Shown: piece by piece, positions 1 to 64,000 of the stretch | Layout: each line of letters starts with the position of its first letter | How positions within the stretch are numbered: position 1 is the first letter of the stretch | Virus record (IMG/VR): IMGVR_UViG_3300050821_002957 | Coordinates: 186,001 to 250,000 of that record | Strand: one strand, 5' to 3' | Length of the DNA stretch: 64,000 bases | The notes under the pieces: model-generated | Seen by the model: only the letters and a program-made list of their open reading frames with translations | Told to the model about the DNA's origin: nothing | Database searches by the model: none | Made by a program: the position numbers and the translations under genes

Positions 1-204
1 ATCAATATCTGAATGCTCATGATCCTTTACGATTTCGTTGTCGATGTGGTCGCATTGCCCAGAAAGGCTTCCAAATGTTCGAGCATCATCCGCACTGCAT
101 TCATTGTGGGCGAGAAATCCAAGCCCAACAGGGACAGCGTATCACTAAAATTAGAAAATTCTATCAAGAGGCAATTACTAAAATCAATGTTTCCCGAGAA
201 TTGA
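1..204 (+). CDS. Hypothetical protein, probably 5' truncated by the window edge
   Basis: Open frame to TGA at 204; no motif recognised. Confidence 0.35.
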
Positions 205-238
205 AACGTGTCCTGAAAGGGGTCAAGAAGATGGGACC

Positions 239-478
239 ATGAAGGTACTACAATTCCCTAAACCGCAACTGATTCAGTCAGTCGCACCCGGCCAAGTCTA
301 CGATGATTTGTATGTGATGGAAAAAACAGATCGTCGCCAAGGTGGACATGTGATCTGGCAATGTCGGTGTCAATGTGGGCGTATCACATACGTCACAGCC
401 TACCGATTAAGATTTCGAGTTATTAAATCATGTGGCAAATGCCGCAAAGGACAACATCATGAACAGCATTACGTTTAA
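239..478 (+). CDS. Small Cys-motif protein resembling the N-terminal module of HNH/AP2 homing endonucleases (no nuclease domain)
   Basis: W-Q-C-R-C-Q-C-G ... K-S-C-G-K-C pattern. Confidence 0.45.
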   Translation: MKVLQFPKPQLIQSVAPGQVYDDLYVMEKTDRRQGGHVIWQCRCQCGRITYVTAYRLRFRVIKSCGKCRKGQHHEQHYV

Positions 479-1193
479 GAACAAATTGCGTCCCTTATCG
501 GACGAGATCAAGAATGAATTGGCAGCAGTTCGGGACCAGGGCAACTCTGTTTTGGATTCTCTCCAGAGCGTTTTGCTCAAAGCACTCGTCTCGATCCACG
601 GTGCATGGCGACAGGAACCGATCCCGAACAAGAAAGCGATGTGGGATCATGTTTCAAAAGAAGCGAAGCGTATCCTCGTTGACAAACAACATGGCGGCGG
701 GGCCGATCATGGTTGGACATTAGGCACCTTCCAGAACTACATAAGTCGGGTGAAGAAAGCCATTGTATTTCAGGTGGACATCTACACCGCCGAAAGTGAA
801 ACCACGGAATTACTTCGTGAAGCTCAAATTCGTGCCGAGAAGCTGGCCGAAGACGCTGGCAGCATGAAGACCGAAAAGTTCATGGTGGCTGCAATTAAAG
901 CCGTCAAAGTTGATCGTGAAGCCAGAGCAAAAGCGAACGCCGAAAAGGAAGCAGTGGGACATGGATTTCATGGTCTTCCAAATCCGAATGAATTCAAGGA
1001 CGACGAAGCGCTCGCCCTTGGAACCATCAAGCAGTTCTATTCATATCTTGGATACATCCAAGATCGCATCAAAGGTGACAGCGATGCCGAGAAGCTGCTT
1101 CGCAAGATTCAGAAACAAGTCGTCACCTACAAGGAAGAACATTCTTCTGAGTTTGCTGAATTTGAAGAAGTGCTGGCTTCGGCGGCAGCTTAG
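459..1193 (+). CDS. Hypothetical helical protein
   Basis: Long ORF; AAGGA upstream of ATG 459; followed by a hairpin. Confidence 0.7.
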   Translation: MNSITFKNKLRPLSDEIKNELAAVRDQGNSVLDSLQSVLLKALVSIHGAWRQEPIPNKKAMWDHVSKEAKRILVDKQHGGGADHGWTLGTFQNYISRVKKAIVFQVDIYTAESETTELLREAQIRAEKLAEDAGSMKTEKFMVAAIKAVKVDREARAKANAEKEAVGHGFHGLPNPNEFKDDEALALGTIKQFYSYLGYIQDRIKGDSDAEKLLRKIQKQVVTYKEEHSSEFAEFEEVLASAAA

Positions 1194-1207
1194 GTCTCTC
1201 TTTTTCC

Positions 1208-1232
1208 GAAGAGGGTCATTTTGGCCCTCTTC
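1208..1232. terminator. Hairpin between convergent genes, putative terminator
   Basis: gaagagggtc / ggccctcttc inverted repeat. Confidence 0.55.
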
Positions 1233-1233
1233 A

Positions 1234-1386
1234 CTAATCTAAGGCGTTGTATTGATCACGAAGTTGAGTCTTTGTTAATCGTCCGTTTTCGTAATCCTCC
1301 AATAGTTCTGTCAATTTGTTTTCTCGTTCTTGTAGTGTCGATAAACAGCGCTCGACAGCCGGAAAGTTTGTTTTGAGATAAGTCAC
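1234..1386 (-). CDS. 50-aa late leaderless protein (MTYLKTNFPAVERCL...), absent from the ORF track
   Basis: TAAATA at 1397-1392, 5 nt, then GTG; open to TAG at 1234. Confidence 0.6.
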   Translation of the reverse strand: MTYLKTNFPAVERCLSTLQERENKLTELLEDYENGRLTKTQLRDQYNALD

Positions 1387-1459
1387 CAGAATATTTAGTC
1401 GTGGTAGAAATGGCTTTTAACTCCTTTTGTTTCAAGTAAATAGAGGTATCCCTTAAAAT

Positions 1460-1681
1460 ATGATGGTTAAGAAAACAAAGTTGGCGGATGGCGTGAGTAG
1501 TATCGAATTTTTAGATCGATACGACAAGCCATGCATCCTGCTCCGAGATACTTTGCCAGACGATGCCATCCCTGGGATTACATTTGTGGTGACCGGACAG
1601 ATTCATTTAGATTTGGATCAAGTACGATGGCTGGCTCGTGAATTGTCTCATTTTGCTGAATGGGGGAAATTTTTAGAATAG
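1460..1681 (+). CDS. Hypothetical protein, paralog of 44006-44383
   Basis: Shared IEFxDRY...HLDLxQVxWLxxELxH pattern. Confidence 0.6.
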   Translation: MMVKKTKLADGVSSIEFLDRYDKPCILLRDTLPDDAIPGITFVVTGQIHLDLDQVRWLARELSHFAEWGKFLE

Positions 1682-1711
1682 GATAAAAAATGCATCTACA
1701 CCTATTTCCAT

Positions 1712-2431
1712 TCAAATCAATCTCTGAGCAAGTAACGCCATGATTTCCTTCTCTTCCTGAAGCGAATGGCGTAACATCTCGTCGATCACGTCAACAGGCT
1801 CTTCCTGAGGTTCTGGCGGCTCTGGTGGGGTTGTTGGGGCCGGTGGTGGTTCTGGGGCCTTGGCCTGTTCCTGAACGTTCTGAGGCTCTGGCTGGCCGAA
1901 CATTGGATCGAATTCATCCAAAAGAGGATCGTAAAAATCTGTAAAAGTTGGTCGCCGGGTTTGCGGTCTTGGCCACAGTTCAAACCGATAGGTCATTGAA
2001 TTGAAAAAATGATCAAGTTCTTCGGCATCGTTCCCGGCTGGTCGAGTGCTATTTGACGGCTTGAACACATGCATACATGAAAACGCACCGAAGTAATGTG
2101 CTGTCATGTAAATTTCTTCGTTCGGTCGTGTAGGATTTCTGTAGATGCGACCGTTGCTTGAAAAGGTCTGATAGATCCAGCCATCTTGTTTCAACCGATC
2201 TTCCATTGCGACCACAGTTCGATGTAATTTGTTTTTTGGTGGTGCCGTTGTCGGTTTTGAAACAGGTGGCGACGGCGGTTTATAATCGGCCTGGGTAAAG
2301 ATCGATGGAAAGTTGTATTTCGTCGCAAGTTCAATGGCCCGAGCACGAGCAATTTCGCCTTCTTCGGGAGTGCCGGGTCTCAATGCAAGCGCTTCGAGAC
2401 TACGGATTTTTTGCTCTATGTCGTGGGCCAT
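1712..2431 (-). CDS. DUF2786-like N-terminal domain protein with Pro-rich linkers
   Basis: KIRSLEALALRPGTPEEGEIARARAIELATKY; related to 59628-60167. Confidence 0.6.
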   Translation of the reverse strand: MAHDIEQKIRSLEALALRPGTPEEGEIARARAIELATKYNFPSIFTQADYKPPSPPVSKPTTAPPKNKLHRTVVAMEDRLKQDGWIYQTFSSNGRIYRNPTRPNEEIYMTAHYFGAFSCMHVFKPSNSTRPAGNDAEELDHFFNSMTYRFELWPRPQTRRPTFTDFYDPLLDEFDPMFGQPEPQNVQEQAKAPEPPPAPTTPPEPPEPQEEPVDVIDEMLRHSLQEEKEIMALLAQRLI

Positions 2432-2450
2432 CTAGAGAGCATTTAGCTCA

Positions 2451-2648
2451 TTAGAGAGTATGCTTGCATTTACGACAGCGCAGACCGACTTCATCATAGC
2501 TGCCATCGCCATTTTCTCGGAACAAACGATGAACTGTTGCACGATGACAAAATGGGCATAGAAATTGAAAGAGGGCTTCTTCAGACATAATCAAGTCCTG
2601 AAGCAAGTCTTCGAGATCGTTCAAAAGGATTTCAGGTATTCCGTACAT
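2451..2648 (-). CDS. Zn-ribbon protein, late leaderless
   Basis: CPFC...CRKC; TAAATA 5 nt before ATG 2648. Confidence 0.6.
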   Translation of the reverse strand: MYGIPEILLNDLEDLLQDLIMSEEALFQFLCPFCHRATVHRLFRENGDGSYDEVGLRCRKCKHTL

Positions 2649-2657
2649 GGTATTATT

Positions 2658-2699
2658 TAGATGCATCTACTTGACAAGATCCGACGAATGTGATATCTT
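2658..2699 (+). promoter_or_regulatory. Sigma70-type promoter with TAGATGCATCTA palindrome just upstream of the -35
   Basis: Palindrome 2658-2669, TTGACA 2671, 17 bp, TGnTATCTT, ATG 6 nt later. Confidence 0.75.
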
Positions 2700-2705
2700 C
2701 CAATC

Positions 2706-3059
2706 ATGGCTTACATAGCAATGAGCGCTTGTGGACAGTGCCATCAAATTTTTTCGTACAATCCACATCTTGTCCCGTCTTTGAACGATGTGCCGTTTTG
2801 CCGTAATTGTGTCGAACGTGCAAATCCCAAACGCATCGCCAACGGTCTGGAGCCGATCAACATCCTCCCTGGCGCATACGAATCGGTCGCCGAAACTCCC
2901 GCTGAAGAGATGGAAACGGATTATCAATGCGATCAAGAGTACTACGATCCAGAAGAGCCGATGACGCCATACGACAGCGACGATGAATTTGAAGATGAAT
3001 TCAATGACGATATCGACCGGGACGATCTTGACGATTATCCACCGGCATTTCGCCCCTAA
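2706..3059 (+). CDS. Zn-finger protein with highly acidic C-terminal tail
   Basis: CGQC...CRNC; D/E-rich tail. Confidence 0.7.
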   Translation: MAYIAMSACGQCHQIFSYNPHLVPSLNDVPFCRNCVERANPKRIANGLEPINILPGAYESVAETPAEEMETDYQCDQEYYDPEEPMTPYDSDDEFEDEFNDDIDRDDLDDYPPAFRP

Positions 3060-3063
3060 AAAG

Positions 3064-3104
3064 TTGATACATCTATTGACTTCTGAACTGATCTACGGTA
3101 GACT
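3064..3104 (+). promoter_or_regulatory. Sigma70-type promoter with palindrome
   Basis: TTGATACATCTA-TTGACT-17 bp-TAGACT. Confidence 0.7.
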
Positions 3105-3132
3105 TGAAGAGTAGACAAAAGGACACCACCTT

Positions 3133-3387
3133 ATGAACGACAATCTCCCAATTCTTTACATCCCCGTCAACGGCCACAAAGTCGCAGACAAACCCGGCTG
3201 GACTAATAGCGTCGGCATTCCTTCCCAGTCGAGCGATGCGCTTTACGTCATCGCCCAGCGCAAGACAAGCCGTGGTTGGGGCTGCTCTTGCCGTGGATGG
3301 ATTCGTCATCGTCACTGCAAGCATCTTGAAGCCCTTCGCCTGCCTGCTAACGAACGTCCTTACGAAGTTCAACTGAAAGGCAACTGA
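3133..3387 (+). CDS. SWIM zinc-finger protein
   Basis: WGCSC...RHCKHL (CxC-xn-CxH). Confidence 0.7.
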   Translation: MNDNLPILYIPVNGHKVADKPGWTNSVGIPSQSSDALYVIAQRKTSRGWGCSCRGWIRHRHCKHLEALRLPANERPYEVQLKGN

Positions 3388-3718
3388 TGACAGCCGAAAA
3401 CCAAAAAAAGAAAAATTATTGTCTGGCGGCATCAAAAAAATCACGAAGAATCTGAAAATTCTAGAGGATTTGAAACAGACTCCTCTAGCGCAGGATCAAC
3501 ACAAAAGAATTGAAATAATGATCTCGGTCTTTAAGAGATGGCAGGAAATCATCACTCTAACTTTAGCGAAAATTGTTTTGACTGAGATCCTTATCGACGC
3601 CGCCACGCAAGACGCCATTGATTTCAAACAGGCAGAGGCAGCTTTGGAGGTCGAATACAATAAGGCCATCGATGAAGTGGATGCCTTTCTCGAATTTTGG
3701 ATTGAATTTTCTGTTTGA
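3387..3718 (+). CDS. Hypothetical helical protein; ATG 3387 reaches the 3419-3718 frame only by a -1 shift
   Basis: TGATG coupling at 3385-3389; A AAA AAG at 3404-3410. Confidence 0.5.
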
Positions 3719-3794
3719 GGCTGATACTCGGGCAGAGCGAGGGTTTCTTGGATAAAACACTCTATCAGCGGTGCCAGGAAACCCTCAAAAAATT

Positions 3795-3835
3795 TAGATA
3801 CATCTATTGACATCTGGTCGGGAATGCGGTATCCT
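3795..3835 (+). promoter_or_regulatory. Sigma70-type promoter with palindrome
   Basis: TAGATACATCTA-TTGACA-17 bp-TATCCT, ATG 6 nt later. Confidence 0.75.
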
Positions 3836-3841
3836 TTGAAT

Positions 3842-4138
3842 ATGAAGACACGGAAAACAGTCAACGTTGCGGAAATGCTTTTCACAGCGAACTATTTTAT
3901 GAAGCATTCCAAACCGGAGCAGGTTGGTGAGCGCCGGGGAACCGCCAGTTTGCTGGAATCGATGCTGCACGCCAGTGGCAACTACAGTGGTTTTGGCTAC
4001 ATCGAACTGACGAATGCCGGAACCAATCAGCAGAAGTTAGGTGACGAGAGCCGTGTGTTCTACTACGTTTCTCAGAACCTTCGGAATGACTACAAAGGTG
4101 TCGAAGATCGCAAAGCTCAGGAAGGATTCGTTTACTAA
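3842..4138 (+). CDS. Hypothetical protein, leaderless
   Basis: Start reassigned to ATG 3842 from promoter geometry. Confidence 0.7.
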
Positions 4139-4139
4139 C

Positions 4140-4541
4140 ATGGGACGCCGACTTGATCCTGAAGAACGAGATCGCCGAGCAGCCGAGCGAAAAGCTGCGA
4201 CCTGGGGCGGCAAGACTCGTCTGACGTACAACCCCGACGAAGAAGGCTACGGAAGTCCCGAACTGTGGCGCAGACTCTTCTCCGAACGTATGGGCCTTGA
4301 TGCTGCTCGTGCGACGGTCGGCAAGAAATCGCCTCGTGCCATTCTTGGTCTTGATGAAGTTCGCATTTACACTCAAGCTGCTTGGGATGTCTTGAAGTCG
4401 GCCTTTCGTAAGCTGGCCTTCAAATTTCACCCAGACTACAATCCTGGATCTGACACCGCCGAAGCCATGTTCAAAGAGATCCGGGGCGCTTACGAAATCC
4501 TGGAAGACGAATTCAAACGACACGGAGTTGATGCACGATGA
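4140..4541 (+). CDS. J-domain (DnaJ-like) co-chaperone
   Basis: ILGL...[17 protein letters not shown]...[11 protein letters not shown] with HPD motif. Confidence 0.85.
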
Positions 4542-5620
4542 TTTTACCGGACGATGTAAAGAAATTCGACAAGCTGTGTGCAGACTTAGTGAAGCTCATG
4601 AAGAAGATTCGTGAAACTTCACCAGAGGCCGAAATTTTCATGGAAGCCGAGGGTGGTTTAATGTTGTTCGATGGAAACAGCCGCATCGACGACGGTGAAG
4701 ATTTTAATTGGGAAGCACAACGAGGCAAATCACATTGGACGCCCGGTTTTGGAGGAGGAGCAATATGACACTTGAACAGTTCAAAGAAACTCGACATGGA
4801 AAAGCGTTGTTTGCAGTGTACACCCCAAAGGAAACTGGCATATGGGGCATCTACGGCGAGACAGACGATCCTGGTGGAAGCTGCTTCACTCCGCTGTTGG
4901 GCGTCTTCATTGGCACGATGGCCGACGCAATGGAAGTCGCTGTGGCACAGAAAAGATTTGTTTCCTGGGGCGGCGGTGGCGATTTACGAAAGTTGACGGT
5001 GCTGACGAAATGACTCCATTTTCGCTCGCAGACACACTTCTCAAAAGCTCGACTGATGCCGAACTGTACGACATCATCGACAAAGCTCGCAAAATTTTGG
5101 CCGAACGTCGAGACCAAAAGATTGCCGAAGAGACTGCGATTTTGAAACCCAAGATCAAAGCTGCATATGAGGCTGTCGCTGCGATTCAAGCTGAGTACGA
5201 TGCCGCCACGTTGTCGATTCAGAAACGAGTAATCAAGGAATGTCGCCTCGATCCGGCAATTCAGGTTCATGATGATCTCGCTGCCGAACTTTCAAATTTG
5301 GAATGGAAGTACCCACCGACCTCTGGAGGACCAATCGGATGACACCGGAACAAATCGAAGAACACGCCGAGCAAGTACAAAAACGTGATGAACACAAAGG
5401 CAAATGGCTTGTAGGGCACGGATGTCATCGTGGGGCGCTTACGAGCCGAGACAGTAGAGTCACGTATCACGATTCACTAGAAGCCTGTCGTGAATACATC
5501 CGGGAGCAAGAAGCATTTTATCTTTCCATCGGCTACATGATCTGGTTCGCCTACGCCATTGCACCGGGCAAGACAGACAAGGATCGTATTTCATTGCACC
5601 GGGGAAACTCGTACCAATAG
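4538..5620 (+). CDS. Four coupled hypothetical ORFs (4538-4768, 4765-5013, 5010-5342, 5339-5620)
   Basis: ATGA start/stop overlaps at each junction. Confidence 0.65.
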
Positions 5621-5703
5621 ACGTATCTGCTTCCTTGACAAACTCCACATCCATGTTGTAATGGTTCTGCCCTCGCTAAATAGAAACGAGGCATCCAAGA
5701 CGC

Positions 5704-5997
5704 ATGGCAAAGAATTTACCTCAAGATCAGTACCACATTGAACTTTGCACTCAATTCTGCGCTGACGTTGAAGCGCTGATTAACGAGAGCAACAAGAAAG
5801 CAGACGAAAGAGTCGCCAAGGCCGGAAAAGCTACGACACGACTCGGATACGTAGATGCAGTCCTCATTGTAGCGGAACGCCGGAAAATAGAACCGGACCT
5901 CGCAGCCGCCTACCTCAACCCAGAAATCAAACAGAAAATGCAGCAAGAGTGGGAGAACAAACACATGCTCCCAAAGTCTGCTCGATTACCGTTCTGA
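5704..5997 (+). CDS. 33: Late promoter transcription co-activator, T4 gp33-like
   Basis: YVDAVL...IEPD...LNPEIKQK...ARLPF; synteny with 59 and 32. Confidence 0.8.
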   Translation: MAKNLPQDQYHIELCTQFCADVEALINESNKKADERVAKAGKATTRLGYVDAVLIVAERRKIEPDLAAAYLNPEIKQKMQQEWENKHMLPKSARLPF

Positions 5998-5998
5998 C

Positions 5999-6277
5999 AT
6001 GACGCAGACGTATTTCACATTCGGCCATGATGGAGTGATAGAATTTCAAGGCTATCTTGACACTCTTTACGGAACGGTGACGCCCGACGAAGATGACAAA
6101 AATGTTCATCGTCTGCCGTACAACCATTCAGTGCTTAATCGTGATGTCTGGAAGACTCAGGACGAAGCGATAGCAGCATACCAAGCCTCAGTGACCAAAG
6201 ATGTTCAAAGTGTGATCCTACGTTATCGTAAAGCCTGTGAACAGTATCCTGGTTTCTTTGTGATGTGGCCTGAATGA
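5999..6277 (+). CDS. Hypothetical protein
   Basis: Coupled ORF between 33 and 59. Confidence 0.6.
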   Translation: MTQTYFTFGHDGVIEFQGYLDTLYGTVTPDEDDKNVHRLPYNHSVLNRDVWKTQDEAIAAYQASVTKDVQSVILRYRKACEQYPGFFVMWPE

Positions 6278-6903
6278 CCGGATACGATGCCTGCCGCCGT
6301 TTCATGGCGTTGAACAATCACTTCTTCCAACCGAATTATGATTTCTTTAAGTACAAAGGTGGAGTACCTCTCAAGTTTGATACTTATGATGCCAAGCGCC
6401 AAGACGAAAAGCACAGATATGATCGACTAGGCCGAAAATTTCAATCCGACGAAGACCTTGAAAATTTCATGGTCGCCAATCTTCTCGAATCCAAGAAGAG
6501 GCTGTGGGTCGGCGCACTGTTTGGTGGTGAAGCAGACAACGTTTACATTCGCTGGCAAGGTCGAACTCAGGCGATTCAGTACAATCTCACCAGTGAAGTT
6601 AGACGGCTTGTAGACCGGCTGGAGAGTTTCAATGCTCTTTTCAAAGTAGCCGACAATGAACATCCTGAAATCTTGAAAGCCTATCTTCGGGGCGACATCT
6701 CTTTAGAGAGTTTTGTAGTCCTTGACCTTTGCATTGGTTTCATTGACAACATCGATGTAAAGCTCAGTGATGATCGAAATTGGACCATTGTCAAGCATAA
6801 AGCCATTAAGTACAGACCTTTCCTCGAACGGCTAAATATCGACATCCCGGCGCTCCGAAAAGCAGTGCTGGAGTCGATCCGAGGATTGGGGGTTACAAGC
6901 TAA
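6274..6903 (+). CDS. 59: Helicase loader, T4 gp59-like
   Basis: ALNNHF...YDFFKYKG...HPEILKAYLRGDISLES...KYRPFL. Confidence 0.9.
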   Translation: MTGYDACRRFMALNNHFFQPNYDFFKYKGGVPLKFDTYDAKRQDEKHRYDRLGRKFQSDEDLENFMVANLLESKKRLWVGALFGGEADNVYIRWQGRTQAIQYNLTSEVRRLVDRLESFNALFKVADNEHPEILKAYLRGDISLESFVVLDLCIGFIDNIDVKLSDDRNWTIVKHKAIKYRPFLERLNIDIPALRKAVLESIRGLGVTS

Positions 6904-7175
6904 TGCCTGTTACAAAAGATACTCAATTGGACTACTTCATGGATGTCGTTCTTAGGAACTACTGTCGTGCTGCCGAAGAGTGCGAATTTTTATACCAAGA
7001 AGCAGAAGATTTAAGGAATTGTCTGACAATTCTTTTCCAAGAAAATTCCGATCTTCGATTTCGATTGCAAGAGGCTGGGCTTGAAGTTCCTGTCTCAAAT
7101 TTTGTCACGGCAGAAGAGGCTGCGGCAATGGACGATCAGGAAATGTTTCCAGTCGAAAATAACGATTTAGCCTAA
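6903..7175 (+). CDS. Hypothetical acidic coiled-coil protein
   Basis: TAATG coupling to gene 59. Confidence 0.6.
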   Translation: MPVTKDTQLDYFMDVVLRNYCRAAEECEFLYQEAEDLRNCLTILFQENSDLRFRLQEAGLEVPVSNFVTAEEAAAMDDQEMFPVENNDLA

Positions 7176-7185
7176 TGAATACGGG

Positions 7186-7326
7186 GCTGTCAGGCCGAAA
7201 ACTTGACAGTCCTGAAAACCGTGAGATGCTAAATATGTTGAGAGATTATGAAGGCAGCAACGCAGTGAGTTGCTTGCAGAAAGGCAGTGGATACAACGTT
7301 AAACATACGAGAGATACTACGAAAAT
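7186..7326 (+). promoter_or_regulatory. Gene 32 promoter and probable autoregulatory leader
   Basis: TTGACA 7203, TAAATA 7230, a hairpin, then an A-rich stretch with three ATAC repeats. Confidence 0.5.
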
Positions 7327-8334
7327 ATGTCGATTACAAAAAACACAGAGTCCCGTACACAGTACTTGGCCTCTCTCCGCAGCAAAGTCCAGGAGATGTC
7401 CTCTCCCAAGGGTTCCTCAAACAACACAAGACAGAATGATGATCGCTACTGGCGTCCAGAAGTAGATAAAGCTGGCACCGGAAGCGCAGTTATTCGTTTC
7501 CTTCCTCCGAAGTCTGGTAATGCTTTTCCGTTCGTCCAGCTTTGGAGCCACGGTTTCCAAAATCCCGAGAACAGCAAGTGGTTCATTGACAATTGCCCGT
7601 CCTCACTTGGTGGCCTTCCCTCTGATGTTTGCCCGGTTTGCGCCGACAACAACAGTTTGTGGAATGCAGACAAGGACAAGGAAAGTCCGCTGAAGAAGTT
7701 GGCTTCGTCTCGCAAGCGCAAGCTATCTTACATCAGCAACATTTTGGTTGTGAAAGATCCAAAACATCCTGAGAATGAAGGCAAGGTGTTCTTGTTCAAG
7801 TATGGCAAGAAAATCTTCGAGAAGATCAAGGACATGATTGATCCTCCAGCCGAATTCGCAGACATGCAGCCCATCGATCCATATGACATGGAAGAAGGCG
7901 CAAACTTCAAGCTCCGTCAGGTGAAGGTAGACAACTTCCCGAACTATGACAAGTCCAGTTTCGACGCTCCTTCGGCAGTCGGTGACGAAGACTACATCGC
8001 ATCAATCGAAGCACAGTTGATCGATCTGAATTCGTTGCTCGATCCGAAGCACTTCAAGCCATATGCAAAGTTGGCCGAACGCTTCACATTTGTAACTGGT
8101 GCAGCAGCCCCGAGCACCACATCTACAGGCGGCGACAGTGCTGTCTCTACTCCATCGGTTGAAGATGGAATGACCGATGATGAGCCGGTAGCAAAGCCAG
8201 CCGCAGCAAGGACCGCAACGTCTAAGCCTGCTGGTCGAACCGCAAAGCCGAAAGCAACTGCGGAAGTACCGGATGCAACACAAGATGACGATTACTTCGA
8301 GAAGTTGGCCGCACAGTCAGCAAACGAAGACTAA
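7327..8334 (+). CDS. 32: Single-stranded DNA-binding protein, T4 gp32-like
   Basis: DDRYWRPEVDKAGTGSAVIRFLP, HGFQ, CPVC, YGKKIFEKI, NYDKSSF, acidic tail. Confidence 0.97.
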   Translation: MSITKNTESRTQYLASLRSKVQEMSSPKGSSNNTRQNDDRYWRPEVDKAGTGSAVIRFLPPKSGNAFPFVQLWSHGFQNPENSKWFIDNCPSSLGGLPSDVCPVCADNNSLWNADKDKESPLKKLASSRKRKLSYISNILVVKDPKHPENEGKVFLFKYGKKIFEKIKDMIDPPAEFADMQPIDPYDMEEGANFKLRQVKVDNFPNYDKSSFDAPSAVGDEDYIASIEAQLIDLNSLLDPKHFKPYAKLAERFTFVTGAAAPSTTSTGGDSAVSTPSVEDGMTDDEPVAKPAAARTATSKPAGRTAKPKATAEVPDATQDDDYFEKLAAQSANED

Positions 8335-8356
8335 TCAGTAAGTTTGAAAAAGATAG

Positions 8357-8382
8357 CGGGGTCTTCGGGCCTCGCTTTTTTG
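8357..8382 (+). terminator. Intrinsic terminator with UUCG loop
   Basis: gcggggtc-ttcg-ggcctcgc followed by a T run; A run upstream suggests bidirectional use. Confidence 0.8.
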
Positions 8383-8384
8383 TT

Positions 8385-8621
8385 TTAGACAGGTACTTTT
8401 GGTTCAAGAAGTTTTTTGATTCCCCGGCGTGCCATCGTGGTCAGCTTGGGAATTTTTTTGGTTTTGAACTGGTTCTTCTTTTTCTTCTTTTTCTTCTTTT
8501 TCTTTTTCTTCTTCGGTTTTGGTGGTGTCAATCCTAGTGTCTTATAAATCGATTTCTTCTTCGGTGGCGACAGCAACGCCGAAGCATCAAACTCTTTTAG
8601 AAACTGGGTGAATGTAAGCAC
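8385..8621 (-). CDS. Poly-lysine basic protein with capsid-targeting-like N-terminus (MLTFTQFLKE)
   Basis: TAAATA 5 nt before GTG 8621; 13 consecutive Lys codons at 8475-8513. Confidence 0.65.
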   Translation of the reverse strand: MLTFTQFLKEFDASALLSPPKKKSIYKTLGLTPPKPKKKKKKKKKKKKKNQFKTKKIPKLTTMARRGIKKLLEPKVPV

Positions 8622-8656
8622 TGGAGTATTTAGTTTTTGCGTGCCTAAATAGCAAC

Positions 8657-8908
8657 ATGAACGAAGCAATTGTATACCAAGTACGCTCAGTCGATGCTTT
8701 CGGCAAACAGAACGTGGTCCATTCCTATGAAACCGAAGAGGCTGCAAAGGTCGCTATCAAAATGATGCAGAAGCGAACACGAAAGCGGTATGTTGTTCAT
8801 CCTGTCAAGAATCGGCCTGCGGAACACTGGGGCATTAACTTTCCACCCAACCATCCGAAGCATCCAGACAATCTTAAAAACCCACCAAAGAGCCGCCGTT
8901 TAAGTTGA
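8657..8908 (+). CDS. Small basic late protein
   Basis: TAAATA 8646-8651, 5 nt, ATG. Confidence 0.7.
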   Translation: MNEAIVYQVRSVDAFGKQNVVHSYETEEAAKVAIKMMQKRTRKRYVVHPVKNRPAEHWGINFPPNHPKHPDNLKNPPKSRRLS

Positions 8909-8939
8909 CAAGATTTGAACTCATGCGATCATAGTACGC

Positions 8940-9197
8940 ATGAATAACATTTTGCTGAACGATCCTGACACATTCATTCAATGGCGCAAAACCGATGAAC
9001 CCGGCGATAATCCAAAGTGGGAATCGCAGTGTGGTTATATCGAACAAACCAGCTTCGGGGATCGTCCAATATTCCAAGGATTTGTCGGCCCCAACCAAAC
9101 ACCCACTCAGACAAAGACCAGTCTAATTTCAATCAAACAAGAAGTCGAGCGGCTGTTTAAAAAGAATTATCAACTGACCTGGGCTTATCAAGATTAG
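8940..9197 (+). CDS. Hypothetical protein
   Basis: ORF downstream of TTGACA 8905. Confidence 0.6.
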   Translation: MNNILLNDPDTFIQWRKTDEPGDNPKWESQCGYIEQTSFGDRPIFQGFVGPNQTPTQTKTSLISIKQEVERLFKKNYQLTWAYQD

Positions 9198-12100
9198 GTC
9201 GGAATAAACATAGCGTTTTGATTGCGCTCATAAGATGTATCAGTGTTCTTTGCACGTAGGTCACCAGTATGAGTACTGTTATTGTTAGTGATCTTTGTGG
9301 TCTGTGGTGCAATGATCTGATGTCCGGTTCCTGATTGTCCTGACGTTCTGTTCAATTCAGAATTTACCGCTGAGACTTGTGCCAATTGAACACCAGTGCT
9401 TTCAGGAGACAATTTCGGTGTATCAAGTCTAGGAGCAGCAGTATTTGTAGCTGTGGCAACCATTGCAGGCATTGACGTTGCTGTTGGTCGATCTACAGGC
9501 TTTGGACTACGTGATAAAGCTGTCACCACATTCTTTTGATTAGCTACGTTCTTGATTGTATCGCCGTAACCTCTAGCCGTGGCATACTTCGCTCCCATGT
9601 TCTCAATGAACTTGTTTACATCTCCAGTCTTTTGATATTCGGCAAAGGCAGCGGCATACGGACCCTTTGGATTAGATAGGAGTTTTGCGTGAGCTATGAA
9701 ACCTTCTTCCATAGTCTTGTAATCGGCAAACTCTCTCTTGACTGAAAATCTTTTTTTGCCTGACCAACCCATCTTCAAAGGAGAGCCATCCAACTCTGTT
9801 GCTGTAGCTGCTTCTTTCGGTTTTGATTTTTGAAATTGAGCGAATTCAGCGGGAGTCATGTCTTCCTGGGTCGTTCTAGTCTGACTCATCGTATCGCTTT
9901 TTGATTTGGTGACTCCAAATGCATTGTTACCAATCGAATGCTTACCCCAACCAGATTCTACGGCCCATTGTGCAATTGTTACTTGAGCCGGAACACCAGT
10001 TGCTTTTTCTGCATCCATTGCCATCTGTGCGATTTCTGGTGGAACTTCGCCCTGCTTGTACTTGATGTTTTTGTTCTGTGTTCCGCCACCTGTTCCAAGA
10101 ATACCGATACCTGAACCACCAGCCGCCGTGACACCAGAAGATTGTGGCTGTGGCGTTGCAGGTGTCGGTGAGGTTGGTGAAGATGTCGGCGCAACTGTTT
10201 TCGTCTGTGTTGGCGATGTTGTCGGAGTGTGAAAGCTACGAGCAGTCTTTGCCAATTCAGGTGTAGATGAAATTGGAGTAGCAGGAGGCGGATTCAATCC
10301 TCTACGTGGCGTTACAGTATTTTGTGTCTGTTGGGTCGGAGCAGGCGCAGCACTAGGAGCCGGTGCTGAAGTAGTTGGTGCAGGCTTGGCTGTTTCTGCT
10401 GTCTTCTTACCGCCGCCAAATGGATGTAGAATTGAATTGATCTTATCAGAAATCCAATCAATGACAGATTTGATAGCATCGGTTACTGACTGCAAGGCAT
10501 CTGTCAAAATTTTGGTGTTTTGTGGGCCAATAATGTTTTCGACCATCTTCTTGATCGAATCGAAAACACTGGAGAAGGCCGTACTGATACTTGCAAACGC
10601 TTTGGTGATGGTCTCCATACCAGGGATCTTCATGATCTCTTGACCAAAGTTTTCAAATGATTTTGTGAATGCCTCGATTACCTTATCCAATGCATCTTTG
10701 ATGGTATCGAGATTGAACATCGTCAAGAACCATTTGCCAAGCGCACTGAACATTCCCAGTACACCATCTTTCAGTTCTTCTATTCCTTTGTCGAATGTCT
10801 TAGGATCAGACAAATCGGACAGACCATCGATGAACTTTGACAGTCCTTCAAAAAAGTCGCCGATGATCTCAATCATCTTGCCAAGACGTTTTGCGACAAA
10901 CTCCAGGATCGGTCCCAGAACTTTGAAGATTGGTTTGGATGCCACATAGAGAGCACTCAAAATGGAACCAATTGCTTTGAAAATGCTGGCAAACGATTTT
11001 GCGCTGGTCTTTCCAAGTGTCTTTCCAATTTCTGTTTTGACACCTGCCAATCCGAGCACGAAATCAATAATTCCGAACAGACCTTCGACCACGCCGCCTA
11101 AACCACCAGCGACCCGATCCATCATCGTCAATTTCTTTTTGTCTCCAAGATACTTTTCTGCGTGCATGAATGCCGGGATGAAATCGAAGATAGCAGTGAT
11201 TGCCATAATGACTTCGCCGACAACTGGAATGAAATCTAGGAATTCAGCCATTCGACCTGCGCCACCCAAGAGTTTTGCGCCCTTGAGCATCTCGCCGCCT
11301 TCGGCCAGGAGCTTAGTACCACCCTTTGCACCTGCTTCAGCACCTTCCCCGACTGCCTTTCCAACCTCTCCCAGACCCTTTGCGCCGTCCTCTACGGCTT
11401 CGATGCCGCTTGCCGCACCCTCAACACCCCTTCCAGCCCCAGAAGCGCCCTTGCCTCGTCCAAACCAGCGCTTGAACATGCCTCCTTCTTCAGCTTCAGC
11501 CCCACCTTTAGCAGTTTTGTTGCCGAGACCCAGCCACTTTCCAATTTTGCCGCCAAACAACCGTCCGATTCCGGCTTCAATGCCAGACATGAGACCGCCG
11601 AGCAAACCGCCCTTTTTCCCACCTGATTTTTTGGCGACATCAGCAAGCAATCCACCAGCATCGCCATCGGTTGTTTCCCGACGCTTTGCGTTCGCATCCA
11701 ATTCGGATTGATCTAGTTGCTTTGCAAGCAATTTGTTGATTTCTTTTAGTTCAATCAACTGCTCTTCGTCTAATTTTGCGACTCTCGAAAGCGGACCTTC
11801 TTTGTCGCTGGTAAGAATGCTCAATTTTTTGTCTTGATCTTTTTGGACACCTTCCATGAGCTTGAGCAAACCTGCGGTATTACTTTGGCTCGCCAGTTTT
11901 TCAGGATGTAATGTCGGTTCATCCAAATCCATACGCCCGTTTTGAACAAGCTCTGGAGCCGCCGCCTTTTTCAATTGTGGTGGTGCTTCAAATTTTTCTA
12001 CGTTTGGCATCGCATGAACAGCAGCAGTCATCATTGCTTTGACTGGACTGTTGTACGGATTTTTCATGCGCTCCGCTTCTTGCTTTTCCATATGGGCTAA

Positions 12101-13486
12101 AGCAGTCGGTTTCGGATGAGATTCTTCACCAAAAATTTCCGGCCAATCTGGTGTGCCTGAAGGCTTTTTTAAACTATCTTCATGCTTCTTTTGTAATAGA
12201 CCTTTACCATGCTTTCTGATGGACTCTAACCATGCATCACGTTCATCTAACTCTTGCTGCTTCTTTGGTGTGCTCTTCTGATAACCTGCCCAATCAGGAA
12301 TTGCATTACCCAAGTGATCCCGAACCAATTGCTGAGGAGCCGAGGACACAGATGGTCCGTGAGCTACTGCGGTCGGAGACGTTGATCCTATTGTTTGAAG
12401 TGGTGACTGAGATACTGGTGTTGACTGTCCTTGAGAACCAGCGGCACGTTCCCATAAAGGTTGATAATCAGGGCGCAACAATTCAGCACGCAAATTCTGA
12501 TGCTGTTCTGTGCTGATCTTACCCTTAGCGTGCAAATTTTCAAGAGCGGAGTGGCGAACATCTTCGTCTTTGATTTTTCCAAGATGTTCCTTTACGGTAT
12601 CATGATCATGTTTGACATCAGCATCGTCAAGCATCGGTTCATCCGGGCGTGGTAATACTTTTTTGATGTCACCGACTTTGAATTGATTAGCTTTTGTTTT
12701 CTGACGTGCTTCTCGACGATCACGCATTTTTTCGAGAATATACTTGGTAGCTAAACCGACAATCGGAGAGTGACCAGCCAAACCAGAGATGACACTGACT
12801 GCATCAATATTTTGCTTCTGTAAGAACGAACCCATTTTACCGAGCAAACCTGTACGCTGACGTGTCTCTTGCTCCAATGCCTTTTGTAGATTAAGAGTGG
12901 CATTAGTGAGAATCTTATTTTCGGTGCCGACAGTGCTGAATCGAACACTCTCTTGAATATCAGAGAGCTTTTTCTTTGCTCCTTCCAGTTCGTCCTTGCT
13001 GTACGTATGGTACTCGGACGCCATGCTATCAATATTTTCAGCGTGGCGTTTTCCTGCATCGGAATACACATTACCACGTCGTTGCTTAATCAGCTTTTCT
13101 TTGTCTTTCTTTTTTTGAAGCGCAGTAAGTTGATCGACGACTTTTTTGGTAGATGCTTCGACCTGACGAATCTTCTCGAAATCGTCATCATTGTTGTTGC
13201 CACCAGTAGACTTTCTTGGAGACCTTGGACGACTGCCACCGCCACCTGAAGACGAGTTACGAGGAGCAGATCCACCGCCGCCACCTGAAGACACGTTGCC
13301 ATCCTTTAACATGTCTGCTAGGTCTTCGGCTGCGTTTTCAGTGGCCTGTTGAAATACCTGATGGATTTTGGTCGTCAGCTTCTTGGACAGATCATCTAAG
13401 AGATCTTCTTTGTCCACAAGCGTCAGATTTGAAACATCAATCTGATTCAGGTCTACCCCGTTTTTTGTTGTCTTCTTGGATGGCAT
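9194..13486 (-). CDS. Baseplate hub / tail length determinant (gp29-like) with C-terminal GH73 (FlgJ-like) peptidoglycan hydrolase
   Basis: 1430 aa; Gly-rich and amphipathic repeats; AQWAVESGWG..NNAFG..YAT motifs; C-terminal APxT..NNNST; follows 26 and 51. Confidence 0.8.
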   Translation of the reverse strand: MPSKKTTKNGVDLNQIDVSNLTLVDKEDLLDDLSKKLTTKIHQVFQQATENAAEDLADMLKDGNVSSGGGGGSAPRNSSSGGGGSRPRSPRKSTGGNNNDDDFEKIRQVEASTKKVVDQLTALQKKKDKEKLIKQRRGNVYSDAGKRHAENIDSMASEYHTYSKDELEGAKKKLSDIQESVRFSTVGTENKILTNATLNLQKALEQETRQRTGLLGKMGSFLQKQNIDAVSVISGLAGHSPIVGLATKYILEKMRDRREARQKTKANQFKVGDIKKVLPRPDEPMLDDADVKHDHDTVKEHLGKIKDEDVRHSALENLHAKGKISTEQHQNLRAELLRPDYQPLWERAAGSQGQSTPVSQSPLQTIGSTSPTAVAHGPSVSSAPQQLVRDHLGNAIPDWAGYQKSTPKKQQELDERDAWLESIRKHGKGLLQKKHEDSLKKPSGTPDWPEIFGEESHPKPTALAHMEKQEAERMKNPYNSPVKAMMTAAVHAMPNVEKFEAPPQLKKAAAPELVQNGRMDLDEPTLHPEKLASQSNTAGLLKLMEGVQKDQDKKLSILTSDKEGPLSRVAKLDEEQLIELKEINKLLAKQLDQSELDANAKRRETTDGDAGGLLADVAKKSGGKKGGLLGGLMSGIEAGIGRLFGGKIGKWLGLGNKTAKGGAEAEEGGMFKRWFGRGKGASGAGRGVEGAASGIEAVEDGAKGLGEVGKAVGEGAEAGAKGGTKLLAEGGEMLKGAKLLGGAGRMAEFLDFIPVVGEVIMAITAIFDFIPAFMHAEKYLGDKKKLTMMDRVAGGLGGVVEGLFGIIDFVLGLAGVKTEIGKTLGKTSAKSFASIFKAIGSILSALYVASKPIFKVLGPILEFVAKRLGKMIEIIGDFFEGLSKFIDGLSDLSDPKTFDKGIEELKDGVLGMFSALGKWFLTMFNLDTIKDALDKVIEAFTKSFENFGQEIMKIPGMETITKAFASISTAFSSVFDSIKKMVENIIGPQNTKILTDALQSVTDAIKSVIDWISDKINSILHPFGGGKKTAETAKPAPTTSAPAPSAAPAPTQQTQNTVTPRRGLNPPPATPISSTPELAKTARSFHTPTTSPTQTKTVAPTSSPTSPTPATPQPQSSGVTAAGGSGIGILGTGGGTQNKNIKYKQGEVPPEIAQMAMDAEKATGVPAQVTIAQWAVESGWGKHSIGNNAFGVTKSKSDTMSQTRTTQEDMTPAEFAQFQKSKPKEAATATELDGSPLKMGWSGKKRFSVKREFADYKTMEEGFIAHAKLLSNPKGPYAAAFAEYQKTGDVNKFIENMGAKYATARGYGDTIKNVANQKNVVTALSRSPKPVDRPTATSMPAMVATATNTAAPRLDTPKLSPESTGVQLAQVSAVNSELNRTSGQSGTGHQIIAPQTTKITNNNSTHTGDLRAKNTDTSYERNQNAMFIPT

Positions 13487-13489
13487 TCA

Positions 13490-13798
13490 TTATCCGTTTA
13501 GTTGCTGTGGTCCATCAACTTTAGTAGTCGGATCGGGTAAAAGTTCATGCTTTGCTTGGTTACCCTTTTGGACGGCGTTGATGCGTTGCTGTTGAATGGT
13601 TGGTTCTGTCAAGTTCATTCTAAAGTTCAAGAATGTCTTTGCCGAACTGCGAAACCACGTCCAGGTCCATTGAGGGATCTCTTTGAACGAGGGCAGCATT
13701 TCAGGCATTGATCCGATGGTTGCCGACGCCAAAAGACCCAACATTAACTGGTTGTCTTTCGCCCAGGTTAGAATTTGTTCGATTGATGGCATGATCAT
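13490..13798 (-). CDS. Late protein with a hydrophobic segment; possible membrane or holin-like protein
   Basis: TAAATA 5 nt before ATG 13798. Confidence 0.5.
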   Translation of the reverse strand: MIMPSIEQILTWAKDNQLMLGLLASATIGSMPEMLPSFKEIPQWTWTWFRSSAKTFLNFRMNLTEPTIQQQRINAVQKGNQAKHELLPDPTTKVDGPQQLNG

Positions 13799-13841
13799 GG
13801 GACTATTTATGTCCAAGCCAATCAATAGATACATCAATAGT

Positions 13842-14003
13842 TTAGCGTTTTCTATTGTTCTCGTCGGCGATCCGTTTGTTTTCCGAATCGATGTAGTCTT
13901 TGATGAGAACTAGATAGGCATCACGTTCCCACGGTATCATTCCCTCGACCTCAGTCAACGAATACTTATGGTGAAACATGAGACTGAAGTTCACCATGAA
14001 CAT
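13842..14003 (-). CDS. 51: Baseplate hub assembly protein, short gp51-like form (53 aa), absent from the ORF track
   Basis: NFSLMFHHKYSLTEVEGMIPWERDAY matches the T4-like gp51 pattern. Confidence 0.85.
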   Translation of the reverse strand: MFMVNFSLMFHHKYSLTEVEGMIPWERDAYLVLIKDYIDSENKRIADENNRKR

Positions 14004-14029
14004 ATTCGGGAGTGAATTGTGGCTGAGGG

Positions 14030-14842
14030 CTATCCGAAAAAACTTGGAAGTCCCTCGATGTGGAGAGGTTCTTCATATCCACACTTTGAGCAATGGAACT
14101 GAGTATCATGTGCCAGCTTCGGAATTGATTCAAAAAACTTCTGAAGTTTGACAAACTGTGCCTGAGTTAGCTTCTCAACCCATTCTTGGATATCTTTGGT
14201 TGTAAAGTTGTTATAGACTGACTCTTCGTCAAAGACAGATTCGATACAAAGAGCAATAGTAATCAGAGCGTCGTTCACATTGTCCTTTGGAGTTACAACG
14301 GCCCCAGTCGCACGTAATAACTGTCTTGCCATCTTAAAATTTGGATAGCGCATGTTAACGCCAAGTGTTTCGGTCAAGAAAATCTGCTTCTGATGATCTT
14401 CGTTGAATTGTATCCTTACGTCATCCAGATTGATCTTAACTTTTACTACATGGTCACAATCGGCAATGATCGGTGCATCAGGATCATCATTGGACTTTTT
14501 GAAAATTCGACGTTTTTCAGCTTCTTCCGGCGTCAATGTCACTTTGTTGTGGCAACGATAACTCAATTCGACATTGGAATCTACCGAGCGTGAGCGCAAT
14601 TGTAAGAAGATGAATTCCAAATCGAAATTTGCCAGTTCTTCTACTTTGATTGGCGAAAGAGCACATGACGTGACTACCTGGACGATAGCATCGAGCATCT
14701 GCCTTTCATCTTCACCTTCCAATGCAATGAGCAACAGTTTCTCCTCTTTTACAAGGAACGGACGAAACTGGATTCCCTGGCCGGTGGACGGAATGATGAT
14801 TTCAAAATGGGGAACGATCTTTTCGAGATTGGGTAATGGCAT
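14030..14842 (-). CDS. 26: Baseplate hub subunit, gp26-like
   Basis: IPSTG..FRPFLVKEEKLLL..FDLEFIFLQLRSRSV..CSKC..EGLPSFF. Confidence 0.9.
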   Translation of the reverse strand: MPLPNLEKIVPHFEIIIPSTGQGIQFRPFLVKEEKLLLIALEGEDERQMLDAIVQVVTSCALSPIKVEELANFDLEFIFLQLRSRSVDSNVELSYRCHNKVTLTPEEAEKRRIFKKSNDDPDAPIIADCDHVVKVKINLDDVRIQFNEDHQKQIFLTETLGVNMRYPNFKMARQLLRATGAVVTPKDNVNDALITIALCIESVFDEESVYNNFTTKDIQEWVEKLTQAQFVKLQKFFESIPKLAHDTQFHCSKCGYEEPLHIEGLPSFFG

Positions 14843-14874
14843 ACTGATCGTATGTAGTCACCACAAAAACAACG

Positions 14875-15657
14875 TTATGTTAGTCCACCACTTGTGCCCG
14901 GACCATTATTGCTGCCGGGACCATTGACGGTCTGTGTAAACGGAACGTTCGTACCTGTGGCAGAACGTATCGCTGTTGTCTGACCACCATTGTTAGAGCC
15001 ACCATTGATGTAAGTCCAAGCACTCGCATATTTGTACGTAAAGGTCACTTGGATGGTCTGGAACGTATTGTTGTTTGCGTAAGCTAAAGGTTGTTGAGCA
15101 ATGGCAATAGGATACGCATCGATCAAGATAGTATAATAATTTGGGCTTACTTGAGCACCGCCGACCGACCCAGACCCAGAGTTTGCAAAATCTGGATATT
15201 GAACAATGGCAATGTCGGTGCAATATTCACTGATGTAGTTGAAATTGTTGGTGTTGAAATCCATCACCATGTACATCCAAGCCTCAAAAAACCAACGCTC
15301 ATTCATTTGGTTACCGCACATGAACGTCATAGTTGTGTCTTGATATTCCGGGCGATGAGGAATCTTGTACGATGGACCATAGGAACGATTGGTCTCCATT
15401 TGAAACTGATAGCTAGGAAGCTCAGACTGTTGACAATAAGCCTGTAATTCAATAGCCATCGTGGACGTGTCACCACTAAAATAGTCAGCCATCCAATCTA
15501 CAGCATCGTCGCTAAACTGGAGAATAGCGGATTGTGCATTGTAGATTGCGGTAGATCGCTGCGCCAGAGCTTGAGTAGGAATGGTAATGTCATAACAATT
15601 TTGAACAGCCCAACCTGTGCTATTCAATTGTGATCGGAATGCGTCGATGTTTAACAT
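14875..15657 (-). CDS. 54: Tail tube initiator / tube-fold protein, gp54-like
   Basis: CQQSELP..YGP..ERWFFEAW..DAYPIAI..VTFTYK; synteny. Confidence 0.7.
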   Translation of the reverse strand: MLNIDAFRSQLNSTGWAVQNCYDITIPTQALAQRSTAIYNAQSAILQFSDDAVDWMADYFSGDTSTMAIELQAYCQQSELPSYQFQMETNRSYGPSYKIPHRPEYQDTTMTFMCGNQMNERWFFEAWMYMVMDFNTNNFNYISEYCTDIAIVQYPDFANSGSGSVGGAQVSPNYYTILIDAYPIAIAQQPLAYANNNTFQTIQVTFTYKYASAWTYINGGSNNGGQTTAIRSATGTNVPFTQTVNGPGSNNGPGTSGGLT

Positions 15658-16844
15658 TATCGTCTCCTTTTTAACTTTTGAATCATTCGTTTGCTGTCAC
15701 TCCAGACTCGTTCTTTCTTTTCTTTCTGGAATTGCTCGACCGGCAAGAACACTGCAATCTCCCAATCAACCGGCTCCACGTTGAGTAGTTCACTCTTTAC
15801 CTGTGATGCCAAGTAACGTTTGATCGTCGGTTTAACTTCAGGAAACTGTGCCACGTTCTTGATCAAACCATATGACATTTGCAATTTTGTAATCTTATCT
15901 AATGATTTATCGTTCGCAAAGGAAAGTAGTTTGTCGAAGAGCTTTGCACGAAGTAACAATGGAAGATAATGAAGATTGAGACCCAGCCATCCGTCATCGT
16001 ACAGTTCGACGACGAAGATCAAAGGAAACTTATCCCAATATGGAAGATCGTCTTTGGTCTTTGCATCATAAAAATACATGAACATCTTTCCGACCAATGC
16101 TTCGGCGGCTGTCTGCCCTTGTGAAATTAATCTGGTACGGTTCGGTGACTTTTTTGTCTTGTTAACATTGTCGGTCAGCCAGTTGCGTGCGCCTTTGGTT
16201 AATGACTTGATGCCATAACGACGAAGTTTGAGACGTATCTTTTCAAAGAACGTTGGATTCCTTGGATCTTTCGGGGGAATCCAATCGCCTTGTTTGATGT
16301 CTGGCTTCTGCGCTGGGGGAGGAGCACTTGGTTGACCACCACGACTGACTTGTGTCGGTTGGGGACCTTCCGGCGCAGTTATTTCAGGCGCATATTGTTT
16401 TGCAACGTCTCTAATATCCTCTGGTGGCTTACTAGGATCGTAATAGCTCTTTACTGCATCTCGAATCGATTGAATAGAAGAGTTATGTGGGTCGAGTTTG
16501 TTCTGTTTGATGATCTGAATAATCTCGCTTTCAGAAGCCTTCTTGCCAATAGCCTTGATGTTTCGCCCGACCAAGTGTTTCAAGTCCTGCATTGCGCTAT
16601 GAGCAACAACCTTCTTCGCAGCTTCCTGGATCACTTTGTCATTTACGAGCGAGGATTTTGAGAGATGAGTTACAACGCTGGCAATGTCTTCGTTCGCAAC
16701 GGGGCGATTCGGTACGAGTTTATGAAAGGCGTCAGATATCAAACTCTTGATATTTGGAACTTTGTTGGGATCGAAAGAGACACTACGGACATACTTCGTC
16801 GCAATCTTTCGGATCTCTGCTTCACTAATAATTTGTTTTGGCAT
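15657..16844 (-). CDS. 2: DNA end protector, gp2-like, with about 190-aa N-terminal extension
   Basis: GKMFMYFYDAKTKDDLPYWDKFPL..GLNLHYLP..KRYL..FLPVEQF..VWSDS. Confidence 0.92.
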   Translation of the reverse strand: MPKQIISEAEIRKIATKYVRSVSFDPNKVPNIKSLISDAFHKLVPNRPVANEDIASVVTHLSKSSLVNDKVIQEAAKKVVAHSAMQDLKHLVGRNIKAIGKKASESEIIQIIKQNKLDPHNSSIQSIRDAVKSYYDPSKPPEDIRDVAKQYAPEITAPEGPQPTQVSRGGQPSAPPPAQKPDIKQGDWIPPKDPRNPTFFEKIRLKLRRYGIKSLTKGARNWLTDNVNKTKKSPNRTRLISQGQTAAEALVGKMFMYFYDAKTKDDLPYWDKFPLIFVVELYDDGWLGLNLHYLPLLLRAKLFDKLLSFANDKSLDKITKLQMSYGLIKNVAQFPEVKPTIKRYLASQVKSELLNVEPVDWEIAVFLPVEQFQKEKKERVWSDSKRMIQKLKRRR

Positions 16845-17368
16845 TAAAAACCACTCAGGTGCTTTTCAGTCAAGATCATCCATTCCCATCCATGCTGGTC
16901 GCAGAATTTTTTGGCTTCGGTCCACTTCGCTTGATTGATGATCCAATTTTTCTGTTCGGCGAAGTAACGACGTGTTTTTCGTTTTGGTTCTTTTGGGGGA
17001 ACAGTCGCCGTACTCCATTTACATTCGACCAATCGAGTAGTGATCTTCCCATCCCGATTTTTGGTGATAACTTTGAAGTCTACGAAGTAACGATGCATCT
17101 TTTTGTCGAGGGGTGAATAATATGGGATCACAGTCTCTTCGGAAGACCATCTCAGGACAGAAGGTTGGTCGTCAAGATACTTCATCATTCGCAATTCCAT
17201 CTTGGACCGATAAGTGATCGTATTGATATCACCATCGTATTTTTCTGGGTGAAGTGGTGTAAAGAAGCCTCTACGTGTTCCGTGGGTCTTTCTGCGTTTG
17301 TTCAGTTTTGACGGAGCAATTTCTTTAGCTCTCGGTTCCGGTTTGGGTGTTGGTTGCTGTTGATCCAC
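16844..17368 (-). CDS. 4: Head completion nuclease, gp4-like (TnsA-type fold)
   Basis: HPEKYDGD..YRSKME..WSSEE..HRYFVDF..NQAKW..ILTEKHL. Confidence 0.93.
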   Translation of the reverse strand: MDQQQPTPKPEPRAKEIAPSKLNKRRKTHGTRRGFFTPLHPEKYDGDINTITYRSKMELRMMKYLDDQPSVLRWSSEETVIPYYSPLDKKMHRYFVDFKVITKNRDGKITTRLVECKWSTATVPPKEPKRKTRRYFAEQKNWIINQAKWTEAKKFCDQHGWEWMILTEKHLSGF

Positions 17369-17373
17369 ATACG

Positions 17374-17392
17374 TATTTAGCCCATATAAATA
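17374..17392. promoter_or_regulatory. Back-to-back T4-type late promoters
   Basis: TAAATA on minus (17379-17374) and TATAAATA on plus (17385-17392). Confidence 0.8.
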
Positions 17393-17399
17393 AGTGCAA

Positions 17400-18455
17400 A
17401 TGCCTGCTCAAACCAATTTCAATTCTTGGGTTCAAGCTCAACAGACGAACCAATCAAACGGTCAAGATGCCCCGCTTGCCGGAATCGACACAAGTCAATA
17501 TACGTATTCCAGCTTCATTTATCCGCTTGACCTGGGTGCTCCGGGCGCAGGCAAGGATCACTACATGGTGTTCCATATTAATGAAACTTCTACGACACAA
17601 TATCAGACCACAAATGTAAACGGGGCGGCTCCTACGGGTCAGCCCACAATTGTTGCTAACGCCCAACAGAGTCAAGCAAATGGAATGGGTTCGACAACAA
17701 ATACTCCGTCGCAAAATGGAACCTCTACGTCGGGGCAGCAAGGCAATTCTGCATCAAATCCTTCATCAGTTGTGGCTTATCAACCGATCAAACGAGTAGC
17801 AACCACAATCGTTTTGTACATCCCTCAACATCAAGTCAACTATCATGCTGAGTGGGAAGCAGAAAATCTTGGCGTGGCCGCAGACGTAATGGAAGCGATC
17901 AAAGGTTCAGAGAGTTTGAAAGATTTGTTTAAGTCGGCTGGTGCTTCTGGCCTGAAAAATGCCGGAACCATGTTGAACGAATTGACTGACTTGAATTTGT
18001 CTGCCGCAACATCCGCAGCAACTCGAATTGCAATCAACCCTCACATGGAAGTCATCTTCAATGGTATCGGATTTCGTCAATTCCAGTTCAGTTTTCGATT
18101 CACCGCTCAAAGTGAAGCCGAAGCGTTGAACATCGATAACATCATTCGAGCGTTCAAATTTTATGCAGCCCCGGAGATTTTAGCTGGAGCCGCAGGCCGA
18201 TTCTGGATCTATCCGGCTGAGTTTGACATTCAGTTTTATTCCAATGGCACCGAGAATGATTTTTTAAACAAAATCAGTACATGTGCCTTGACCGACATGC
18301 AAGTCAACTATACGTCGGCTGGTCAGTGGTCCGCACATCGCCCGTACAAATCGACACCAGGACTTGCAGGTTCACCTAGCGTCTGTACCGACATTCAGCT
18401 TACATTCAAAGAACTCGAAATCATCACGAAGGAAAGAATTCTACAAGGATACTAA
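17400..18455 (+). CDS. 48: Baseplate tail tube cap, gp48-like
   Basis: INPHMEVIFNGIGFRQFQFSF..SEAEA..IIRAFK..LTFKELEIITKERI. Confidence 0.9.
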   Translation: MPAQTNFNSWVQAQQTNQSNGQDAPLAGIDTSQYTYSSFIYPLDLGAPGAGKDHYMVFHINETSTTQYQTTNVNGAAPTGQPTIVANAQQSQANGMGSTTNTPSQNGTSTSGQQGNSASNPSSVVAYQPIKRVATTIVLYIPQHQVNYHAEWEAENLGVAADVMEAIKGSESLKDLFKSAGASGLKNAGTMLNELTDLNLSAATSAATRIAINPHMEVIFNGIGFRQFQFSFRFTAQSEAEALNIDNIIRAFKFYAAPEILAGAAGRFWIYPAEFDIQFYSNGTENDFLNKISTCALTDMQVNYTSAGQWSAHRPYKSTPGLAGSPSVCTDIQLTFKELEIITKERILQGY

Positions 18456-18456
18456 A

Positions 18457-18802
18457 ATGGCTTACTCGCTTGGTGGAGATTTGTGGCCTTTGTGTACGTG
18501 TGGACATGGGTATTTGGCTCACGATGCACATAGTCTAAAGTGTCAAGATGACCCTTCCGATTGGGGATGTTGCTACTGCAAAAAGTGTGCTAAATGTCCT
18601 TGCGAGTACTTTACCGCAGACAAAGGATATTATGCCGCAGACAAAAGAACAACTCCATCAGATGTACGTTGAGTACATCGCTGAACTTCGACGCCTCAAA
18701 AATGAGAAGTACGGCGAACAGTTGGAATTTCAATTTGAAGAGAAGGCATTGGACATACCAGCATGGCGCAAGAACAAGAACAAACAGAAAGAAGCAAAGT
18801 GA
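18457..18802 (+). CDS. Two small ORFs: Cys-rich 18457-18672 and 18632-18802
   Basis: CTCGH...H...CxxCxCxxF pattern also seen at 42492-42632. Confidence 0.5.
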
Positions 18803-18935
18803 TTGACATCGGCGAATGGAAGAAAGCACATGGACTTCCGTCGCCACCTTATCAACCGACAAATGAAACCACAACTGTCTTTGTGAACAAATTTTCAAAC
18901 CCGAGTTTTTGGACAGTTCCACCTAAACGACCATC

Positions 18936-19540
18936 TCAATAACAGATGATGACGAATGGGATGTCTTCAAGCTCACTCAGGCGCACATCTTGTTCTTCTC
19001 GACAGCAAATGTCATCGAAGAGTTTATCGTCTTTGATCTGGCCGCAGTCAAACGCTAGGAACGTTTCATCTTCGGTCTGGCCGGTCAAGCGTGTCCATTC
19101 ACTCAGCGTGGCCTTGTAGACTGCCTCGTATGCATCCTTGCCTTCTCTAGTGCATCGGATGAATATGGCCTTGTCACACCCATGTGCCGTTACCGGCTTC
19201 TTTCTTTTATTCTTTGTCTTCGTCGCACCACTCATCGATTTTCCCATTTTGTTGTGATGTCCTTGATTACTGTGTCTGGCTCCGTAGTATAAAGCCAAAA
19301 AAGTTGAACTGCGTTATTGCCCCGAACTTGCATTTTCAAACCACCGCTGACTGACGTGAACTTGATATGTGGTTGTGCTCCTGCTCGAACAGGAGTGATG
19401 ATCCCCAGACCAATTTTTGTAACATGTGGTGATTCTTTTGCAGCAAGCACAACAGGGATAGCAGTAGGAATGACAGTCGAGTGGTTACCGGAAAACTTTG
19501 GTCCACGCAACAATCCTTTGAGTCCCTTATGACTGCCCAT
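18936..19540 (-). CDS. Two coupled hypothetical ORFs (19232-19540, 18936-19235)
   Basis: Overlapping stop/start. Confidence 0.6.
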
Positions 19541-19620
19541 GTGGATTATTTTGACACAGTACTAGGCCGCAGTGCAAGTGTATTCTTTCTGGAAGCACTC
19601 TTTGCGCTACATAACCTTAC

Positions 19621-20112
19621 ATGATCTGTAAGAAATGCCAAAATCGTATCCCTACTCGCATTGTAATCGAAGGCCGTCGCCGAAACCTTCAGCGCCGCAA
19701 GTATTGTTTAAAGTGCTCGCCATTCGGAGTCCACAACACTGGCGACCCACAAAAAATTTCTCTTCGAGGTACAGATCGAAAATGCGAAGGATGTATCAAC
19801 ATGATAGAACGTCGAAGACGATATTGTTCATCATGCATAAGCCGGATGCGCCGTCACAAAAGAAAACAGGTTGGTGTAGATGTGTTGGGAGGAAAATGTA
19901 TGGATTGCGGCTATAATCGATGTCTGGCTGCTCTCTCATTTCATCACCGTGATCCTTCAAAAAAGGAATTTACGATCAGTGAATTTTCGAGAACTACGAT
20001 GTCTCGATTCATTGCCGAAGTAAAGAAGTGTGATTTGGTTTGTGCTACATGCCACATCGAGAGGCACTATTTGAAAGATGGAGCCGAGTGGGAGAATCGA
20101 ACTCCCGAATGA
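19621..20112 (+). CDS. HNH endonuclease, homing type, overlapping the 3' end of a tRNA gene
   Basis: GGKCMDCGY..ALSFHHRDP..KCDLVCATCH. Confidence 0.88.
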   Translation: MICKKCQNRIPTRIVIEGRRRNLQRRKYCLKCSPFGVHNTGDPQKISLRGTDRKCEGCINMIERRRRYCSSCISRMRRHKRKQVGVDVLGGKCMDCGYNRCLAALSFHHRDPSKKEFTISEFSRTTMSRFIAEVKKCDLVCATCHIERHYLKDGAEWENRTPE

Positions 20113-20153
20113 TCGCTTTGCAGGCGAATACCTTACCACTTGGTTAACTCGGC
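20079..20153 (-). tRNA. tRNA-Cys(GCA)
   Basis: Acceptor GCCGAGT/ACTCGGC, T loop TTCGATT, anticodon loop CT-GCA-AA, encoded CCA. Confidence 0.93.
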
Positions 20154-20159
20154 GTAGAA

Positions 20160-20393
20160 CTATCGACGAGGAGAACGAAAGGCGTGTTCCCTAATAGCTT
20201 TAATCTCTGATCGCAAAGACTTGATTTCTGTTTGAAGAGGTTCGATCTGCTTATTGATGACATCAGTGATGAGATTTTTTAATTCTCCCACAGCGTTATC
20301 GTCATCGGGAAGTTGTCCCTGGAAAACAGTATCTTCAGTTCTCTTCGAGAGAGCATAGAACAGATGAGCGAACAAATAATTTTGAGTGAACAT
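20160..20393 (-). CDS. Small coiled-coil protein between the tRNAs
   Basis: TATATA 6 nt before ATG 20393. Confidence 0.55.
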   Translation of the reverse strand: MFTQNYLFAHLFYALSKRTEDTVFQGQLPDDDNAVGELKNLITDVINKQIEPLQTEIKSLRSEIKAIREHAFRSPRR

Positions 20394-20410
20394 GGTAGTT
20401 ATATAGAATT

Positions 20411-20487
20411 TGGAGCACCCGGTGAGAGTCGAACTCACTTTTCATCAGTTTTGCAGACTGTGCCCTCACCACTTTGGGTTCAGGTGC
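20411..20487 (-). tRNA. tRNA-Cys(GCA), second divergent copy with A at position 8
   Basis: Acceptor GCACCTG/CGGGTGC, TTCGACT, CT-GCA-AA, encoded CCA. Confidence 0.88.
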
Positions 20488-20508
20488 ATGAAAGAGATTG
20501 GTGTGCTT

Positions 20509-20598
20509 TTAACAGAAGTGATGAAGAACGACGGTCGTAACAATCGCAACGACGTAGGCTGCGAGAATTGACTTGATGATGTAACGTCCGTATTCCAT
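20509..20598 (-). CDS. 29-aa single-pass membrane peptide (MEYGRYIIKSILAAYVVAIVTTVVLHHFC)
   Basis: TAGATA 5 nt before ATG; hydrophobic helix. Confidence 0.5.
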   Translation of the reverse strand: MEYGRYIIKSILAAYVVAIVTTVVLHHFC

Positions 20599-20633
20599 GT
20601 CAGTATCTATCTTCCCACAAATTTTGAATTCTG

Positions 20634-22325
20634 TCAATAGAGGTCTTCACTAAAAAGAATCGTGCCGACGTATTGTCCATCTTTTCCATAACACGATGGC
20701 CTGCCGGAAGCCTTCTGAATCTGCATGGCTTCCTCTCGACCAACGAACCTACCCGTCGATGTCACAAACCCTTGTTCAGCCTTGAGAATGTCCAGCCGAT
20801 TAACATCAGGCATGACACGCACTACGTCAAGACAATGATTGTGCCGGTGACCGTAGTACACTTCTCCATTCGGCATCCTGATCGCAGAGCAAATACAAAA
20901 TTCAGATTCCATTCTCCGATTCTAACATAGTCCGAACGTGATCAAGTTGAGCTTTGGCAAAATCCAATTCAAGTTGTGCCTTGGCTAATTTTTTGTAGAG
21001 GTTTTCCAAGATTCGCTCTCGGTTCCGGCGCAGTCTTACAGCTACCTGCTGCGGTGTCGGTTGGAAACAGCGTCGGGACAAACGTCGAATCAACCACCAC
21101 AAAGCTCTCAGTCTCATAATGCTCTCCGCTTGCGATCCCAAGGCTTTCGTTCCGGCTTGCGCTTCTTGGTCTTGAACATCTCAGGCGCAATTTTGTAAGC
21201 CAGTGCTGCGTTCTGGACGCCGACTGCTCGCACCATGTTGTCTTTGCCCTCAGTGTTCGGAAGAGCCGCCAGTAGCGACAAGGCGTGCATCAGTCTCATT
21301 TGGTCTTCGCCTCCTTGATTCTTCTCATGCGCTCGATGTACCACAGTGTGCTGGCTTCTCGCTTGATTCGCTTCTTGCAATGCACACAGGTCACCGCATC
21401 TTTATCGTTGGTCTTCTCACCTTCGTCCCGTCCACAATAGGCGAACGTCTTGCCTTCAGGATTCGTGATCTCGATGCCGTGGATTTTCATGCCTTCGCCT
21501 TTAATGGACAAATTTCCTTCGCATGGGACAAGCGAAACTCATCGTAGTAATCGCCGATGTAACGCAAACCACAGTTACACATATACGAATGTGTTGGATG
21601 CCAACAGCCATAAGGAATTAGATTTCCAAACTGATCGAACTTTTGGTAACTGTGACCGAAAAATTCTTGAGTCGCTGCTTCCTTGCACTTTTCTCCTGAT
21701 ATGCTTGTTTCTGAACAGCGAGGAAGATGTGGTTGTTTGGTAGCTGGGCGGCGGTTATCATACAGATGAGGAAAAATTTTGGTCAGTGGCTTTGTCGAGG
21801 CTTCCGGCAATGTTGGTGTCGGCAATGTTGGTGTCATTTGCTGTTGCAGCTTTATCAACAACATTTCGAGATCGGCAAGATCAAATCCGATTTCCTCCAA
21901 TTTTGTCATGCTGCTGCTACTTTCTGCGCCATTGCTACCGGAACTGCGGTCAGGCGGCGCTCGTATTCATTCAGTTCTGCTCGAAGAAAAAGCTGGTCGT
22001 CACTCTGACCATTGAAAGTTGAACGGACCCGAGGAACCGGCTGTTGTGCGATTCCGAGTTTTTTGCAAGCGATATCGACATGCTCTTTGACGGTCGCATA
22101 AGCTGCCGGATCAAAAGGTTTTCCGGCTCGCAGCGACTTTTCTTTCAGGGACGTAAATACTTTGTACTGATCAAGATACCATACAATCTGGGCCTTGTCC
22201 ATACCTTTGAAGGCCGATCCACCACAAACCCAGCAGGTCATGTCGATTGGACGGCTGACACCTTCTCCGTCGATGCAAACCGTTCCGGTCCCTTTGCATC
22301 CCTTACAGGTGGGTGTCTTCTTCAT
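20634..22325 (-). CDS. Operon of about six small hypothetical ORFs, several Cys-rich (including 21906-22325, 21487-21909, 20634-20912)
   Basis: Coupled ORFs downstream of the promoter at 22332-22372. Confidence 0.6.
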
Positions 22326-22331
22326 GCTCTA

Positions 22332-22406
22332 AGAATAGCAAATTGAAATACCCATGTCAATAGATACATCTAAAAATTTTGACATTTTTCTAAGGTCTGG
22401 TAAGCT
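22332..22406. promoter_or_regulatory. Divergent sigma70-type promoters sharing a TAGATACATCTA palindrome
   Basis: Minus: TTGACA-17-TATTCT; palindrome 22361-22372; plus: TTGACA-16-TAAGCT. Confidence 0.7.
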
Positions 22407-22424
22407 AAGTGAAGCGAGGAATCC

Positions 22425-22883
22425 ATGAAAAAGTCACCGCCGAGTGCATTCGTAGAATTGATTGAAACCCAGAAGGCCGAAGCCGAAAAGGACAGGATCA
22501 AATGGGAGCACATCCATAGAGAAGAAGACGCTGAAGAAGCCACCTTGTACAAGAAATTCAAAAAGGCACTCCAAGAATACGATGGCGTGACGATTGACAA
22601 ACACGATCTGTCCATAAAAACAATCCCGGAGAAAAATACTGTTCAACTATTCATAGACAAACAATTGTGGATGTCATTCAGAGTCAAGCGACATTTTGGA
22701 AGTTGTTCGTGTGAAAATGTCTGTGACTGTCCTCGTTCGACTTGGATATCGCTTGAGTCAATTCAACATCGAAAGGCTGGTGAATATGGAGCGTATTTTT
22801 CATGTGGCGAATTTAGCGATGATAAGGCTTTCGCTCATGCAATCAAACAAGTCATGATTGATTATAGTTACGAGCACAGATGA
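22425..22883 (+). CDS. Hypothetical protein
   Basis: GAGGA RBS; Cys cluster. Confidence 0.65.
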   Translation: MKKSPPSAFVELIETQKAEAEKDRIKWEHIHREEDAEEATLYKKFKKALQEYDGVTIDKHDLSIKTIPEKNTVQLFIDKQLWMSFRVKRHFGSCSCENVCDCPRSTWISLESIQHRKAGEYGAYFSCGEFSDDKAFAHAIKQVMIDYSYEHR

Positions 22884-23488
22884 TAGTCGGACTTACAGGC
22901 GGCATCGGCACCGGCAAGTCAACAGTTGGACGAATGTTCCGTGACCTTGGTGCAACTCTCGTCTCTGCTGACGATTTAGGCCATCAGGCAATGCATTCGA
23001 CTGGCGCTGCTTATCAAGCCATCATTGACCGATTTGCTGATTCCATTCCCGCACTAATCAAACCAGACGGCGAGATTGACCGGCGTGTACTCGGTTATCA
23101 CGTCTATTTGAATCCAAGTGAACTGATCGATCTAGAGAAAATTGTACACCCAGCGGTCGAGAAGTTGTTTTTGGATTTCGTCAAGAAACTCGATTATGAT
23201 AACACATTGATCGTATATGAGTGTGCCATCCTTTTTGAGCACTGTATCGATCTTCGGCTGAATCCACCTATGGCTTGTACGATTGCAACATGGTGCCCGG
23301 AAGAAACTCAAATAACTCGGATCATGCAACGAGATAACCTGGACCGATCAGAAGTACTTCAACGAATAGAAAAACAAATGCCAGCCGATGTTAAACGTGA
23401 TTTGGCAGACTTCACGATTGACACGAGCACTGACGTAATGGATCAAGTTGCAAACATTTTATTGACAATTATCCAGACCAGCAAATAA
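22880..23488 (+). CDS. coaE: Dephospho-CoA kinase
   Basis: VGLTGGIGTGKST P-loop, DGEIDRR, IVHP, R..QRD, ADFTID. Confidence 0.9.
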   Translation: MIVGLTGGIGTGKSTVGRMFRDLGATLVSADDLGHQAMHSTGAAYQAIIDRFADSIPALIKPDGEIDRRVLGYHVYLNPSELIDLEKIVHPAVEKLFLDFVKKLDYDNTLIVYECAILFEHCIDLRLNPPMACTIATWCPEETQITRIMQRDNLDRSEVLQRIEKQMPADVKRDLADFTIDTSTDVMDQVANILLTIIQTSK

Positions 23489-24233
23489 GGAAGGCGGCAC
23501 CACTTGATTTGGTACTGAACGAACTTGACTGAGATGTTCAATTAGCTCGACCGCATTCTTTACAGCCTTGCCAGCCGCTACGTTCTGGCCCATATGCATT
23601 GCCGAATGAAACGCATTTTCAAACGTTGCCATGACGAGCTTCTGTTGCTCTTCTGACAATGCCTTGTACTTCGGAGATGCAACGAAGTCAAGTGTCTCAT
23701 TATAGCGATCTAAGTCCATAGTGAGAGTATTTAGATTTCAGCGTAGGCTTTCGCAAACATTATTTCATTGGGTTTGTATCGAAATCTGGTTGCAGAGCGA
23801 GCCATTGCTTCCGACTTGTAGACCTTCGCCCCAGCAGTATAGGCTCCAGAGGTCGCCTTGTTATTTTTAAGGACAATGGCGACATAGCCCAGTTCAAGTC
23901 GTTTTGTTTTTTCTACTGGTGTCGGCGGGGCCGGTGGAATTGCCTCTAATTCTTGTGCCGAAATTTTCAAAATTGCATTGAGACCGAGTGGGTCCTCTGG
24001 ATCGATTTTTTTCTTTTTCATTCAGTCCACTTATTTTCTATTGCTTCTTCTACCAATGCCTTGGATGTCGATCCCCATACTTTGGTCGGCAATAATTGAC
24101 ATGCTCGACGAATCCAGTCCAACAACCTGACATTTTCTTGTTGCAGCATCGCCATATCAGCAGGTAACTCATCAAGTTCGATTGCTACCTGTTCAAAAAT
24201 CAAATTGCGGAGATCGAAGGGATCATCTATCAT
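23459..24233 (-). CDS. Three small hypothetical ORFs (23459-23719, 23731-24021, 24018-24233)
   Basis: Coupled ORFs; TAAATA before 23719. Confidence 0.6.
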
Positions 24234-24709
24234 TTACAAATAAAATTTTCCTTGATATGACTCACTGCTTTAGTCAGAGACGTGAATTGTTTGATGCCAT
24301 AACGGTTACAGACAATATCGACATTTCCTTTACGCCAGAAGCCAGAAGGACATACTACATGCAGTTTGTCAGTACCAGCATATAGACCAAGTTCAAGAAG
24401 GCTGATCGGACTTTTCGTCGCCGGATCAAAGTACATAATGATTGCATCGGCAGCTTCAAGAGCATCCAATTCCCATTCGACTTGCTGACGAAATTGCCTA
24501 CTTGATGCCACGTTCCGCCAATCAGAATTCCATTGTTCACGTCGTGGATTGAGCAAGATCACATCGTACTTTTTAAACATTGACACGACATGCTTCTGCC
24601 ACGGCTTTGCTCTATTCTGTTCGATGGAGCCGCCCAGAAAAATACGAAATCCGTCTGAAGGGTAGCTGTTTGGTGCTTTGAATTCTTGGGCCACAACTGA
24701 AGATAACAC
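24230..24709 (-). CDS. Nucleoside 2-deoxyribosyltransferase-like protein
   Basis: IFLGGSIE..WQ..NPRR..QVEWEL..SPISLLELG..FWRKGNV. Confidence 0.85.
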   Translation of the reverse strand: MLSSVVAQEFKAPNSYPSDGFRIFLGGSIEQNRAKPWQKHVVSMFKKYDVILLNPRREQWNSDWRNVASSRQFRQQVEWELDALEAADAIIMYFDPATKSPISLLELGLYAGTDKLHVVCPSGFWRKGNVDIVCNRYGIKQFTSLTKAVSHIKENFICK

Positions 24710-24814
24710 GCATGTTGAGACCTGTCAAACTTGGAAATTTGACAACTCTTAAATTCGTGCGATGATGACTCCACAAGGACAGAAACATTGGAACCCTCAA
24801 CAGCAACAGCACCT

Positions 24815-25459
24815 ATGAACACACGAGAAGAGTATTTATTGGCAGCGGTCGAAAAGCTCAGGCCGATCTTCGTCAAGGCAAAATTAGAAATCCAACCGAT
24901 CAAAGTATCGTGTGGACTCCCATCAAAGAAAAAGGCGCTCGGCGAATGTTGGAGTAGTGAATGCACCTTCGACGGCACCCGGCATATTTTTGTCACACCA
25001 GAACATCCTGACGCTGTGAGTACGCTTGGAACATTGGCACACGAACTCGTTCATGCATGTCTGCCGGATGATGCTAAACATGGTCCAAAATTCAAAGACG
25101 CCATGAAGCTCATCGGTCTCGAAGGCAAAGCGATTCATGCAGGTCCAGGACCAGAACTGCAACTCATCATCGAAAAGATCGTCGAAGAATTGGGCGATTA
25201 TCCGAATCCGACATTGAAGCCCAAACCAAAGTCGAAAAAAGAACGTGCCGAAGGAAAGAAGACATTCAAACTTTTCTGCCCACGAAAGCGCAACGGTGAT
25301 AAATCTTGTCTGCTTACGGAAAAGACGAACGGCGGCGACTACAGTGTAACCGTAAGTCGTAAGATGCTTAAGATGGCATTTCCGATTTGTGTCTGCGGCG
25401 CTGAAATGGAAATGGAAACGGAAGATTATGAACTCTACAAGCTCGGAGAAGCCGCCTGA
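24815..25459 (+). CDS. SprT-like Zn metallopeptidase-domain protein
   Basis: LGECW..TLAHELVH..HGPKFK; C-terminal CxC; start uncertain. Confidence 0.75.
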   Translation: MNTREEYLLAAVEKLRPIFVKAKLEIQPIKVSCGLPSKKKALGECWSSECTFDGTRHIFVTPEHPDAVSTLGTLAHELVHACLPDDAKHGPKFKDAMKLIGLEGKAIHAGPGPELQLIIEKIVEELGDYPNPTLKPKPKSKKERAEGKKTFKLFCPRKRNGDKSCLLTEKTNGGDYSVTVSRKMLKMAFPICVCGAEMEMETEDYELYKLGEAA

Positions 25460-26360
25460 TTATTTGGGTGGTATACTTTCCTCTCTACGGGAAAAAATAG
25501 CACAAAATCTTTTGGATGAAATGAGTCAGTTATTGTTCAAGATTCATCATCCTGATTCTGGCAGGGTCATTGAATCTGTTGTCCAAATGTTGTCGGATAA
25601 CAAGTTGACCATCCTGGCGGCGTTGTGTACAAATAGTCAGGACAGCGAAAGCATCCAAGTTATCGCCACGACCATAATAATGCGACTGGCGTCAAAACAA
25701 AACATTGAGATCACCAGTACCGAGATGTTTGTCGATGCTACGAACAATTTTTTGCTGTTAGTAAATTTCGAGAACCTTCGGCGCAGAGGATATTTGGAAT
25801 ACCTCTGGCAGCGAGACATGTTCTCTACAGCAGAAGATCCAATGGCATTTAACAAGATCACTCCAGAAGGCGCAGTGTACACTCAACAAGAATTTCTGAA
25901 GCGGTACGAAGGGACGGGTAAAACGGTTCAGTAAATGGCAGCAATCACGCATTATCATGGGTGTCCTAGATTTTGGCACGCCCCACCAAACAACTTGGCG
26001 TGTATCTGCTCGGACATTAGTCGTAAACTGGACGGAGTGATCTATGACACTTTCATCGATCCAATTTATAACAAATACCATAGCTTCCATCCAGACGTGG
26101 CCTATGAGCGAGAACCGGAACCGAATGCAGTGGACCAGTTGCCTGTTATAATGAAAGCCATGATCGACCCAGAAGAAGTGATTCGTGTCTGTGCTCAGGA
26201 AGCCAAAGAGGATTTTCATCAGTCTGCGGTTGAACAACTTTTGCAAAAATTTAATGGATCAGAACCAGATTTTGGTAACCGGGCTGCGGAACTAGCTGAA
26301 GAGTTGCGACGAGTACAAAAAGAAAAAGATACTCTTACATTTTGGTCCTGCGCCGGTTAA
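25428..26360 (+). CDS. Two hypothetical proteins (25428-25934, 25935-26360)
   Basis: Coupled ORFs. Confidence 0.6.
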
Positions 26361-26510
26361 GGTTCCTATTGATAAGATTCCTATTGATCATGTGCCTGTC
26401 AAAATACCACAACGAAAAGCACGTCCGATCCGAGATGAATCTGTTTATGAAAATGCAAGACGACTTGGTATCGAAGATATCGTCGATGATCTATTGGACA
26501 ATTTATTCAA

Positions 26511-26810
26511 ATGATTGGAACATGTGACCTCTGTAAACGAAGAGAAGTCGATGTCACCCGACACCATCTGATTCCTCGAACGACACACAAAAACAAAAAG
26601 ACCAAAAAAGAAACCAAATTTGAAGATCGCATCAAAACGGTTCCTCTCTGCCGACCGTGCCATAATCAGATCCACCACATCTTTACAGAAAAGGAACTGG
26701 AACGACAATGGAACACGGTCGAGCATTTGTTGACCCATCCAGAAGTCATCAAATTTGTAACATGGATTTCCAAACGTGCGGTCGGAGCACGTCTAAAAGT
26801 TAGAGCTTAA
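26511..26810 (+). CDS. Small HNH-family protein
   Basis: CDLC..TRHHLIP..LCRPCHNQIH. Confidence 0.8.
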   Translation: MIGTCDLCKRREVDVTRHHLIPRTTHKNKKTKKETKFEDRIKTVPLCRPCHNQIHHIFTEKELERQWNTVEHLLTHPEVIKFVTWISKRAVGARLKVRA

Positions 26811-26828
26811 AAATTGAATGAGAGTAAA

Positions 26829-27008
26829 TTACCGTCTCAAGAGATTTTCTGTATGTTTCAAAAACATCTCGTGCGACTGCATCAGAGCATACAAGGCAAG
26901 CTGATCACGTTCGTCGGGAGTTGCTTCGAGCTTCATGAAGAGGCTCGGAATGATTACGAGTGTTTGGTAGGCTCCCAACACTGTGCAGGACGTTCCGTCA
27001 AGTTTCAT
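26829..27008 (-). CDS. 59-aa protein, tandem paralog of 27164-27349, absent from the ORF track
   Basis: MKLDGTSCTVLGAYQTLVIIPSLFMKLEATPDERDQLALYALMQSHEMFLKHTEN. Confidence 0.75.
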   Translation of the reverse strand: MKLDGTSCTVLGAYQTLVIIPSLFMKLEATPDERDQLALYALMQSHEMFLKHTENLLRR

Positions 27009-27163
27009 TTGAGAATCACCCTTTTGTGATTAGTAGTTCTTTGGGTTAAAAGTTCTCGGCCATCCCTTTTTGCTGTTCATCCATACACAGCAAAGTGAAA
27101 GTAACTGTTTTTCACAGTTTTGTGGGTAACTCAAAGAATTTAAAGGATTGTGAGCAATTTTGA

Positions 27164-27349
27164 TCATCTCTGAGACCTTGTGATGTTCTCAGTGTGGCGC
27201 AAAAACATCTGATGGCATTGCATTAGCGCATACAAAGCAAGCTGATTTCGTTCGTCTTCGGTCGCTTCTAGCGTCATAAACAAAGAAGGAATGATCACCA
27301 AAGTATGGTAAGCATTCCGAATCGTACACAGTTTTCCATCGAGCTTCAT
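27164..27349 (-). CDS. 61-aa protein, tandem paralog of 26829-27008
   Basis: Shared TLVIIPSLFM.LEAT.DER.QLALYALMQ. Confidence 0.75.
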   Translation of the reverse strand: MKLDGKLCTIRNAYHTLVIIPSLFMTLEATEDERNQLALYALMQCHQMFLRHTENITRSQR

Positions 27350-27429
27350 TTGGGGAGCCTTTCAAGCCTTCTTTCAAGCCTCTATTAAAGTGTCCTTAAT
27401 CACACCACGACCGGCGTGTTTTGTAACGA

Positions 27430-27493
27430 ACGTAATAGTACGTAAACGATACGTAATTTGACCCAGAATAAAGCAAGTGTACTAAGGTGTCAA
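27430..27493 (-). promoter_or_regulatory. Sigma70-type promoter followed by three helically phased TTACGT repeats
   Basis: TTGACA-17-TATTCT; acgtaa at 27430, 27440 and 27451. Confidence 0.65.
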
Positions 27494-27546
27494 GTTAATT
27501 TTTCATAAACATGCAGAAATGTTTTAGGTTACCCAAAAGATAGGAT

Positions 27547-28062
27547 CTAGTGACCATCTGACGACCAATGAGGAGGATCGGATAACAATTTGATGACACC
27601 GAATTTCGCACCGGCTGCATGAAGAGTAATAGGACCGTCGATCAGTGTACCATCGGCCAACGTGATGGATGCGCCTGGATAATGAATGTCCATGTCTACA
27701 GCAAGACGTTGGGTATGTCGAGAAGTAAGTGCCGGTGGATAGACAATCCCATAGCCCACAGTCATCTGTTTCGCCGCAACAATAGATGCTGAGAGGTTTC
27801 CATGATCCCACTGAATGTTCACGCCTGCCATCACTGGAACAGCACTGGGCGCAATCTGGCTGGCAGCAATCATAGCGGAGTAATGCATCAGAAAGGCACG
27901 CTCTGCTGGTCGATAGGTCGCAGAGATAGTTACTGTAGCACCCGCAGTTTGTAATGCAGAGATGAACGTCTTGCAGTTAGTCTTGAAAGGATCGATCAAA
28001 TCGTCAAGAGAGACGGAGGTAGGAAAAAGTTCGCACCAATTTGGTCCAGATAAAATAGTCAC
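27547..28062 (-). CDS. Peptidase M15-type cell wall hydrolase, candidate endolysin
   Basis: YRP..R, SRH-x6-D, DPPH Zn ligands; late promoter 5 nt before GTG. Confidence 0.75.
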   Translation of the reverse strand: MTILSGPNWCELFPTSVSLDDLIDPFKTNCKTFISALQTAGATVTISATYRPAERAFLMHYSAMIAASQIAPSAVPVMAGVNIQWDHGNLSASIVAAKQMTVGYGIVYPPALTSRHTQRLAVDMDIHYPGASITLADGTLIDGPITLHAAGAKFGVIKLLSDPPHWSSDGH

Positions 28063-28087
28063 ATCTTTATTTATCTGGACACAATAA

Positions 28088-28117
28088 GAAGCCCCGACTT
28101 TTTAGATCGGGGCTTCG
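28088..28117 (-). terminator. Intrinsic terminator
   Basis: gaagccccga / tcggggcttc inverted repeat. Confidence 0.7.
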
Positions 28118-28171
28118 GATACTGACCTTGGAAAGGTCGGGAGAATTACGTCTCCATCGATAGTGAAATAA

Positions 28172-29254
28172 TTACTGCGCTGATGCCGTTTCTTCGGGAG
28201 CAGCTACCGAAACCACCTGATGACCATTCATTGCAGCTTCGCCGATAGCCGTCGCAGTGGATGCCAGATCCTTCTTGGATACGGTTTGCTTGACGGTTGC
28301 GCCGATGAAGGGCTTCCATTTGGTTTTGATCACGTCGGCACGCAACGCATCGAATGCGAGTAACATGGCACGACGAATGAAGATCGGACGAGTTTTGTCA
28401 CGCTGGCCGGTTGCGAACGTCTCGACCAATTCCGACCGCAGAGCATCAACAGGATTGCCCTTGGGCAGCGAATTCTCCAACGGATTGAAGAAGGCTTCCA
28501 TGAACAACATGCCCTTTTCACGGTCGATGTCGAACATCTTCAGGGCGGCGGCGGCGTAAATCGGAATGCGCTTCGTGCCCAGTTCGTCGTTCACGCTGCC
28601 GTGCGAGCGAAACAGAGTTGCGATGGTTTCGTAGACCGAATCGAAATACTCACGCTTGGTCTTGTACTCGTCGTTGATTTCGAGACGAGACATTGCCTTG
28701 TTGATGCTGCCCGGTTTGATGTTCTCTGGGAGCATGTAGTATTCGACCATCTCCCACTTGTGAGTGTCCACGTTTGCAAAATGGGCGAGGTTGGTCTTGG
28801 TGCGCTTTGCAACGCCCATGACGAGAAGATTGTCGATCAGAGCTTCGATGTTATCCACATGAATGCCGGTCAGCACTGTGGTTTCATAGCTCACTTCTGG
28901 ATTGATCTCTGCTGCTTTCAGCACTGCGTTGCACCGATGTTGCAAATCGATGCCGTCTGCGGTGTCCGTAAACAACAGAGGTTCTCCAGTGTTGCGAAAA
29001 TGTCCATTAAGCATCTGCCGTGCCATCGATTCGACCACCGACCAGTTGATCGGGCGATTCGTGACCTTGGGGTCCTTAAGGTTGAACTTCAGCAAAAATT
29101 CGGCAAGCTGCTTGTTTAGGCACACCGTGAACACTTTCACTTTGCTGTCTTTGCTGGATGCTTCGAGCGTCTTATTGAGAAGTGCCAGGGCTTTGCCTGA
29201 CCCTTTCAACGTTTGGATCTGTTGATCGTCAATCGTTTGAAGATTGGTAGTCAT
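28172..29254 (-). CDS. ParB/DGQHR-like domain protein with variant DLQHR motif
   Basis: LAEFLL..NRPI..V..MARQM..G..TGEPLLF..IDLQHR..AV. Confidence 0.65.
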   Translation of the reverse strand: MTTNLQTIDDQQIQTLKGSGKALALLNKTLEASSKDSKVKVFTVCLNKQLAEFLLKFNLKDPKVTNRPINWSVVESMARQMLNGHFRNTGEPLLFTDTADGIDLQHRCNAVLKAAEINPEVSYETTVLTGIHVDNIEALIDNLLVMGVAKRTKTNLAHFANVDTHKWEMVEYYMLPENIKPGSINKAMSRLEINDEYKTKREYFDSVYETIATLFRSHGSVNDELGTKRIPIYAAAALKMFDIDREKGMLFMEAFFNPLENSLPKGNPVDALRSELVETFATGQRDKTRPIFIRRAMLLAFDALRADVIKTKWKPFIGATVKQTVSKKDLASTATAIGEAAMNGHQVVSVAAPEETASAQ

Positions 29255-29342
29255 AGAAGTCTTTCTTAGTTCTGAATTGAAAACGATTGGCTCAACACGC
29301 CGAGAATTTTTGACGTTTGTCCTTTCGTCTGCCTTCTCTTGT

Positions 29343-29359
29343 AGCAACGTTGATGCCAA
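29343..29359 (-). promoter_or_regulatory. Sigma54-type (-24/-12) promoter
   Basis: TTGGCATCAACGTTGCT with GG and GC 12 nt apart, 88 nt upstream of ATG 29254. Confidence 0.55.
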
Positions 29360-29591
29360 ACCTGTCTCACACACGAAAACCACGCTTTTTCAACATACGA
29401 AATTCTGTCTTCGCTGTTGTTTCACTTTTTGGATGCAAAATTTTCTGCAAAAGATGCACGAAACTTTGGTTGTGATGAAAAAACTGCAATTTTTGTATAC
29501 CACCAGTGACGACATATGGACACTAGGTGACGGCCATTAGACATCATTGGCGCAGGTAACATATGTTAAATGGCGACACATGACCCATAAA

Positions 29592-29845
29592 GTAAAAGGG
29601 AGCAAAGTCTATGCGACTCGGCTCCCTGGACTACAAGCATTTGCGAACTATTCAATCAAGTATATAATGAGACCAGTGCTATTGCCTGTTGGTAATCATC
29701 CGCACACCCGGCAACTACCAAGTCCCCGTTGAAGTCGATGCGACGGACGTGAACATTTCTAGTTCTTTCGACCCGGCCCCGAAATGGTCAACCGTGAGTT
29801 TCAGGTCTAGCACTCAACGTTCGCTCGTCACTAATGGCTGAGTAC
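29592..29845 (-). ncRNA. Putative structured noncoding RNA of about 250 nt
   Basis: TTGACA-17-TACATT promoter (29880-29852); several helices; terminator hairpin 29598-29626 plus T run; no credible ORF. Confidence 0.55.
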
Positions 29846-29942
29846 ACTATTAATGTACCACCTGGAGTGATCCTTGTCAAACTTGGTACATACATATTTA
29901 CGAGTTGACAAAGTTACATCTAATATGCTAGGCTAAATCCGC

Positions 29943-30411
29943 ATGATAAAAGTCACGAAAATCATTGAAACGTGCGGAGCCTGTCCTTCGCAGTGGAGTG
30001 GAAGAACTGACGACGACAAATACCTCTACATTCGTTATCGTTGGGGATTTTTACGGATCGAATTAGAGGGTGATACAATATTTGAAGGTACGTTCGGCGA
30101 CAGCCTTGATGGTGTCATGACCTTTGAAGAGCTTGTCGAGCATACCGCACAAGAAATCGATTTTTCTGAAGCAAAATGGGTCGCCAGCAGAGAGGAAGTC
30201 CATGAATTACACTACTTTTGAAAAATTTTTGGAAGAAAAACGTCAAAAAGCTCCAAAAATGAAGAAAATAAACAAGTTTTACTGGTTTTTGGCAATCGGG
30301 ACAGCGTTTTTTTGCATTCTCGTCCAGCTTTATGGCATCTATGCAGAAGCGCAGATGCAAGAAAACTACTGTCAAGGAAAAGCCTTCATCGAACGCCTCT
30401 ATAGCGAATAA
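29943..30411 (+). CDS. Two hypothetical ORFs (29943-30221; membrane protein 30202-30411)
   Basis: Promoter TTGACA 29905; CPSQW motif; hydrophobic helix. Confidence 0.65.
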
Positions 30412-30414
30412 TTT

Positions 30415-30455
30415 TTGATACATCTATTGACTTCGGTCGGCATTTTTGCTAAGAT
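30415..30455 (+). promoter_or_regulatory. Sigma70-type promoter with palindrome
   Basis: TTGATACATCTA-TTGACT-17-TAAGAT with TG extension. Confidence 0.7.
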
Positions 30456-30463
30456 GGACTCAT

Positions 30464-31108
30464 ATGAAACGTGAGATTGCCTACGAAGGAATGAAAACGC
30501 CGTGGGGTAAAGCGCAAAGTGCTCAGGAAGTCATCACTGGCATGTACTTCGTCACCACCGCTGGTCATGGCGGCATGAAGCTCAGTATCAAGTTGAACAA
30601 ACTGATCCCGGACTACATGCGGAACCAGGGTGGATGGTACGAAGAGGACATCGACTGGTGCATTCCTTACGTAATTCTGGCAACTCACGATCTCTTGACC
30701 AATCCCAAGTTTGGTGAAGACGTAGACAAGGCTGTTGCCCTACTTCGGAATTGGAAGCCGATGATGTACGAGCGCTTTTTCGATGTCGTCCTCAAACCCG
30801 GCGAGTCCATGAAGAAGGACGAAATGACATGGCAGTCGTACAACGCCGACAAGTTGCAAGTGCTCGCCGCCTGGGGTTCCGGCCAAAATGTTCGTCTTTC
30901 CCCGCCAGCATACGGTGACGGTCCTCTTGTCGAATACGTAGTCAAGCCGGGTTTCGTTCTCGTAGTCGCTGCTGTCGGCGGTCGCACCAATCACATCACA
31001 GAACACGAAGAGGCATATTATCTTGTGCCCGACGCCGAATATCAGGCTCATGGTCCTCATGGCTTCATCGTCGATCCAACCCATCATCAAAAGGTGAGTC
31101 ATGTTTGA
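30464..31108 (+). CDS. DUF7007-like protein
   Basis: TPWG..TAGHGG..WYEED.DW. Confidence 0.7.
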   Translation: MKREIAYEGMKTPWGKAQSAQEVITGMYFVTTAGHGGMKLSIKLNKLIPDYMRNQGGWYEEDIDWCIPYVILATHDLLTNPKFGEDVDKAVALLRNWKPMMYERFFDVVLKPGESMKKDEMTWQSYNADKLQVLAAWGSGQNVRLSPPAYGDGPLVEYVVKPGFVLVVAAVGGRTNHITEHEEAYYLVPDAEYQAHGPHGFIVDPTHHQKVSHV

Positions 31109-31279
31109 AAATTTGAAACACATCTTAGAAGTTTCGGAGCTTGACATCAAGACCGAATTGAATCGTGTCGAAGCACACCTAGAAACGATTCGAGGAAAAG
31201 CTGATGGTCCGATTCTCCGAGTGTACGAAAATTATCGAGATAAATTGAAGCAACTTTTGAAACAAGAAGGGAAGTAGTC

Positions 31280-32959
31280 ATGCAATTTCAATCACCAGAC
31301 GGCAAGATTGTTGAAGGTTGGATGCAAGCACACCGACCGACCAAGGGTGACATCCTCTACTACAACCAAGAGGGTTTCTTGCAGGCTGTCCGAAACAAAG
31401 AGATGTTGATCACGACGTTCGGTTGGAGTATGCCGGTGACCCATCGTGACACTGGCAAGCTCACTGGTTTCGTCTACGCCAACCGAGACCCTTCAGCCTC
31501 TCTGATCGACACCTGGATTCGCATCATCTACAACGGTGACGAAATTTATCCGGTCATCCAAACCGAGAAGTGCTCTATCTGTGGCCGGATCGCCAAAGGC
31601 ATTCATCCCAGAGAAGGCTGCATCTTCGGTCGCATGGAAAAGGAACGTGCTGAAGAAGCAATTCGTCTCGCAAAATGGCGTGATGATCGTGTCAAAAATC
31701 TTGTTAGTGGATTCTTCGGATATCGAGAAGAGCATCCGACCGTCAACACCATCGTGAAGTGCGCCACCGACATCACACAATACACCGCAGAGGGTGCGTA
31801 TGGCGAGTACCGTATGCATCTCCACCATGTCCTGTCCTTCCACGGCAAAGGCTACATGCCAGCGCTGTATCGAAAGCTGGCACAAGGTGGTATCGAATGG
31901 GAAGGCAACGATAAAGTGTACAAGACTTACGACGAAGCCATCGAAGCCGGAAAGAAATATCTGACAGATCGTGTCAAGCGGGACAACGAATCCTGGGCCA
32001 ATTTTGAAGCACAGCAGGCCGATATCAAGCGCCGGAAAGAAGCAGGAGAATTTGACAACAAATGATGTTGCCAATGTCTCTCTTTGTTGCTCTCATTGCC
32101 TTCTATTTTGCAGTGCGACCGGCATTCAACATCCAAAAGCTGCGAGACGAAGCCTGGGCGACAATTTTGAAGCAACAGGGAAGAACGTTGATTCTCAGAC
32201 AGGAAGTTTGGAATGATTTTAAAGAAAATTTCTGAACGAGCAATGGGCACGCCGGTCGAAGGCATCGAGATTCGCCTGACCACTGCCGAAGCCAAGTTAG
32301 TCCACAAAATTTTGTGTCATGGTGCAGCGAATCCACCAAGAGATCGAAGCGGAAACTCCAACTATGAAGAGCAGGAAACGGCTCGACAATTAGCTATCAA
32401 GATGGAAGAGACCTGGAAGATTCAACTATGAAGAGCAACTATCCACCAGGAATGACAACTGGTCGCAGCGGAACTGACTGGAAAGTGCCTCAGATGTGCG
32501 ACAAAGGTCATGTCTGGACGACACCAATGTTCAACGAGCTTGGTGGCGCTTTCTACGTCGATGAAGACAGTGGGCCGATGTGTCCGCAATGCAAAGGTCT
32601 GGAAACTGGTAACGTTGACCTTGCGGAGCGCACGTACAAAGTCATTTGTGAAGCAGGACAAGCTGACAAGGTTTTGCATGTCGGCCCGGAGGAACCCAGC
32701 TATGCCTTTTAAGGAAGACAATTCGCTTTGCCACTGTGGATGCGGCCAGCTTGCTCGTCTGGTCAAGAATCCCATCAATCGCTTCGAGCAGTTTTGCAAG
32801 GAAATCGAAGCAGGACCATTTTCGATTTTATCCGCCAAAGATGAAATCAAGCAGTACATTCGTCTCTCGATGGAAGATGGTCATCGTCGTGGCTTCCATT
32901 CAGGATATCAAAAAGCTGCGACCGAAGCTGCCGAAGATGCAGCCGGTGAGAGCATATGA
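31280..32959 (+). CDS. Hypothetical ORFs (31280-32065, 32213-32431, 32428-32712, 32702-32959)
   Basis: Co-oriented coupled ORFs. Confidence 0.6.
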
Positions 32960-33135
32960 AAAGAGGCCGAAAACCAAAGTTCACACAAGAAGAGATTGAT
33001 CACATGAAAGAACTCTATCACCGCAAAGAAGGAACTCGGTGGGGCATTGGTGACATCGCTCGTCTGTATCGCACTACGTCGGCGACAGTGAACCGGGCTA
33101 TCGATGGAAAATTGCCTGCGAAAGACGCTGTATGA
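32956..33135 (+). CDS. 59-aa helix-turn-helix DNA-binding protein, absent from the ORF track
   Basis: GRKPKFTQEEI..IGDIARLYRTTSATVNRAI, resolvase-type HTH; ATGA coupling at both ends. Confidence 0.75.
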   Translation: MKRGRKPKFTQEEIDHMKELYHRKEGTRWGIGDIARLYRTTSATVNRAIDGKLPAKDAV

Positions 33136-33749
33136 TTCATCAGGACCAGATTTATCACATGTTCGCCGACACTCGAATGTTTTTCGGCATTCCTAATTTT
33201 TGGAATGTCGTGACGAATCTTCCATTCATTGTCGTTGCGATTTACGGTCTATGTCGTCTCAAAAAAATCAATGACGTGAACGAGATGACAAACAAATACG
33301 TCATCCTGATCGCAACTCTGATGATTGGCCTCGGCTCCAGCTATTATCATTGGAACCCAAATGACAACACTCTGCTGTGGGATCGTCTTCCAATGGCTAT
33401 CGTCTTCATGGGAATTGTTGCCGCCACTCTGAAGAGATTTTATGGTAGTTTGGTCTGCCTCGGAATTGGAAGTGTCTTGTGGTGGCACTTTACCGGCGAG
33501 CTTCTGCCGTATGTCATTGTCCAATTTGGAGCCTTGCTGTTAGTGACCATATTCGACTGGAAACGTCTGTGGGCCGTGATTATGATGTACGCCATAGCAA
33601 AGGTACATGAACACTTCGACCATCAAATCTATCAAGCCTTTCCGCTCAGTGGTCACTCGATGAAACATCTCTTCGCTGCGGCTGCGATCCTGACGTACAT
33701 AAATTTGACGATGGTAGCGAGAAAATATGACGATCTACGACACGAGTAA
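33132..33749 (+). CDS. Alkaline ceramidase-like (CREST) membrane hydrolase
   Basis: NVVTNLPF, GSSYYH, WDRLPM, SGHSMKH; several TM helices. Confidence 0.8.
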   Translation: MIHQDQIYHMFADTRMFFGIPNFWNVVTNLPFIVVAIYGLCRLKKINDVNEMTNKYVILIATLMIGLGSSYYHWNPNDNTLLWDRLPMAIVFMGIVAATLKRFYGSLVCLGIGSVLWWHFTGELLPYVIVQFGALLLVTIFDWKRLWAVIMMYAIAKVHEHFDHQIYQAFPLSGHSMKHLFAAAAILTYINLTMVARKYDDLRHE

Positions 33750-36207
33750 GACCACGAAAAAACCCGGCGAACCAGTCTACGGCAATCAAGTGGAAGCAGA
33801 CCTCGCTCGACTGAATAAAGGTCTGGCGCACGCTGTAAAGAACGACGACAAGACGCTGATCGAATTTTACGGGAAGAAGATCGCTCAACTGAAAGCCGCC
33901 GACCTGATTCAGAAAACAGTGAAAGTGCCGAAGAACCAAAAGAAGAAGGGTAAGAAAAAGAAATGAGCTACTTGAACAAAATGATCGCCACGTTCCTGTG
34001 GATGATTTTCATCTTGATGTACCTCGCCACCGTTTGTTCGGCGGTTGGTATGGGTGCCTTGATCTACATTGGCATTCCATTTAAATGGTGGCATCTTGCA
34101 CCTTGGTGGCATCTTCTTTATGGTGTGATCGTCACTTGTGCATTGGTGCCGCCTATTGTCAAATATGCAGATGTGGTCGGCGTTCCAATAGAAAACTTTT
34201 TGGATGCGATCTGGCAAACAATGAACAACTTTTGGGACAAAGAATGATGGACATTACACTTCCACACTACGTCACTCGGGAAGATGCCGAAATGCTTTTG
34301 CGAGGTTTAGGAGTCAAAGCATTTCGTTGTGTTTGGGATGGTGACTATCGAACCTTGTCGATCAAACCTTACGTACCAGACGAAGTGGACCGGCTGCGAT
34401 TTCAAGCAATGCTCAGAAAGGAAAACTGCCAATGTCAATGACACTACTTGGATATGTAATGAACGAAGCTGGGATCGAAGATCAGGTGATGATGATCAGT
34501 CCCTTTTCGGTCATTCAGATATTCCCGGATGGTTCGGCAATGTTGTATAAAAACAACATGGTCTCCATCGATAAGATCAATCTCTCGCCGACCGACATCA
34601 AATTCATCAAAGAGAGACTTTAATGCCAGTGCCGCTGCCGTACAGAAAACCAAATCCGAATCATACGCAAGAGCAGGCCGATGCCAGAGAGCGCAAGCGT
34701 CAGCGCCGGATCGAAGACCAAAAGCGTAAAGGAACCTACGTCCCGACTCGTGAAGAAGCTCTGTACGATGCATTGGTCCCGGCGTTCAGAGCAGGTATGA
34801 CAAAGGATGAAGTTCGCAATCTGGTCATGGCGGCTCGTATAGTCACCAACATGGGCACTTCTTTTACGCTTGACATGTTTGAGAAAATGTTGGAAGACCT
34901 AATGCAGCAAAACCTTTTCGTCAATGATATCCTGGAAGTGACCGCATTGGAAAAGGAAGGAATCTCGACGCCCATTGTGATCGAGACCGGAATCAAAAAA
35001 TGATCCAGATCCGATTCAGTAATTTTGTTTGTTTTCTCGCCGGATGGCTTGCGGGATGGATCGTCCTTGGGTTTTCGTACTTGGCAGCGAGAGCCGTGGT
35101 CGCTTCAAAACGTCTGAAAAAGTTGGAGGAAAAATATCGTGATTGATCAACTGATTCGTACTCTCAAAGGGGTTCTCCCGGAATCGACCTGGGATTTCAT
35201 CTTTGACCAATTTGAAATGAAGAAGGTTCGTTTTACAGAGCCGGTATATGAAGCTGTCATGCTCAACAGGCGTTACATGCTTGTTCGTGTGACCCAAAAG
35301 GAAAAAGAAGAAAAACCATGAAGACCATTTATGAAGCTACAAAAAATTCTGATCAAACCGAAGGCCGGGGACAGACCGTTCGCATCGCAGCCTTCTCAAA
35401 AGTAAACGATGCTCGACGTGCCGCCAAAGGCCAAGGTGTAATGGGCTACGGCGATGGTGACGTACAGAGCCTCGAAGTCTACGATTCCTTTGAAGAGTAT
35501 GAAGGCGTCAACAAAAAGACTCTTCGTAAACGTGCATTGGCGAAACTTACACCAGAAGAAAAAGAGGCTCTCGAACTCTAATGTACATTCCTGACATGCA
35601 TAACGTTCCGTGGCCGACGCAGCTTGCCTACTGCGCTGTTGTTGTCTTGGTACTGGCAATCGTGCGGATGATCTTCAAAACGAAAGGATAAGTCATGAAC
35701 GAACTTACAAAAAAAAGAGAAGAAGGAAAATTATATTCCGGTAAGATTCCGACCGATTACATTCCACTAATTTCGGACGAACGACTACAAGAACTTGCTC
35801 GTATCCGGCCACTCATTGTTCGCAACGGAAAACGGGTCTATGTGACGAATACAAGCCTCGATGACCTTAAAGGAATAGCCTTCACCTGGGCAGAAGGAAA
35901 GTCTGTCGGTAACGTTGCGAAAGACCTCGAATCGTTTCATACCATCATTACCTATCATACCTGGGCCTATTATGGTTTCTTCAAGCCGACACAGGCCGAA
36001 GTGCTGGCAAAGCTCAATCAAGAATTCACCAACGAGGCTCTTCAAAACGTCGTGGCATACTCGACGCAGGGTCCTGAAACGTCAGACGACTTGAACAAAA
36101 ATCCAGACGTGTTGAACGATGGATACCACGAAGCAGTCACGACTCTCTATCGACAAAAATTTCAGCCTTTACAACCGAAATTGATTTGTGCTAAAATTGA
36201 CGCATGA
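33727..36207 (+). CDS. Run of small hypothetical ORFs (33727-33966, 33963-34247, 34244-34441, 34432-34623, 34623-35003, 35139-35321, 35318-35581, 35695-36207)
   Basis: Tightly packed co-oriented ORFs. Confidence 0.6.
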
Positions 36208-36362
36208 CCGCTGCAAAACAAATTCGCACAATCACACCGCCAACTCATGAAGAAATCGCAGTTCTTGCCTATGAACTGTGGGAAATTCGTGGTTGCCCGG
36301 AAGGGTCCTCTGAAGAGGATTGGTTCTCAGCCGAACGCCAGTTGACCGAAACTGCGTCGTAA
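36204..36362 (+). CDS. DUF2934-family protein (52 aa), absent from the ORF track
   Basis: EEIAVLAYELWEIRGCPEGSSEEDWFSAERQL; extended -10 box 6 nt before ATG. Confidence 0.85.
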   Translation: MTAAKQIRTITPPTHEEIAVLAYELWEIRGCPEGSSEEDWFSAERQLTETAS

Positions 36363-36379
36363 CCAAAACAAAGGAAATT

Positions 36380-37237
36380 ATGGGACGTACTGTCAAGCGA
36401 GTGCCTCTGGATTTCGACTGGGAACTGAATGAGCCGTGGGAAGGGTTTTTGAATCCTCTCTACAAGGCTCGCAAATGTGAATGTGAACATGGCCTGTCCC
36501 CAGAAGGCGAATTCATGCATAAGCAATGGTATGGATACGTCCCATTTTTTCCGAAAAAACCATTCGGCCCGGATCATCCTGCCGTCGTTCGTTTCGCCCA
36601 AAGACAACTGACTAATTCGCCGGAATATTATGGAAAGGGTGACTCTGCTCTACGCCGGGAATGTCAGCGTCTTGCCGGTCTGTTCGACACTCGGTGGTGC
36701 CATCATTTGGACGCCGAAGACGTAAAGGCCCTGGTAGATGGAGGACGCCTCCGCAACTTCACCAGCAGCGCAGAAACGCCACCAGAAGGCACTCTAGTAA
36801 AGTACCCGACACCAGATGCGGTCAACGAATGGAGCATTGGCGGTTTCGGACATGATGCTCTTAATTGTTACATGGTCATCGAAGCCAAATGCCTGCGGCT
36901 AGGTTACCCGTACCAATGTGCTTTGTGCAACGGTCATGCGGCAATTTGGGATAATCCAGAGGAAAAGGCAGCATACGAAGCCTGGGAACCGACCGAACCG
37001 CCGACCGGCCCTGGATACCAATTATGGGAAACGGTTTCCGAAGGCTCGCCGATCTCTCCGGTCTTTGCAACCGAAGAAGATTTTACTCGATATTTGCTCC
37101 AGAGCGGTTATTCTCGTCGAGCCATCCGAAATTTCATCAAATCCGGCTGGGCACCTTCGGCGACGATTGTAGACGGCGAATTGAAGCCGAACATTCACGC
37201 TGCCGAAGATTTTGGGCAACTGAGCATTCAAGCCTAA
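36380..37237 (+). CDS. Conserved phage hypothetical protein
   Basis: MGR.VKRVPLDFDW..GYQLWETVSEGSPISPVFAT. Confidence 0.75.
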   Translation: MGRTVKRVPLDFDWELNEPWEGFLNPLYKARKCECEHGLSPEGEFMHKQWYGYVPFFPKKPFGPDHPAVVRFAQRQLTNSPEYYGKGDSALRRECQRLAGLFDTRWCHHLDAEDVKALVDGGRLRNFTSSAETPPEGTLVKYPTPDAVNEWSIGGFGHDALNCYMVIEAKCLRLGYPYQCALCNGHAAIWDNPEEKAAYEAWEPTEPPTGPGYQLWETVSEGSPISPVFATEEDFTRYLLQSGYSRRAIRNFIKSGWAPSATIVDGELKPNIHAAEDFGQLSIQA

Positions 37238-37260
37238 ATTTCCAGACTTCCTAAATAGTA

Positions 37261-37341
37261 TAGCCGACGCACGCCGAAACCCGTTAGAATAACTTCCAAT
37301 GGGGTCACGGCGAAGCCGTGCGCCGAAGGCGCAAGCGGTTG
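37261..37341 (+). ncRNA. Putative 80-nt late small RNA, or a complex terminator
   Basis: TAAATA 37252 with no start codon after it; closing stem and GAA-loop hairpins. Confidence 0.45.
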
Positions 37342-37357
37342 ACACTTTTGGATATCG

Positions 37358-37897
37358 TTATTCTACTGGTGGAACCTCGATTTGATCTTTGTGGATGAGT
37401 GTAGGGAAGCTCAGATGTGGGAACTGGACGGCGATTGCGTTCGATGCCATCCGATTTTGAATTCCCGGCCAGACGTTCTGAACTCGTTCATCCATCGCAT
37501 CCAACGTCTCAAGTACAGTCCCCTTAGGAACAAAGTGACCGGCAATGTTGCAGCCAAACTTGAGAACAACAGTCTTCATTTTTAAAATCCATCGACAAAC
37601 ACTGCTTGGATCTGCTGCCAGGAAAGCTCAGTCCATCTCCCTTCTTCTTCAATCCACATCCGTACATTTTCAAATCCCTCGTTGAATACTACCGTTCTGT
37701 ATTCTTCGGCGTGGCTGAAAGTAACGTCTGGGCGAGATGGCAATCGGAGCTTGTAGCGCAACATCGAGACTATTTACACGCTCATGCAATTCTTTTGGAA
37801 CCTGAACTGTGATGTCAGATAGGATTATATCCAATCTTGCAATTATTTCGGATCTCGTCGGAACAGGATATTGCTGATTGACGTAAGTAACACTCAT
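37358..37897 (-). CDS. Small hypothetical ORFs (37358-37579, 37582-37764, 37670-37897)
   Basis: TAAATA 6 nt before ATG 37764. Confidence 0.55.
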
Positions 37898-38145
37898 GTC
37901 AAATCGTGCATGAACCGAATCGCAGCGGCGGCGATCTGCATTGCTTCTTCTCGCATCAATTGAGGATTACGAACTTTCTTTTTCTTCTTGACTTCATCCC
38001 ATAGCTCATCGACTTCTTCGTACAGGATGCCCCAGCCTTCATGTGGAGAACTAAAGGGATCATTTTTACTCGCCACTCGACGGACTTCTGCATCGACCAG
38101 CGCATTCATCTCGGCCAACTTCGTTTCGTTAAGCTCTCGTGCCAT
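37894..38145 (-). CDS. MazG-like nucleotide pyrophosphohydrolase
   Basis: SPHEGWGILYEEVDELWDEV..EEAMQIAA. Confidence 0.7.
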   Translation of the reverse strand: MARELNETKLAEMNALVDAEVRRVASKNDPFSSPHEGWGILYEEVDELWDEVKKKKKVRNPQLMREEAMQIAAAAIRFMHDLT

Positions 38146-38208
38146 TATTTCTCCAGGAACTCATTGTGATTCGTTTGCCACATACTCCACACTTCTGACA
38201 GCAAGGTC

Positions 38209-39325
38209 TCACATGCTTTCCTCCTGTTCTGTGACATGAACAGTGGCACGTCGCTGCATTTTCTCGATGATTGCACCCGGAACCTTGACTTCGACCTTCT
38301 TTTCTTTCTTCCAAAAACTCATCCATCCTATCCAGGCGCACGTAGCGTACTGCCCTTTGATTTCCCAACAATTCCCACTGTGCCAATAAATCCGACAGAC
38401 GTATTCTCCATCAGCGTCTTCTGTAAGAGTGACGCCAGCCACAGCTTCAACTTCCACACCATGTTTTGGAGAAAGTCGGAGGATCATGCAAATGCGCTCT
38501 CGACTAACGTCATGATTCTGTCTGGAACCTTAACTACAATCTTAGACCGTTTTTGCGGAGTGTCAAATCGGTAAAGCGTCCCATCTGTATTCATCAACTT
38601 CCGTGTTTCCGAATCAAAAATCAATTTGTGAAATGATCCGTCAAATTTCTTTATCCCTGTTTCGTATAGCATTGCGTTGCTCCCGAACTTCAAAATAAGA
38701 CATCACGAACATGTACTTCAATTTATGATTCAGGCACAATGTCCACTGGACCGGCAGCAGAAGGAAGGGCGGGAATAGACTCTTTGAAGAGGATAGGTTG
38801 AGCTACTTCGTCATAAGGCATCGAAACGATAGAAGCAGCAAGTCTTTGGACACATTCTTTGAGCATCCTGTTGTGCTGCTCGACCGCTTCATCCCATGTC
38901 GAACAACGCTCACAAGGTTCATAATCTTCTTCGCCACCAAAAACCATCGTCTCGAAAAGAATAGGCTCGTTGCTGTCGCCGAAGTTGTGATCGAGAACCA
39001 AGAAAACCGTGCTGACGGTATAGGGACCAACCTTCGTAAAAGCAACCCTGCATTCTTCACGAGACGGCCAGAAGCAATCCAAGTCAAATTCGACCGGGAC
39101 ACGATTAATAAGCTGGTAGGTTTTCTTCATAAAATGCTGCCTTACCCGTTCGTCTTGTCGTCTCCAGCCTTCTGATTTGTAATAACACGCATCTCGATTA
39201 AAGTCTGGTCGTTTTTGTGCAGCAACATAATCTTCCCAAGATTCGATATCAACCTCTGTCAGAAGGGAAGGACGAAACCAAAAATCAAAATCCTGTGGAA
39301 GTACATGATAATACCTGATGATCAC
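38209..39325 (-). CDS. Hypothetical ORFs (38209-38487, 38484-38693, 38723-39325)
   Basis: Last has the VSTVFL.LDH..FETMVFG phage motif. Confidence 0.6.
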
Positions 39326-39693
39326 AACAGCTTCAAGGTTCCTGTGATTTTGTCAACCTCGTCGGCGTAATCCGGCCCAATTGCCAGACACGTCTTCGTT
39401 GGGACACCACCAAATTCCGTATGGCCTGCGTCTGTGATCACATAGGCCGTCAAATTTGCTGCTCGTGCCTTGGCTTCGATCTCCAGCAATTGTGCTTCAG
39501 AATCGACACGAACACAGATTTTTGTCTGACCCTGAATCATCCATTTCGTCTCAATGGATCGGGGACCAGAATCACCCAAAACACAATCGATCAAAAATGC
39601 AATCGAAGCGTGTGCTCCCTGTGCGACCATCTTGCCCTTTCGCATGTTCAGGTCGTTCCGCATTACGATTACTTGTTTGATCTCTTTGCTCAT
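39322..39693 (-). CDS. pth2: Peptidyl-tRNA hydrolase, PTH2 type
   Basis: KQVIVMRNDLNMRKGKMVAQGAHA..DAGHTEF..TCLAIGP..ITGTLKLL. Confidence 0.95.
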   Translation of the reverse strand: MSKEIKQVIVMRNDLNMRKGKMVAQGAHASIAFLIDCVLGDSGPRSIETKWMIQGQTKICVRVDSEAQLLEIEAKARAANLTAYVITDAGHTEFGGVPTKTCLAIGPDYADEVDKITGTLKLL

Positions 39694-41717
39694 CGTTCTA
39701 TACCATCACAACCATTCGTATGTGTGTCACCGTGGGTTGAACCGCACGCACATGTCTTTAGTCTCTTGTTGTTTTGTCCCCTTCCATCCTTCCATTCTAT
39801 CCCAAAAGGACTCTCTTCCCAAGCTGGCTGATGCTGCTTCACTAGGCGTTCGTATTCCTTGATGGGCAAGTAGACGCCAATAGGAGTTTTCTCTCGTCCT
39901 GACACCAGCAGCGTCGGACCCTTCCCCGCCCACTTCTTGAACTTCTCGACACTCTGCGCTGAGATGTGTTTCAGTTCCGACATTAAAGCTGTTTTCATTG
40001 CTTTCTCTTTTCTTAAGCCATTCAGTTTCGACATTATTATTGGAAATGATTCTTCGTATGCCATCAATAAAAAAGACGGCTGTGAACGTACCATCTTCAA
40101 AGTAGTCGATGCCGTATTCAGTACAACAATAATCGGCGTAATATCCGATAGGTACAACCTCTTTACGTCCTCTGTCCAAATTGGATCTTTATGAGCACAG
40201 AATGTCTCATAGACACGCCGGTCATTGATTACGCAAGACTCGTTAACACCGTTGTACGTTATCCAAGTGTCTGTCATAACGTCGAGATGTCATGTTCGGC
40301 AACCGCTTGATGCAATTCGTCTACGTTGATAACCGGAGGCGTCTGAATTGCCAGATCAGAAACTAGGGTCGCTCTTTTGCTGTCGGCGACGAGTTTTTTC
40401 ATTTCTGCCTTGGCCTTTTCAATGGCTGCTTCTGGAATCTCTTCGGCAACGTCACCAAATTCGTCATTGGTCCATTTACTGTCGTTCGATATCGGAGTCC
40501 CATTGACATCGACCAGTACCCATTCGGCGTGACCTTCTTCTGTTTCGATGCCGACATCGGTGCCCATGACAAACCATTCGATGCTGCTGGTGATCTCTTC
40601 CATCATCTTGACAACTTGCTTGATGGTGTTGATCATGTCTACATTGTCATCATCTGCGGTGGACCATGCACTGATCGAAACTGGTTCACGATTGGGAATG
40701 TTGACAGTGACCTTGCCGTCCTCTTCGATGACGACCTTTACCTTTTCGATAGGGGTGTCTTCCATTTCGACACAAAAGTCGCAGGTACATTTTTCTTCTT
40801 CGTCAACCTGCTGTTGCTCGGCTTGGACAAAACTGCCGGGATCGATTCCTACGTCAAAATTTTCGTTTTGCTGCTCGCTCATAACTTTTTGCTCCTTCGC
40901 ATGTGCTGCCTCACAACGACAGCAACAGAATGAGTTTTCCATCCGAACCTCTGCACACCGCTTACAATAACGAACGTCTGTACAACAGGTATTCCCATCA
41001 TTGTTTGGCGTCTTCAAAATTTGACAGACTGGACAGCTATCGTCACCACTACACAAGATGTAAGGCAAACCGTTCCTTTCCACGTCTTCTTTCCACTCGT
41101 CAAGTTCTAGTTCGCTTTCAAACCACAATCCGTCATAATTTGCGATATGAAAAATGACGCTCAGATTGCCTCCGCACCCTTTGGGACTTCCTTGACGACG
41201 GTAAATTTCAATGCGTTTCGTGGGACCTCGGCGATCACGTCACAAATGCGCTCATAGGCAAACTCCTGACTATCCGCCTTCACGTACAGTGTTGCCTTCT
41301 GTCCCTCGACTTTGTAGATTGCCATTTTTCAATTGTACCAGAATGTGTGTCGGAACTTCTACTGTCACTTCGACCAACGGAGGCTCGCCAAAAATACTTC
41401 GGAGTAACTCTTCTTTCCATCGCCATTGTAGCTCATCGAATAACTGCCTCTTAGTAGGTCGGGCGTCCATCAATTAACCAAATGACGTAAGGAATCACGA
41501 AAGTCCACATGAAGACTGCCATTGCACCAAAAACAAAACCGCCAGATTGAAAGGCGTATTCGATCATAATGCACGCCATAATGACAGCCATTGCAATGTG
41601 ACCTTCATAGCGTTTCTTTGTGTCGAAGAAATTTTTCCAAATTGAAATAATGTTCATTATAATGCTCCAATGTCCTCGCCGGGTTCTTCCATGTGCTCTC
41701 GCATGAAACCGTTCCAA
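39690..41717 (-). CDS. Hypothetical ORFs (39690-40277, acidic Cys-rich 40274-41128, 41270-41473, membrane 41451-41657)
   Basis: Co-oriented ORFs. Confidence 0.55.
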
Positions 41718-41869
41718 TATTGGATGTCGGCCCCACGAGTCGCACAGGATTCACAACCTGCCAGATGTGCCTTTACTGCTTCTTGTTCTCCGAGAGTCAG
41801 ACGGCAGTTATGAAAGTCTAGCAACGTCTCGTCGCTCATGTGTTCATATGCTTGTTGTGCTGTGTTCAT
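41657..41869 (-). CDS. zf-HC2 (anti-sigma type) zinc finger protein
   Basis: H.SDETL..VKAHLAGCESC (HxxxCxxC). Confidence 0.75.
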   Translation of the reverse strand: MNTAQQAYEHMSDETLLDFHNCRLTLGEQEAVKAHLAGCESCATRGADIQYWNGFMREHMEEPGEDIGAL

Positions 41870-44800
41870 GATTTTTGTCTCAACTGAATTATACGATAGT
41901 ACGGTGCATCTTTAAAAAGACCGTGGATTGAATCAGGTTTTGACGGAGTGTACGGTGAAGATGCTCCATGTCGATTCTTGATTATGTATCGTTTACCGTC
42001 ACAGATTGCAACGATAACTTCCGCTTTGCACAGATCGTTAAAATTTCTGATGTTTATGGGGACGTTGTAGTTTGTTGCTTCACAATTAGGCCAATGACGA
42101 CCTAGGTTGAGATCGGAATGACAACTAGGACAAATGTCATCTTGAAGTCGCCGATCTAAAATTTTTTGATAAAAACGTTGAAAATGTGAAATTAACCAAG
42201 CGGAATGAGGTTTGGGTCGCAAATATTCGATCCAATACGAGTACCATTCATCCCATGTTTCTTCTAAAAAGAATGCCCTATTGTCGAATTGTTCTCTAGC
42301 AATTCTTAGGACTTTTATCGCACCAACTACATCCCAGTCTTTTTCATCTGCGGTCGTCTTCTCCGTAGATGTCGTCAAGGGAATCAAAATCGCCATTTGG
42401 TTGTCCCCATCGACGCCAGGGATGACTGACCGGCAATTCGTCTTCAGTTTTTCTTGCTGCGTCTGTTGGATCTTGATATTGCTGTTCGTCACTACTGTTC
42501 TCCCTGATCATGTTTTTCTTCCTTTTTTAAAACGAAAATCTTACAGGAACAATTCTTGCAGGTAGGCTTGTGATCCTGTCGGGTATGTCCACATGTACAG
42601 GGATCGTACTTGGTGCAAGAAACATACTGCATTACTTTTTCTTTGGTGTTTTTGCCGGGGTGCCGTATTCTTTCGTCCAGACTACAAGACCGTCTTGAAA
42701 GGTTTTGTATGGGCCAAGCGTATTGTGGTTTGCCGCTACGAAAAACCAGCCGGTTGGATATTGCGTAGCAGTCCAGATTCCATTTTGGAAGGAGCCGGAT
42801 TTGAGGGTCTCCCAGCCTGCCGGATTCGATTTATTGTTGTTGCTGGGCATCTTCTTCATCTTGGGTTTTGCTGAAGAGACTCTCTAATTCGGCTACCTCT
42901 TCGACTTGCTTCATTAGTTCGTCAAGTTCTGGAACATCCAATCCCAAAGCATAGACTAAGTTCTGATTCATTTGGTAAATCTGAACCAGAGCTTGCATCT
43001 GATACGGGTTCAAACCCATATGCTGCAATGAAAGAATGAAACAGCGCTGGGCTTTCAAGGAATCTGCAATATATGATTTCGGATTTTGCATTACTTCCTG
43101 CACAACATGATCTCCTTATATTTACACGAATTGTCAATCTGTCAAGCGAGGGATCGACCTGACTTTGTACAACAGGGTTTGTTGGGTCTTTCGGCGTCGA
43201 TGAGCGAAGCGAAAATGACCGACCCTCCCCTTTCCTTTACCGAAGCTCGCAGCCCGTCCGAGACGGCCTGCGCTTTCGTCCAGGTTTCTTCGACCAAGGT
43301 CAGTAGCCTCGGTTCGTTTTGCGGAGTTAATTCTACTATGATGATGCGATACGACATTTGAAATAGTGAATAATGTGCTCGGGGACCAAAACGTTTATTA
43401 CTACCGGAACAGGATCATAACCATCAGAAGGGACTCTACCATAGACCGTTCGGAACATGTCCATGATGTCTTTCAAATATCGTCTGGCAAGCTCTTCTCG
43501 CTCGTCATCGTCCATTTCGTCGAATTCAAAACTCAAAACATCAAACTCCGCTCGGCCTCTTCTTTCGCCTGTGCTTTCGTCTTCCAAAAAGTTCTGGGAA
43601 GGTTCTCGACTACACAACACCACGTACCATCATACGAATAGACTTTGGCAACTTCTTTTCCGAGACCATCGTAAAGTCTTTCCGTGTTCGACCACCAATG
43701 AGCTTTTTCCCAACGTGCCGCAGCGAGAGTCGTCATTGTTTCATCCAAACCATTCGACGAAGATGTAGTTTGCTTCGTCGAGACCATATTTATCTTGTAA
43801 GCCATACGATTCACTCTCTTCTCCGATACAGAACGTCTCCAGTTCTTCGTCAGACAGTTGGGCAAGCTGGGCTTCGGCAATCGCAAGTTCGTCCGGGCGC
43901 TCGGCAGTCTCGAATGAATGCTTCTGAGGCTCGTGGCGATTGATTGCGCCGCTGTCAAGTTGAATCATCAACCAGCCTTTGTACAACAGCGGATAGGTTT
44001 CTTTACTAATTGTCGTCGTCTTCATTTTGTCTTTCCGCTTTGGCGCAGCCTTTCAATTCGCCTTGATCCACCCAATGCTGCAATTCTTGGATCAGCCACT
44101 TGACCTGTTCGAGATCAAGATGCATTCGAGTCGTAAGCAGAACGTCGTCAGAAATTGGAAAGGGAATCCAGCCGGTCGTCTCTGTAGTCTTGACGCCCAA
44201 TCTCGCTGCATCGTGCGCCATGATCTGAGGATTTGCATCACGAGGACCAAGCCAGACTGCCGAAGTACCCGGCTGGTCGAAATCGGCAAGACTCGACTGC
44301 TGTAATTCGCAGAGAACGCCGTAACGATCACTGAATTCAATTACATGAAATCCCCGACAAGTCTTCGTTCGTTTTATTTTCATTTTTTTCCTCGACGTAA
44401 TTCCAGGCCAACTAGAAACAGAGACAGAAGGAGAAAGAAGATAGCAGAGAGGATGATACCCGACACTTCGTCAATTTCCATAGTTGTACCAACACTGTGT
44501 ACCAACACTGTATACCATACTGTCGAGAAGGAAGAGATCCAACCGTCTGACCTATGTTCCCAAAGGGCATCTTTTTTACTACCCTTTGGCATATAATCTT
44601 TGAAAGTGTCAATAGCATATCACTAGGATTATTCCCTGTCAATAGGTATCAAAAAATTAATTTATTTCTTCAGCCGTCTGAGAGAAATCGACCTGAATAT
44701 CTAACCGGAGATCGGGAAGTCGGTCGTAAAGCTCCAGTTCCTTTTGAATGATCGGCTCAAAGTCTTCATAATTCAGCGTTCTAATCGAAGCGACTACGAG

Positions 44801-46377
44801 AACCTTCGCCGGAATGACTTTTTCTGGGATGAATTCGATTGTTGCCCCAAGAACGTTCGGAAGTGCAGCAAATTCCGCTCGAAGTGCTTCAAGTTCTTCT
44901 GAATTTGGAGTCATTTATTCGTCCGGGGATTGAGAATCGACAAATAAATGAGGCCAGCAGCGCCCAAATCGATAATTCCACTGATTCCGTTGCCTCTGAA
45001 GAATTGTCCGAGACCCAGAAATACCAGAATTGCGAAGAAAATCCAACAAAAAACTTGTATTATTCTCATAAATCAGTCCAGTGAGACGATTCTTTCGTTC
45101 GCTCCGACACAACCTCGGTGAATCCGTCCGTCCCGGCCCATGTAGCGGACCATCGTCACCGCATGAGGCCGATGAGACCTGTTTGATTCCTTCTTTTTCA
45201 TGAACCGCTTCAATGCCTTTTTCAAAATGTTCTTCATGGAACTCTCCGTATTCATGATAACACAAACTTATTCGTGGATTGTGATCTTTAAAATCCTGTG
45301 CGGCGGAATCCATGTCATCCCGTCGTCAATCCAGACACCGACCGTAGAAATAACGGCATTGACTTTCTCTCGTGTCGCTGCAATCTCAGCCGTTTTTACT
45401 TCATTCGAGTTGTTCATATACCACAGAATCATTTCTTTTCCTTATAATCGCCCCAAGGACGCTTCTTATTTCTGTTGATCAAGATTCCCAGACCTATCGG
45501 AACCGCAAACATGAAAAGGACCCAGACGGTGGCAGGCAGGTAGATCATATAGTCGTCCCTACAAACCCCTCACCAGTCCACCGCTGCCATAGTTCAACAT
45601 CGTTTCGTCTTTCCGCAAAGGACGTTTCTGTCCTGCATCCACAACGACGCATTTGCCACAGGTCGAGCAGTGGAGCTTGGTTCCATCGAGGAGGTCTTTA
45701 GCTTCCATTTCGTTAATTCTTCATCAGATGATCGTGAATCTTGGTAAAGACTTCCTGAACTTTTTTGACAAAGAACTCGTCCAGTGCAATGATGTCGGCA
45801 GTTACGATCTGACCCTGCGTCGTAGACAGGAAATTGAAGAGGGCGGCTGCTGCGTCAAATCCTGCGGTTACCGGATCAAGAGCGACCGGAGCCAGAGATG
45901 CGACATTCAAATTTGGAATCACTTCTTTGATCGGCTCTCCTGCAATGACAGCAGCGGCTCCAGTGATGACTGCTTCATGCGGATCGACCAGGGTGTCAGT
46001 GAGAGCTTTCGCAACACCTTCTGGACTGATGTCGTGAACTCGGTCAGGAACACAGAGAGGCTCGGCGGCTTTTTCCAAAGTCTTCAGAACATTGTCAGAA
46101 ATCTTGGATGCTTGATTAGTTTGATATTTCATATACTACACTCATATAGCATCGATCAATAAGGCTTCTCAAATACGACGGAACATCTGGGGCAACGCAT
46201 GTCTTTGTAATTCAGTTCGACATTGCAGGACGGACAGAAATAGGCTCCAGAAATACTCTGCATGTCCGGGATGAAGCGACAGACAGGACAATAGCCGCCT
46301 TGCAATCGTTCTTTACAGCCGTCGTCGTGGAAAGTTACAAAATTAGCTTTCATTTTTTCATCTTCCTTTTTTGTCAT
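41866..46377 (-). CDS. Array of small hypothetical ORFs (including 41866-42492, 42831-43103, 43336-43623, 43741-44025, 44006-44383, 44657-44914, 45713-46132, 46156-46377)
   Basis: Co-oriented coupled ORFs; no family recognised. Confidence 0.55.
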
Positions 46378-46618
46378 GGCGACTGTCGTAGTGACTCAGA
46401 CCCGGCTTTCGCTTGCTTCCCAGATGTTGGACGTGCTCGGGTTTGGATCGCTTCAGAATGTCCGGGAACATCTTCAGAATCGCTGCGGCCTTCTGTTGCT
46501 GTTCTTCTGTCAGAACAAACTTCTCACGGCGAGTTGTCTGGGCGGCTTGTTCGTACAAATCGTCCATGTATGCCTTGGCTTTGGCTTCTTCGGCAATGAA
46601 TTCTTTAAACGTCAGCAC
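46358..46618 (-). CDS. Putative internal head protein (MLTFKEFIAE)
   Basis: Close to the T4 capsid-targeting sequence MKTYQEFIAE. Confidence 0.6.
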   Translation of the reverse strand: MLTFKEFIAEEAKAKAYMDDLYEQAAQTTRREKFVLTEEQQQKAAAILKMFPDILKRSKPEHVQHLGSKRKPGLSHYDSRHDKKGR

Positions 46619-47359
46619 TGATTTTTTTGTTCCGTAAAAACAGAGGGTTTCCTAAGGCTTTGGAATTGTGATAGGTGCGAAGATAATCTTGTATTTCGCT
46701 CAGATGCTTTTTTGGAGCCTCCCAATCAAGCCGCTTCATCGTATAGTAAGAGAAGGAGAACCTTTCGCCTATCAAAGATTCTCGAAAGACCATTACCTTT
46801 TCCCAATTGTCAGGTCCATAATAGCCATCGAAGTAGTTTGTAAGATACTCGATCTCTTCTTCGGTCAAAGGCAATTCTTGTTCTTGTTCATGCTTGAGAA
46901 GAATAGGCAAAGAAAAAGAAGAAGAGGAGTCCCCGTCAGAAGAAAGTTTCTTATTGATGTGTTGTTCGAGTTGGACGAGAATTTGTGGTGTGATCATTGG
47001 TAGTCTTGTTCTGTGATGGTATGGCGGATCGTCCCAGTGGCACATTGACTTGATACTGCGATTGTGATGGTGTCCCCAGGCTTGAGCATGTGCAGCATCG
47101 ACTTGTACGAATGCATGGGAACAGGTTCAAATTGCTGGCCGGTACGTTCCAGGATCTTTGCAATTTCGTAACAGGTAGGTGCGCCGCCGTGTGACAAAAT
47201 ATCTTGAATCTCTGTCACTGGGATGTCGTTGAGCTTCTCTTTCCAATGACAGTTAATCCTAGTTCCACAGGTCGCCAGCCGCTTCTGCTCTTTTGCGTCG
47301 AAGGGAGAGTCGGGTCCTAGTTGACAATCTTCGCATTGCCGGTTTGCTTTTTTGTTCAT
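46605..47359 (-). CDS. Two hypothetical ORFs
   Basis: Coupled ORFs. Confidence 0.5.
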
Positions 47360-47736
47360 GGGGTGGGTAGCTCGGAAATTGCGATCCAGGAATAAGTCAA
47401 GAATGCCGTCAGGCCGATCACTGCGAAACACTGAATGAAATATGTGATCGGATCGAAGACATATAGATGCTGAAAGAAGATGATATCGAAGTGATAGACA
47501 GCCTGCGAATGAAACCCAGGCACGACCCAATCCCGCCAGTCATACTTGTCAACTTGTCCTAGTCCAGTCAGCCAGACAAGCACAAAGGCCGTCCAGTGCG
47601 AGAAACAGTAGGGACAAGAAAACAAACGAATTCCCTTGGTCCACTCCCGGAATTTCTCGAACATGACCGACCGAGTGACTGTGATTGTCAGGGCCATGTT
47701 CGCCAGCGATATCACCAGTAGAGCTTTGAGTCCCAT
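47356..47736 (-). CDS. DUF1360-like membrane protein
   Basis: TM..FEKFRE..LFSCPYCFSHW. Confidence 0.65.
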   Translation of the reverse strand: MGLKALLVISLANMALTITVTRSVMFEKFREWTKGIRLFSCPYCFSHWTAFVLVWLTGLGQVDKYDWRDWVVPGFHSQAVYHFDIIFFQHLYVFDPITYFIQCFAVIGLTAFLTYSWIAISELPTP

Positions 47737-47740
47737 TGTG

Positions 47741-48349
47741 TTATGCCGGAACGAAGACACCTTCATTGGCGATGATGTTCTTCATGATTGCCCGGAGACG
47801 ATCTGCCGCTGCGCCATACTTCTTTCCGAATGTGATGGCGGCTTGGCGAGATGATTCCCAGATTTCGATTTGCTTTTCGTTGACATGAGGATCGAGGTTC
47901 CAGACATTGGACGGCTGGAAATATCCTCTTCCTCGCTCAAAGGCATTTTCGATCAGGTACATTTGATGCATACTGAAGACAGCTTTGAGGCGGCGTACCA
48001 TATCGTCGGTTTCGATCATGTTGTTGTATTGTCCGTCCAGGCCGGAAAACTTGAACTTGTTTTCGAGAGTGACGACCGACATCAGACAGGCTCCCAGGCC
48101 ACAGACTTCACAATATGGCTGGAGTTTCTTGGCGGTAGCCTTTGAGTCTTTCTTGTTTGCTTCGATGATCTTTTCGACTTCGGTGTCTTCGTACTTCCCG
48201 TCTTTGTACTTGGTTTTGGGAGAGTACATTTTGACGAAGGCTTTCCCGGTTCGGATGGCTTTATATCTTTTGATCGACTTCAGCACATCTTTGGCGACGG
48301 CGATTGCACGTTCTTGTTTTGGGGTCAAAGTTTCATTAGTAGTAGGCAT
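47741..48349 (-). CDS. Hypothetical protein, leaderless
   Basis: TTGACA-17-TATCCT-7 nt-ATG. Confidence 0.75.
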   Translation of the reverse strand: MPTTNETLTPKQERAIAVAKDVLKSIKRYKAIRTGKAFVKMYSPKTKYKDGKYEDTEVEKIIEANKKDSKATAKKLQPYCEVCGLGACLMSVVTLENKFKFSGLDGQYNNMIETDDMVRRLKAVFSMHQMYLIENAFERGRGYFQPSNVWNLDPHVNEKQIEIWESSRQAAITFGKKYGAAADRLRAIMKNIIANEGVFVPA

Positions 48350-48479
48350 ATCGGGAAGGATACCTTAGTATTTTCTAGGTGTCAAGTTTTTGCGGCTGGC
48401 TCCGAACAAAAGGGACCCAATGAAGAAGGCAATGAAGAACTTTCCGATGGTTTTCATATTCTTGGAGTATAGCACTACC

Positions 48480-48700
48480 GGAGTCCCAAAGGCAGGGACC
48501 CTTTTCAGGATTTCTATAGGGTCAAATTTTTGGTCCGGGAAAATTTTGAGATTTTTGGGGGATGGGACCCTTTTCGGAAATTTTGCTGGGACTTTTTTCT
48601 GGTACGTCCTCGGAAACGGTAGGGTGGGGTTGTATAACGCCTGCGGATGGGAACCCTAACCCGGAAAACACTGTGTATTCGACCCCGTACCCCATGTGTT
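48480..48700. repeat. Noncoding GGGACCC / T-tract repeat region at a strand divergence point (origin- or pac-like)
   Basis: GGGACCCTTTTC at 48495 and 48564, variants at 48588 and 48650; AAATTTT tracts. Confidence 0.45.
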
Positions 48701-48835
48701 CTCAAGCACTTGCGTCGATGCGGCTCGGCGAGTCTACATATATTCAGGGTGATGTTCGTCTCTACCCATCCTCATGAGCGTGGCTGCTAACACGACGAGC
48801 GACAAGGCCACGCTCTAAAAAATCCTCAAAAATTA

Positions 48836-48877
48836 TTGATACATCTGTTGACATTGGATAGATGCATCTGCTAATCT
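48836..48877 (+). promoter_or_regulatory. Sigma70-type promoter with two palindrome copies
   Basis: TTGATACATCTG, TTGACA, TAGATGCATCTG in the spacer, TGnTAATCT. Confidence 0.75.
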
Positions 48878-48883
48878 AGTCAT

Positions 48884-49377
48884 GTAGTCAAGAGGTTCAA
48901 GACAAATAAACGAAAGGCGGCGAGATTGCAAAGCATGAGGAGGACATAGGCGCTCACTTGAGTATGCTGGTTTCAAATGATCGGCAACGAGAGCGACAAG
49001 AGCATTTGATGCAAGCCGTATGATGCTGGTGCGGCCCAAGCTGAAATCTAATCCGTGTTGCTCGGGTCATATGGCGAGACACGTCGGAAAGAATCCCAGC
49101 GTCATACACTCCAGCGACCAATGGTGTATGATTGGTTGATTGACGGATGATCGACGGCGAAGAGCGGACAAGTGCTGAGAGACGCCCTGAATCAGTAGCC
49201 GTAGATGTCACGAGGATTGCACAGCTTTTCATCCGGCTTGTGCGACTGCGACGAAAGAACGAGAGACGATATGCGCTAACTTGAATAACATACCCTGCTC
49301 GGGTTTAAGAGCCTTAAAATTTACTCCTTTCCTGAGGCGCTTTGCAGAGAAACACTGCGGAGCGCCTTATGTGTTTT
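48884..49377 (+). ncRNA. Putative large structured noncoding RNA of about 490 nt
   Basis: No ORF of 60 aa or more on +; many helices and pseudoknot-type pairings; 15-bp terminal hairpin 49333-49369. Confidence 0.6.
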
Positions 49378-49399
49378 GGGCCTGCTATATATTTGAAAC

Positions 49400-49624
49400 A
49401 TGCTGTACTGCGCCCGGTGTGACAGAAACTTTTTTGACGGCGAGGATATAACAATTCGCTCGGTGGCCGGAACTGAGCAAGCATATCATCACGGCTGTCA
49501 CGTTGACCTCTGCGACGAACTCAGAGAAGTTGCAAAGTCATTCGGCCCGACTTTTGACCAGGACGCCTACGTGCCTGTGATGTTTTTCTCCCGGACCTTT
49601 CGTGATTCGCAAATTGTTCACTAA
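49400..49624 (+). CDS. Small Cys/His Zn-binding protein
   Basis: CARC..YHHGC. Confidence 0.55.
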   Translation: MLYCARCDRNFFDGEDITIRSVAGTEQAYHHGCHVDLCDELREVAKSFGPTFDQDAYVPVMFFSRTFRDSQIVH

Positions 49625-49691
49625 CGAACACACCACTACAGGTTGCGCTTTGTGATATAAAGTTGACAGGTTTCTTGTAAGTTGTTCATAA

Positions 49692-50444
49692 ATGCCTCAA
49701 AACAGTTGCCATATGATGTGTTATCAGCAATTGGTTAGAAGTTGTGATAAACTGGGTTTCATGAAGAACGCCTATCGAATCGTCGGGACGGTCGTCTACA
49801 TCACGGTCGAAACCACCGGCAAGACAAAATTGAAAAAAGAAACGTTGATCGATGTCGCCGACCTGGACATGCTTCTCCATCATCCTGTGAAAACTTGGTA
49901 CGCTCATCTTGCAAAAGCTCCAGCCGGAAAATTTTATGTACTCGGCAAAGAATATTCTGCGGAGACACGAAGCTCGACAACACAAATGCTGCATCGTGTT
50001 CTCATGGGCGATCCCCGAAAAAAGTCTGGCAGAGCAATCGAGATTCATCACGTAGACAATGACGGCTTGAACAATCGGCACGAGAATATGGAGCGCAAAT
50101 CACATCGGGGAAACATTCGAGCGCATTGGCCAGAAAGAAACTGGGTGCCTTACGATGAGTCGCTTGATCGAATTGTCGTCTTCAAAAAACTTGTCCAGAT
50201 CGGCAAAGATATTCAGGCGACATATGAACTGACTCGCCAACAGCTATGGAAGATTCGCACAGGAAAAACATTGGAGTCAGCAGCGGCAAAGGCTTTTTGG
50301 TTCGCTGTGCTCGATGCATATCCTCAGTTGTTTCATAAAGAATGGAGAAGTGCGCCCTGGAAAGTCGGAGCGGCTGCAATCAAACAGTTTTGTGTTTCAA
50401 AAGAAAAAGGTGTGACGGCTGAAAAGTTGTCTGTTTCTTGGTAA
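49692..50444 (+). CDS. HNH homing endonuclease-like protein (start may be 49761)
   Basis: LIDVAD..MLHRVLMG..IHHVDNDGLNNRHEN. Confidence 0.8.
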   Translation: MPQNSCHMMCYQQLVRSCDKLGFMKNAYRIVGTVVYITVETTGKTKLKKETLIDVADLDMLLHHPVKTWYAHLAKAPAGKFYVLGKEYSAETRSSTTQMLHRVLMGDPRKKSGRAIEIHHVDNDGLNNRHENMERKSHRGNIRAHWPERNWVPYDESLDRIVVFKKLVQIGKDIQATYELTRQQLWKIRTGKTLESAAAKAFWFAVLDAYPQLFHKEWRSAPWKVGAAAIKQFCVSKEKGVTAEKLSVSW

Positions 50445-50807
50445 ATTGTTGAAATAGCTGGGGATTGGTCTGGGCGATGTAATGGGGCTGGTGTGGAACT
50501 GCCCCGGCACACAGGCAGTTAGGACCAGCACGTTTCCCTCTTACCGTACACACGACCACGCTGTTTGACCACTTTGCTCCATTCCACTCCCCATTTGGCT
50601 ATCAAGTCGTTTTCAGAGTATCAAAATATAAATTGCAACATTTCAGCATCGATTCATCGGTCGTCAGATTCCACGGCACGGCCAAACTCTCTGCCTGTTA
50701 CGATGCGGTTTGCTGCCAATTAGACGAAGCTGGAGCGGTCGGTTCGTGGTGGCTGATATCTGAAGGCACTTGACAGAACAGCCACGCCGTGTGACGATCA
50801 AAAAGAA

Positions 50808-53800
50808 CATGAATCTCTGCATCCAAAAACAAAAAGCCGCTGCGTCTCTTCTATTGACGGCGGCTGCGGCATCTCACCACCAACAGCAGCAGCAACACCA
50901 CGACGATCTATTTGAATGCGTCACAGACGAACAGCGAGCAGAAGCGGCGAAGTTGCAAAAATTGGTCGAAGAGAAGGCAGAATCGATGCAAAGGCAATTT
51001 GATGATATTGCAATGAATCATAATTGGAACAGATGGACCTGTGCCTATGTGTTTCTTCATCCCGATACCAAAGACGGAATATATTGCTGGTCAATGATGT
51101 CGGACAAAATGATTCCAAGTCGAGGAGCAGCGGTCGAGCGCATGGCAAAGATCGGCTTCGATTTTCAAAATTCGCCGCACTACTTGTTCATGAATCAGAG
51201 AAGAGAAAAATGACAGAAAAAGTGCATGGCTTCAGACTGCTTCAATGGACTGACTGCAACAATTACATCTACGCCAAACCATACGACATAGAGGACAATG
51301 GTCAATATCGTTGGATGATCAGACAGAACATCAACAATGAAGACAACGAATTTTTGTATGATGGACTGCCATACCTCTACTGGAGAAAATGGAATCCGCA
51401 AGAGGCAAGACGATTTTTGGCGTTCTACACAGAAGAAAATGCAGTGGCTTTTTTCAATCGGTGGGTCGCATCAGAAGAAGAGCAGCAGCAACAACAAGAA
51501 GAGATAGACCCACAAATCAAACTTGAATTGCGAAAGGCGTTGGTGTACAATCTATCACATGATGACTCCACAAGAGATTCACAGCTTGGCGATCCAGCAT
51601 TTGGCCGGGAACATCGTCTTCGCACAGAATGTTCCGCCCGACATGGTTCCGAGTGTGTTCATGCCTTTGATTTTCATGACGGAAGAACAAAAGACTGAGC
51701 TAGAAAACAAGCTGGTGTCCGGTGATGTTGCCGATATTTACGAGCATATCTCTGAAGCCGGTCCACAGTCGGTCAATGGATTTCCGATCTTCATGTCGTA
51801 CAAAACCATTTCAAAAGACGATTTGGCTGCATTGGGAGCGAAAGTTGAATTGTTGAAAGGTCCTGGAGATCAGATATGAAGTTCGCTTGGCGTTGTAAAA
51901 TCTGCTCGAACGGTGAAATCATTTCGGTCAAGAACGGTGACAGCTTTCTAAAGACGATTGAAACAATGGCCTTCGATGTCATGGCGGCGCACAAAGCACT
52001 CGACCTGACTGGCTGTCCTGCGACTGAAAATGACATCGAAGCCAAAATTGTAGCCGAAGAAGAAGGATTTGTATCGAAGCAAGGACTGCGGCTCCGTAGT
52101 GCAGCGGTCTATTCGACTTACAAACGATTGACAATGAAGTGAATCCATGCGATCCTGGATGACACACACGCATACACAAATGAAATTTCTCAAAAAAGGA
52201 ATATGAAGAGATGAGTAGCAAAGCAGCAGCGACGATCAATAACAACAAGACAAAGCCTTCCGACGCACATGCAACGCTCGGAATGGTCATAGGGCCAGAG
52301 TACAAGCGTGATGCAGTCCACAGCGCCGTAGAGCCTGTTGTAGCCGGTTGTCTGCTTCGACCGGGCACACATGTCGGTTTTGTCGGTGACATGAACAATC
52401 CGAAAGAGGTTGGTCCGTCAGCAAATCCTGTCGGGGTGATCGATCCATATCTGAAATCTGACGTTCGTCCTGGTGAATGGGTCTGGATGTTCGTCTATCC
52501 TCGGACCATTACATCATTGCGGCACGTCTGGTCGCATCCTGCAATTCCTGACGAAAAAGAAATTGCTGCTGCTGTGTCGTCTGTCGATCCTGACGTTGCT
52601 GAATCTGAAGCATGGATTAAGAACTATGCGAGAGGCATCGGTGTGGACTACAACGAATTACTTCAGCACGCTCACGCCAAGGTAGACAATGACGACTACT
52701 GGTGCGAAGGTGGACGTTTTGAAGGTGAATATACTCCTGACGATTTCTGGGAGCACTTTGAAAAGGTGACCGGGCGTAGCGTCGATGAAAATAATCGAGG
52801 AAACTTCTTCTCATGCAGTTGCTAGTCAAGACGTTTCAGACACCAATAACAAAATTGTGGGGACTCTCTACGGACGCTATTGTCGGCGCTCAACCCCATG
52901 TGATGGTGATGTGTGAAGACCCTGTTGTGCCGTGGCGTTGGCGTGATCGATCAGACATTTGTAAATATCCTGATATGTTGTTTTTAAGTGAACTAGAGGC
53001 CATTCAATTTGCTCTTAATCATCGAATGGTTGTGATGACAAGCACCAATGTAACCATCACAAGCATTCAGGATTCTTTCGACATTGGGCCTGCCTTGGTC
53101 AAACAAGTGGATCAGATGTTTACCGATGGTGCTGATTTTGATCCTGAGACGGTGAACAGAATGCAACTACGTCAAGAGATGAAAGAAAAGCTCGCCGATT
53201 TGTTGTGGGATCATGCGGTTGATTCGATAACCACGCCATCTGAATCACACCAATGGAAAGGTTGTTCTGTTTGTCAAGAAATCGAGGAGCTTTGGCTGAG
53301 GGTCTATGGTGCTGCGGTTCGGGACCAACAACAAGAAGAGAAGATCGACCCAGCCGTCAAGTTGCAATTACGCAAAGCTGTGTTAGATTTGAGTCAGACC
53401 GATAAAAAATGCCACTACGTCACCAAAGAATGCCCAGACGTGATCGGCGGCGACAACAAAGACGTGAGCGACAGCATGAAAAATGTGGTGCATGATGTTG
53501 GTATGTAGGTGAACGAATGTTTTATGTATTAGACGAAAACGTTAGTACTGATTTGTACATCTTAACTAGGCACACACCCACCGTGAAGACAGGCTGGCTG
53601 ATTTATCAGGAAGACTCGATTTGGAATAAGTTTTTGGCTTACGATCCAGTAGACAATAATTGGGTCTGGAAGAAATGGTCGTATGAAGATCCCAATTTCA
53701 TTCACTTTCAAACAAAAGAATCGGCAGAACAGTTCTACAATGCCATCAAACGTAAATGGGATTTTCAGAAACAGGTCGATCAACAAGTCTTAGATAAGAG

Positions 53801-55240
53801 CGTCTCGGCGATCCTTCGCAAGGCCACACTGGAAATCAAAAAGGTAAATCATGTTACATCTCAAGAGCAATTCATGGATCATTCGCCTGTACAAGTTTTC
53901 GGAACGGATGAAGAGCGGCTTTCACGGTTGGTCTCACACTAGGACAAGCTACATCGAGACAGACGATACTACCAATCTTTGTTACATGGTCAGGTCGATT
54001 GTTATTTATTTGCCCTTCATGATCTTTATGCGGGTGGCTGCGATTTGGGCAATACTTGAAGCAGCAGCACTTTATCCCATGTCGAAAGTTGGCTGGCGCT
54101 GGTGGATTGTGCCGGGATGGATCGTCGGCACCATTGTAGTACTAGTGATTTTTGTCGTCGGCTGCATCTTACTCTATGAGTTTCTTGACGAATATTTCAA
54201 GAAAAGATTCAAAGAAAGATCCGCCAAGCCTCCATCAGATTGGACCAAAGTCGTCGGCGAGTTCATTGTTGCTCGACACAACGACATCTGCCCAGAAATT
54301 GTGATTGACCCGACAAAAAAAGAGAGATAATAATGAAAGCTGTTCTGAAAAACTCGCTGCTGCCGTACATATTCAATTTTGTCAAGGCTGCTCTGAAAGA
54401 CCTTTTCAATTTTATCAAAGAAGAAGTGTTTCCGTTTCGCATGTACGTCTGTGTCTGGATCTTGATTATCTGTGGCATCGTCATCGGTATCGAAAAATTG
54501 TCTTACGAACAAACTGTCTGGAATGGACCTGCGAAAGTGATAGGTGCGAATCTTACGAGTGCAGATCACGTTGAGTTGACTTTAGTGACGACTGATGGCA
54601 CGAACAAAAAATTCACGACAGAAGACAACACTATTGTCTTTGCGTACATGACGGGCACGACAACATTTCAATGTGCAATCGCTGAAATGGGTTCGGCGTC
54701 TTGTAAGGCACCCATCATAAAAAAATGAATTTCTGGGTTAAAATTTTCAACATTACTCGGCCTGAAGATTGGCTTGGTAAAATTATTGAAAGAGAGAACA
54801 ACATGCTCCTCAAAGCCTCAATTACGCTTTTCGACAGTCATGGACATGCTAGAGCAACGAAAGAATTTGCATTTGAAGACCGAGACTACACCGATTATTG
54901 GGATAGACTAGACTTTGACCCGGCACCCTGCGACTATGGAACAATCACTAAAGTCAGAGTTGTGATTGGCAATCAAGAGCGTTGGATTGATTGTTTCACC
55001 AAAATCCCTAAAAATGATACCCTTTACATTTTGATGTACAGCATTCCCTGGAAAGAAATGATGATCGACGTTAGAGCTTCACTGCTCGCATCGGTCACTA
55101 AGAATTTTTCGTCGTTGAAATCCCTGTTGTACGAGCGTTCTCCTCTTCCATCGTCCTTGTCTTTATCTTGCCGACAAAAAGCAAAGGCGGAAAACGTCGA
55201 GACACAGGTTGTTCCGGCGCAAAATCCTCAATTGTTTTAA
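50808..55240 (+). CDS. Array of hypothetical ORFs (50808-51213, 51210-51698, 51559-51879, 51876-52142, 52211-52825, 52813-53508, 53517-53942, 53851-54330, 54333-54728, 54725-55240)
   Basis: Co-oriented ORFs; three share a QQQEE..LRKA module; two have TM helices. Confidence 0.6.
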
Positions 55241-55359
55241 GATCGGCTGACCACATGAAGTGCGGCCACCAGCCATAGTGAGACTTTCGGACTATCAAAT
55301 AGCCTCCACGAGTCAACCAACGGCCTATGGAAAATATAAGGCAATTCGACATTAGTGAT

Positions 55360-56247
55360 TCAATAGCGGTTATGATGATCGTATCTGTTTCTGGTGGCTT
55401 TTTGATACGCCTTAGCTACATCCGTACTAAATCCATGATCACGAGCAACAATGTGTTGAGAACCGTCTGGATGCTCAAAGACGCCTAAGTTTTTCTTCTG
55501 GTGATAGTCGTTCGGTGAGTGCCCAGTATTGCCGTGATAGTCCTGAAATTTCTGAACAAGTGGATGCTGATTCAGACGATGATGTTCTGCTTCTTGCTCA
55601 GACGTTCCTGAGTAATGTCTACCGTTGTTCTGGTCGTGGTTGTGGACCAAGGTATTGACAAACTGTTTGTGATTGATACCTTTTGGAAACTCTTTGTTCT
55701 TGGTCAGCTTTTGAAACTCTCCAGGCTTGATGTCTCGCACATGGCCGACGTGAGACCATTCATGTTTTTCGTGGTCATGATCAATCAATGGAGGAAAGAT
55801 GCCGCTTTCTTTGTTTGAACTGTAATGATTTGATCCTTTCTCCGGTTCGTAGCGAAGAATACGATAGTTTCCGTTCACCCAATGATCGCCACCTTCTGCG
55901 TGGTTTTGCATGGCACCCAGGCTCATTCCGTCGTGTTCTGAGGCTTTGTGATGCTTGTCGAGTGCGGCTCTGATGGCAACTTTTGTTCCAGAATGGATGT
56001 GTGCATCTTTGCCGTCAAGAACAATGTGATGCGGTGTGTCATGTTTCAAATAGGCTCTGGACGAACCTTTGGGCATGTTACCTTCGATGCCAGTCTTCTG
56101 TCCGCTGTTGGTCAATTGTTTGATCTTTTTTGCGAGCAGGCTTTGCTTTGGCGCATACGAATTTGAAGACGTAACAATCGACCGGAGTTCAGGATGAAGC
56201 TCTTCGACGATTACATTGTGGATGAAGTCTTTAAAATTGACCAGCAT
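55360..56247 (-). CDS. His-rich atypical protein kinase-like protein, putative internal head protein
   Basis: GSSRAY, KVA, QNHAE, DYHQKKNLG, IVARDHGF in kinase order; late leaderless; NFKDFI..VEE N-terminus. Confidence 0.65.
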   Translation of the reverse strand: MLVNFKDFIHNVIVEELHPELRSIVTSSNSYAPKQSLLAKKIKQLTNSGQKTGIEGNMPKGSSRAYLKHDTPHHIVLDGKDAHIHSGTKVAIRAALDKHHKASEHDGMSLGAMQNHAEGGDHWVNGNYRILRYEPEKGSNHYSSNKESGIFPPLIDHDHEKHEWSHVGHVRDIKPGEFQKLTKNKEFPKGINHKQFVNTLVHNHDQNNGRHYSGTSEQEAEHHRLNQHPLVQKFQDYHGNTGHSPNDYHQKKNLGVFEHPDGSQHIVARDHGFSTDVAKAYQKATRNRYDHHNRY

Positions 56248-56256
56248 GTCCAGTAT

Positions 56257-56511
56257 TTAGTCGAACAAACTGGCCTGATGAATCTTGGACAAATGCTTTT
56301 CTAAATTGGTGGGAGTCTTGCCGCCTTTCTTCTTCGCTGAGTGTGTCCATCCTGCGTCAGAGACGGTCGCTGTGTGGTCGAGACGAGGATGGGTATACTT
56401 GGTGACCCCGGACTCATTCGACGCCTTCTGATAGCCGTAATTGCGGAGCACAGCCTGGACTTTCTTGCTCGATTTGGACTCGGCGATCAGAAATTCGCTG
56501 AAGGATTGCAT
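56257..56511 (-). CDS. Putative internal head protein (MQSFSEFLIAE)
   Basis: Late promoter 5 nt before ATG; capsid-targeting-like N-terminus. Confidence 0.65.
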   Translation of the reverse strand: MQSFSEFLIAESKSSKKVQAVLRNYGYQKASNESGVTKYTHPRLDHTATVSDAGWTHSAKKKGGKTPTNLEKHLSKIHQASLFD

Positions 56512-56539
56512 GACTGTATTTAGCTGTATAGATATCCAT

Positions 56540-56758
56540 ATGAAGATTACACATCAAACAGAATTCGACCTCTTCGTGGCGCTCCTGCCTAGGGTGGTTG
56601 CTCAGAATCCGATTACAGAGCCAGCCGAAGTCATGGCAAAGACACAAGAGCTTATGGAGAAAGCCATTGAACATCTGGAAGAGAAAGGCATCGTTAAAGA
56701 CAGCACGCCTAACAAAAAGTTGAGCATTCGTCCACCAAACCGTTACGCTGAACTGTAA
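56540..56758 (+). CDS. Small late protein
   Basis: TATAGATA 5 nt before ATG 56540. Confidence 0.6.
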   Translation: MKITHQTEFDLFVALLPRVVAQNPITEPAEVMAKTQELMEKAIEHLEEKGIVKDSTPNKKLSIRPPNRYAEL

Positions 56759-56762
56759 TATT

Positions 56763-56978
56763 TCAGCCTTTAATAAAACTCAAGAGTTGGCGTGGACTGA
56801 TTTTTTCACATTCGGCTTCGATCTCAACGATGCGGCGTTTGGGAATATCATAATGAGGGAATCGGCCACCGTGAAACCAGCAACGTTTGATGTTGAGCCG
56901 GTCTGCCATCGTATGCAAATTTGGAATGCTGTACGGGACGCAGATCAGGTGTCGAGCGCCATCGGTATAGTAAATCAT
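56763..56978 (-). CDS. DUF4031-like protein
   Basis: HL..LHTMADRLNIKRCWF..PHYDIP. Confidence 0.7.
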   Translation of the reverse strand: MIYYTDGARHLICVPYSIPNLHTMADRLNIKRCWFHGGRFPHYDIPKRRIVEIEAECEKISPRQLLSFIKG

Positions 56979-56988
56979 TGAAATATTT

Positions 56989-57531
56989 ATGAGCTATTCG
57001 TACAAATTCAAAACCAACATCTATTATGACAAAATTGCAAAGGACTTGGCCGGAAGCGAGATTGGCGATGTCACGCAATTTCTGAACGAACTTGCAGAGG
57101 CATTGAAAGCTCGCCATACGCCGGAAGAAGATCAGGTGATTGTGATGCTGCCTGAAGATGCATTCTTTGGAACACTGGCGTTAGGTATTCAGGATGCAAT
57201 CACAAATGCCCAAGAGAAGGTCAAAGAGAACACTCGTATTGCCTTTGCCCAGCCGACACATGAACAAATTGAAGAGAAGATCAAAGAACTGCTTAACGGT
57301 GGTACTGATACATCGGTCGATATTCCATTTGATCCTGATTTGGTGGCGCTTCCTCTTGAAATGCGACGGGCTGAACAGATGAGTGGCATTAAGAGCAATC
57401 CAATTGAATGCCGATCTGATCTTTCAAGAGAAGAGCACATCAAACGAACCACCGATACGCTTCTTAGGAATACAGAAATAATGCTAGGCGACAAACAATA
57501 CAGAAAGCAAATGGGTGATCCTACCGTTTAG
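56989..57531 (+). CDS. Hypothetical protein
   Basis: 180-aa ORF. Confidence 0.6.
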   Translation: MSYSYKFKTNIYYDKIAKDLAGSEIGDVTQFLNELAEALKARHTPEEDQVIVMLPEDAFFGTLALGIQDAITNAQEKVKENTRIAFAQPTHEQIEEKIKELLNGGTDTSVDIPFDPDLVALPLEMRRAEQMSGIKSNPIECRSDLSREEHIKRTTDTLLRNTEIMLGDKQYRKQMGDPTV

Positions 57532-57935
57532 CGGTTTTTAAGGGTGTTTCTAGGATCAAACGAACCAACATTCTGAGCTTCAGCTTTCTCTCGCACACGG
57601 AGGCGTTTTGAACTTTGAATACCTAATAGTTCTTCGAGCTTCAGTTTTCCGCCTCCTCCCTTTTTGATCCATTCGCTATTGTCACTTTCAAATTCTAACG
57701 AGTCGATCTCAGTGTCGGTGTCAAAATAGGTTTCGTCAGCCTCACTGTCCAACAAAGCGAAGATGGGCCGCTTGGTGTTCTTGTCATAGAATTCATCTTT
57801 GGCTGGATCGTATTCGAGTTCTACTTCAGTGGTCCAACGTTTTGGCTTTGCTGCGATGTTCGAGGCCGGGAGTGGCAATGGTTTCTTTGATACTGCTTCT
57901 TCTAATTCTTTCTTCTTTGTCAATTCGATATTCAT
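57528..57935 (-). CDS. Hypothetical charged protein
   Basis: 135-aa ORF. Confidence 0.6.
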   Translation of the reverse strand: MNIELTKKKELEEAVSKKPLPLPASNIAAKPKRWTTEVELEYDPAKDEFYDKNTKRPIFALLDSEADETYFDTDTEIDSLEFESDNSEWIKKGGGGKLKLEELLGIQSSKRLRVREKAEAQNVGSFDPRNTLKNR

Positions 57936-58265
57936 AACGTATTTGTCTGACTATGTATCACGTTGAAGTCACAGATTGGGCACAAATAATGTGGGAGTCG
58001 TTTCACCGATCCCAATCGGAAATTGTACGCCACTAGGATGTGGGCGCAACGGAGACATTTCAATTTTATTTTGTCCATATTTGGCACGTCGAGCAATGAC
58101 GAAATCCCATCTCAGCTATCCATCGATGTCCTCGCACAAAGCATTTCGATTCACGGACAAAAAATTCTTTGTAGTGTCGATAGGCTTGAGGCATATGAAG
58201 TGTCCACCAAATCAGCCGCACCAAATCGTTCTTCGGTCGCCATGTGTACCACCAAAGACCAATAT

Positions 58266-58733
58266 TCATTGCTGTAATTTTTTGTATGCATCTCGTGCAG
58301 GCATGATACCTTCCCGACCGAGTTCTTTCATGGCTCGTGCGTTCTTATAAGATTTACCACCGTTCTTTGGGCGCTTGTAGACACCTGCGCTACCTGAGAC
58401 AGTCACTTCATCATTGTGGTCTGGTTTCATGAAATGTAGAGCTTTGAGTGCTGTCGCTTTGCCCTTTGGATGAGTAGCATCATAATGGACAAAGTGATGA
58501 AAACCGTGAATGCTGCTTACGTTCGCTCCGAATCTTGTGAAACCCTTTGCTTGAGCATCTTGAACAGAATCACCCTGTTTGCCGCCAGCTTTTATATAAT
58601 CGGGATGATGATTGGCATAGTGTTCTCCATGATGACTGAACAAATGTGCTTCACCAGACGGACTCATCCATCCTCTCATGGCTTTTTCTGGTTGCCACGA
58701 TTCGTTGATGAATTGGATAAAGGTCAGTAGCAT
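58266..58733 (-). CDS. His-rich putative internal head protein (MLLTFIQFINE)
   Basis: Capsid-targeting-like N-terminus; GWMSPSG..H motif. Confidence 0.6.
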   Translation of the reverse strand: MLLTFIQFINESWQPEKAMRGWMSPSGEAHLFSHHGEHYANHHPDYIKAGGKQGDSVQDAQAKGFTRFGANVSSIHGFHHFVHYDATHPKGKATALKALHFMKPDHNDEVTVSGSAGVYKRPKNGGKSYKNARAMKELGREGIMPARDAYKKLQQ

Positions 58734-59311
58734 TACTCTTCCGGTTTATAGTCTTCCTTCGGATGCGTTGCGTGGAAGACCGGCGCTTTCTTTGTTCCCA
58801 TGCCTTTCACACGCTCGACATGATGAAAACGCTTTGCCAATTCGTGATGAACATGATCGGCATCGATGTCATGAGCTTTGCGTGGAGACTCGGGGAAGTT
58901 GCCGGTGAATGCGCCACCTTTGTGAGTCGCCTTGTGAATTTGATCCAGCGTGTGACCCATCATCTTTTTGTTCGACTGGACGTTCAGAACATTAGATGCG
59001 TACACATGATGATACTTCTTGTCTAGTGCATGAGGATCGTGAACGCCGGGTTTCTGGTTGCTTCCAAATTCGTGTGCTGTGACGTTGTGACCTTTTTCAC
59101 GAAGGCGCTTTGCGTGCGCTGCTTCGTGGCCTGCACCGAAATCGAGAAGATGGCGACCTGCCTTGTCGTTGTGTTTAGCTTCGACAGCTTCGACGTGACG
59201 AGGCACCAGGGCCTTTGCGCCGACTGCACCAGCCGCACGAGAAGTGCTGTTGGCGATTTTCTTTTCTTCGTCGCTAAATTCGAGCAGCCAGTTGGTAAAG
59301 GACTTCATCAT
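58733..59311 (-). CDS. His-rich class I SAM-dependent methyltransferase-like protein, putative internal head protein
   Basis: LLDFGAG motif I, VTAHE motif II, YHHVYASNVLNV; late leaderless; KSFTNWLLE N-terminus. Confidence 0.7.
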   Translation of the reverse strand: MMKSFTNWLLEFSDEEKKIANSTSRAAGAVGAKALVPRHVEAVEAKHNDKAGRHLLDFGAGHEAAHAKRLREKGHNVTAHEFGSNQKPGVHDPHALDKKYHHVYASNVLNVQSNKKMMGHTLDQIHKATHKGGAFTGNFPESPRKAHDIDADHVHHELAKRFHHVERVKGMGTKKAPVFHATHPKEDYKPEE

Positions 59312-59627
59312 GCCAGTATTTAGCTGGCTTTGACTCCTACTTCCTTCAACTTACGAGGACGGCCTGCTTTGCGTCCCTTTACACGGTCGTACACACTGCG
59401 CTTGTGACTGTATCTGCGGCTACGAAAGATTTTATAGGCACGCTGAGTCAAAGTTTCGTCTTCTTTCATTTTAACACTCTCGATTGGAGTAGCGAAAATA
59501 TTGACCGGGCCGCAGCCTGTAAATTCGTATCCACAGTGTTCGCAGCCGAGACACGGTTCATTCACACAAACACCCGGCGAAAGTTTCTTTGGTTTATCGT
59601 TTGAAAGTTGAAATGCCATGACGGTAT

Positions 59628-60167
59628 CTATGTCACATGTAAATGCATGTGCTGTTGCAAATCCTTTGGTGTCTGACCAGCGAAGCGAATCATACCCGAG
59701 ATGTAATGAGTCCAGCCATCTGGTGTGATTTCGATTTGATGATCGTACATTCCAGGCCGGTCGGAAACGAACATCAAACTTTGAGGACGGCGTTCGATTC
59801 TCCATCCAAATTTGCGAAGCACGGTCATGTACTGATCGGAGACAGGTTTCGGGGCAGGTTGTGCCGCTGCTCCTGGAGATGGCTGTGGAATGGGCGCTGG
59901 ATCGGGCTGTAACGTCGCCAGATCGATTCCATGCTTCTCGGCAAGGCGTTCGGCCTGCTGACGTGCATTGATGCCTTCCGCAGCCGTTCCAGGCCGGGAA
60001 GCCAACGCCATCAAATTTCTGATTGTGGCAACGTGATCTCGTTCTGGACCTGATTTGATCTCTTCGTAATAGAGATGAATCACATTGTCGCCGATGCCTA
60101 CACCATGAATGCCATTTTCACCCAGGAACTCATCTCGAATTTTTGCTTTGGTTTCAAGAAGTGTCAT
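59628..60167 (-). CDS. DUF2786-like domain protein with C-terminal module shared with 56257-56511
   Basis: IRNLMALASRPGT..AERLAEKHGI; VLRKFGW..DH..GWTH..G.TP..L..H. Confidence 0.6.
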   Translation of the reverse strand: MTLLETKAKIRDEFLGENGIHGVGIGDNVIHLYYEEIKSGPERDHVATIRNLMALASRPGTAAEGINARQQAERLAEKHGIDLATLQPDPAPIPQPSPGAAAQPAPKPVSDQYMTVLRKFGWRIERRPQSLMFVSDRPGMYDHQIEITPDGWTHYISGMIRFAGQTPKDLQQHMHLHVT

Positions 60168-60177
60168 GTGGTGAAGA

Positions 60178-60390
60178 CTAGTGTTCAGGTTCCTCCGAAA
60201 ACACAAAGTCAGCTAGTTTGTCGGCGGTCAACAGTACATCAGAGATCCTGACTGTTGAGCCATTGGAATTCGCAGCAGTTGATTCAAGCTCCGCTGCGAG
60301 TTGCAGAATTTCAAGTTTCAAAAAGCGTGCGTCCGGTTTCTGATCGACTGCTTGGACGGTGATGTTAGTAAGGTTCTTCTCGTCACTCAT
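60178..60390 (-). CDS. Helical-hairpin protein, clip-less paralog of 60383-60712
   Basis: LKLEILQLA..VRISDVLLTADKLADFV. Confidence 0.65.
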   Translation of the reverse strand: MSDEKNLTNITVQAVDQKPDARFLKLEILQLAAELESTAANSNGSTVRISDVLLTADKLADFVFSEEPEH

Positions 60391-60712
60391 TGGTTGTGGC
60401 GGCTCCTACCATTACATAGCGATTCAGCTTTTCTGCGGTTGCCATTACCTTCTCAAGGCTGACTCGACCGGGCGAGCAAACCAATTCAGTCCCACGTCCA
60501 CCTTCTCGGCGAGGTAACCAATAGTTGCCGCCATCCTTTGTGTCTCTGAATTTTTCCATCAATGTGGCGATGTATTCTTCTGCTTTGACCTTGGGAAGAT
60601 TGCCCACGTCGATGTAGAAGATTCTTGATTGTGTGCTGCTTTCCTCAATTTGAAATGCCATCTTGAGCGTTTCGAGGCGCAGGAGTTGTTCGTGTTGCAT
60701 GTAGTCACTCAT
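60383..60712 (-). CDS. Mini protein carrying the T4-type portal (gp20) clip segment
   Basis: RIFYIDVGNLPKVKAEEY and YWLPRREGGRGTE are gp20 signature strings. Confidence 0.8.
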   Translation of the reverse strand: MSDYMQHEQLLRLETLKMAFQIEESSTQSRIFYIDVGNLPKVKAEEYIATLMEKFRDTKDGGNYWLPRREGGRGTELVCSPGRVSLEKVMATAEKLNRYVMVGAATTNE

Positions 60713-60748
60713 GCAACTATATATACGTTCAAGCTCTTGGAAACAGGA

Positions 60749-61033
60749 TCAATTCTCTTGGACTCGTATTCCTATTTCTTCGGCTTCTTGAGCACAAACC
60801 TCAAGCACCACTGCCGGATGCATCCACTGCATTAGCATCGCAGTGGTTCGGCATGTGTCGCAATTTCTAATGTGCTCTTCGATGCCCACCATCTTGATAG
60901 AATTTGTTACGACGATTTCCACTGCATCAAACGTATTGTCCTGAGCACTAGTAAATGGAAATTGCCGGAAGGGATCTTCATTAAGGAGATCCAGAATCTG
61001 TTCTTCCGTTGCATGAAAACTTAATTTGGCCAT
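60749..61033 (-). CDS. zf-HC2-like protein
   Basis: HATEEQI..IEEHIRNCDTC. Confidence 0.5.
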   Translation of the reverse strand: MAKLSFHATEEQILDLLNEDPFRQFPFTSAQDNTFDAVEIVVTNSIKMVGIEEHIRNCDTCRTTAMLMQWMHPAVVLEVCAQEAEEIGIRVQEN

Positions 61034-61297
61034 GTTCAAAGTTCTGTGGCGACCACTTTCAAAATTGAACGTAAGCGCCACTCGTCGTCGCCCTCGCACG
61101 AAATCAGGCGCAGTGAGAAATATGGAAATCCCATTTGGTTCTTCTCTTCGATCACTTCAAACTCCATACGATCAGGCCGCAGATGCTCTTCCCACGCTTT
61201 GACAATGTGAAGGCGCAACTGCGGAGCAAGATGGCTGAACGCACTATCAGGATTGTCGTATTGGCCGGGAGTGAAAACAATCACTCCCGGCTTCATT

Positions 61298-61939
61298 TCA
61301 GTTGGCTGATACGCCGTTGGTTTCTTCTTCGCCATCTTCGTCTTCTTCCGGCTCGTCGGCGAGCGTTTGCATGAAGGCTTCTTTGGCGGCGGCATCCATT
61401 CCAATCAATTGTAAAAGAGGCGTAGCAGAGACTAACGTGACGCCGTAGTAAGTGCTGTCGGGATTACGAGGTGGACGATCAGGAAGTTGTGAACCATAGC
61501 GGCCTTTCCCAGGTGCTTCTTGAAAGCCACGATAGAACTCGAATGTCTCATCATCGAGATTCACGATGTAGGCGTACTCACAGAACAAACTATCGAGTAG
61601 GAAGCCGTGAGAATCGATCATGACACCAAGCTCTTCGTCGAGCCACGGAGCGAGACTGCCCTGAGCTTCACGCAACAGGCAATACCAATCCTCAAGTTTC
61701 TGTTTGCTCACTTCGAGGTTGGCCCACTTCTCGTTTGCGGCGATTTGTTCTGCGGTCGGCGGTTCATCGCTGTCGATCAAGACGATGGCTCGTGCGACCT
61801 TTTTCATCTGTTCGATTGACGATCCGATAATGTCGTCAATCAAGTCTGATCCAAGCCCGTCTGGATAGGAGTCGAAATGGTTGTATGTAACCTTGTCGAG
61901 TCCGTCAATTCTGAATCCGAATGCGCCTCGTGTTCCCAT
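61298..61939 (-). CDS. Conserved phage protein (YxHxD(G/S)YPxGxG family)
   Basis: MGTRG..YNHFDSYPDGLG..EYAY; related to 62526-63293. Confidence 0.7.
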   Translation of the reverse strand: MGTRGAFGFRIDGLDKVTYNHFDSYPDGLGSDLIDDIIGSSIEQMKKVARAIVLIDSDEPPTAEQIAANEKWANLEVSKQKLEDWYCLLREAQGSLAPWLDEELGVMIDSHGFLLDSLFCEYAYIVNLDDETFEFYRGFQEAPGKGRYGSQLPDRPPRNPDSTYYGVTLVSATPLLQLIGMDAAAKEAFMQTLADEPEEDEDGEEETNGVSAN

Positions 61940-62438
61940 TGTTGGGTCCTTTCGTACTGAATGCTTCTTTCAAAAATGCTGTTTGAATCTTGAACGCAAG
62001 TTGTCGTGGTTCTGTGAATATTGTAACACCCTGCGTCTCTTCGTTGCTGAATGTAAAGTCCACGGCGCTCTGCTGAATGTCCTCAGAAACGCCAAAAACG
62101 GCCAAGAAGCCGTCGATGGACACGATGCTATGGAAAGTGACCTCTTTGATCACGACGCCCGTCTCTTCATACGTCTCACGAATTCCGGCCTCTTGCCATG
62201 ACTCATGACGTTCGATGTAACCACCGGGCATACAAAACTCTCCCCGGCCCGGATCGATGTTGCGTTGAAGGCCAAGGATGCCGATGTCGCCGCCATTTTC
62301 ATCGACGATGGGCACAGCAATTATGATGATGGGGAATGGATTCAACCAGACATTCCTACCGCAGTTCTCACAATGAAAAGGATAGGCGTTCGATGCGTAC
62401 TTGGTTCCGCAGTAATGACAATGATCGTTTGCTTTCAC
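61905..62438 (-). CDS. Nudix hydrolase with N-terminal Zn ribbon
   Basis: CHYCG..CENCG; Nudix box GGYIERHESWQEAGIRETYEETG. Confidence 0.92.
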   Translation of the reverse strand: MKANDHCHYCGTKYASNAYPFHCENCGRNVWLNPFPIIIIAVPIVDENGGDIGILGLQRNIDPGRGEFCMPGGYIERHESWQEAGIRETYEETGVVIKEVTFHSIVSIDGFLAVFGVSEDIQQSAVDFTFSNEETQGVTIFTEPRQLAFKIQTAFLKEAFSTKGPNNGNTRRIRIQN

Positions 62439-62454
62439 ATTCCGAAGTGTACCA

Positions 62455-62488
62455 CAAAAGAAAGGCCAGCCGAAACAACTGGCTGGCC
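62455..62488 (-). terminator. Intrinsic terminator
   Basis: ggccagcc / ggctggcc hairpin with T run on minus. Confidence 0.65.
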
Positions 62489-62525
62489 GTAGAGAGGAGA
62501 AGGAGGAAATTTAGGCGTTGACGAC

Positions 62526-63293
62526 CTAAACAGGCTCGACCGGATAATTCGGCAGACCGAGACCGGCGATATGCTTGCATGAGCCATGAACACGATGGGC
62601 CATGCAAGAACACTGCCAGCGATGATTGGTCTTGTGCTGACCGATGGTGTACTCGCTCGTGCTGTCCGTGAATGATTTGACCGTGAAGCGATTGGTGTAG
62701 AAGGCAGTGTCCTCCAAGCGAGTCGAGGTACGGGGTATCAGTACCTTCGGCAACACAGCGGGAAGCGGTTGGCGCTTCGGAGCACCAGGAATATGAACTT
62801 CCTCGCACGAGATGTCATTGCCGTCATCGTCGATGCTGACCTTGAAGCAAAAGACCATCGGCAGACCATTGACCATTTTGCCGGTGTCCACGACGTAGCG
62901 ATACTCGATGTCGCAGGGATCTTTCATCATGATGCCACATGAAATGAAATCGAGGCGTTCCTTTTTCGGAACAGAAGTGAACTCACGCTTTTCGTTCGGG
63001 TCCTTTGGATTGTGCGAATGCTCGTGCAGCTTGCCTGCGGCATCTTTGAATTTGTAATCGACGGCGAACATCTCACCGAGGAACACGACGTATCGGGCAG
63101 CGAGAAAAGCATCGTCATCCAGACGATTGTCCTTGAGCTTCTTGCAACGGCGAAGGAACTTGTACAGATCGACGCCAGCGCCCTTGGGATAGCCGTCGCT
63201 GTGACGATAAACGATGGCGCTAAGATAGGGCTTGTTCGTTACTGGATCGATGTATGTGCTGTCGATGAAGTGTGTCGTTGACCGTGTGCTCAT
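62526..63293 (-). CDS. YxHxDGYP-family protein fused to a SWIM zinc finger, leaderless
   Basis: MSTRS..YRHSDGYPKGAG; WQCSC..SCKHI. Confidence 0.7.
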   Translation of the reverse strand: MSTRSTTHFIDSTYIDPVTNKPYLSAIVYRHSDGYPKGAGVDLYKFLRRCKKLKDNRLDDDAFLAARYVVFLGEMFAVDYKFKDAAGKLHEHSHNPKDPNEKREFTSVPKKERLDFISCGIMMKDPCDIEYRYVVDTGKMVNGLPMVFCFKVSIDDDGNDISCEEVHIPGAPKRQPLPAVLPKVLIPRTSTRLEDTAFYTNRFTVKSFTDSTSEYTIGQHKTNHRWQCSCMAHRVHGSCKHIAGLGLPNYPVEPV

Positions 63294-63299
63294 GTATCT

Positions 63300-63328
63300 A
63301 AGATAGCAAAGATACATCTAAAAGTCAA
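63300..63328 (-). promoter_or_regulatory. Sigma70-type promoter with palindrome inside the spacer
   Basis: TTGACT-17-TATCTT; AAGATACATCTA at 63309-63320. Confidence 0.7.
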
Positions 63329-63574
63329 CCACAGAGAGGAACTTTATTCTCTTCCTTTTCAACAACTTGAATCCACTTTCTCAGGTAGTAACGAGCGTCG
63401 TATTTTGTGCTCGTTTCTGCTTGAACAAATGGCGTTGGTTTGCTTTCAAGAATGAGTGGCATCGGCGTGGCTTTCAACATTGCGAGTTTGAAACGAACGT
63501 CGGGCCGTCTATCGAATCGCACGATCATTTCAGGAGCGTATTGAATCGCTGTACCGCCCGGTGTGGATCGTTGT

Positions 63575-64000
63575 TTAAGAATTTCGATTTTGAGCGAGTC
63601 GTTCATTCTGCTCCAGCATGTACATTTCAAAATACACTGACGACGTGACATCGTTCTCCGCACACGCCAATGCGAGTTTGAAAAACTTTTCGTCAGTCTT
63701 CATGTACTCTTGAAGTTCTGTGATTGCTTGTGCTGCACTCTTAAAAAGAATGCCAATGCCGCCAGCTTCACGCCATGCTTTGATGTTCGCTTCAAAGTCG
63801 TCAATGAGGATGTCGCCGGTCTTTGCGTACTGAGCTTTTTCTTTTTTGTGTGCGACGATCTTTACGAGATCCGGTGTCCACATCAACTCTGGAAGTTCAT
63901 TGTCAAGCCAGATGCGTTTGTGCTCATCACTCTTTTCAATGTGCGAAGACGCAGCAGAAAGAATGCCGGGTGTTGCGACTCGGCTGTATCGCACAAAATT
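63575..64000 (-). CDS. 5'(3')-deoxyribonucleotidase-like HAD phosphatase, 5' truncated
   Basis: ILSA..K..WL..ILIDD..NI..W..AGGIGI. Confidence 0.8.
   Translation of the reverse strand, partial: NFVRYSRVATPGILSAASSHIEKSDEHKRIWLDNELPELMWTPDLVKIVAHKKEKAQYAKTGDILIDDFEANIKAWREAGGIGILFKSAAQAITELQEYMKTDEKFFKLALACAENDVTSSVYFEMYMLEQNERLAQNRNS

What the first reader, a model, noticed from the sequence alone, without database searches (positions are those of the whole stretch)
1234..63305. Pervasive leaderless gene architecture for both late and early promoters
Seen: late TA[A/G/T]ATA boxes lie exactly 5 nt before ATG/GTG at 1386, 2648, 8621, 8657, 13798, 17368, 20598, 28062, 56511, 56540, 59311 and 60712, and 6-8 nt at 17400, 20393, 23719, 37764 and 56247. 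Sigma70 -10 boxes lie 6-8 nt before starts at 2706, 3842, 22325, 29943, 30464, 36204, 48349, 62438 and 63293. There is no room for a Shine-Dalgarno. The rule corrects several starts and reveals ORFs missing from the track. Known: T4 late mRNAs are normally leadered. Inference: adaptation to a leaderless-competent host, or a way to keep translating when leadered initiation is shut down.
Basis: seen in the sequence. Interest (0 to 1): 0.6.

Follow-up and report, generated by a model that had tools for sequence, protein, structure and literature searches.

The report
Leaderless genes in T4-like jumbo phage
In this uncultivated 405-kb T4-like soil phage, about 130 genes have their promoter placed so close to the start codon that the mRNA should begin at the AUG/GUG itself, a layout absent from T4 and cyanophage Syn9, although no transcript 5' ends have been mapped.

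Summary
All 26 listed sites exist. Across the 405,631-bp genome, 42 of 152 TAAATA boxes have ATG/GTG exactly 5 nt downstream (null 2.8% per offset, P=2e-29). For TTGAC-N18-20-TAnnnT promoters, 40 of 121 have it exactly 6 nt downstream (P=8e-31). Those spacings put the first base of the start codon at the expected +1. Position -1 is a pyrimidine, and TTG never occurs at the peak.

T4 and Syn9, tested the same way, have leaders of 14-39 nt and no such peak. Metagenomic relatives keep the exact spacing while the spacer letters change.

The architecture is not universal. gp23, gp22, gp18, gp19, gp17, gp8 and gp3 keep 16-49 nt leaders with Shine-Dalgarno motifs. Low-copy parts (gp4, gp25, gp13, gp5, gp48, gp20) are leaderless or nearly so. 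One orthologous gene switches between the two forms among relatives.

The phage encodes gp55, gp33 and gp45. It also encodes a late-expressed IF3 whose closest bacterial relatives are all Acidobacteriota, a phylum predicted to be leaderless-prone.

This favours adaptation to a leaderless-competent host and argues against a shutdown of SD-led initiation. No transcript 5' ends could be obtained.

The parts
1384..1398 (-). Late box + start: CTAAATA-5 nt-GTG; ORF 1234-1386 (50 aa)
2646..2660 (-). Late box + start: CTAAATA-5 nt-ATG; ORF 2451-2648 (65 aa)
2671..2708 (+). Early promoter + start: TTGACA-17 (TGn)-TATCTT-6 nt-ATG; ORF 2706-3059; palindrome just upstream of the -35
3807..3844 (+). Early promoter + start: TTGACA-17-TATCCT-6 nt-ATG; ORF 3842-4138; palindrome abuts the -35
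5676..5997 (+). Contrast case: gp33 late co-activator gene (5704-5997), with CTAAATA 21 nt upstream and a GAGG in the leader (leadered late promoter)
8619..8659 (.). Back-to-back divergent late promoters: CTAAATA-5-GTG (minus, start 8621) and CTAAATA-5-ATG (plus, start 8657); 35 bp between the start codons
13796..13810 (-). Late box + start: ATAAATA-5-ATG; heads the operon 13798->9194, which includes the 1430-aa glucosaminidase-domain protein. Orthologs in relatives carry the same box, either with a 16-26 nt SD leader or leaderless
17366..17402 (.). Divergent late promoters between the gp4-like gene (minus, CTAAATA-5-GTG, start 17368) and the gp48-like gene (plus, TATAAATA-7-ATG, start 17400); 31 bp between the starts. 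The arrangement is conserved in relatives
20391..20406 (-). Late variant box: CTATATA-6-ATG; ORF 20160-20393 (77 aa)
20596..20610 (-). Late variant box: ATAGATA-5-ATG; the ORF is only 29 codons, so it is doubtful as a gene
22323..22360 (-). Early promoter + start: TTGACA-17 (TGn)-TATTCT-6-ATG; ORF 21906-22325; palindrome abuts the -35
23717..23734 (-). Late box: CTAAATA-8-ATG (about 3-nt leader); ORF 23459-23719
24692..24728 (-).
28060..28074 (-). Late box: ATAAATA-5-GTG; ORF 27547-28062 (171 aa)
29905..29945 (+). Early promoter: TTGACA-18 (TGn)-TAGGCT-8-ATG; ORF 29943-30221
30427..30466 (+). Early promoter: TTGACT-17 (TGn)-TAAGAT-8-ATG; ORF 30464-31108 (DUF7007)
36168..36206 (+). Early-type promoter inside the 3' end of the upstream gene: TTTACA-18 (TGn)-TAAAAT-6-ATG; ORF 36204-36362
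37762..37777 (-). Late box: GTAAATA-6-ATG; ORF 37582-37764 (60 aa)
48347..48385 (-). Early promoter: TTGACA-17-TATCCT-7-ATG; ORF 47741-48349
56245..56260 (-). Late box: CTAAATA-6-ATG; ORF 55360-56247 (295 aa)
56509..56542 (.). Divergent late pair: CTAAATA-5-ATG (minus, start 56511) and ATAGATA-5-ATG (plus, start 56540); 28 bp between the starts
56976..56990 (-).
59309..59323 (-). Late box: CTAAATA-5-ATG; ORF 58733-59311 (192 aa). The only RNA-run contig (58758-58990) lies inside this gene
59617..59631 (-).
60710..60724 (-). Late variant box: ATATATA-5-ATG; ORF 60383-60712 (109 aa)
62436..62455 (-). Weakest early site: extended -10 only (TGG-TACACT)-7-GTG, with no good -35; ORF 61905-62438
63291..63328 (-). 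Early promoter: TTGACT-17 (TGn; palindrome inside the spacer)-TATCTT-6-ATG; ORF 62526-63293

Best explanation
The window belongs to a complete 405,631-bp genome of an uncultivated T4-like jumbo phage from soil. The first gene of many of its transcription units is fused directly to its promoter.

Early genes use near-consensus host sigma70-type promoters: TTGACA, a 17-nt spacer with a TGn extended -10, then TAnnnT. The -10 hexamer ends 6 nt before ATG. Late genes use the cyanophage-style T4 late box (C)TAAATA, read by host RNA polymerase carrying phage gp55 and gp33 and activated by the gp45 clamp. That box ends 5 nt before ATG/GTG. In both cases transcription should start on the A or G of the start codon. 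The resulting mRNA would have no 5' UTR and no Shine-Dalgarno, and would be translated by direct binding of 70S ribosomes to the 5'-terminal start codon.

Downstream cistrons of the same units use weak SD motifs. The phage runs two initiation channels in parallel. Proteins needed in bulk (major capsid, scaffold, sheath, tube, terminase, gp8) keep 16-49 nt leaders with SD motifs behind the same late box. Low-copy parts and most small accessory genes are leaderless or have leaders of 1-5 nt. The likeliest purpose is to set translational yield per transcript and to save space, in a host whose ribosomes handle 5'-AUG and 5'-GUG well. That host is probably an acidobacterium.

What is shown: the motifs, the spacing statistics, conservation in relatives, the controls, and the gene content. 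What is inferred: the transcription start positions, the timing classes, the 70S mechanism, the yield-tuning role and the host.
For: 1. Annotation-free offset spikes: 42/152 TAAATA at +5 (P=2e-29) and 40/121 sigma70-type at +6 (P=8e-31).
2. The geometry equals +1. The T4 box occupies -13 to -6 (PMC2988020), and a 6-nt discriminator is the canonical sigma70 spacing.
3. Signature of the initiating dinucleotide: -1 is C/T in 36/42 late and 38/40 early sites, +1 is A/G, and TTG never occurs at the peak.
4. 95 of the 129 adjacent starts are the first ATG/GTG of their ORF.
5. Divergent gene pairs have only 28-35 bp between start codons, and each gap holds two boxes.
6. Conservation: the gp4-like gene keeps exactly 5 nt in the window and six relatives, with different spacer letters in all but one of them, and independent gene callers chose the same starts. 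+5 and +6 peaks recur in every relative locus.
7. The same box drives SD-leadered genes. The ortholog of the 13798 gene is leaderless in two genomes and SD-leadered in four. The box is therefore a promoter and the leader is optional.
8. Controls: Syn9 has 0/25 CTAAATA at +5 and starts at +20-28. T4 has 0/19 TATAAATA at +5 and starts at +14-39.
9. The genome encodes gp55, gp45 and RegA and gp33.
10. GTG is enriched among late leaderless starts: 33% against 7% of internal genes (P=2e-5). This is the pattern of leaderless-proficient lineages (PMC9031893).
11. Host clue: the phage IF3 is 56-63% identical to Acidobacteriota IF3 in all 80 best hits. Acidobacteria are predicted to have 9.7-19.4% leaderless genes (PMC3160421). 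A Bryobacterales genome sample shows an excess of TAnnnT 6-10 nt upstream of about 10% of genes.
12. Experimental precedent: in Thermus phages YS40 and Lalka27a most transcripts begin with the A or G of the start codon.
Against: - No transcript 5' end has been observed. The one RNA run gave a single internal 233-nt contig.
- Sites with 6-8 nt spacing would give leaders of 1-3 nt unless the start site shifts, and in Caulobacter each extra nucleotide roughly halves leaderless translation (PMC8459731).
- The early and late timing classes rest on analogy with T4.
- The host assignment rests on one gene. The phage is 46% GC against 65% for the sampled Bryobacterales genome.
- The link between protein abundance and leader type is based on about 14 core genes and on copy numbers known from T4, not from this phage.
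- Some small ORFs behind boxes (for example 20598, 29 codons) may not be genes.
Confidence: 0.8

Rival explanations
1. The boxes are real promoters, but the adjacent ATG/GVG-type codon (ATG or GTG) is not the translation start. Transcripts would begin there, and ribosomes would initiate at a downstream in-frame or other start using an SD inside the apparent ORF. The genes would then be leadered and shorter.
For: In 34 of the 129 cases the adjacent codon is not the first ATG/GTG of the ORF, so the start choice is ambiguous there. Some ORFs are very small. The max-coding-score starts in my gene model often lie downstream.
Against: Nothing would select for ATG/GTG at exactly +1 if the codon were unused, yet it is enriched about tenfold and TTG is excluded. 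N-terminal codons are conserved from that codon onward in the gp4-like gene (M-D in five genomes), and independent gene callers chose the same starts. In 95 of 129 cases it is the first start of the ORF.
Confidence: 0.07
2. The A/T-rich box next to the start codon is a translation signal, a non-SD ribosome-binding or enhancer element. Transcription would come from promoters further upstream.
For: Internal genes have only weak SD usage (AGGA 27%, GGAG 17%), so non-SD initiation signals could exist in this system.
Against: - The early class has a complete -35/17-nt/extended -10 promoter, not just an A/T patch.
- The same CTAAATA box sits 16-49 nt upstream of SD-led virion genes, and in Syn9 it lies 20-28 nt upstream of starts, consistent with its role there as the late promoter.
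- Divergent pairs with 28-35 bp gaps leave no place for upstream promoters.
- The pyrimidine/purine rule at -1/+1 is a feature of transcription initiation.
Confidence: 0.04
3. The leaderless design lets the phage keep translating after it disables SD-dependent initiation in the host, for example by removing the anti-SD or cleaving SD sequences.
For: The phage carries translation-related genes: a full-length IF3 expressed from a late box, RegA, and 44 tRNAs. Early genes are almost all leaderless.
Against: The most abundant late proteins (gp23, gp22, gp18, gp19, gp17, gp8) and the internal cistrons rely on SD motifs, so SD-led initiation must stay active until the end of infection. Raised IF3 inhibits rather than favours leaderless translation in the systems studied (PMC9031893). 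No IF1, S21 or S1 gene was found.
Confidence: 0.07
4. The pattern is a chance or compositional artefact of an A/T-rich motif near start codons.
For: TA-rich hexamers are common in 46% GC DNA. The loose pattern TAnnnT alone shows no peak.
Against: Binomial P is 2e-29 and 8e-31. TAAATA is under-represented overall (152 observed against about 307 expected), yet 28% of copies sit at +5. The peak is absent from T4 and Syn9 and conserved in relatives.
Confidence: 0.01

Closest known systems
Thermus phages phiYS40 and Lalka27a (and P23-45, from memory): phage-wide leaderless transcription
   Same: Most transcripts start with the A or G of the initiator codon. Late promoters are a bare -10-type element without a -35, placed next to the ORF. 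The host phylum is rich in leaderless genes (bioRxiv 10.64898/2026.04.20.719267; PMC3160421).
   Different: These are unrelated phage lineages with different late-promoter recognition (a TAGGGT-type -10 with a modified host polymerase). Here a gp55/gp33/gp45 T4-type late box is used, a large SD-leadered class coexists with the leaderless one, and nothing has been shown experimentally.
T4 and T4-like cyanophage late promoters (TATAAATA / CTAAATA, gp55-dependent)
   Same: The box is the same (the CTAAATA variant), there is no -35, and the gp55, gp33 and gp45 genes are present. The box precedes virion genes (PMC2988020).
   Different: In T4 and Syn9 the box lies 14-39 nt from the start codon and never 5 nt. 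Here about half the boxes are fused to the start codon.
'-10 region adjacent to ORF' genes of Deinococcus-Thermus and Actinobacteria (cellular leaderless genes)
   Same: TANNNT sits 6-7 bp upstream of the ORF with no SD, and both AUG and GUG are used (PMC12340547; PMC9031893). The early class here has the same geometry.
   Different: Those are host chromosomal genes, often without a clear -35. Here the promoters have strong TTGACA -35 elements and an extended -10, they are viral, and they carry a phage-specific palindrome.
Lambda cI mRNA from PRM (classic single leaderless phage mRNA; from memory, mentioned in PMC9031893)
   Same: A phage mRNA that starts with the AUG and is translated by 70S ribosomes.
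   Different: That is one regulatory gene in an otherwise leadered genome. Here roughly 130 genes across both temporal classes are involved.

Membership tests
Leaderless mRNA gene (promoter fused to start codon) | The -10-type promoter element ends 5-8 nt upstream of the start codon | tested here: met
   46 late starts at 5 nt and 39 early starts at 6 nt genome-wide; all 26 listed window sites verified.
Leaderless mRNA gene (promoter fused to start codon) | The primary transcript 5' end coincides with the first base of the start codon | not testable with these tools
   The only RNA run (X1, assembled contigs) gave one internal 233-nt contig. The geometry predicts +1 at the A/G, but no 5' ends were seen.
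Leaderless mRNA gene (promoter fused to start codon) | No Shine-Dalgarno sequence, and a purine-initial start codon (AUG/GUG) | tested here: met
   Only 5-8 nt are available. ATG 28, GTG 14 and TTG 0 at the late peak; ATG 38 at the early peak.
Leaderless mRNA gene (promoter fused to start codon) | Translation initiates at that codon (70S pathway) | not testable with these tools
   Indirect only: it is the first start of the ORF in 95 of 129 cases, and N-termini and gene calls are conserved in relatives.
T4-type late promoter (gp55/gp33/gp45-dependent) | An 8-bp TATAAATA-like box with no conserved -35 | tested here: met
   Consensus cTAAATA, with no conservation from -40 to -14. The same CTAAATA box recurs in cyanophage Syn9, there 20-28 nt upstream of starts.
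T4-type late promoter (gp55/gp33/gp45-dependent) | The genome encodes the late sigma gp55, the co-activator gp33 and the sliding clamp gp45 | tested here: met
   gp55 is 41% and gp45 26% identical to the Syn9 proteins. gp33 matches PF16805 over its cut-off at window 5800-5979.
T4-type late promoter (gp55/gp33/gp45-dependent) | The box precedes virion (late) genes | tested here: met
   The box lies upstream of gp23, gp22, gp20, gp19, gp18, gp17, gp8, gp3, gp4, gp25, gp13, gp5 and gp48.
T4-type late promoter (gp55/gp33/gp45-dependent) | Transcription is replication-coupled, late in infection, and starts about 6 nt after the box | not testable with these tools
   There is no cultured host and no time-course data.
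Bacterial sigma70-type (early) promoter | A -35 TTGACA, a 17+/-1 nt spacer and a -10 TAnnnT, optionally with a TGn extension | tested here: met
   56 promoter-adjacent cases are aligned. 121 matches were observed against about 49 expected by composition, and the excess is accounted for by the +6 to +8 class.
Bacterial sigma70-type (early) promoter | Used by unmodified host polymerase early in infection | not testable with these tools
   Inferred from analogy with T4 only.

The most novel reading that the evidence does not exclude
The phage splits its proteome into two initiation channels, leaderless and SD-led, and uses its own late-expressed IF3 as a switch. The IF3 gene sits 10 nt downstream of a CTAAATA box. 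Raising IF3 late in infection would dissociate 70S ribosomes and suppress leaderless early mRNAs and low-copy late mRNAs, sending ribosomes to the SD-led mRNAs for capsid, sheath and tube. This would be a virus-encoded global control of translation-initiation mode, in a lineage of 280-400 kb T4-like phages that probably infect Acidobacteriota.
Probability: 0.15. Interest if true: 0.8.

Novelty: new variant of a known kind. Interest (0 to 1): 0.62.

Why it matters
**Why it is new.** Leaderless phage transcripts are known from Thermus phages, from phages of actinobacteria, and from single genes such as lambda cI. I found no report of the T4-type late promoter, or of T4-like early promoters, fused directly to start codons. 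T4 and Syn9, tested with the same script, do not do it.

**Annotation.** The finding gives a simple and highly specific rule for this large uncultivated lineage: box, then 5 nt, then ATG/GTG for late genes, and -10, then 6 nt, then ATG for early genes. The rule fixes start codons and promoters.

**Evolution.** One promoter can switch between leaderless and SD-led forms by gaining or losing a leader of about 11-21 nt.

**Host and testable questions.** The link to a phage IF3 and to Acidobacteriota gives a rare host lead for soil jumbo phages. It also makes two questions testable. Do phages tune protein yield through the mode of initiation? What are virus-encoded initiation factors for?

Tried and rejected
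- **Close relatives in databases.** Megablast of 11 kb against GenBank phages gave no match. IMG/VR held only relatives about 31% identical for the baseplate hub. No cultured phage is closer than about 31% for gp48. Comparative work therefore relied on metagenome contigs.
- **RNA evidence.** One soil metatranscriptome run (X1) held 6% of the words of window 55300-63400. This shows presence and nothing about 5' ends. No support either way.
- **Other translation genes.** IF1 (PF01176), S21 (PF01165) and S1 (PF00575) were not found in the genome.
- **Annotation-free test on the host sample.** The offset test on the 65% GC Bryobacterales sample was too noisy because long chance ORFs are common. 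It was replaced by a gene-model version with all offsets as an internal control.
- **Divergent-gene gap distribution.** Using longest-ORF starts gave many negative gaps and was dropped as unreliable. Only the pairs with two verified boxes are cited.
- **PHROG/Pfam scans** of leaderless genes in 55-63 kb were mostly blank.
- **Literature.** The phiYS40 paper (PMC1885378) is not held. Three literature or read calls failed on term format.
- **Not used.** No structure prediction or complex prediction was needed. No alternative genetic code is indicated.

Full report
**What the window is.** The 64-kb window is G000:C1:186001-250000 of a single-contig virus record of 405,631 bp and 46.2% GC, rated complete by CheckV. 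It is a T4-like jumbo phage.
- The window encodes gp32, a gp26-type baseplate hub, a gp48-type tail-tube cap, a gp4-like head-completion protein and gp33.
- Elsewhere the genome encodes gp23, gp22, gp21, gp20, gp19, gp18, gp17, gp43, gp41, UvsX, gp45, gp55 and RegA, at 25-56% identity to cyanophage Syn9 proteins, plus 44 tRNAs.
- No GenBank phage is close.
- Many metagenomic relatives exist, several on contigs of 280-400 kb.
- A soil metatranscriptome contains a 233-nt contig identical to part of the window.

**Check of the observation.** Every listed site is present with the stated spacing. Most are on the minus strand.
- 62438 has only an extended -10 and is the weakest site.
- 20598 opens a 29-codon ORF and is doubtful as a gene.

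I tested chance without using any annotation, by tabulating where ATG/GTG falls after each motif occurrence on both strands of the whole genome.
- After TAAATA (152 copies, about half the number expected from composition), 42 copies have ATG/GTG at exactly +5. Other offsets have about 4 each (P=2e-29).
- After TTGAC-N18-20-TAnnnT (121 copies against about 49 expected), 40 have it at exactly +6 (P=8e-31).
- With a gene model built from coding potential alone, 73 ORFs have a late box 4-8 nt from a start (46 at 5 nt). A further 56 have a full sigma70-type promoter 5-8 nt from a start (39 at 6 nt).
- In 95 of these 129 cases that codon is the first ATG/GTG of the ORF.

**Why this means leaderless.**
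- The T4 late box occupies -13 to -6 (PMC2988020). Five further bases therefore put the next base at +1. A 6-nt discriminator after a -10 hexamer does the same for sigma70 promoters.
- The base before the start codon is C or T in 36/42 late and 38/40 early cases. The start codon begins with a purine, and TTG never occurs at the peak. That is the signature of a transcription start point, not of a ribosome-binding site.
- The early promoters are near-consensus: TTGACA, 17 nt, TGn, TAnnnT.
- Three divergent gene pairs in the window have only 28-35 bp between their start codons, and each gap holds two back-to-back boxes. There is no room for any other promoter or leader.

**Comparative evidence.** I fetched the gp4/gp48 locus from eight relatives, 40-70% identical in gp48.
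- In the seven relatives that keep the divergent pair, the gap between its start codons is 23-49 bp.
- The gp4-like gene keeps exactly 5 nt between box and start in the window, L005-L008, L015 and L016. The spacer letters differ in all but L005, the second codon is conserved, and the source databases' own gene callers chose the same starts.
- gp48 varies between 5 and 8 nt.
- Each relative locus shows the +5 peak: 5/7, 4/12, 7/12, 4/11 and 6/15 boxes. Most also show the +6 early peak.
- Ordinary-sized relatives with 31-35% GC show the +5 peak weakly.
- Whole-genome Syn9 has 25 CTAAATA boxes, none at +5, with starts at +20 to +28. The T4 late region has 19 TATAAATA boxes, none at +5, with starts at +14 to +39.
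- The trait therefore belongs to an environmental branch of T4-like phages and not to the classical models.

**The architecture is bimodal.** Of the 79 CTAAATA boxes:

| Box-to-start spacing | Number of boxes |
|---|---|
| +5 | 26 |
| +6 to +8 | 9 |
| +9 to +11 | 5 |
| +12 or more | 24 (16 with a GGAG/AGGA-type motif at the right distance) |
| No ORF nearby | 13 |
| +3 or +4 | 2 |

- The leadered set contains gp23 (+41), gp22 (+38), gp18 (+49), gp19 (+22), gp17 (+27), gp8 (+16), gp3 (+22) and gp33 (+21).
- The fused set contains gp4, gp25, gp13 and gp5 (+5), gp48 (+7), gp20 (+9) and the phage IF3 (+10).
- By T4 copy numbers (my knowledge), the first set consists largely of bulk virion proteins and the second of low-copy ones.
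- Internal cistrons use weak SD motifs: AGGA in 27% and GGAG in 17% of 202 unambiguous starts.
- The ortholog of the gene at 13798 carries the same late box in all relatives. It is leaderless here and in L006, and has a 16-26 nt leader with an SD in L005, L007, L015 and L008.
- This shows that the box next to the ATG is the promoter, and that the leader is an optional insert that comes and goes in evolution.

**Host and translation.**
- GTG makes up 33% of late leaderless starts against 7% of internal starts (P=2e-5). 5'-GUG is efficient only in leaderless-proficient lineages (PMC9031893, PMC8459731).
- The phage encodes a full-length IF3 with both N and C domains, 179 aa, at genome 127026-127565 on the minus strand. 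It lies 10 nt downstream of a CTAAATA box.
- Its 80 best bacterial matches (56-63% identity) are all Acidobacteriota, mainly Bryobacterales and Solibacteraceae. One of them is evidently mislabelled.
- Acidobacteria were predicted to have 9.7-19.4% leaderless genes in 3 of 3 genomes (PMC3160421).
- A 400-kb sample of one of these Bryobacterales genomes shows an excess of TAnnnT 6-10 nt upstream of about 10% of genes, beside a normal SD peak.
- The second inference, that leadered initiation is shut down, conflicts with the phage's reliance on SD leaders for its bulk late proteins. It also conflicts with the known inhibitory effect of excess IF3 on leaderless translation.
- The host call rests on one gene, and the GC contents differ by 19 points. 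I hold it at about 50%.

**Comparison with what is known.**
- Phage-wide leaderless transcription has been shown experimentally for Thermus phages YS40 and Lalka27a.
- The cellular analogue is the '-10 next to the ORF' pattern of Deinococcus-Thermus and Actinobacteria.
- I found no report of it for gp55-type late promoters or for any T4-like phage.
- I therefore class the finding as a new variant of a known kind.

**Limits.**
- No 5' end was observed.
- The timing classes, the 70S pathway, the yield-tuning role and the IF3 switch idea are inferences.
- The claims about corrected starts and missing ORFs could not be checked without the annotation track.

Noticed in passing
Genome-wide; in the window at about 2660-2670, 3795-3806, 22361-22372(-), 30415-30426, and inside the spacer at 63291-63328(-): The 10-12 bp palindrome (T)AGATRYATCT(A) occurs 29 times against about 2 expected. 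22 of the 29 copies sit at early leaderless promoters, at fixed positions: abutting the -35 or 8-9 nt into the spacer. It is also present at early promoters of relatives L005 and L007. It is a likely operator for a phage regulator of early transcription.
   Followed up: partly
G000:C1:127026-127565 (-) = L018:527-1066 (outside the window): A phage-encoded full-length translation initiation factor IF3 (IF3_N + IF3_C, 179 aa) lies 10 nt downstream of a CTAAATA late box. Its best bacterial relatives are all Acidobacteriota (56-63% identity). No IF1, S21 or S1 gene was found.
   Followed up: partly
window 13796-13810 and L005:6202, L006:~6179, L007:5552, L008:5605, L015:6238: The same orthologous gene behind the same late box is leaderless in two genomes and has a 16-26 nt SD-containing leader in four. 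This is direct evidence that the two architectures interconvert.
   Followed up: yes
Whole genome: TAAATA is about two-fold under-represented (152 observed, about 307 expected from composition). This suggests selection against stray late promoters.
   Followed up: no
Whole genome; window 20079-20153 (-): The genome has 44 tRNA genes covering nearly all amino acids, clustered at 3-10 kb, 106-140 kb and 285-296 kb. One of them (tRNA-Cys) lies in the window. A large tRNA set fits a phage whose GC content (46%) is far from that of its putative host (about 65%).
   Followed up: no
G000:C1 ~960-1000 and ~405075-405111: Near-identical early promoter plus start regions sit at both ends of the contig. 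They have the same palindrome, -35, spacer pattern and first codons. This indicates either paralogous genes or a terminal redundancy or wrap-around of the assembly.
   Followed up: no
window 9194-13486 (-): A 1430-aa protein with a C-terminal glucosaminidase/lytic-transglycosylase-like domain sits downstream of the baseplate-hub genes. In relatives the equivalent giant protein carries different lytic domains (Glyco_hydro_19, VgrG3-like C, Peptidase_M23, phage lysozyme), so the cell-wall-degrading module appears to have been swapped.
   Followed up: no
L006:11190-12026, L007:11076-11777, L008:11025-11891, L015:11239-12390, L017:11027-11752: Relatives carry a GIY-YIG/NUMOD3 homing-endonuclease gene immediately downstream of gp48. 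Some of these genes have their own box-5-ATG start (L007:11076). No such gene is evident at the equivalent place in the window (18456-18550).
   Followed up: no
G000:C1:345507-345923 (+): A RegA homologue (47% identical to Syn9 RegA) is present. RegA represses translation by binding the ribosome-binding regions of early mRNAs in T4. How it would act on leaderless early mRNAs is an open question.
   Followed up: no

Follow-up and report, generated by a model that had tools for sequence, protein, structure and literature searches.

The 64-kb stretch of DNA analysed here (the window) is part of the 405,631-bp genome of a T4-like soil phage, and it raises the question of whether a 12-bp palindrome that recurs in it marks a promoter regulon, as proposed in an earlier note on this DNA, and of what kind of control such a site may exert. 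The box, with the core AGAT-RY-ATCT, is an A+T-rich palindrome without a loop. Its exact form, TAGATRYATCTA, occurs three times in the window (at 2658, 3795, and 22361) and 17 times in the genome, when the chance level is ~0.01 copies per 64 kb and when at least three copies were seen in 0 of 100 shuffles. With up to two mismatches, 14 sites are found in the window versus 4.1 expected, and all 11 coordinates of the earlier note are among them. Genome-wide, 16 of the 17 exact copies lie within complete promoter contexts; the last one, at 405618, is cut by the contig end, and its flank repeats that of the copy at 1447. Moreover, the TTGAC sites of the genome that follow a box with no more than two mismatches all have a TAnnnT at 16-18 nt (27/27), and 31 of 37 copies with at most one mismatch fall between genes, when ~84% of the genome is coding according to rough gene calls. 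The enrichment at promoters thus holds at the scale of the genome, every complete exact copy being found in a promoter, and the palindrome can be regarded as the mark of a promoter regulon.

The relevant features of the window are as follows:

2658-2708, plus strand: upstream-class promoter, with box 2658-2669 TAGATGCATCTA, -35 2671-2676 TTGACA, and -10 2694-2699 TATCTT; leaderless, the ATG at 2706 opening a 117-aa Cys-rich ORF (2706-3059) that matched no Pfam family.
3064-3135, plus strand: upstream-class promoter, with box 3064-3075 TTGATACATCTA, -35 3076-3081 TTGACT, and -10 3099-3104 TAGACT; leadered, with ATG 3133 behind an AAGGA-type ribosome site.
3795-3844, plus strand: upstream-class promoter, with box 3795-3806, -35 3807-3812 TTGACA, -10 3830-3835 TATCCT, and a leaderless ATG at 3842; first in a run of about 11 genes.
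5618-5629, plus strand: weak copy TAGACGTATCTG with two mismatches, 5 nt before TTGACA 5635-5640; the -10, TAATGG, is poor.
13826-13837, minus strand: one-mismatch copy TTGATGTATCTA adjoining a degenerate TTGATT, with no sigma70 -10; it also adjoins an ATAAATA-N5-ATG late-type start.
22323-22427, both strands: divergent pair with one common box, 22361-22372; minus arm with -35 22360-22355, -10 22337-22332, and leaderless ATG 22325 of a 139-aa ORF (21906-22325); plus arm with -35 22379-22384, -10 22401-22406, and a leadered ORF (22425-22883), after which comes CoaE (22880-23488, plus strand).
29905-29945, plus strand: spacer-class promoter, with -35 29905-29910 TTGACA, degenerate box 29911-29922 AAGTTACATCTA in an 18-nt spacer, -10 29929-29934 TAGGCT, and ATG 29943 of a 92-aa ORF.
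30415-30466, plus strand: upstream-class promoter, with box 30415-30426, -35 30427-30432 TTGACT, -10 30450-30455 TAAGAT, and ATG 30464, 8 nt past the -10; it precedes a co-directional run of about 17 genes.
32956-33135, plus strand: 59-aa ORF with a weak homeodomain or resolvase-type HTH, within the latter run.
48836-48877, plus strand: double-box promoter, with box 48836-48847 TTGATACATCTG, -35 48848-48853 TTGACA, second box 48859-48870 TAGATGCATCTG in the 18-nt spacer, and -10 48872-48877 TAATCT.
48884-49378, plus strand: ORF-free stretch of about 490 nt, 3' of the double-box promoter.
63291-63328, minus strand: spacer-class promoter, with -35 63328-63323 TTGACT, box 63320-63309 TAGATGTATCTT in a 17-nt spacer, -10 63305-63300 TATCTT, and leaderless ATG 63293 of a 255-aa ORF extending to 62526.

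Most of the placements described in the earlier note hold: the box abuts a TTGACW at 3064, 3795, 30415, and 48836, is separated from TTGACA by 1 nt at 2658, and sits within the spacer of a TTGACW/TAnnnT promoter at 48859, 29911, and 63309 (minus strand). The copy at 22361, said to lie at most 1 nt from a TTGAC, does so for the minus strand but not for the plus strand, where 6 nt separate it from TTGACA 22379. The two weaker copies are unconvincing members, when about four two-mismatch sites per window are found by chance: the one at 5618 is probably not a member and the membership of the one at 13826 is ambiguous.

At the scale of the genome, which the earlier note had not addressed, about 50 boxed promoters can be recognized, and their boxes occupy three positions rather than two: abutting the -35 (centre about -41.5), within the spacer (14 promoters), and over the -10/+1 (box over the -10 in 2 promoters). 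The upstream class, with about 26 promoters, follows the layout A-tract (at -55 to -49), box, TTGACW, 17 nt, TGnTAnnnT, 6 nt, ATG; its core is near-consensus, with TTGACA/T in all members, a 17-nt spacer, and a TG-extended -10. Its box offset is fixed at -12/-13 in these 26 promoters and in 16 promoters of relatives, whereas that of the spacer class varies from +5 to +11. Several promoters combine an upstream box with a second one in the spacer or at the -10 (48836 and 48859 in the window; 357604 and 357629, and 149365, in genome coordinates). Boxed cassettes head small unknown ORFs. First genes are larger in the spacer class (median 165 aa vs. 112 aa in the upstream class) and include Ku and HD-domain proteins there. 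A further trait that had escaped the earlier note is the distance to the start codon: since the ATG mostly stands 6-7 nt past the -10, most of these mRNAs are predicted, from promoter geometry, to be leaderless and to start at the ATG itself. Soil metatranscriptome contigs on 2400-8399 cover the gp32 region (6873-8335) only, and not the boxed starts at 2.6-3.9 kb. No sigma70 region-4 gene was found in the phage genome, so that the host holoenzyme would be the one to read these promoters.

Both halves of the box are equally conserved whatever its setting, with G3 and C10 kept in 40/42 and 42/42 upstream-class sites and in 20/20 and 19/20 spacer-class sites. The central dinucleotide is orientation-neutral in the spacer class (GC 8, AC 7, GT 5) and skewed in the upstream class (AC 25, GT 12), which may reflect shared cassette ancestry or an orientation effect. 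This symmetry in two positional classes fits a dimeric factor and makes a separate DNA-binding protein a likelier ligand than RNA polymerase. The architecture is moreover not private to this phage, as it was also found in nine related metagenomic contigs from other samples. Between orthologous promoters of genes whose products share 43-61% identity, the box, the -35, the TG-extended -10, and the ATG are kept when spacers and flanks have diverged. The box of one orthologous gene changes class between this phage, where it is a spacer box, and the relative G001, where it lies upstream. In one lineage (L144), the box is displaced by 1 nt at most promoters.

On this basis, the reading that we tentatively favor, with a probability of roughly 45%, is that the palindrome is an operator in about 50 sigma70-read promoters, through which a dimeric and probably phage-encoded protein would repress an early gene set. 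Host sigma70-type RNA polymerase would read the boxed promoters, and a sequence-specific dimeric protein, distinct from the polymerase, would bind the 12-bp palindrome. This protein would have to block the polymerase when bound at the spacer or -10 position, and it would probably repress from the upstream box too, because no activator should be needed at upstream-class promoters, in which the -35 is perfect, the spacer 17 nt long, and the -10 extended. In the course of infection, a single early-made protein could hence shut off or throttle this whole set of strong early promoters, most of them leaderless.

The earlier note had instead proposed a switch, in which one dimeric factor activates from the boxes abutting the -35 and represses from those in the spacer or over the -10, and which would shift transcription from an immediate-early to a delayed-early or middle set. 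This is one option, but we consider it rather unlikely. The fixed upstream offset and an A-tract at the place that the alpha C-terminal domain would occupy in class II activation speak for it, as do the variable repressive positions, expected of a simple steric block, and the different gene sets headed by the two classes. Near-consensus upstream cores, double-box promoters that would receive opposite signals, and the orthologue that changes class between relatives lead us to favor repression, and the 1-nt displacement in L144 also fits poorly with a switch. Known class II activators, such as CRP, FNR, NtcA, and lambda cI at PRM, are centred at -41.5 on promoters whose -35 is usually weak or missing. 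Phage Mu Mor/C can be placed with these class II-type activators (Mu C: PMC4461284). The boxes resemble their sites in that a dyad centred near -41.5 adjoins the -35 or runs into it, downstream of an A-tract, and differ from them by the consensus -35 and by also occurring in purely hindering positions. As a counterpoint to repression, the near-rigid setting of the upstream box at the -35, together with the A-tract, is classic class II activator geometry. T4 itself times middle expression with AsiA and an asymmetric MotA box, centred at -30, that replaces the -35 (PMC2988021). The present box is likewise a phage-specific motif on host-type -10 promoters of a T4-like phage, but it is palindromic and retains the -35. 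Neither the MotA C-terminal domain nor AsiA was detected in this phage, in searches run without a positive control, so that another early-to-middle device would be needed, which is a further point for the switch.

Less probable still is that the ~60-nt unit (A-tract, palindrome, -35, -10, ATG) is uniform mainly because it provides a strong early promoter that can be moved around and a homology patch for the modular shuffling of orphan genes, the palindrome being a cassette part, perhaps a recombination-protein site, rather than a transcriptional operator. The model for this reading is also the closest known counterpart of the boxed promoters, namely the PeSL (promoter-early stem-loop) cassettes of the T4-like phages RB49/phi1, PST, and nt-1 (Arbiol et al. 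2010, PMC2839356; Comeau et al. 2014, PMC4122927), which in RB49/phi1 flank orphan genes and have a dyad that may precede the -35, overlap it or the -10, or lie between the two. Common to both are dozens of very strong, repeated sigma70-type early promoters with AT-rich upstream sequence, a dyad that varies in position (before the -35, in the spacer, over the -10), small orphan genes, and a conserved stretch of ~60-100 bp able to seed recombination. Consistent with mobility, another contig of the source sample matches this locus in the promoter cassettes and nowhere else, both contig ends harbor arrays of paralogous genes, and the assembly itself stops within a cassette. However, the PeSL dyad is a G+C-rich stem-loop terminator, when the present one is a fixed A+T-rich 12-mer with a folding energy of 0, unable to form a hairpin, and no regular terminator hairpin accompanies it: strong upstream hairpins (4/26 vs. 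9% of random 50-mers) are no commoner than background, so that the defining PeSL stem-loop/terminator is missing. PeSLs also end in a Shine-Dalgarno site, where most cassettes here are leaderless. Furthermore, the 12 box positions stay unchanged amid diverged spacers and flanks, which points to position-specific selection instead of copy-and-paste homogenization, and the identical 12-mer is conserved in the quite different setting of the spacers. Cassette and operator roles are not mutually exclusive. The least probable of these readings, which we deem improbable, is that the box copies a host signal, bound by a host global regulator or contacted by the alpha C-terminal domain or sigma region 4 of host RNA polymerase, in which latter case it would be an extended promoter element. 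Early promoters must indeed function before any phage protein exists, the A/T-rich stretch upstream of the -35 occupies the UP-element location, and the phage lacks, besides a detectable sigma70 region 4, any Xre-type HTH_3 that we could find. Yet a polymerase contact would not recur equally symmetric in the spacer and over the -10, and box promoters are absent from named T4-like relatives. Across about 185,000 species' genomes, only 2 contained the full composite pattern, and in these two the box did not exceed a reversed control in frequency; 0 of 401 sampled Pseudomonadota genomes had box plus TTGAC more than once. This absence is only partial evidence against a host signal.

Operators scattered over a phage genome have precedents in those of P1 C1 and in the operators and "stoperators" of mycobacteriophages L5 (gp71) and Bxb1 (gp69), which are dispersed, asymmetric, and devoted to the maintenance of lysogeny in temperate phages. 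As there, a short site is repeated tens of times and overlaps promoters, and one phage protein may control many operons together; here, by contrast, the site is a true palindrome in a T4-like phage in which no tyrosine integrase was found. In their local design, the boxes rather recall the operators of ribbon-helix-helix (RHH) repressors, such as P22 Arc (TAGA subsites in the Pant spacer), Mnt, MetJ (8-bp met-boxes), and CopG, with a short palindrome bearing TAGA...TCTA arms within or beside the -35/-10 region, albeit with a TAGA-N4-TCTA spacing versus TAGA-N5-TCTA for Arc.

The candidate regulator suggested by the earlier note, the 59-aa ORF at 32956-33135, appears the weaker one: its HTH_7 match reaches only E 2e-4 and 21.8 bits versus a cut-off of 23.8, it gives no sign of dimerization, and no homologue was found in the relatives' fragments. 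Our leading candidate is a clade-conserved RHH protein encoded outside the window (genome 5637-5999), which might bind TAGATACATCTA specifically. Its RHH_1 signature scores under the Pfam cut-off, its comparison with NikR-type proteins over the strand and helix B is not significant (E 0.48), and its AlphaFold monomer is poor (pLDDT 52). By contrast, its predicted homodimer scored 0.64 versus 0.01 for the best control; among proteins of solved structure, 20 of 30 homodimers reached this mark, as did 1 of 23 single chains. This confident model, with a partner pLDDT of at least 78 and a run agreement of at least 91%, places contacts 12:12, 10:14, and 43:43 in what would be a typical RHH beta-ribbon. 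A 70-residue helical C-terminal part distinguishes the candidate from Arc, Mnt, and CopG. It has 62 homologues (57-88% identical, on contigs of up to 375 kb, with the JGI name CopG/Arc/MetJ), in which the DNA-facing strand (K10, L12, R14) and the NRSEFxRR segment vary hardly or not at all. The tie with the box is circumstantial: 7 of 7 examined contigs with an RHH homologue also have box promoters, all of them from one clade and hence not independent.

As for the genes said to be under control of the box, DUF7007 is confirmed at 30464-31105 behind the 30415 promoter and the J-domain at 4041-4541 in the run behind the 3795 promoter, whereas the label "SWIM-finger" finds no match, as no Pfam SWIM domain was detected anywhere in the genome. 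The ORF-free stretch at 48884-49378 had no Rfam match, even at E<=1, and its fold is unremarkable (z-score -1.25); it ends in a G+C-rich terminator-like hairpin followed by a T-run (about 49337-49378), and is possibly a non-coding RNA.

Within the window, the exact 12-bp palindrome TAGATRYATCTA (core AGAT-RY-ATCT, hereafter the box) occurs at 2658, 3795, and 22361, where 0.01 occurrences are expected, and copies with at most two mismatches are found at 14 sites against 4.1 expected. All the copies from which the earlier note had proposed a palindrome-defined promoter regulon are among these 14 sites, and the promoter contexts that it described are borne out by the flanks except at 22361, where the TTGACA abutting the box lies on the minus strand only (22360-22355), that of the plus strand (22379) being 6 nt off; this box is common to one divergent promoter pair. 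The two copies listed as weaker, at 5618 and 13826, are unconvincing as members when their flanks are read. At the scale of the genome (coordinates prefixed "genome" refer to the whole contig), 16 of the 17 exact copies lie in complete promoter contexts, while the 17th (genome 405618) is cut by the contig end and has a flank that repeats that of the copy at 1447. When the 12 nt upstream of each of the 1,296 genomic TTGAC sites are compared with the box, the distribution of mismatch counts is bimodal, and a TAnnnT follows at 16–18 nt in all 27 TTGAC sites that have an upstream box with at most two mismatches. The box promoters are thus of the sigma70 type, with a -35 TTGACA and a -10 TAnnnT 16–18 nt apart. 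Moreover, 31 of the 37 copies with at most one mismatch are intergenic in a genome that is ~84% coding by our rough gene calls (a codon-usage ORF picker yielding ~628 ORFs). Enrichment at promoters across the whole genome had been set beforehand as the test on which the regulon should stand or fall, and it is clearly present.

The position of the box relative to the polymerase contact elements defines three classes in this genome:

Upstream class: 26 promoters, box 0–1 nt from the -35, centre at about -41.5
Spacer class: 14 promoters, box starting 5–11 nt after the start of the -35, spacer mostly 18 nt
Box over the -10 and +1: 2 promoters, genome 65940 and genome 357629

In about five further promoters, the box lies 3–4 nt farther upstream, and several promoters carry double sites (48836 with 48859; genome 357604 with genome 357629; genome 149365, with half-sites in the spacer). 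The upstream-class consensus, aaaaaAa.TAGATACATCTA-TTGACAT-N-TGgTAnnnT-N6-ATGA, has the box preceded by an A-tract and followed by a perfect -35 and, after a 17-nt spacer, by an extended -10 and then a start codon.

The recurrence of an identical 12-mer in several registers relative to these contact elements, with both halves equally conserved in each, bears on what reads it. In position matrices of the upstream class (n = 42, from this genome and five relatives) and of the spacer class (n = 20), G3, A4, and T5 mirror A8, T9, and C10, so that the two-fold symmetry is independent of the flanking promoter elements, and the central dinucleotide of the spacer class is orientation-neutral (GC 8, AC 7, GT 5). 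A contact element for sigma region 4 or for the alpha subunit would not be expected to recur in this symmetric form in the spacer or over the -10. An RNA hairpin or terminator was also considered and rejected, since the box has a folding energy of 0 and its two main positions lie upstream of the transcript. The economical reading of the sequence is that the box would be bound by a dimeric, sequence-specific DNA-binding protein, and to this extent, the regulon with a dimeric factor put forward in the earlier note finds support in symmetry and promoter context.

With regard to distribution, an IMG/VR scan for the box followed by TTGACW returned 72 loci, among which the full architecture is confined to a handful of related contigs. 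Five of these relatives (42–51% G+C) display both positional classes and the leaderless ATG described below, and when orthologous promoters are compared (proteins 43–61% identical), divergence is seen in the spacers and flanks but not in the box, -35, TG, -10, and ATG. Four more contigs from other samples, one of 375 kb, share this architecture with the box mostly 1 nt farther from the -35. In the related metagenomic contig L144 (JGI 3300045700 Ga0486075_000008, 374,748 bp), positions 1978-16623 hold eight promoters of which six have a gap of 1 nt between box and -35, against 0 nt in most promoters of the genome studied here, which is a lineage-wide register shift. Box promoters were found in none of the named T4-like relatives. 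Synechococcus phage S-SRM01 does contain 10 near-copies against 1 in the control, but all are devoid of TTGAC or promoter context and look intragenic, and we therefore do not regard them as homologous. Among ~185,000 bacterial species (one genome each), the composite pattern matched two contigs only, in whose genomes the box was no commoner than its reversed control, so that both count as chance matches; likewise, none of 401 sampled Pseudomonadota genomes has more than one copy of the box with TTGAC. No host regulon that the phage might copy was thus found in either bacterial set, and the box system is specific to this uncultivated clade.

The bearer of this system was assembled from a soil metagenome and is a huge T4-like myovirus, as indicated by a tail sheath, a family-B DNA polymerase, gp32, and a CTAAATA late motif:

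Source contig: single IMG/VR virus contig, 405,631 bp, 46% G+C, CheckV 100% complete; the window corresponds to its positions 186,001-250,000
Genome 183223-183442 (genome segment L082, 3223-3442), plus strand: permuted tmRNA of the two-piece type, tag peptide ANAPAFAFAAAA

Its polymerase is nearest to those of cyanophages (41% identical to that of S-SRM01) and it encodes a class II ribonucleotide reductase, while its tail sheath is nearest to those of phages of Variovorax, Stenotrophomonas, Xanthomonas, and Methylophilales; the host is probably a proteobacterium. The tmRNA and the ~44 tRNA genes, clustered at genome 3–10 kb, 106–140 kb, and 290–297 kb, may offer a further clue to its identity. 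A nucleotide search against named phages gave no match. The phage looks lytic, and no sigma70 region 4, HTH_3, or tyrosine integrase was detected in its genome, nor were the MotA C-terminal domain and AsiA in searches run without a positive control. Since no phage sigma70 region 4 was detected, the -35/-10 promoters are presumably read by the housekeeping polymerase of the host. The 862-aa product of genome 109907-112495 (segment L078, 9907-12495, minus strand) has a vault repeat and the shoulder domain of the major vault protein (E 6.9e-22), a domain unusual for a phage. In the window, the product of 9194-13486 (minus strand; 1,430 aa) carries a glucosaminidase (cell-wall hydrolase) domain at its C terminus; its minus-strand block includes a tail-tube-like protein at 14875-15657, and it is probably a virion-associated lysin or tail component.

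A design overlooked by the earlier note concerns the starts of these genes. In 39 of 50 box promoters, the start codon of an ORF of at least 40 aa, with a single exception an ATG, stands 5–8 nt past the -10, mostly at 6 nt. Transcription is thus predicted to begin at the A of that codon and would yield leaderless mRNAs. The geometry extends beyond the box, as it is shared by 38 box-less sigma70-type promoters and as the distance between TGnTAnnnT and a gene-start ATG, regardless of -35 or box, is 6 nt in 39 cases and 7 nt in 12, with about one case at each other distance. The late genes look alike in this respect. Indeed, 45 genes, many of which belong to the block of structural genes (e.g., the tail sheath gene), have a CTAAATA late-type motif within 60 nt on their 5' side, and it begins exactly 12 nt ahead of the ATG in 15 of the 45, so that late mRNAs, as far as can be read from these distances, look leaderless too. 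This motif starts at -12 relative to transcription initiation in the T4-like phage Aeh1 (PMC1524935). Examples from the window, with the gp32 gene as an exception, are as follows:

2694-2708 (+), 3830-3844 (+), 22337-22323 (-), and 63305-63291 (-): leaderless box promoters
5678-5684: CTAAATA late-type motif
Near 13810 (-): variant ATAAATA
7327-8334 (+): gp32-like single-strand DNA-binding protein (Pfam E 2.5e-44)

The gp32 gene differs from its leaderless neighbours in that a TTGACA and a CTAAATA (upstream 7204-7237) are followed by a leader exceeding 60 nt, which recalls the translational autoregulation of T4 gene 32. Soil metatranscriptome contigs from two runs, compared with window 2400-8399, cover only 6873-8335, mainly gp32 (the longest, from run X3, spans the gene at 7265-8335), and none lies over box-promoter starts; as such contigs moreover cannot show transcription starts, this coverage speaks neither for nor against them.

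With an ATG at the predicted transcription start in the early as well as the late promoters, the phage would seem to depend on leaderless translation. This is relevant to the takeover of host translation by huge phages that encode many tRNAs and a tmRNA, and may help narrow down the host. The genes and runs behind box promoters include the following:

2706 (+): Cys-rich ORF, 117 aa
3133: leadered ORF, 84 aa
3842 onward: run of ~11 genes including a J-domain protein (4041-4541)
22361: divergent pair; on the minus strand, a 139-aa ORF resembling a zinc ribbon; on the plus strand, a 152-aa ORF, then the dephospho-CoA kinase of the next entry
22880-23488 (+): dephospho-CoA kinase CoaE (E 1.4e-40), box-controlled run
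29943: ORF, 92 aa
30464: DUF7007 protein, heading ~17 co-directional genes
33132-33749 (+): ceramidase-family membrane protein (E 6.7e-11), box-controlled run
63293 (-): 255-aa ORF, followed by a NUDIX protein among others
61905-62438 (-): NUDIX hydrolase (E 4.2e-11), box-controlled run
Genome 60665-61582 (genome segment L076, 665-1582) (+): Ku70/80-like protein (E 1.2e-18), spacer-class promoter

An upstream-class promoter at genome 61652 adjoins the Ku70/80-like gene, and the spacer class also heads an HD-domain protein elsewhere in the genome. The J-domain and DUF7007 genes thus lie behind box promoters, as had been claimed; the SWIM-finger label given to two other controlled genes finds no support, a six-frame search of the whole genome returning no PF04434 match at E ≤ 0.05, and the first ORFs at 2706, 21909, and 29943 belong to no Pfam family. 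The proposed 490-nt RNA fares unevenly: an ORF-free stretch of about that length (48884-49378, plus strand) does lie between the double-box promoter and a terminator-like hairpin, and the ATG past its -10 is directly followed by TAG, but Rfam returns nothing for it even at E ≤ 1 (and only a tRNA-Cys across the window) and its fold is not unusual (z -1.25), so that we do not endorse it as a structured RNA. An HNH-like ORF (49692-50444) lies downstream of it. If each box promoter is credited with all co-directional genes as far as the following change of strand, 287 of ~628 ORFs would fall under box promoters, an upper bound since terminators are disregarded. The circuit is compact, with one 12-bp site, ~50 promoters, and one or two candidate proteins; within the same bound, as much as ~45% of the gene content of the 405-kb genome may be under its control.

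Everything about mechanism beyond this anatomy is what we infer from sequence. The earlier note suggested that a single factor may act as a dual switch, with upstream boxes activating in class II fashion and spacer boxes repressing. A class II activator site is centred near -41.5 beside a deficient -35, and the promoter depends on its activator; the fixed -41.5 centre and the A-tract of the upstream class do resemble this arrangement, but its -35 is TTGACA/T throughout and not deficient. At the spacer and -10 positions, a box can act only by hindering the polymerase, and we consider repression at all positions more likely than upstream activation, though the case is not decisive. The core promoters, being near-consensus, should fire unaided, as early promoters of a lytic phage must, and two boxes in one promoter, the first upstream and the second in the spacer or over the -10, fit cooperative repression rather than opposite signals. 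In addition, one orthologous gene has its box upstream of the -35 in the related metagenomic contig G001 and in the spacer here, a single weak case, and the lineage of L144 has moved the box by 1 nt at most promoters. The near-consensus cores, the two-box promoters, and the class change in an orthologue thus count against a dual switch, which we rate as the less likely of the two mechanisms.

If a regulator binds the box, two proteins come under consideration:

32956-33135: 59-aa ORF, the candidate of the earlier note
Genome 5637-5999 (genome segment L073, 5637-5996) (+): 120-aa candidate ribbon-helix-helix (RHH) protein, from a six-frame RHH_1 search, outside the window

The former has only a sub-threshold HTH_7 match and no sign of dimerisation was found, which leaves it without support as the regulator. 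The latter lies ~4 kb downstream of box promoters within the same plus-strand block and carries the RHH signature KILLRLPSTL...NRSEFIRRAVRF. Its Pfam RHH_1 score (16.6 bits) is below the cut-off of 20.5, and its alignment with the NikR RHH domain is not significant (E 0.48). The monomer model (pLDDT 52, helices 17-30 and 36-49) is too low in confidence for a fold search. Modelled as a homodimer, residues 1-60 score 0.64 against 0.01 for the best control, a mark reached by 20 of 30 solved homodimers and 1 of 23 solved single chains, with a contact agreement of at least 91% and a partner pLDDT of at least 78 across runs, and the contacts 10:14, 12:12, and 43:43 are of the antiparallel beta-ribbon dimer type. 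The homodimer model supports a resemblance to RHH dimers, which does not imply binding. The C-terminal part is helical. Its 62 metagenomic homologues (57–88% identical, on contigs of up to 375 kb) are named CopG/Arc/MetJ regulators by JGI, and K10, L12, and R14 of the strand as well as the NRSEFxRR segment are invariant or nearly so among them, which matches the constancy of the operator within the clade. Box promoters are present in all seven examined contigs carrying the candidate, which form one clade and are not independent. No match was found in named phages, and a word-based IMG/VR scan returned only two contigs, both already known. The operator of P22 Arc has TAGA subsites, which the TAGA...TCTA arms of the box may recall by analogy. 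Other DNA-binding proteins may be present in the proteome.

T4-like phages, the classic example of temporally controlled phage transcription, are known to use ADP-ribosylation, AsiA/MotA, and gp55/gp33; a global palindromic operator in their early promoters is not known to have been described, as far as the literature searched shows. The boldest reading, tentatively advanced with a probability of roughly 0.3, would be that in this uncultivated clade of 370–405-kb T4-like soil phages, most of the programme runs on leaderless mRNAs, from the host-sigma70 early promoters as well as the gp55-type CTAAATA late promoters, and that ~50 early promoters are placed under one palindromic operator read by a clade-specific RHH protein, which would achieve a global early shut-off (or switch).

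The nearest described system is that of the promoter-early stem-loop (PeSL) cassettes, whose layout is strikingly alike. PeSLs are strong, repeated early promoters of the sigma70 type in T4-like phages, with AT-rich DNA upstream and a dyad element that takes one of several places (ahead of the -35, within the spacer, or across the -35 or the -10); they border orphan genes and act in the shuffling of modules (PMC2839356; PMC4122927). The box cassettes likewise are repeated, strong, sigma70-like, preceded by AT-rich DNA, housed in a T4-like genome, and mostly followed by ORFs without a Pfam family. However, the box differs in a defining feature: it is a loop-less, A+T-rich 12-bp palindrome with no capacity to fold, whereas the PeSL dyad forms a G+C-rich stem-loop terminator. 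Hairpins of -12 kcal/mol or stronger are present in the 50 nt upstream of only 4 of 26 cassettes and in 9% of random 50-mers, and are thus no more frequent than in the background. A Shine–Dalgarno site closes the PeSLs, whereas the box cassettes are leaderless. We class the system with PeSL-like early cassettes, or with dispersed phage operator regulons, among which its true palindromic operator and systematic leaderless starts are unusual; the cassette is a ready-made module for strong, regulated, leaderless expression and can serve as a metagenomic marker for members of the clade.

A role in recombination may well coexist with that of operator. Another contig of the source sample matches the locus at the cassettes only. 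The source contig itself terminates within such a cassette (its final 128 nt match genome 1333-1460 at 92% identity), and paralogous DUF6011 genes stand at both of its ends (genome 1-1460 and 403440-405631). The probable cause is a circularly permuted genome whose assembly was interrupted at the repeated cassettes.

Follow-up and report, generated by a model that had tools for sequence, protein, structure and literature searches.

Tagged genes and promoter-like motifs in the window

We identified six open reading frames (ORFs) that begin with a similar short sequence (the tag) in the window, a stretch of 64,000 nucleotides covering positions 186,001 to 250,000 of IMG/VR record IMGVR_UViG_3300050821_002957, which lies in the 405,631 bp genome of a T4-like soil virus; the phage itself is uncultured. 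The N-termini quoted in an initial annotation of this DNA are all present, on the minus strand, and four of the six quoted methionine starts are ATG codons, while those of 8621 and 46618 are GTG (each gene is named by the position of its start). The six ORFs, and a doubtful seventh member in the window, are:

8385..8621, minus strand: ORF of 78 aa, MLTFTQFLKE (GTG start)
46358..46618, minus strand: ORF of 86 aa, pI 9.7, MLTFKEFIAE (GTG start)
55360..56247, minus strand: protein of 295 aa, MLVNFKDFIHNVIVE followed by E
56257..56511, minus strand: small basic ORF of 84 aa, pI 10, MQSFSEFLIAE
58266..58733, minus strand: protein of 155 aa, MLLTFIQFINE
58733..59311, minus strand: class-I SAM-methyltransferase-like protein of 192 aa, MMKSFTNWLLE
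30202..30411, plus strand: doubtful candidate, ORF of 69 aa, MNYTTFEKFLEE

The sequence CTAAATA is the most enriched upstream 7-mer; it resembles a late promoter and occurs ahead of the genes for the capsid and portal proteins as well. The following copies are associated with the tagged ORFs:

8627..8633, minus strand: late-promoter-like CTAAATA, 5 nt before the GTG of the 8621 ORF
8645-8651, plus strand: divergent twin of this motif, 5 nt before the ATG at 8657
56254..56260, minus strand: CTAAATA, 6 nt before the ATG at 56247
56517..56523, minus strand: CTAAATA, 5 nt before the ATG at 56511
59317..59323, minus strand: CTAAATA, 5 nt before the ATG at 59311

Thus four of the six genes (8621, 56247, 56511, and 59311) do sit directly behind TAAATA, as had been proposed, with CTAAATA 5-6 nt before their starts; a fifth, 58733, is coupled to the 59311 gene, since its start codon overlaps the stop of that gene (TAATG). 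No CTAAATA was found before 46618, which is the final gene of an operon with a sigma70-like promoter near 48385; the missing motif counts against reading the tag of this gene as a capsid targeting sequence (CTS; see below). Fragments of two of the genes are present in a soil RNA library, which is no proof of transcription.

The two GTG-initiated ORFs are the weakest of the six. The least certain member is 8621, an orphan that scores low as a coding sequence and whose mature part has a pI of 11, 40% lysine plus arginine, and a run of 13 lysines; its orphan status, coding score, and lysine run count against the CTS reading. For 46618, a metagenome scan for relatives gave only one copy, 99% identical. 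A homologue of 56511 (67% identical, on a related contig) keeps both the tag and the CTAAATA-N5-ATG context. Pattern-based locus searches of IMG/VR for 58733, 46618, 56511, and 8621 found nothing. The doubtful 30202 candidate has a Shine-Dalgarno-like leader without CTAAATA and a hydrophobic, membrane-like segment; its sequence would fit a membrane protein, which likewise counts against the CTS reading.

A common N-terminal motif across the genome

The conserved positions of the tag are an aromatic residue at 4, an aromatic residue at 7, isoleucine or leucine at 8, and glutamate at 10 (F4, F/W7, I/L8, E10). They match, at the extreme N-terminus, the leader shared by the T4 internal proteins IPII and IPIII (MKTYQEFIAE, taken from AF158101); the tag of 46618 is the closest to that of T4, and its BLASTP alignment to IPII spans residues 1-10 only, with 7/10 identical. 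Experiments on the T4 leader found residues 4 and 7 to be needed for targeting, and residues 8 and 10 for processing (PMC9026906); the protease gp21 cleaves after the glutamate in I/LxE. The Glu site in 56247 is IVE, shifted 5 residues downstream. In two of the 13 tagged genes of the whole genome (283833 and 377472; see below), no Glu cleavage site was found near the tag, which counts against the CTS reading.

The initial annotation had described the six ORFs as otherwise unrelated, and this holds: their mature parts have no mutual similarity (BLASTP, all E > 0.2), and we therefore reject that they are paralogues. No similarity to T4 IPI, IPII, or IPIII was found beyond the leader, none of the six has a PHROG match, and the sole match in a Pfam search of the six is a sub-cut-off methyltransferase match of 59311.

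The motif as first proposed occurs six times at N-termini, as compared with nine times in 106,331 internal positions; the N-terminal expectation is 0.17, so the enrichment is about 35-fold (Poisson p 3e-8), based on home-made gene calls that are rough and imperfect. When the T4 sequence TYQEFIAE was chosen a priori for the scan, nine N-termini scored ≥ 20, as compared with 0.34 expected. We also built a motif and scanned the genome with position weights over 13,427 possible starts, in which 13 genes stand clear of the background; the sequences of these 13 tagged genes are unrelated beyond the tag. The suggested enrichment among late-promoter genes was recovered, with CTAAATA directly before 8 of the 13 (Fisher p 1.3e-7). 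The motif is short, and the regular expression first proposed was derived from the same data, which leaves some room for chance, or for shared ancestry of six diverged paralogues; we give this next to negligible probability, since the scan derived a priori from T4 is strongly enriched too, similarity beyond the tag is absent, and the cargo (the tagged proteins) spans different Pfam domain families.

The tag codons vary between copies, including those of the conserved residues; this points to a motif at the protein level, and rules out a DNA repeat as the origin of the tag. The same observation bears on whether the similarity could arise at the nucleotide level, as a property of how leaderless mRNAs start translation, rather than from a protein signal. 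Many genes in the genome, including four of the six, do begin 5-6 nt after the promoter motif. Nevertheless, most CTAAATA-N5-ATG genes are untagged, some tagged genes have leaders or upstream coupling, the codons of the conserved residues vary freely, and those residues persist in homologues of merely 50-60% identity, so that this origin appears highly improbable.

The composition of the tagged proteins is also unusual. The mature parts of 10 of the 13 have a pI ≥ 9, as compared with 19% of the proteome (p 9e-6), which is acidic; basic mature parts are as expected of proteins packed alongside DNA. Three of the six in the window had been called strikingly His-rich, and indeed the mature parts of 56247, 58733, and 59311 contain 11.4%, 9.0%, and 12.2% histidine (proteome median 2.0%), which places them in the top 0.2-0.8% of the proteome.

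Cargo families and separability of the leader

The 56247 and 58733 proteins belong to two families (A1/A2) in which His, Asp, and Gly are invariant at many positions, a pattern typical of active sites. The 56247 family is large and tagged (150 cluster representatives), and the F, F, and E of the tag are invariant in its alignment; no known domain was found in it. Among homologues of 58733, the leader is kept in 10/10; the structural model has a confident fold (pLDDT 85), and the fold search gave no significant PDB match. Similar entries in the protein atlas did not reach the trust level. Cultured phage genomes, searched for near relatives and at the protein level with the cluster DNA, 56247, 59311, and one tagged homologue, gave no match; thus the two large His-rich families are absent from the cultured phages searched. 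A kinase-like nature of 56247, raised from motifs seen by eye, was considered: the top Foldseek matches of its model (pLDDT 66) are Rio1 and Rio2, with E of 0.2-2 and TM of about 0.2; VIA gave Z < 3, and profile searches of PDB and Pfam found no match. We do not claim this function, since the fold hints are non-significant and have no profile support.

The 59311 protein appears methyltransferase-like: its score on PF13489 is 22.6 bits, below the 27-bit cut-off, a LDFGAG motif is visible in the sequence, and many of its homologues carry precomputed PF13489 or PF08242 matches. Tagged members of this family have an extension of 13-30 residues before the conserved core; 18 homologues with ≤ 12 residues before the core are all without the tag. 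Tagged members of this family look richer in histidine (6.9%, versus 2.8% for the others), but this did not survive a tree-aware independent-pairs test, and co-evolution of the tag with His-richness is not claimed.

Recognisable enzymes are also found among the tagged genes elsewhere in the genome. The gene at genome positions 369676-370587 encodes, in order, the tag MKTFAQFMTE, an Acb1 domain (PF23474, E 5e-22, above the curated cut-off), and a ParB-like domain. Both HxT/S motifs of Acb1 are visible in the sequence; Acb1 is T4 gp57B, an anti-CBASS phosphodiesterase. The fusion protein is acidic (pI 5.6), which counts against the CTS reading. Other tagged cargo includes a CCA-adding/poly(A) polymerase family protein and a SprT-like protease. 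The cargo is a mix of small basic proteins and enzymes, part of which look like counter-defence or host-takeover functions.

It had been proposed that a short tag is grafted onto enzymes and small folds, and the homologues support this. The tag is kept across relatives in three families; it is missing from distant relatives of the methyltransferase-like protein and of the Acb1 cargo, among them a stand-alone Acb1 protein; and the Pfam domains of the tagged proteins begin after it (at residue 15 for Acb1 and residue 21 for the SprT-like protease). The leader thus appears to be a separable module on unrelated cargo.

The enzymes also bear on what the tagged proteins may do in the head. The leader could be a propeptide of the prohead core, and the proteins passive core or DNA-counter-ion parts that fill or organise a very large head, rather than injected effectors. 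Such a role would suit mature parts that are mostly basic, the several small proteins without a recognisable domain, and the largely lysine product of 8621; it would not suit the Acb1, CCA-adding/poly(A) polymerase family, SprT-like, and SAM-methyltransferase-like proteins, or the invariant, active-site-like residues of families A1 and A2. In addition, the internal proteins of T4 are injected (PMC3012670), and we therefore regard the passive role as unlikely.

Head machinery, proposed route, and relation to known systems

The genome encodes a T4-type prohead machinery that should be able to read the tag. Profile searches of the whole genome identified a prohead protease of the gp21 type (genome positions 24478-25170; Peptidase_S77, PF03420, E 1.4e-38), a T4-type major capsid protein (Gp23, PF07068, E 2.3e-141), and a T4 portal protein (gp20; Portal_T4, PF07230, E 8.3e-171). 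The closest cultured relatives of the capsid protein, at about 63% identity, are pelagimyophages, Methylophilales phages, and cyanomyoviruses.

By analogy with T4, the common N-terminus is probably a T4-type CTS, and the proteins that carry it probably follow a T4-like route into the head. From this analogy we infer targeting, cleavage, presence in the virion, injection, and the role of each cargo. The tagged proteins would be made late in infection; the leader of about 10 residues, with aromatics at positions 4 and 7, would bring them into the scaffolding core as the prohead assembles, where the gp21-type protease would cleave after the glutamate of [I/L/V/M]-x-E at positions 8-10. The mature proteins, mostly basic, would remain in the head beside the DNA, and both would pass into the cell when the phage next infects. 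It is quite improbable that the motif serves a purpose outside the capsid, for example as a localisation or regulatory peptide in membrane association, secretion, or the control of degradation: the segment is short and amphipathic, and a hydrophobic segment follows it in the 30202 candidate, but its acidic residue and the absence of a hydrophobic core are unlike Sec or Tat signals, and it matches the functionally mapped T4 sequence position by position and is associated with the late promoter motif.

The capsid targeting sequence of T4 IPI, IPII, and IPIII was reportedly described by Mullaney and Black in 1996, and by Repoila and colleagues in 1994. It has since been reviewed (PMC3012670; PMC9026906), and diverse internal proteins with only the tag in common are already part of the T4 literature (PMC3012670). 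As in T4, an N-terminal leader of about 10 residues (aromatics at 4 and 7, I/L at 8, E at 10) stands before unrelated and mostly basic proteins in a genome that encodes a gp21-type protease; like the T4 IP genes, the tagged genes are both dispersed and locally clustered, and the cluster varies between close relatives. Unlike T4, which has three canonical internal proteins, this very distant phage, with its 405 kb genome, has at least 13 tagged genes, and recognisable enzymes as well as two large His-rich families are among their cargo, which has no sequence similarity to the internal proteins. Alt of T4 and other packaged enzymes are carried in the head, cleaved in the gp21 manner, and delivered with the DNA, a likeness that is predicted for the enzymes here; Alt lacks the IP-type 10-residue leader, whereas the enzymes here have it. 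Unlike stand-alone Acb1, the fusion protein has the tag in front and the ParB-like domain behind. In SPN3US and phiKZ-like phages, the propeptides are long and are not known to share one common short N-terminal tag, and the capsid gene set is not known to be T4-like. In these giant phages, many head-internal proteins are cut after Glu by a related prohead protease (PMC5694885; PMC7411985). Thus the principle is already known from T4; new is the unusually large cargo set, the tag being carried by 13 or more unrelated proteins, of which several are enzymes.

Injected proteins act before phage genes are expressed, which makes them prime candidates for roles in counter-defence or in taking over the host. 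Should sequence alone suffice to recognise the tag in uncultured T4-like phages, the injected payload could be identified with no need for a virion proteome; in this genome, the tag points to the Acb1 fusion, a tRNA nucleotidyltransferase, a protease, the methyltransferase-like protein, and both of the His-rich families, which are widespread and uncharacterised. The four mapped positions of the T4 CTS are conserved over a great evolutionary distance, which is relevant to CTS-based protein delivery in engineered T4 particles. More tentatively, and with somewhat less than even probability in our view, the T4 tag may be a portable label conserved throughout the T4 superfamily, giant soil phages included, with which this phage would deliver a ready-made multi-enzyme first-strike kit along with its DNA; the kit might comprise an Acb1/ParB-like protein that counters immune signalling by cyclic nucleotides, a CCA-adding-type enzyme that repairs tRNA, SprT-like and methyltransferase-like proteins, and the two His-rich families. 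If this were true, scans of metagenomes for the tag would lead directly to hundreds of new injected anti-defence effectors.

Occurrence of the capsid-targeting-like tag

The six ORFs of the initial annotation, named here by their window start coordinates (8621, 46618, 56247, 56511, 58733 and 59311), are all present on the minus strand with the N-termini quoted for them; the residues stand as given, but the start codon is GTG in 8621 and 46618. Among the proteins predicted by a basic in-house scorer (Markov and RBS; 681 genes covering 83% of the genome), the motif M-x(1-2)-[TSN]-F-x-x-[FW]-[IL]...E drawn from these ORFs occurs six times at positions 2-4, versus nine times in 106,331 internal positions (N-terminal expectation 0.17, p 3e-8). 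As this pattern had been built from the same data, we ran a second scoring of N-termini with nothing but the T4 sequence as reference, and nine reached a score of at least 20, with 0.34 expected from internal windows. The genome-wide scan called for by the initial annotation (a weight matrix applied to all six reading frames, with 13,427 candidate starts) set apart 13 genes scoring at least 9.5, above a continuous background that lies below about 9.

Tagged genes and weaker look-alikes (genome positions refer to the whole record)
Window: 8621, 46618, 56247, 56511, 58733, 59311 and the doubtful 30202 (30202-30411, plus strand)
Outside the window: genome 20364, 282913, 283833, 289877, 369676, 377472
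Weaker look-alikes: genome 139327, 374055, 376621

In the annotated T4 record, IPII and IPIII share the leader MKTYQEFIAE, and the BLASTP alignment of the 46618 protein to IPII is limited to residues 1-10 (seven identities, nine positives). Conserved in the tag are an aromatic residue at positions 4 and 7, I/L at position 8 and a Glu at position 10; amber-suppression experiments on IPIII, as reported in a review of the T4 head, tied the two aromatic positions to targeting and the other two to processing (PMC9026906). The T4 protease cleaves after the Glu of I/LxE. The Glu sites of the tagged proteins include LKE, IAE, IVE, INE, LLE, LTE, MTE, LAE and LRE; two of the 13 genes have no such site near the tag. 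Conserved residues are written with different codons from copy to copy, and BLASTP among the mature parts (the proteins beyond the tag) found no relatedness. Two members need caution: 8621, an orphan ORF that scores low and contains a run of lysines, and 30202, which resembles a membrane protein.

The phage, its head genes and its putative late promoters

The source record is a single virus sequence of 405,631 bp (46% G+C), of which the window covers bases 186,001-250,000. Profile matches identify three T4-type head genes in it: the major capsid protein (Gp23, E 2e-141), the portal (E 8e-171) and the gp21-type prohead protease (Peptidase_S77, E 1e-38). The nearest cultured capsid proteins, from pelagimyophages, Methylophilales phage Melnitz and cyanomyoviruses, are about 63% identical; given these head genes and this distance, the virus is, by its sequence, a giant, uncultured and distant member of the T4 superfamily. 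A run search recovered the sequence in DNA runs from soil metagenomes, and a second soil DNA sample contained about half of the sampled words from window 55300-59400. A small ORF (window 60539-60688, minus strand, inside ORF 60383-60712), which lies far away from the true portal gene, matches the T4 portal profile at positions 187-235 only (E 2.7e-9), and a related contig (L025, 4160-4474) has a comparable 104-aa gene that also matches Portal_T4. A 1430-aa protein (window 9194-13486, minus strand), adjoining the 8621 ORF, ends in a glucosaminidase/lysozyme-type domain (PF01832, E 1e-18) and may be a virion-associated cell-wall hydrolase. Two adjacent small ORFs of 59 and 61 aa (window 26829-27008 and 27164-27349, both minus strand), with near-identical starts (MKLDGTSCTV... 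and MKLDGKLCTI...), are probably tandem paralogues.

CTAAATA is the top enriched upstream 7-mer (in 47 of 79 occurrences a called gene begins no more than 60 nt downstream) and is found before capsid, portal and other structural genes. As initially proposed, four of the six ORFs (8621, 56247, 56511 and 59311) start 5-6 nt behind it, and 58733 is coupled, its start overlapping the 59311 stop; 46618 has no CTAAATA and is the last gene of an operon behind a sigma70-like promoter. Across the genome, CTAAATA or its variant ATAAATA stands immediately before eight of the 13 tagged genes (Fisher p 1.3e-7), bearing out the suggested enrichment, and another three are coupled to the gene before them.

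Examples of CTAAATA sites in the window
8627-8633, minus strand, before GTG 8621
8645-8651, plus strand, before ATG 8657
56517-56523, minus strand, before ATG 56511
59317-59323, minus strand, before ATG 59311

The first two face away from each other on opposite strands with 11 nt between them, each 5 nt from a start codon, and resemble a compact pair of divergent late promoters. At the 79 CTAAATA sites an ATG follows exactly 5 nt downstream in 23 and a GTG in 6, and at 119 TTGACw-N16-18-TAnnnT sites an ATG lies exactly 6 nt past the -10 hexamer in 38. Many genes thus look leaderless, lacking a Shine-Dalgarno sequence, and both promoter types are often spaced such that transcription should start at the start codon. 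Genes with a putative late promoter at genome 254453 and 78709 (both minus strand) have signal-peptide-like N-termini ending in FAQ or SAQ (MKTFILSLTLLLCSSFVFAQ, MKKLLLLAFCVATLSAQ), which may hint at the host envelope type. Contigs in a soil metatranscriptome run are identical to window 55300-55623 (56247 gene) and 58758-58990 (59311 gene), which is no proof of transcription.

A separable tag on varied cargo

Tagged and untagged homologues, domains that begin behind the tag and unrelated mature parts all agree with the earlier view of the tag as a graftable module. The methyltransferase-like 59311 protein has 207 homologues, and among the 120 examined a tag is typical where 13-30 residues precede the conserved ANxTSR core; the 18 with at most 12 residues there are all untagged. 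A link between tag and His-richness in this family disappeared in a tree-aware test. The 155-aa 58733 protein has a confident predicted fold with no match in a fold search, and its tag recurs in 10 of 10 homologues; in two of these an extra zinc-ribbon-like insert sits behind the tag, which so remains at the extreme N-terminus. The 56247 protein (295 aa) belongs to a large His-rich family, and a tandem paralogue and all nine IMG/VR homologues carry the tag (F5, F8 and E15 invariant). An exhaustive profile search gave 150 cluster representatives; 86 of these are at least 240 aa long, of which 41 fit a strict tag pattern and many others show looser variants by eye. A kinase-like reading of this protein came from motifs seen by eye, and support was not obtained. 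Neither of the two large tagged families had a match in the cultured-phage collection searched. The three remaining window ORFs (8621, 46618 and 56511) encode small basic proteins; 56511 has a tagged homologue in a related contig, 67% identical and likewise set in a CTAAATA-N5-ATG arrangement; in that contig the cluster is rearranged and a 58733-type domain is fused to another domain.

Outside the window, a Pfam Acb1 domain begins at residue 15 and a SprT-like domain at residue 21 of their tagged proteins, the latter encoded directly downstream of the capsid gene. The nearest relative of the tagged Acb1, from another contig of about 400 kb (399,930 bp), starts MKTYLQFLAE, and a stand-alone Acb1, 51% identical, has no tag.

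Tagged cargo genes elsewhere in the genome
369676-370587, plus strand: Acb1 (anti-CBASS)/ParB-like fusion, tag in front (PF23474, E 5e-22; L018, 177-1088)
281663-282913, minus strand: poly(A) polymerase/CCA-adding family enzyme, tag (GTG)M-LSFTQFALLRE (PF01743, E 2e-32; L021)
283453-283833, minus strand: 126-aa protein adjoining the preceding gene (L021); each of the two has its own CTAAATA

The three ORFs described as His-rich are so: the mature parts of 56247, 58733 and 59311 contain 11.4, 9.0 and 12.2% His, versus a proteome median of 2.0%. The pI is at least 9 in 10 of the 13 mature parts versus 19% of the proteome (p 9e-6), a basic charge that fits proteins packed with DNA, as for the basic T4 internal proteins.

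A proposed route into the head

The T-even internal proteins are diverse defence proteins with the capsid targeting sequence (CTS) as their sole common feature (PMC3012670), and the CTS has been proposed as a possible evolutionary means of head loading for varied proteins (PMC9026906). This principle was thus known already; new here are the remoteness from T4, how many genes are tagged, the enzyme cargo and the two large tagged families that had no match in the cultured-phage collection searched. In the literature searched (an incomplete collection), the CTS was not linked to cyanophage-type or metagenomic T4-like phages. Tagged proteins would be made late; for the steps beyond synthesis we infer, from T4, that they would enter the prohead core by means of the leader and be cut behind the Glu of the tag by the gp21-type protease, and that the mature protein would stay with the DNA until both are delivered in the next round of infection. 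If the tag works, the Acb1/ParB-like fusion would be a pre-packaged anti-CBASS enzyme.

Follow-up and report, generated by a model that had tools for sequence, protein, structure and literature searches.

A conserved −1 slip site at the end of gene 26 in a T4-like soil phage and its relatives: a putative frameshift-made tail chaperone pair

Gene 26 and described tail assembly chaperones

In phage lambda, the tail assembly chaperones gpG and gpGT share an N-terminus and are produced from one gene by a −1 frameshift at G GGA AAG, a few codons before the stop of the short form, with the gene lying between the tube gene and the tape-measure gene. The contractile-tailed phage P2 makes gpE and gpE+E’ in a comparable way, upstream of its tape measure, with a slip on a T run that is probably T TTT TTG. 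In T4, by contrast, gp26 and gp51 are encoded by two divergently transcribed paralogous genes with no frameshift. Both are listed as hub assembly chaperones, and gp51 is listed as required for assembly but absent from the particle (PMC3004832).

We examined gene 26 in a 64,000-nucleotide stretch (positions 186,001 to 250,000 of IMG/VR record IMGVR_UViG_3300050821_002957, hereafter ‘the window’) of the 405,631-bp genome of a T4-like soil jumbo phage. The original prediction proposed that a −1 ribosomal frameshift fuses gp26 to a gp51-like ORF upstream of a tape-measure-like gene, and that the two products form a G/GT-type chaperone pair. The sequence observation is confirmed, and both parts of the interpretation are supported computationally. 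Gene 26 ends AGT TTT TTC GGA TAG, with the −1 frame open through the slip site, as detailed in Table 1. As in lambda, a tube-family gene lies upstream and a tape-measure-like gene downstream, and the order is the same in relatives. The locus differs from lambda in that there is no sequence similarity, the short form carries an extra Cys-containing C-terminal half, the extension is only about 64 aa, and one small ORF intervenes before the tape-measure-like gene. There is likewise no detectable homology to the P2 system. Searches of the literature and of GenBank annotations found no description of a 26/51 frameshift, although an earlier remark in the KVP40 genome paper cannot be excluded, and a KVP40-derived GenBank note does mention a 40-aa similarity to the C-terminus of gp51.

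Table 1 Features of the gene 26 locus, in coordinates of the window.
Coordinates	Strand	Feature	Details
14875..15657	−	Tube-family protein (gp54/gp48-like)	Immediately upstream of gene 26; phrog_45 and phrog_3629 tail tube; PF23849 weak
14030..14842	−	Gene 26 (0 frame), the short product, analogue of lambda G	270 aa; PF12322 T4_baseplate, E 2.5e-56
14051..14056	−	GAGGGA, Shine-Dalgarno-like purine run	9 nt upstream of the heptamer; possible stimulator (inferred)
14036..14042	−	Slippery heptamer T TTT TTC (X XXY YYZ in the gp26 frame, phase 2)	Encodes the invariant F268-F269
14030..14032	−	0-frame stop TAG	One codon after the heptamer
13842..14072	−	Open −1 frame	Ends at TAA 13844-13842
13845..14036	−	−1 frame extension, equal to the Gp51_C module	64 codons; after the FF reads RIALSHNSLPN, then MFMVNFSL; joined to gp26 residues 1-269 gives a predicted 333-aa trans-frame protein
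13842..14003	−	‘gp51-like’ ORF as a gene caller would annotate it, from ATG 14003	53 aa; lacks the first 11 conserved residues of the module; phrog_634 ‘baseplate hub assembly catalyst’, E 3e-18, profile positions 69-119 of 121 only
13490..13837	−	Small ORF of unknown function	115 aa by the first start codon; position conserved in relatives
9194..13486	−	Tape-measure-like protein with a C-terminal glucosaminidase domain	1430 aa; phrog_1535 and phrog_4200 tape measure (E 8e-17 and 1e-8); PF01832 (E 1e-18); no BLASTP similarity to T4 gp29

Conservation of the slip site and coding constraint in the −1 frame

As T6 runs are common in the window (81 on both strands), the run alone means little, and its significance comes from comparison. 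An in-phase T TTT TT[C/T/G] heptamer, located 0-2 codons (8 in one case) before the gp26 stop, is found in 29 of 31 T4-like genomes examined, at 20-80% protein identity. These span cyanophages, KVP40-like and other Vibrio phages, and Aeromonas, Pseudomonas, Rhizobium, Stenotrophomonas, Desulfovibrio, Pelagibacter and soil jumbo phages. The −1 frame gives an extension of 55-67 residues, while the +1 frame stays open for at most 27 codons past the gp26 stop, and for 2-7 in most genomes. The only exceptions are two outlying phages, Salmonella PM10 (Ackermannviridae) and Vibrio K452, which lack the T6 run. Within the window, only 3 of 50 FF dipeptides are written T TTT TTY. We also see that the stop lies one codon after the heptamer in most genomes, and that all 120 listed homologue clusters end in FF plus 1 (118 clusters) or 3 (2 clusters) residues. 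The last 0-frame residue varies (G, V, A or E in the 15 commonest of the 120 cluster endings), but each of these has a G-first codon, which keeps Arg in the −1 frame with the commonest heptamer ending, TTC. A pattern search of IMG/VR with gp26 returned only 4 loci. No insertion or deletion at the T run was seen in the source contig, nor in a roughly 93%-identical contig from another soil study, and as the arrangement is conserved across independent genomes, sequencing or assembly error can be rejected, as can chance.

The peptide immediately after the slip site is conserved and shows codon-position periodicity where no start codon exists. Pairwise differences at codon positions 1/2/3 of the −1 frame before any ATG are 20/28/61 in the window’s own clade, and 69/63/173 in six phages whose first ATG is at codon 19. 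The position of the first ATG in the extension ranges from codon 2 to codon 32. In Aeromonas AS-sw and Acidovorax ACP17 it lies in the middle of the module, at codons 31-32, and Desulfovibrio phage 7757 has no ATG, GTG or TTG anywhere in the extension. Of 20 annotated records, 6 left the extension unannotated.

RNAalifold on 11 junctions found no conserved downstream RNA structure (−0.77 kcal/mol, no covariation), and the window’s own local hairpin is weak (z −1.9). A G-rich AGG/GGG run sits at the same distance upstream in every junction compared, with the exception of Vibrio K452 (Salmonella PM10 was not among them). This run is reminiscent of the internal Shine-Dalgarno of E. coli dnaX, which appears to lie about 10 nt upstream of A AAA AAG, although dnaX likely also needs a downstream hairpin. 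GAG is 29% of Glu codons and GGA is 22% of Gly codons in the window, but the run also encodes a conserved x-Gly, so any stimulatory role cannot be separated from protein constraint.

Relation to T4 gp51 and predicted fold of the gp26 N-terminal domain

The predicted trans-frame product matches T4 gp51 end to end, with the junction falling at the slip site. Residues 1-201 of T4 gp51 are PF12322 (E 4e-52), and residues 200-245 align to the extension, starting at the slip-site Phe (BLASTP E 5e-5; hhalign probability 94.7%, E 6e-8). The gp26 profile aligns to gp51 residues 11-202 (probability 95.8%, E 8e-9). Of 94 T4-type gp51 homologues, 91 carry PF12322 and PF28602 (Gp51_C) in one ORF of 248-266 aa, while the other three are shorter and carry PF12322 only. 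PF28602 gave weak matches on close relatives. The module here lies in the −1 frame, so a single polypeptide depends on the inferred frameshift. T4 has two PF12322 genes, whereas the window’s genome, KVP40-like PG216, Aeromonas AS-sw, S-PM2 and Salmonella PM10 have one each.

The gp26 structure was predicted with a pLDDT of 90 and a pTM of 0.81. The four best structural matches to residues 1-96 of the model, among 48,161 chains, were Rbstp2171 (3FGX, Z 8.2), the HK97 tail assembly chaperone (2OB9, Z 6.7), YqbN (3KLU, Z 6.7) and PLE ORF19 (5IR0, Z 5.3), all described as tail assembly chaperones (PMC9603447, PMC12987554). Each is covered almost end to end (82-88 aligned residues of 96-119, rmsd 4.1-4.5 Å), and the next hit was at Z 4.9 in the wide search and Z 2.8 in a second comparison. 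However, sequence identity is only 7-15%, the matched proteins are single-domain and about 100-120 aa, and sequence and profile searches against PDB and Pfam gave no link to chaperone families. Foldseek against PDB gave nothing significant for either the gp26 or the gp51 model, with the HK97 protein having the highest probability for gp26, but only 0.44. The match was not reproduced with a model of the whole T4-type gp51, folded as a natural in-frame equivalent. Here, generic helix hairpins on residues 193-250 filled the list in the wide search, and the second comparison was restricted to Foldseek’s own candidates.

A putatively recoded gene 26 and alternatives

Taken together, we consider it likely that gene 26 of this phage is a recoded gene giving two proteins with the same N-terminal 269 residues, although no RNA run holding the locus was found and there are no protein data. 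Most ribosomes would stop at the TAG to make gp26, while a fraction would slip back one base on U UUU UUC, the P-site tRNA-Phe re-pairing UUU to UUU and the A-site tRNA-Phe re-pairing UUC to UUU, before reading CGG (Arg) and 63 more codons. The long form would be the orthologue in architecture of T4 gp51, which T4 and its close relatives encode as a separate, in-frame paralogue of gene 26, such that one gene plus a frameshift would do the work of genes 26 and 51. By fold, gene position and T4 genetics, which suggests that the products are non-structural and essential, the pair most likely acts as the tail assembly (tape-measure) chaperones of T4-like phages, although the chaperone mechanism and partners, like the ribosomal nature of the shift, are inferred. 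The shared N-terminal domain would hold the tape-measure protein during hub assembly, and the C-terminal helical extension, present in a minority of molecules, would recruit a tube- or hub-family partner, like the T part of lambda GT.

It is unlikely that the Gp51_C module is made only as a separate small protein by translational coupling, with the T run merely encoding a conserved Phe-Phe. Many GenBank records do annotate it this way, the ATG at codon 11 is conserved in the window’s own clade, an ATG lies at codons 2-4 in S-PM2, S-ShM2, DLP6, D481, PG216 and RL2RES, and in K452 an ATG overlaps the stop (TAATG). A separately initiated small protein could therefore coexist with the fusion. However, this reading does not sit well with the late or missing start codons and the periodicity and conserved motif upstream of them, with the fused architecture of T4 gp51, or with the fixation of synonymous sites in 29 of 31 genomes, where the preceding codon always ends in T and the first Phe is always TTT. 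It is similarly unlikely that the same fusion arises by transcriptional slippage, in which RNA polymerase would add one U in the U6 run. A one-base insertion would give the identical protein, and four genomes have T7 or longer runs, but six bases is probably short for efficient polymerase slippage, and the run is always in the X XXY YYZ phase, including the T that ends the preceding codon, which only tandem tRNA slippage requires. In addition, the Rhizobium phage RL2RES has T TTT TTG, probably the same heptamer as P2.

A further possibility, which we regard as doubtful but less easily dismissed, is that the frameshift is real but the pair is not a tape-measure chaperone, PF12322 proteins instead being hub components or assembly catalysts with another role. 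Z values of 5-8 may reflect common arrangements, so the chaperone-like fold could be a coincidental small alpha/beta arrangement, and the failure to recover it with the gp51 model is in keeping with this. PF12322 also has an extra C-terminal half of about 170 residues with invariant Cys residues that known chaperones lack, and some T4 genetic studies placed gp26 in the hub (PMC3004832). Against this are the identity of the top four structural hits, the G/GT-like gene position and two-product arrangement, and the absence of gp51 from virions.

A broader reading, which we consider only somewhat more likely than not, is that gp26 plus gp51 is the long-missing tail assembly chaperone of T4-like phages. 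The G/GT-style −1 frameshift would then be the ancestral state across the whole T4-like superfamily (Kyanoviridae, KVP40-like and Aeromonas Straboviridae, Pootjesviridae, soil jumbo phages and others), with T4 itself the derived exception that replaced recoding by gene duplication. This would extend the tail-chaperone frameshift rule to the best-studied contractile phage lineage. Hundreds of deposited genomes need correcting. In the 20 annotated records the extension was either missing or given arbitrary start codons, and none carried a slippage join. gp26 and gp51 are among the last T4 tail genes without a mechanistic role. Recognising them as the short and long forms of one chaperone gives a directly testable model for hub and tape-measure assembly. 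The finding supports the view that the tail-chaperone frameshift is near-universal in long-tailed phages.

Sequence anatomy and conservation of the gene 26 junction

The positions of the gene 26 junction and of its neighbours are collected in the table below. Gene 26, which is assigned to PF12322 T4_baseplate (E 2.5e-56) and to phrog_150 'baseplate hub', ends AGT TTT TTC GGA TAG, so that the heptamer T TTT TTC lies in the X XXY YYZ phase. After the two Phe codons, the -1 frame reads RIALSHNSLPN and then, from its ATG, MFMVNFSL. The short ORF beginning at that ATG matches phrog_634 'baseplate hub assembly catalyst' at E 3e-18, although it covers only positions 69-119 of the 121-position profile, and it also weakly matches the C-terminal end of the gp26 profile phrog_150. 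The original prediction, which described a slippery heptamer at the end of gene 26 followed by a stop-free -1 reading into a gp51-like ORF, is therefore exact.

Features of the window and of compared loci (L handles denote loci read in other genomes)
Feature	Sequence	Position	Strand
Window in the virus record	G000:C1	186001-250000	
HNH endonuclease ORF	window	19621-20112	+
gp2	window	15657-16844	-
Tube-family protein	window	14875-15657	-
Gene 26 (270 aa)	window	14842 to 14030	-
Purine run GAGGGA, 9 nt upstream of the heptamer	window	14056-14051	-
Heptamer T TTT TTC	window	14042-14036	-
0-frame stop TAG	window	14032-14030	-
Open -1 frame	window	14072 to a TAA at 13844-13842	-
ATG of the 53-aa gp51-like ORF	window	14003	-
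115-aa ORF	window	13490-13837	-
Tape-measure-like protein (1430 aa)	window	9194-13486	-
ORF corresponding to the 115-aa ORF	L028	2543-2830	
ORF corresponding to the 115-aa ORF	L029	2566-2907	
ORF corresponding to the 115-aa ORF	L031	2530-2844	
ORF corresponding to the 115-aa ORF	L032	2488-2769	
Junction with a longer 0 frame	L008 (Pelagibacter phage Mosig)	1013-1046	
Region with a Gp51_C-like -1 ORF but without the T6 heptamer	L023 (Salmonella phage PM10)	1201-2165	
Region with a Gp51_C-like -1 ORF but without the T6 heptamer	L026 (Vibrio phage K452)	1000-2003	
T4 gene 26'	L005 (T4 record)	3803-4090	

The window belongs to a 405,631-bp T4-like virus record, rated 100% complete, from soil metagenomes, and relatives of 343-400 kb carry the same tail module; these are jumbo T4-like soil phages. 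The tape-measure-like protein ends in a glucosaminidase domain (PF01832), but homologues in relatives instead carry T6SS_VgrG3-like_C or a faint Glyco_hydro_19 hit, so the lytic domain on the tape measure seems to be exchangeable. The protein shows no BLASTP similarity to T4 gp29. A conserved ORF of about 95-115 aa with no family assignment always sits between the extension and the tape-measure-like gene, and Melnitz, DLP6 and RL2RES have one in the same place; it could be a further hub or tape-measure accessory. An HNH endonuclease ORF (phrog_2255, E 1e-35) lies near the tail and head-completion genes and is probably a mobile homing element.

As T6 runs are frequent in the window, with 81 on both strands, the significance of the heptamer had to be assessed by comparison. 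The gene 26 junction was read in 30 other genomes, comprising 16 GenBank phages found with the extension as query, 5 more distant ones found with gp26, 3 IMG/VR contigs, and 6 metagenomic relatives of the window's own clade at 50-74% gp26 identity. In 29 of 31 genomes, the window included, the gp26 frame contains xxT TTT TT[C/T/G], which lies 0-2 codons before the stop (8 in Pelagibacter phage Mosig, where the two frames therefore overlap over the most conserved part of the extension). The -1 frame then continues for 55-67 codons, while the +1 frame stays open for at most 27 codons beyond the gp26 stop, and for 2-7 in most genomes. The genomes span Kyanoviridae, KVP40-like Schizotequatrovirus, Aeromonas Emmerichvirinae, Pootjesviridae and Busanvirus, as well as Pseudomonas, Stenotrophomonas, Ochrobactrum, Desulfovibrio, Pelagibacter and Methylophilales phages and soil jumbo phages, and gp26 identity to the window falls to about 20-25% in the most distant of them.

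The codon before the Phe pair always ends in T, whether it encodes Ser, Ala, Asp or Asn, and the first Phe codon is always TTT. In the window, only 3 of 50 Phe-Phe dipeptides in long ORFs are written in this way. If about ten deep lineages are treated as independent, we estimate the chance expectation to be of the order of 1e-12. We also see that all 120 listed homologue clusters of gp26 end in FF plus one residue (118) or three residues (2). In the 15 commonest endings the last residue is G, V, A or E, which are chemically unrelated but all have G-first codons; with the commonest heptamer ending, TTC, this keeps CGN (Arg) in the -1 frame. The T6 length is unchanged in the source contig and in a roughly 93%-identical contig from a different soil study.

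The -1 extension and its correspondence to T4 gp51

The 26 extensions align without gaps from the FF onward, with the consensus FFRIAL-H-SL-N--KTNFAL--HHKYSL-E-E-M-PWERD-Y. The first ATG in this frame lies at codon 2, 3, 4, 9, 11, 12, 14, 16, 19, 31 or 32, depending on the phage. Desulfovibrio phage 7757 has no ATG, GTG or TTG at all, and in Aeromonas AS-sw and Acidovorax ACP17 the first start falls in the middle of the module. Pairwise nucleotide differences between the slip site and the first ATG fall mainly on the third position of the -1 frame, with counts at positions 1/2/3 of 20/28/61 in the window's clade (11 codons) and 69/63/173 in six phages whose first ATG is at codon 19. Independent initiation cannot explain this, but a -1 shift from gene 26 can. 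Annotation of this region in GenBank is inconsistent. In six of the 20 annotated records the extension is not annotated at all, and none of the 20 shows a joined CDS, while the Desulfovibrio record carries no annotation. Where 'gp51' is annotated, its start is placed anywhere from the codon after the gp26 stop to 18 codons into the module, and the product is sometimes named hypothetical; PG216 labels its gp26 'baseplate hub assembly catalyst'.

The predicted product of the inferred frameshift corresponds to T4 gp51. T4 gp51 (249 aa) is a complete PF12322 domain (residues 1-201, E 4e-52), like gp26, followed by 48 extra residues. Those extra residues (200-245) align with the window's extension, starting at the slip-site Phe (BLASTP E 5e-5). 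In profile-profile comparisons, the extension alignment matches gp51 columns 200-249 (probability 94.7%, E 6e-8) and the gp26 alignment matches gp51 columns 11-202 (probability 95.8%, E 8e-9), and the two matches abut at the slip site. Of the 94 T4-type gp51 homologues, 91 carry PF12322 plus PF28602 (Gp51_C) in one ORF of 248-266 aa, and the other three are shorter (137-220 aa) and carry PF12322 only. None of the 120 best gp26 homologues of the window is longer than 284 aa.

T4 has two PF12322 genes, 26 and 51, which are divergently transcribed, whereas the window's complete genome, KVP40-like PG216, Aeromonas AS-sw, S-PM2 and Salmonella PM10 each have one. Two paralogous genes in T4 thus correspond to one gene plus a -1 extension elsewhere. 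Both arrangements occur within Straboviridae, and the other families sampled have the single-gene form. The frameshift arrangement is therefore probably ancestral, although this is an inference made without a phylogenetic tree. The T4 record also annotates gene 26', an internal in-frame product of gene 26 (95 aa, the C-terminal part), which is another way of making two proteins from a PF12322 gene.

Predicted fold of gp26 and a possible chaperone role

AlphaFold2 modelling from a 45-sequence alignment gave a confident gp26 model (pLDDT 90, pTM 0.81). The model was compared with 48,161 PDB representatives in a search that does not depend on Foldseek, and the four best matches all fall on residues 1-96, as listed below.

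Best structural matches to residues 1-96 of the gp26 model
PDB chain	Protein	Z	rmsd (A)	Aligned / target length
3FGX_B	Rbstp2171	8.2	4.5	88 / 96
2OB9_B	HK97 tail assembly chaperone	6.7	4.4	86 / 104
3KLU_A	YqbN	6.7	4.1	86 / 119
5IR0_B	PLE ORF19	5.3	4.2	82 / 103

The next hit in that search is unrelated, at Z 4.9. When Foldseek's top 1000 chains were re-examined, again only 2OB9, 3KLU and 5IR0 were found above Z 5, followed by nothing above Z 2.8. Of these structures, 2OB9, 3KLU and 3FGX are described as tail assembly chaperones (PMC9603447), and 5IR0 is treated as the PLE chaperone (PMC12987554). The Z values are moderate, but four of four top hits belonging to one small functional class is hard to get by accident. 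However, the match was not reproduced with the whole T4-type gp51 model (pLDDT 92), for which helix hairpins matching the C-terminal extension filled the list, and no sequence-level link to chaperone families was found. In the gp51 model the extension is a set of four helices (196-249). Four invariant cysteines in gp26 (C60, C129, C251 and C254), and the nearly invariant C199, across 45 homologues suggest a metal site in the non-chaperone half of the protein; T4-type gp51 keeps CxxC and CC motifs and gives weak zinc-ribbon hits.

A review of the T4 tail lists gp26 and gp51 as hub assembly chaperones, and states that gp51 is required for assembly but is not present in the particle (PMC3004832). 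Together with the gene position, these data support a G/GT-type pair, in which the shared domain with the predicted chaperone fold would handle the tape measure during hub formation, and the rarer extended form would recruit a tube- or hub-family partner. These partners are inferred.

Mode of expression and relation to known tail frameshifts

The heptamer allows classical tandem slippage of two tRNA-Phe, and the 0-frame stop one codon after the site is also conserved. No conserved downstream structure was found. An SD-like purine run is present in nearly all the genomes, and in the window it uses minority codons (GAG is 29% of Glu and GGA 22% of Gly), but as it also encodes a conserved x-Gly it is only a candidate stimulator. 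Transcriptional slippage from U6 to U7 would give the same protein; the strict phase of the run argues against this, but it is not excluded. A separately initiated small protein may also coexist with the fusion where an early ATG is present. Salmonella PM10 (ATT TTC ATT TAA, with no annotated downstream ORF) and Vibrio K452 (CTT TTT GCG TAA TG, with an ATG overlapping the stop) keep a Gp51_C-like -1 ORF but lack the T6 run, and may express the same module by coupling or by a single-tRNA slip.

In the full-text literature searched, we found no description of a 26/51 frameshift or of gp26/gp51 as the T4-type tail assembly chaperone. A note copied from the KVP40 genome paper remarks only on a 40-aa similarity to the C-terminus of gp51. 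The kind of element is itself well known, being the conserved tail-chaperone frameshift of Xu, Hendrix and Duda 2004. What seems to be new, and of real interest to phage biologists, is its inferred presence in the T4-like lineage and the resulting identity of gp51.
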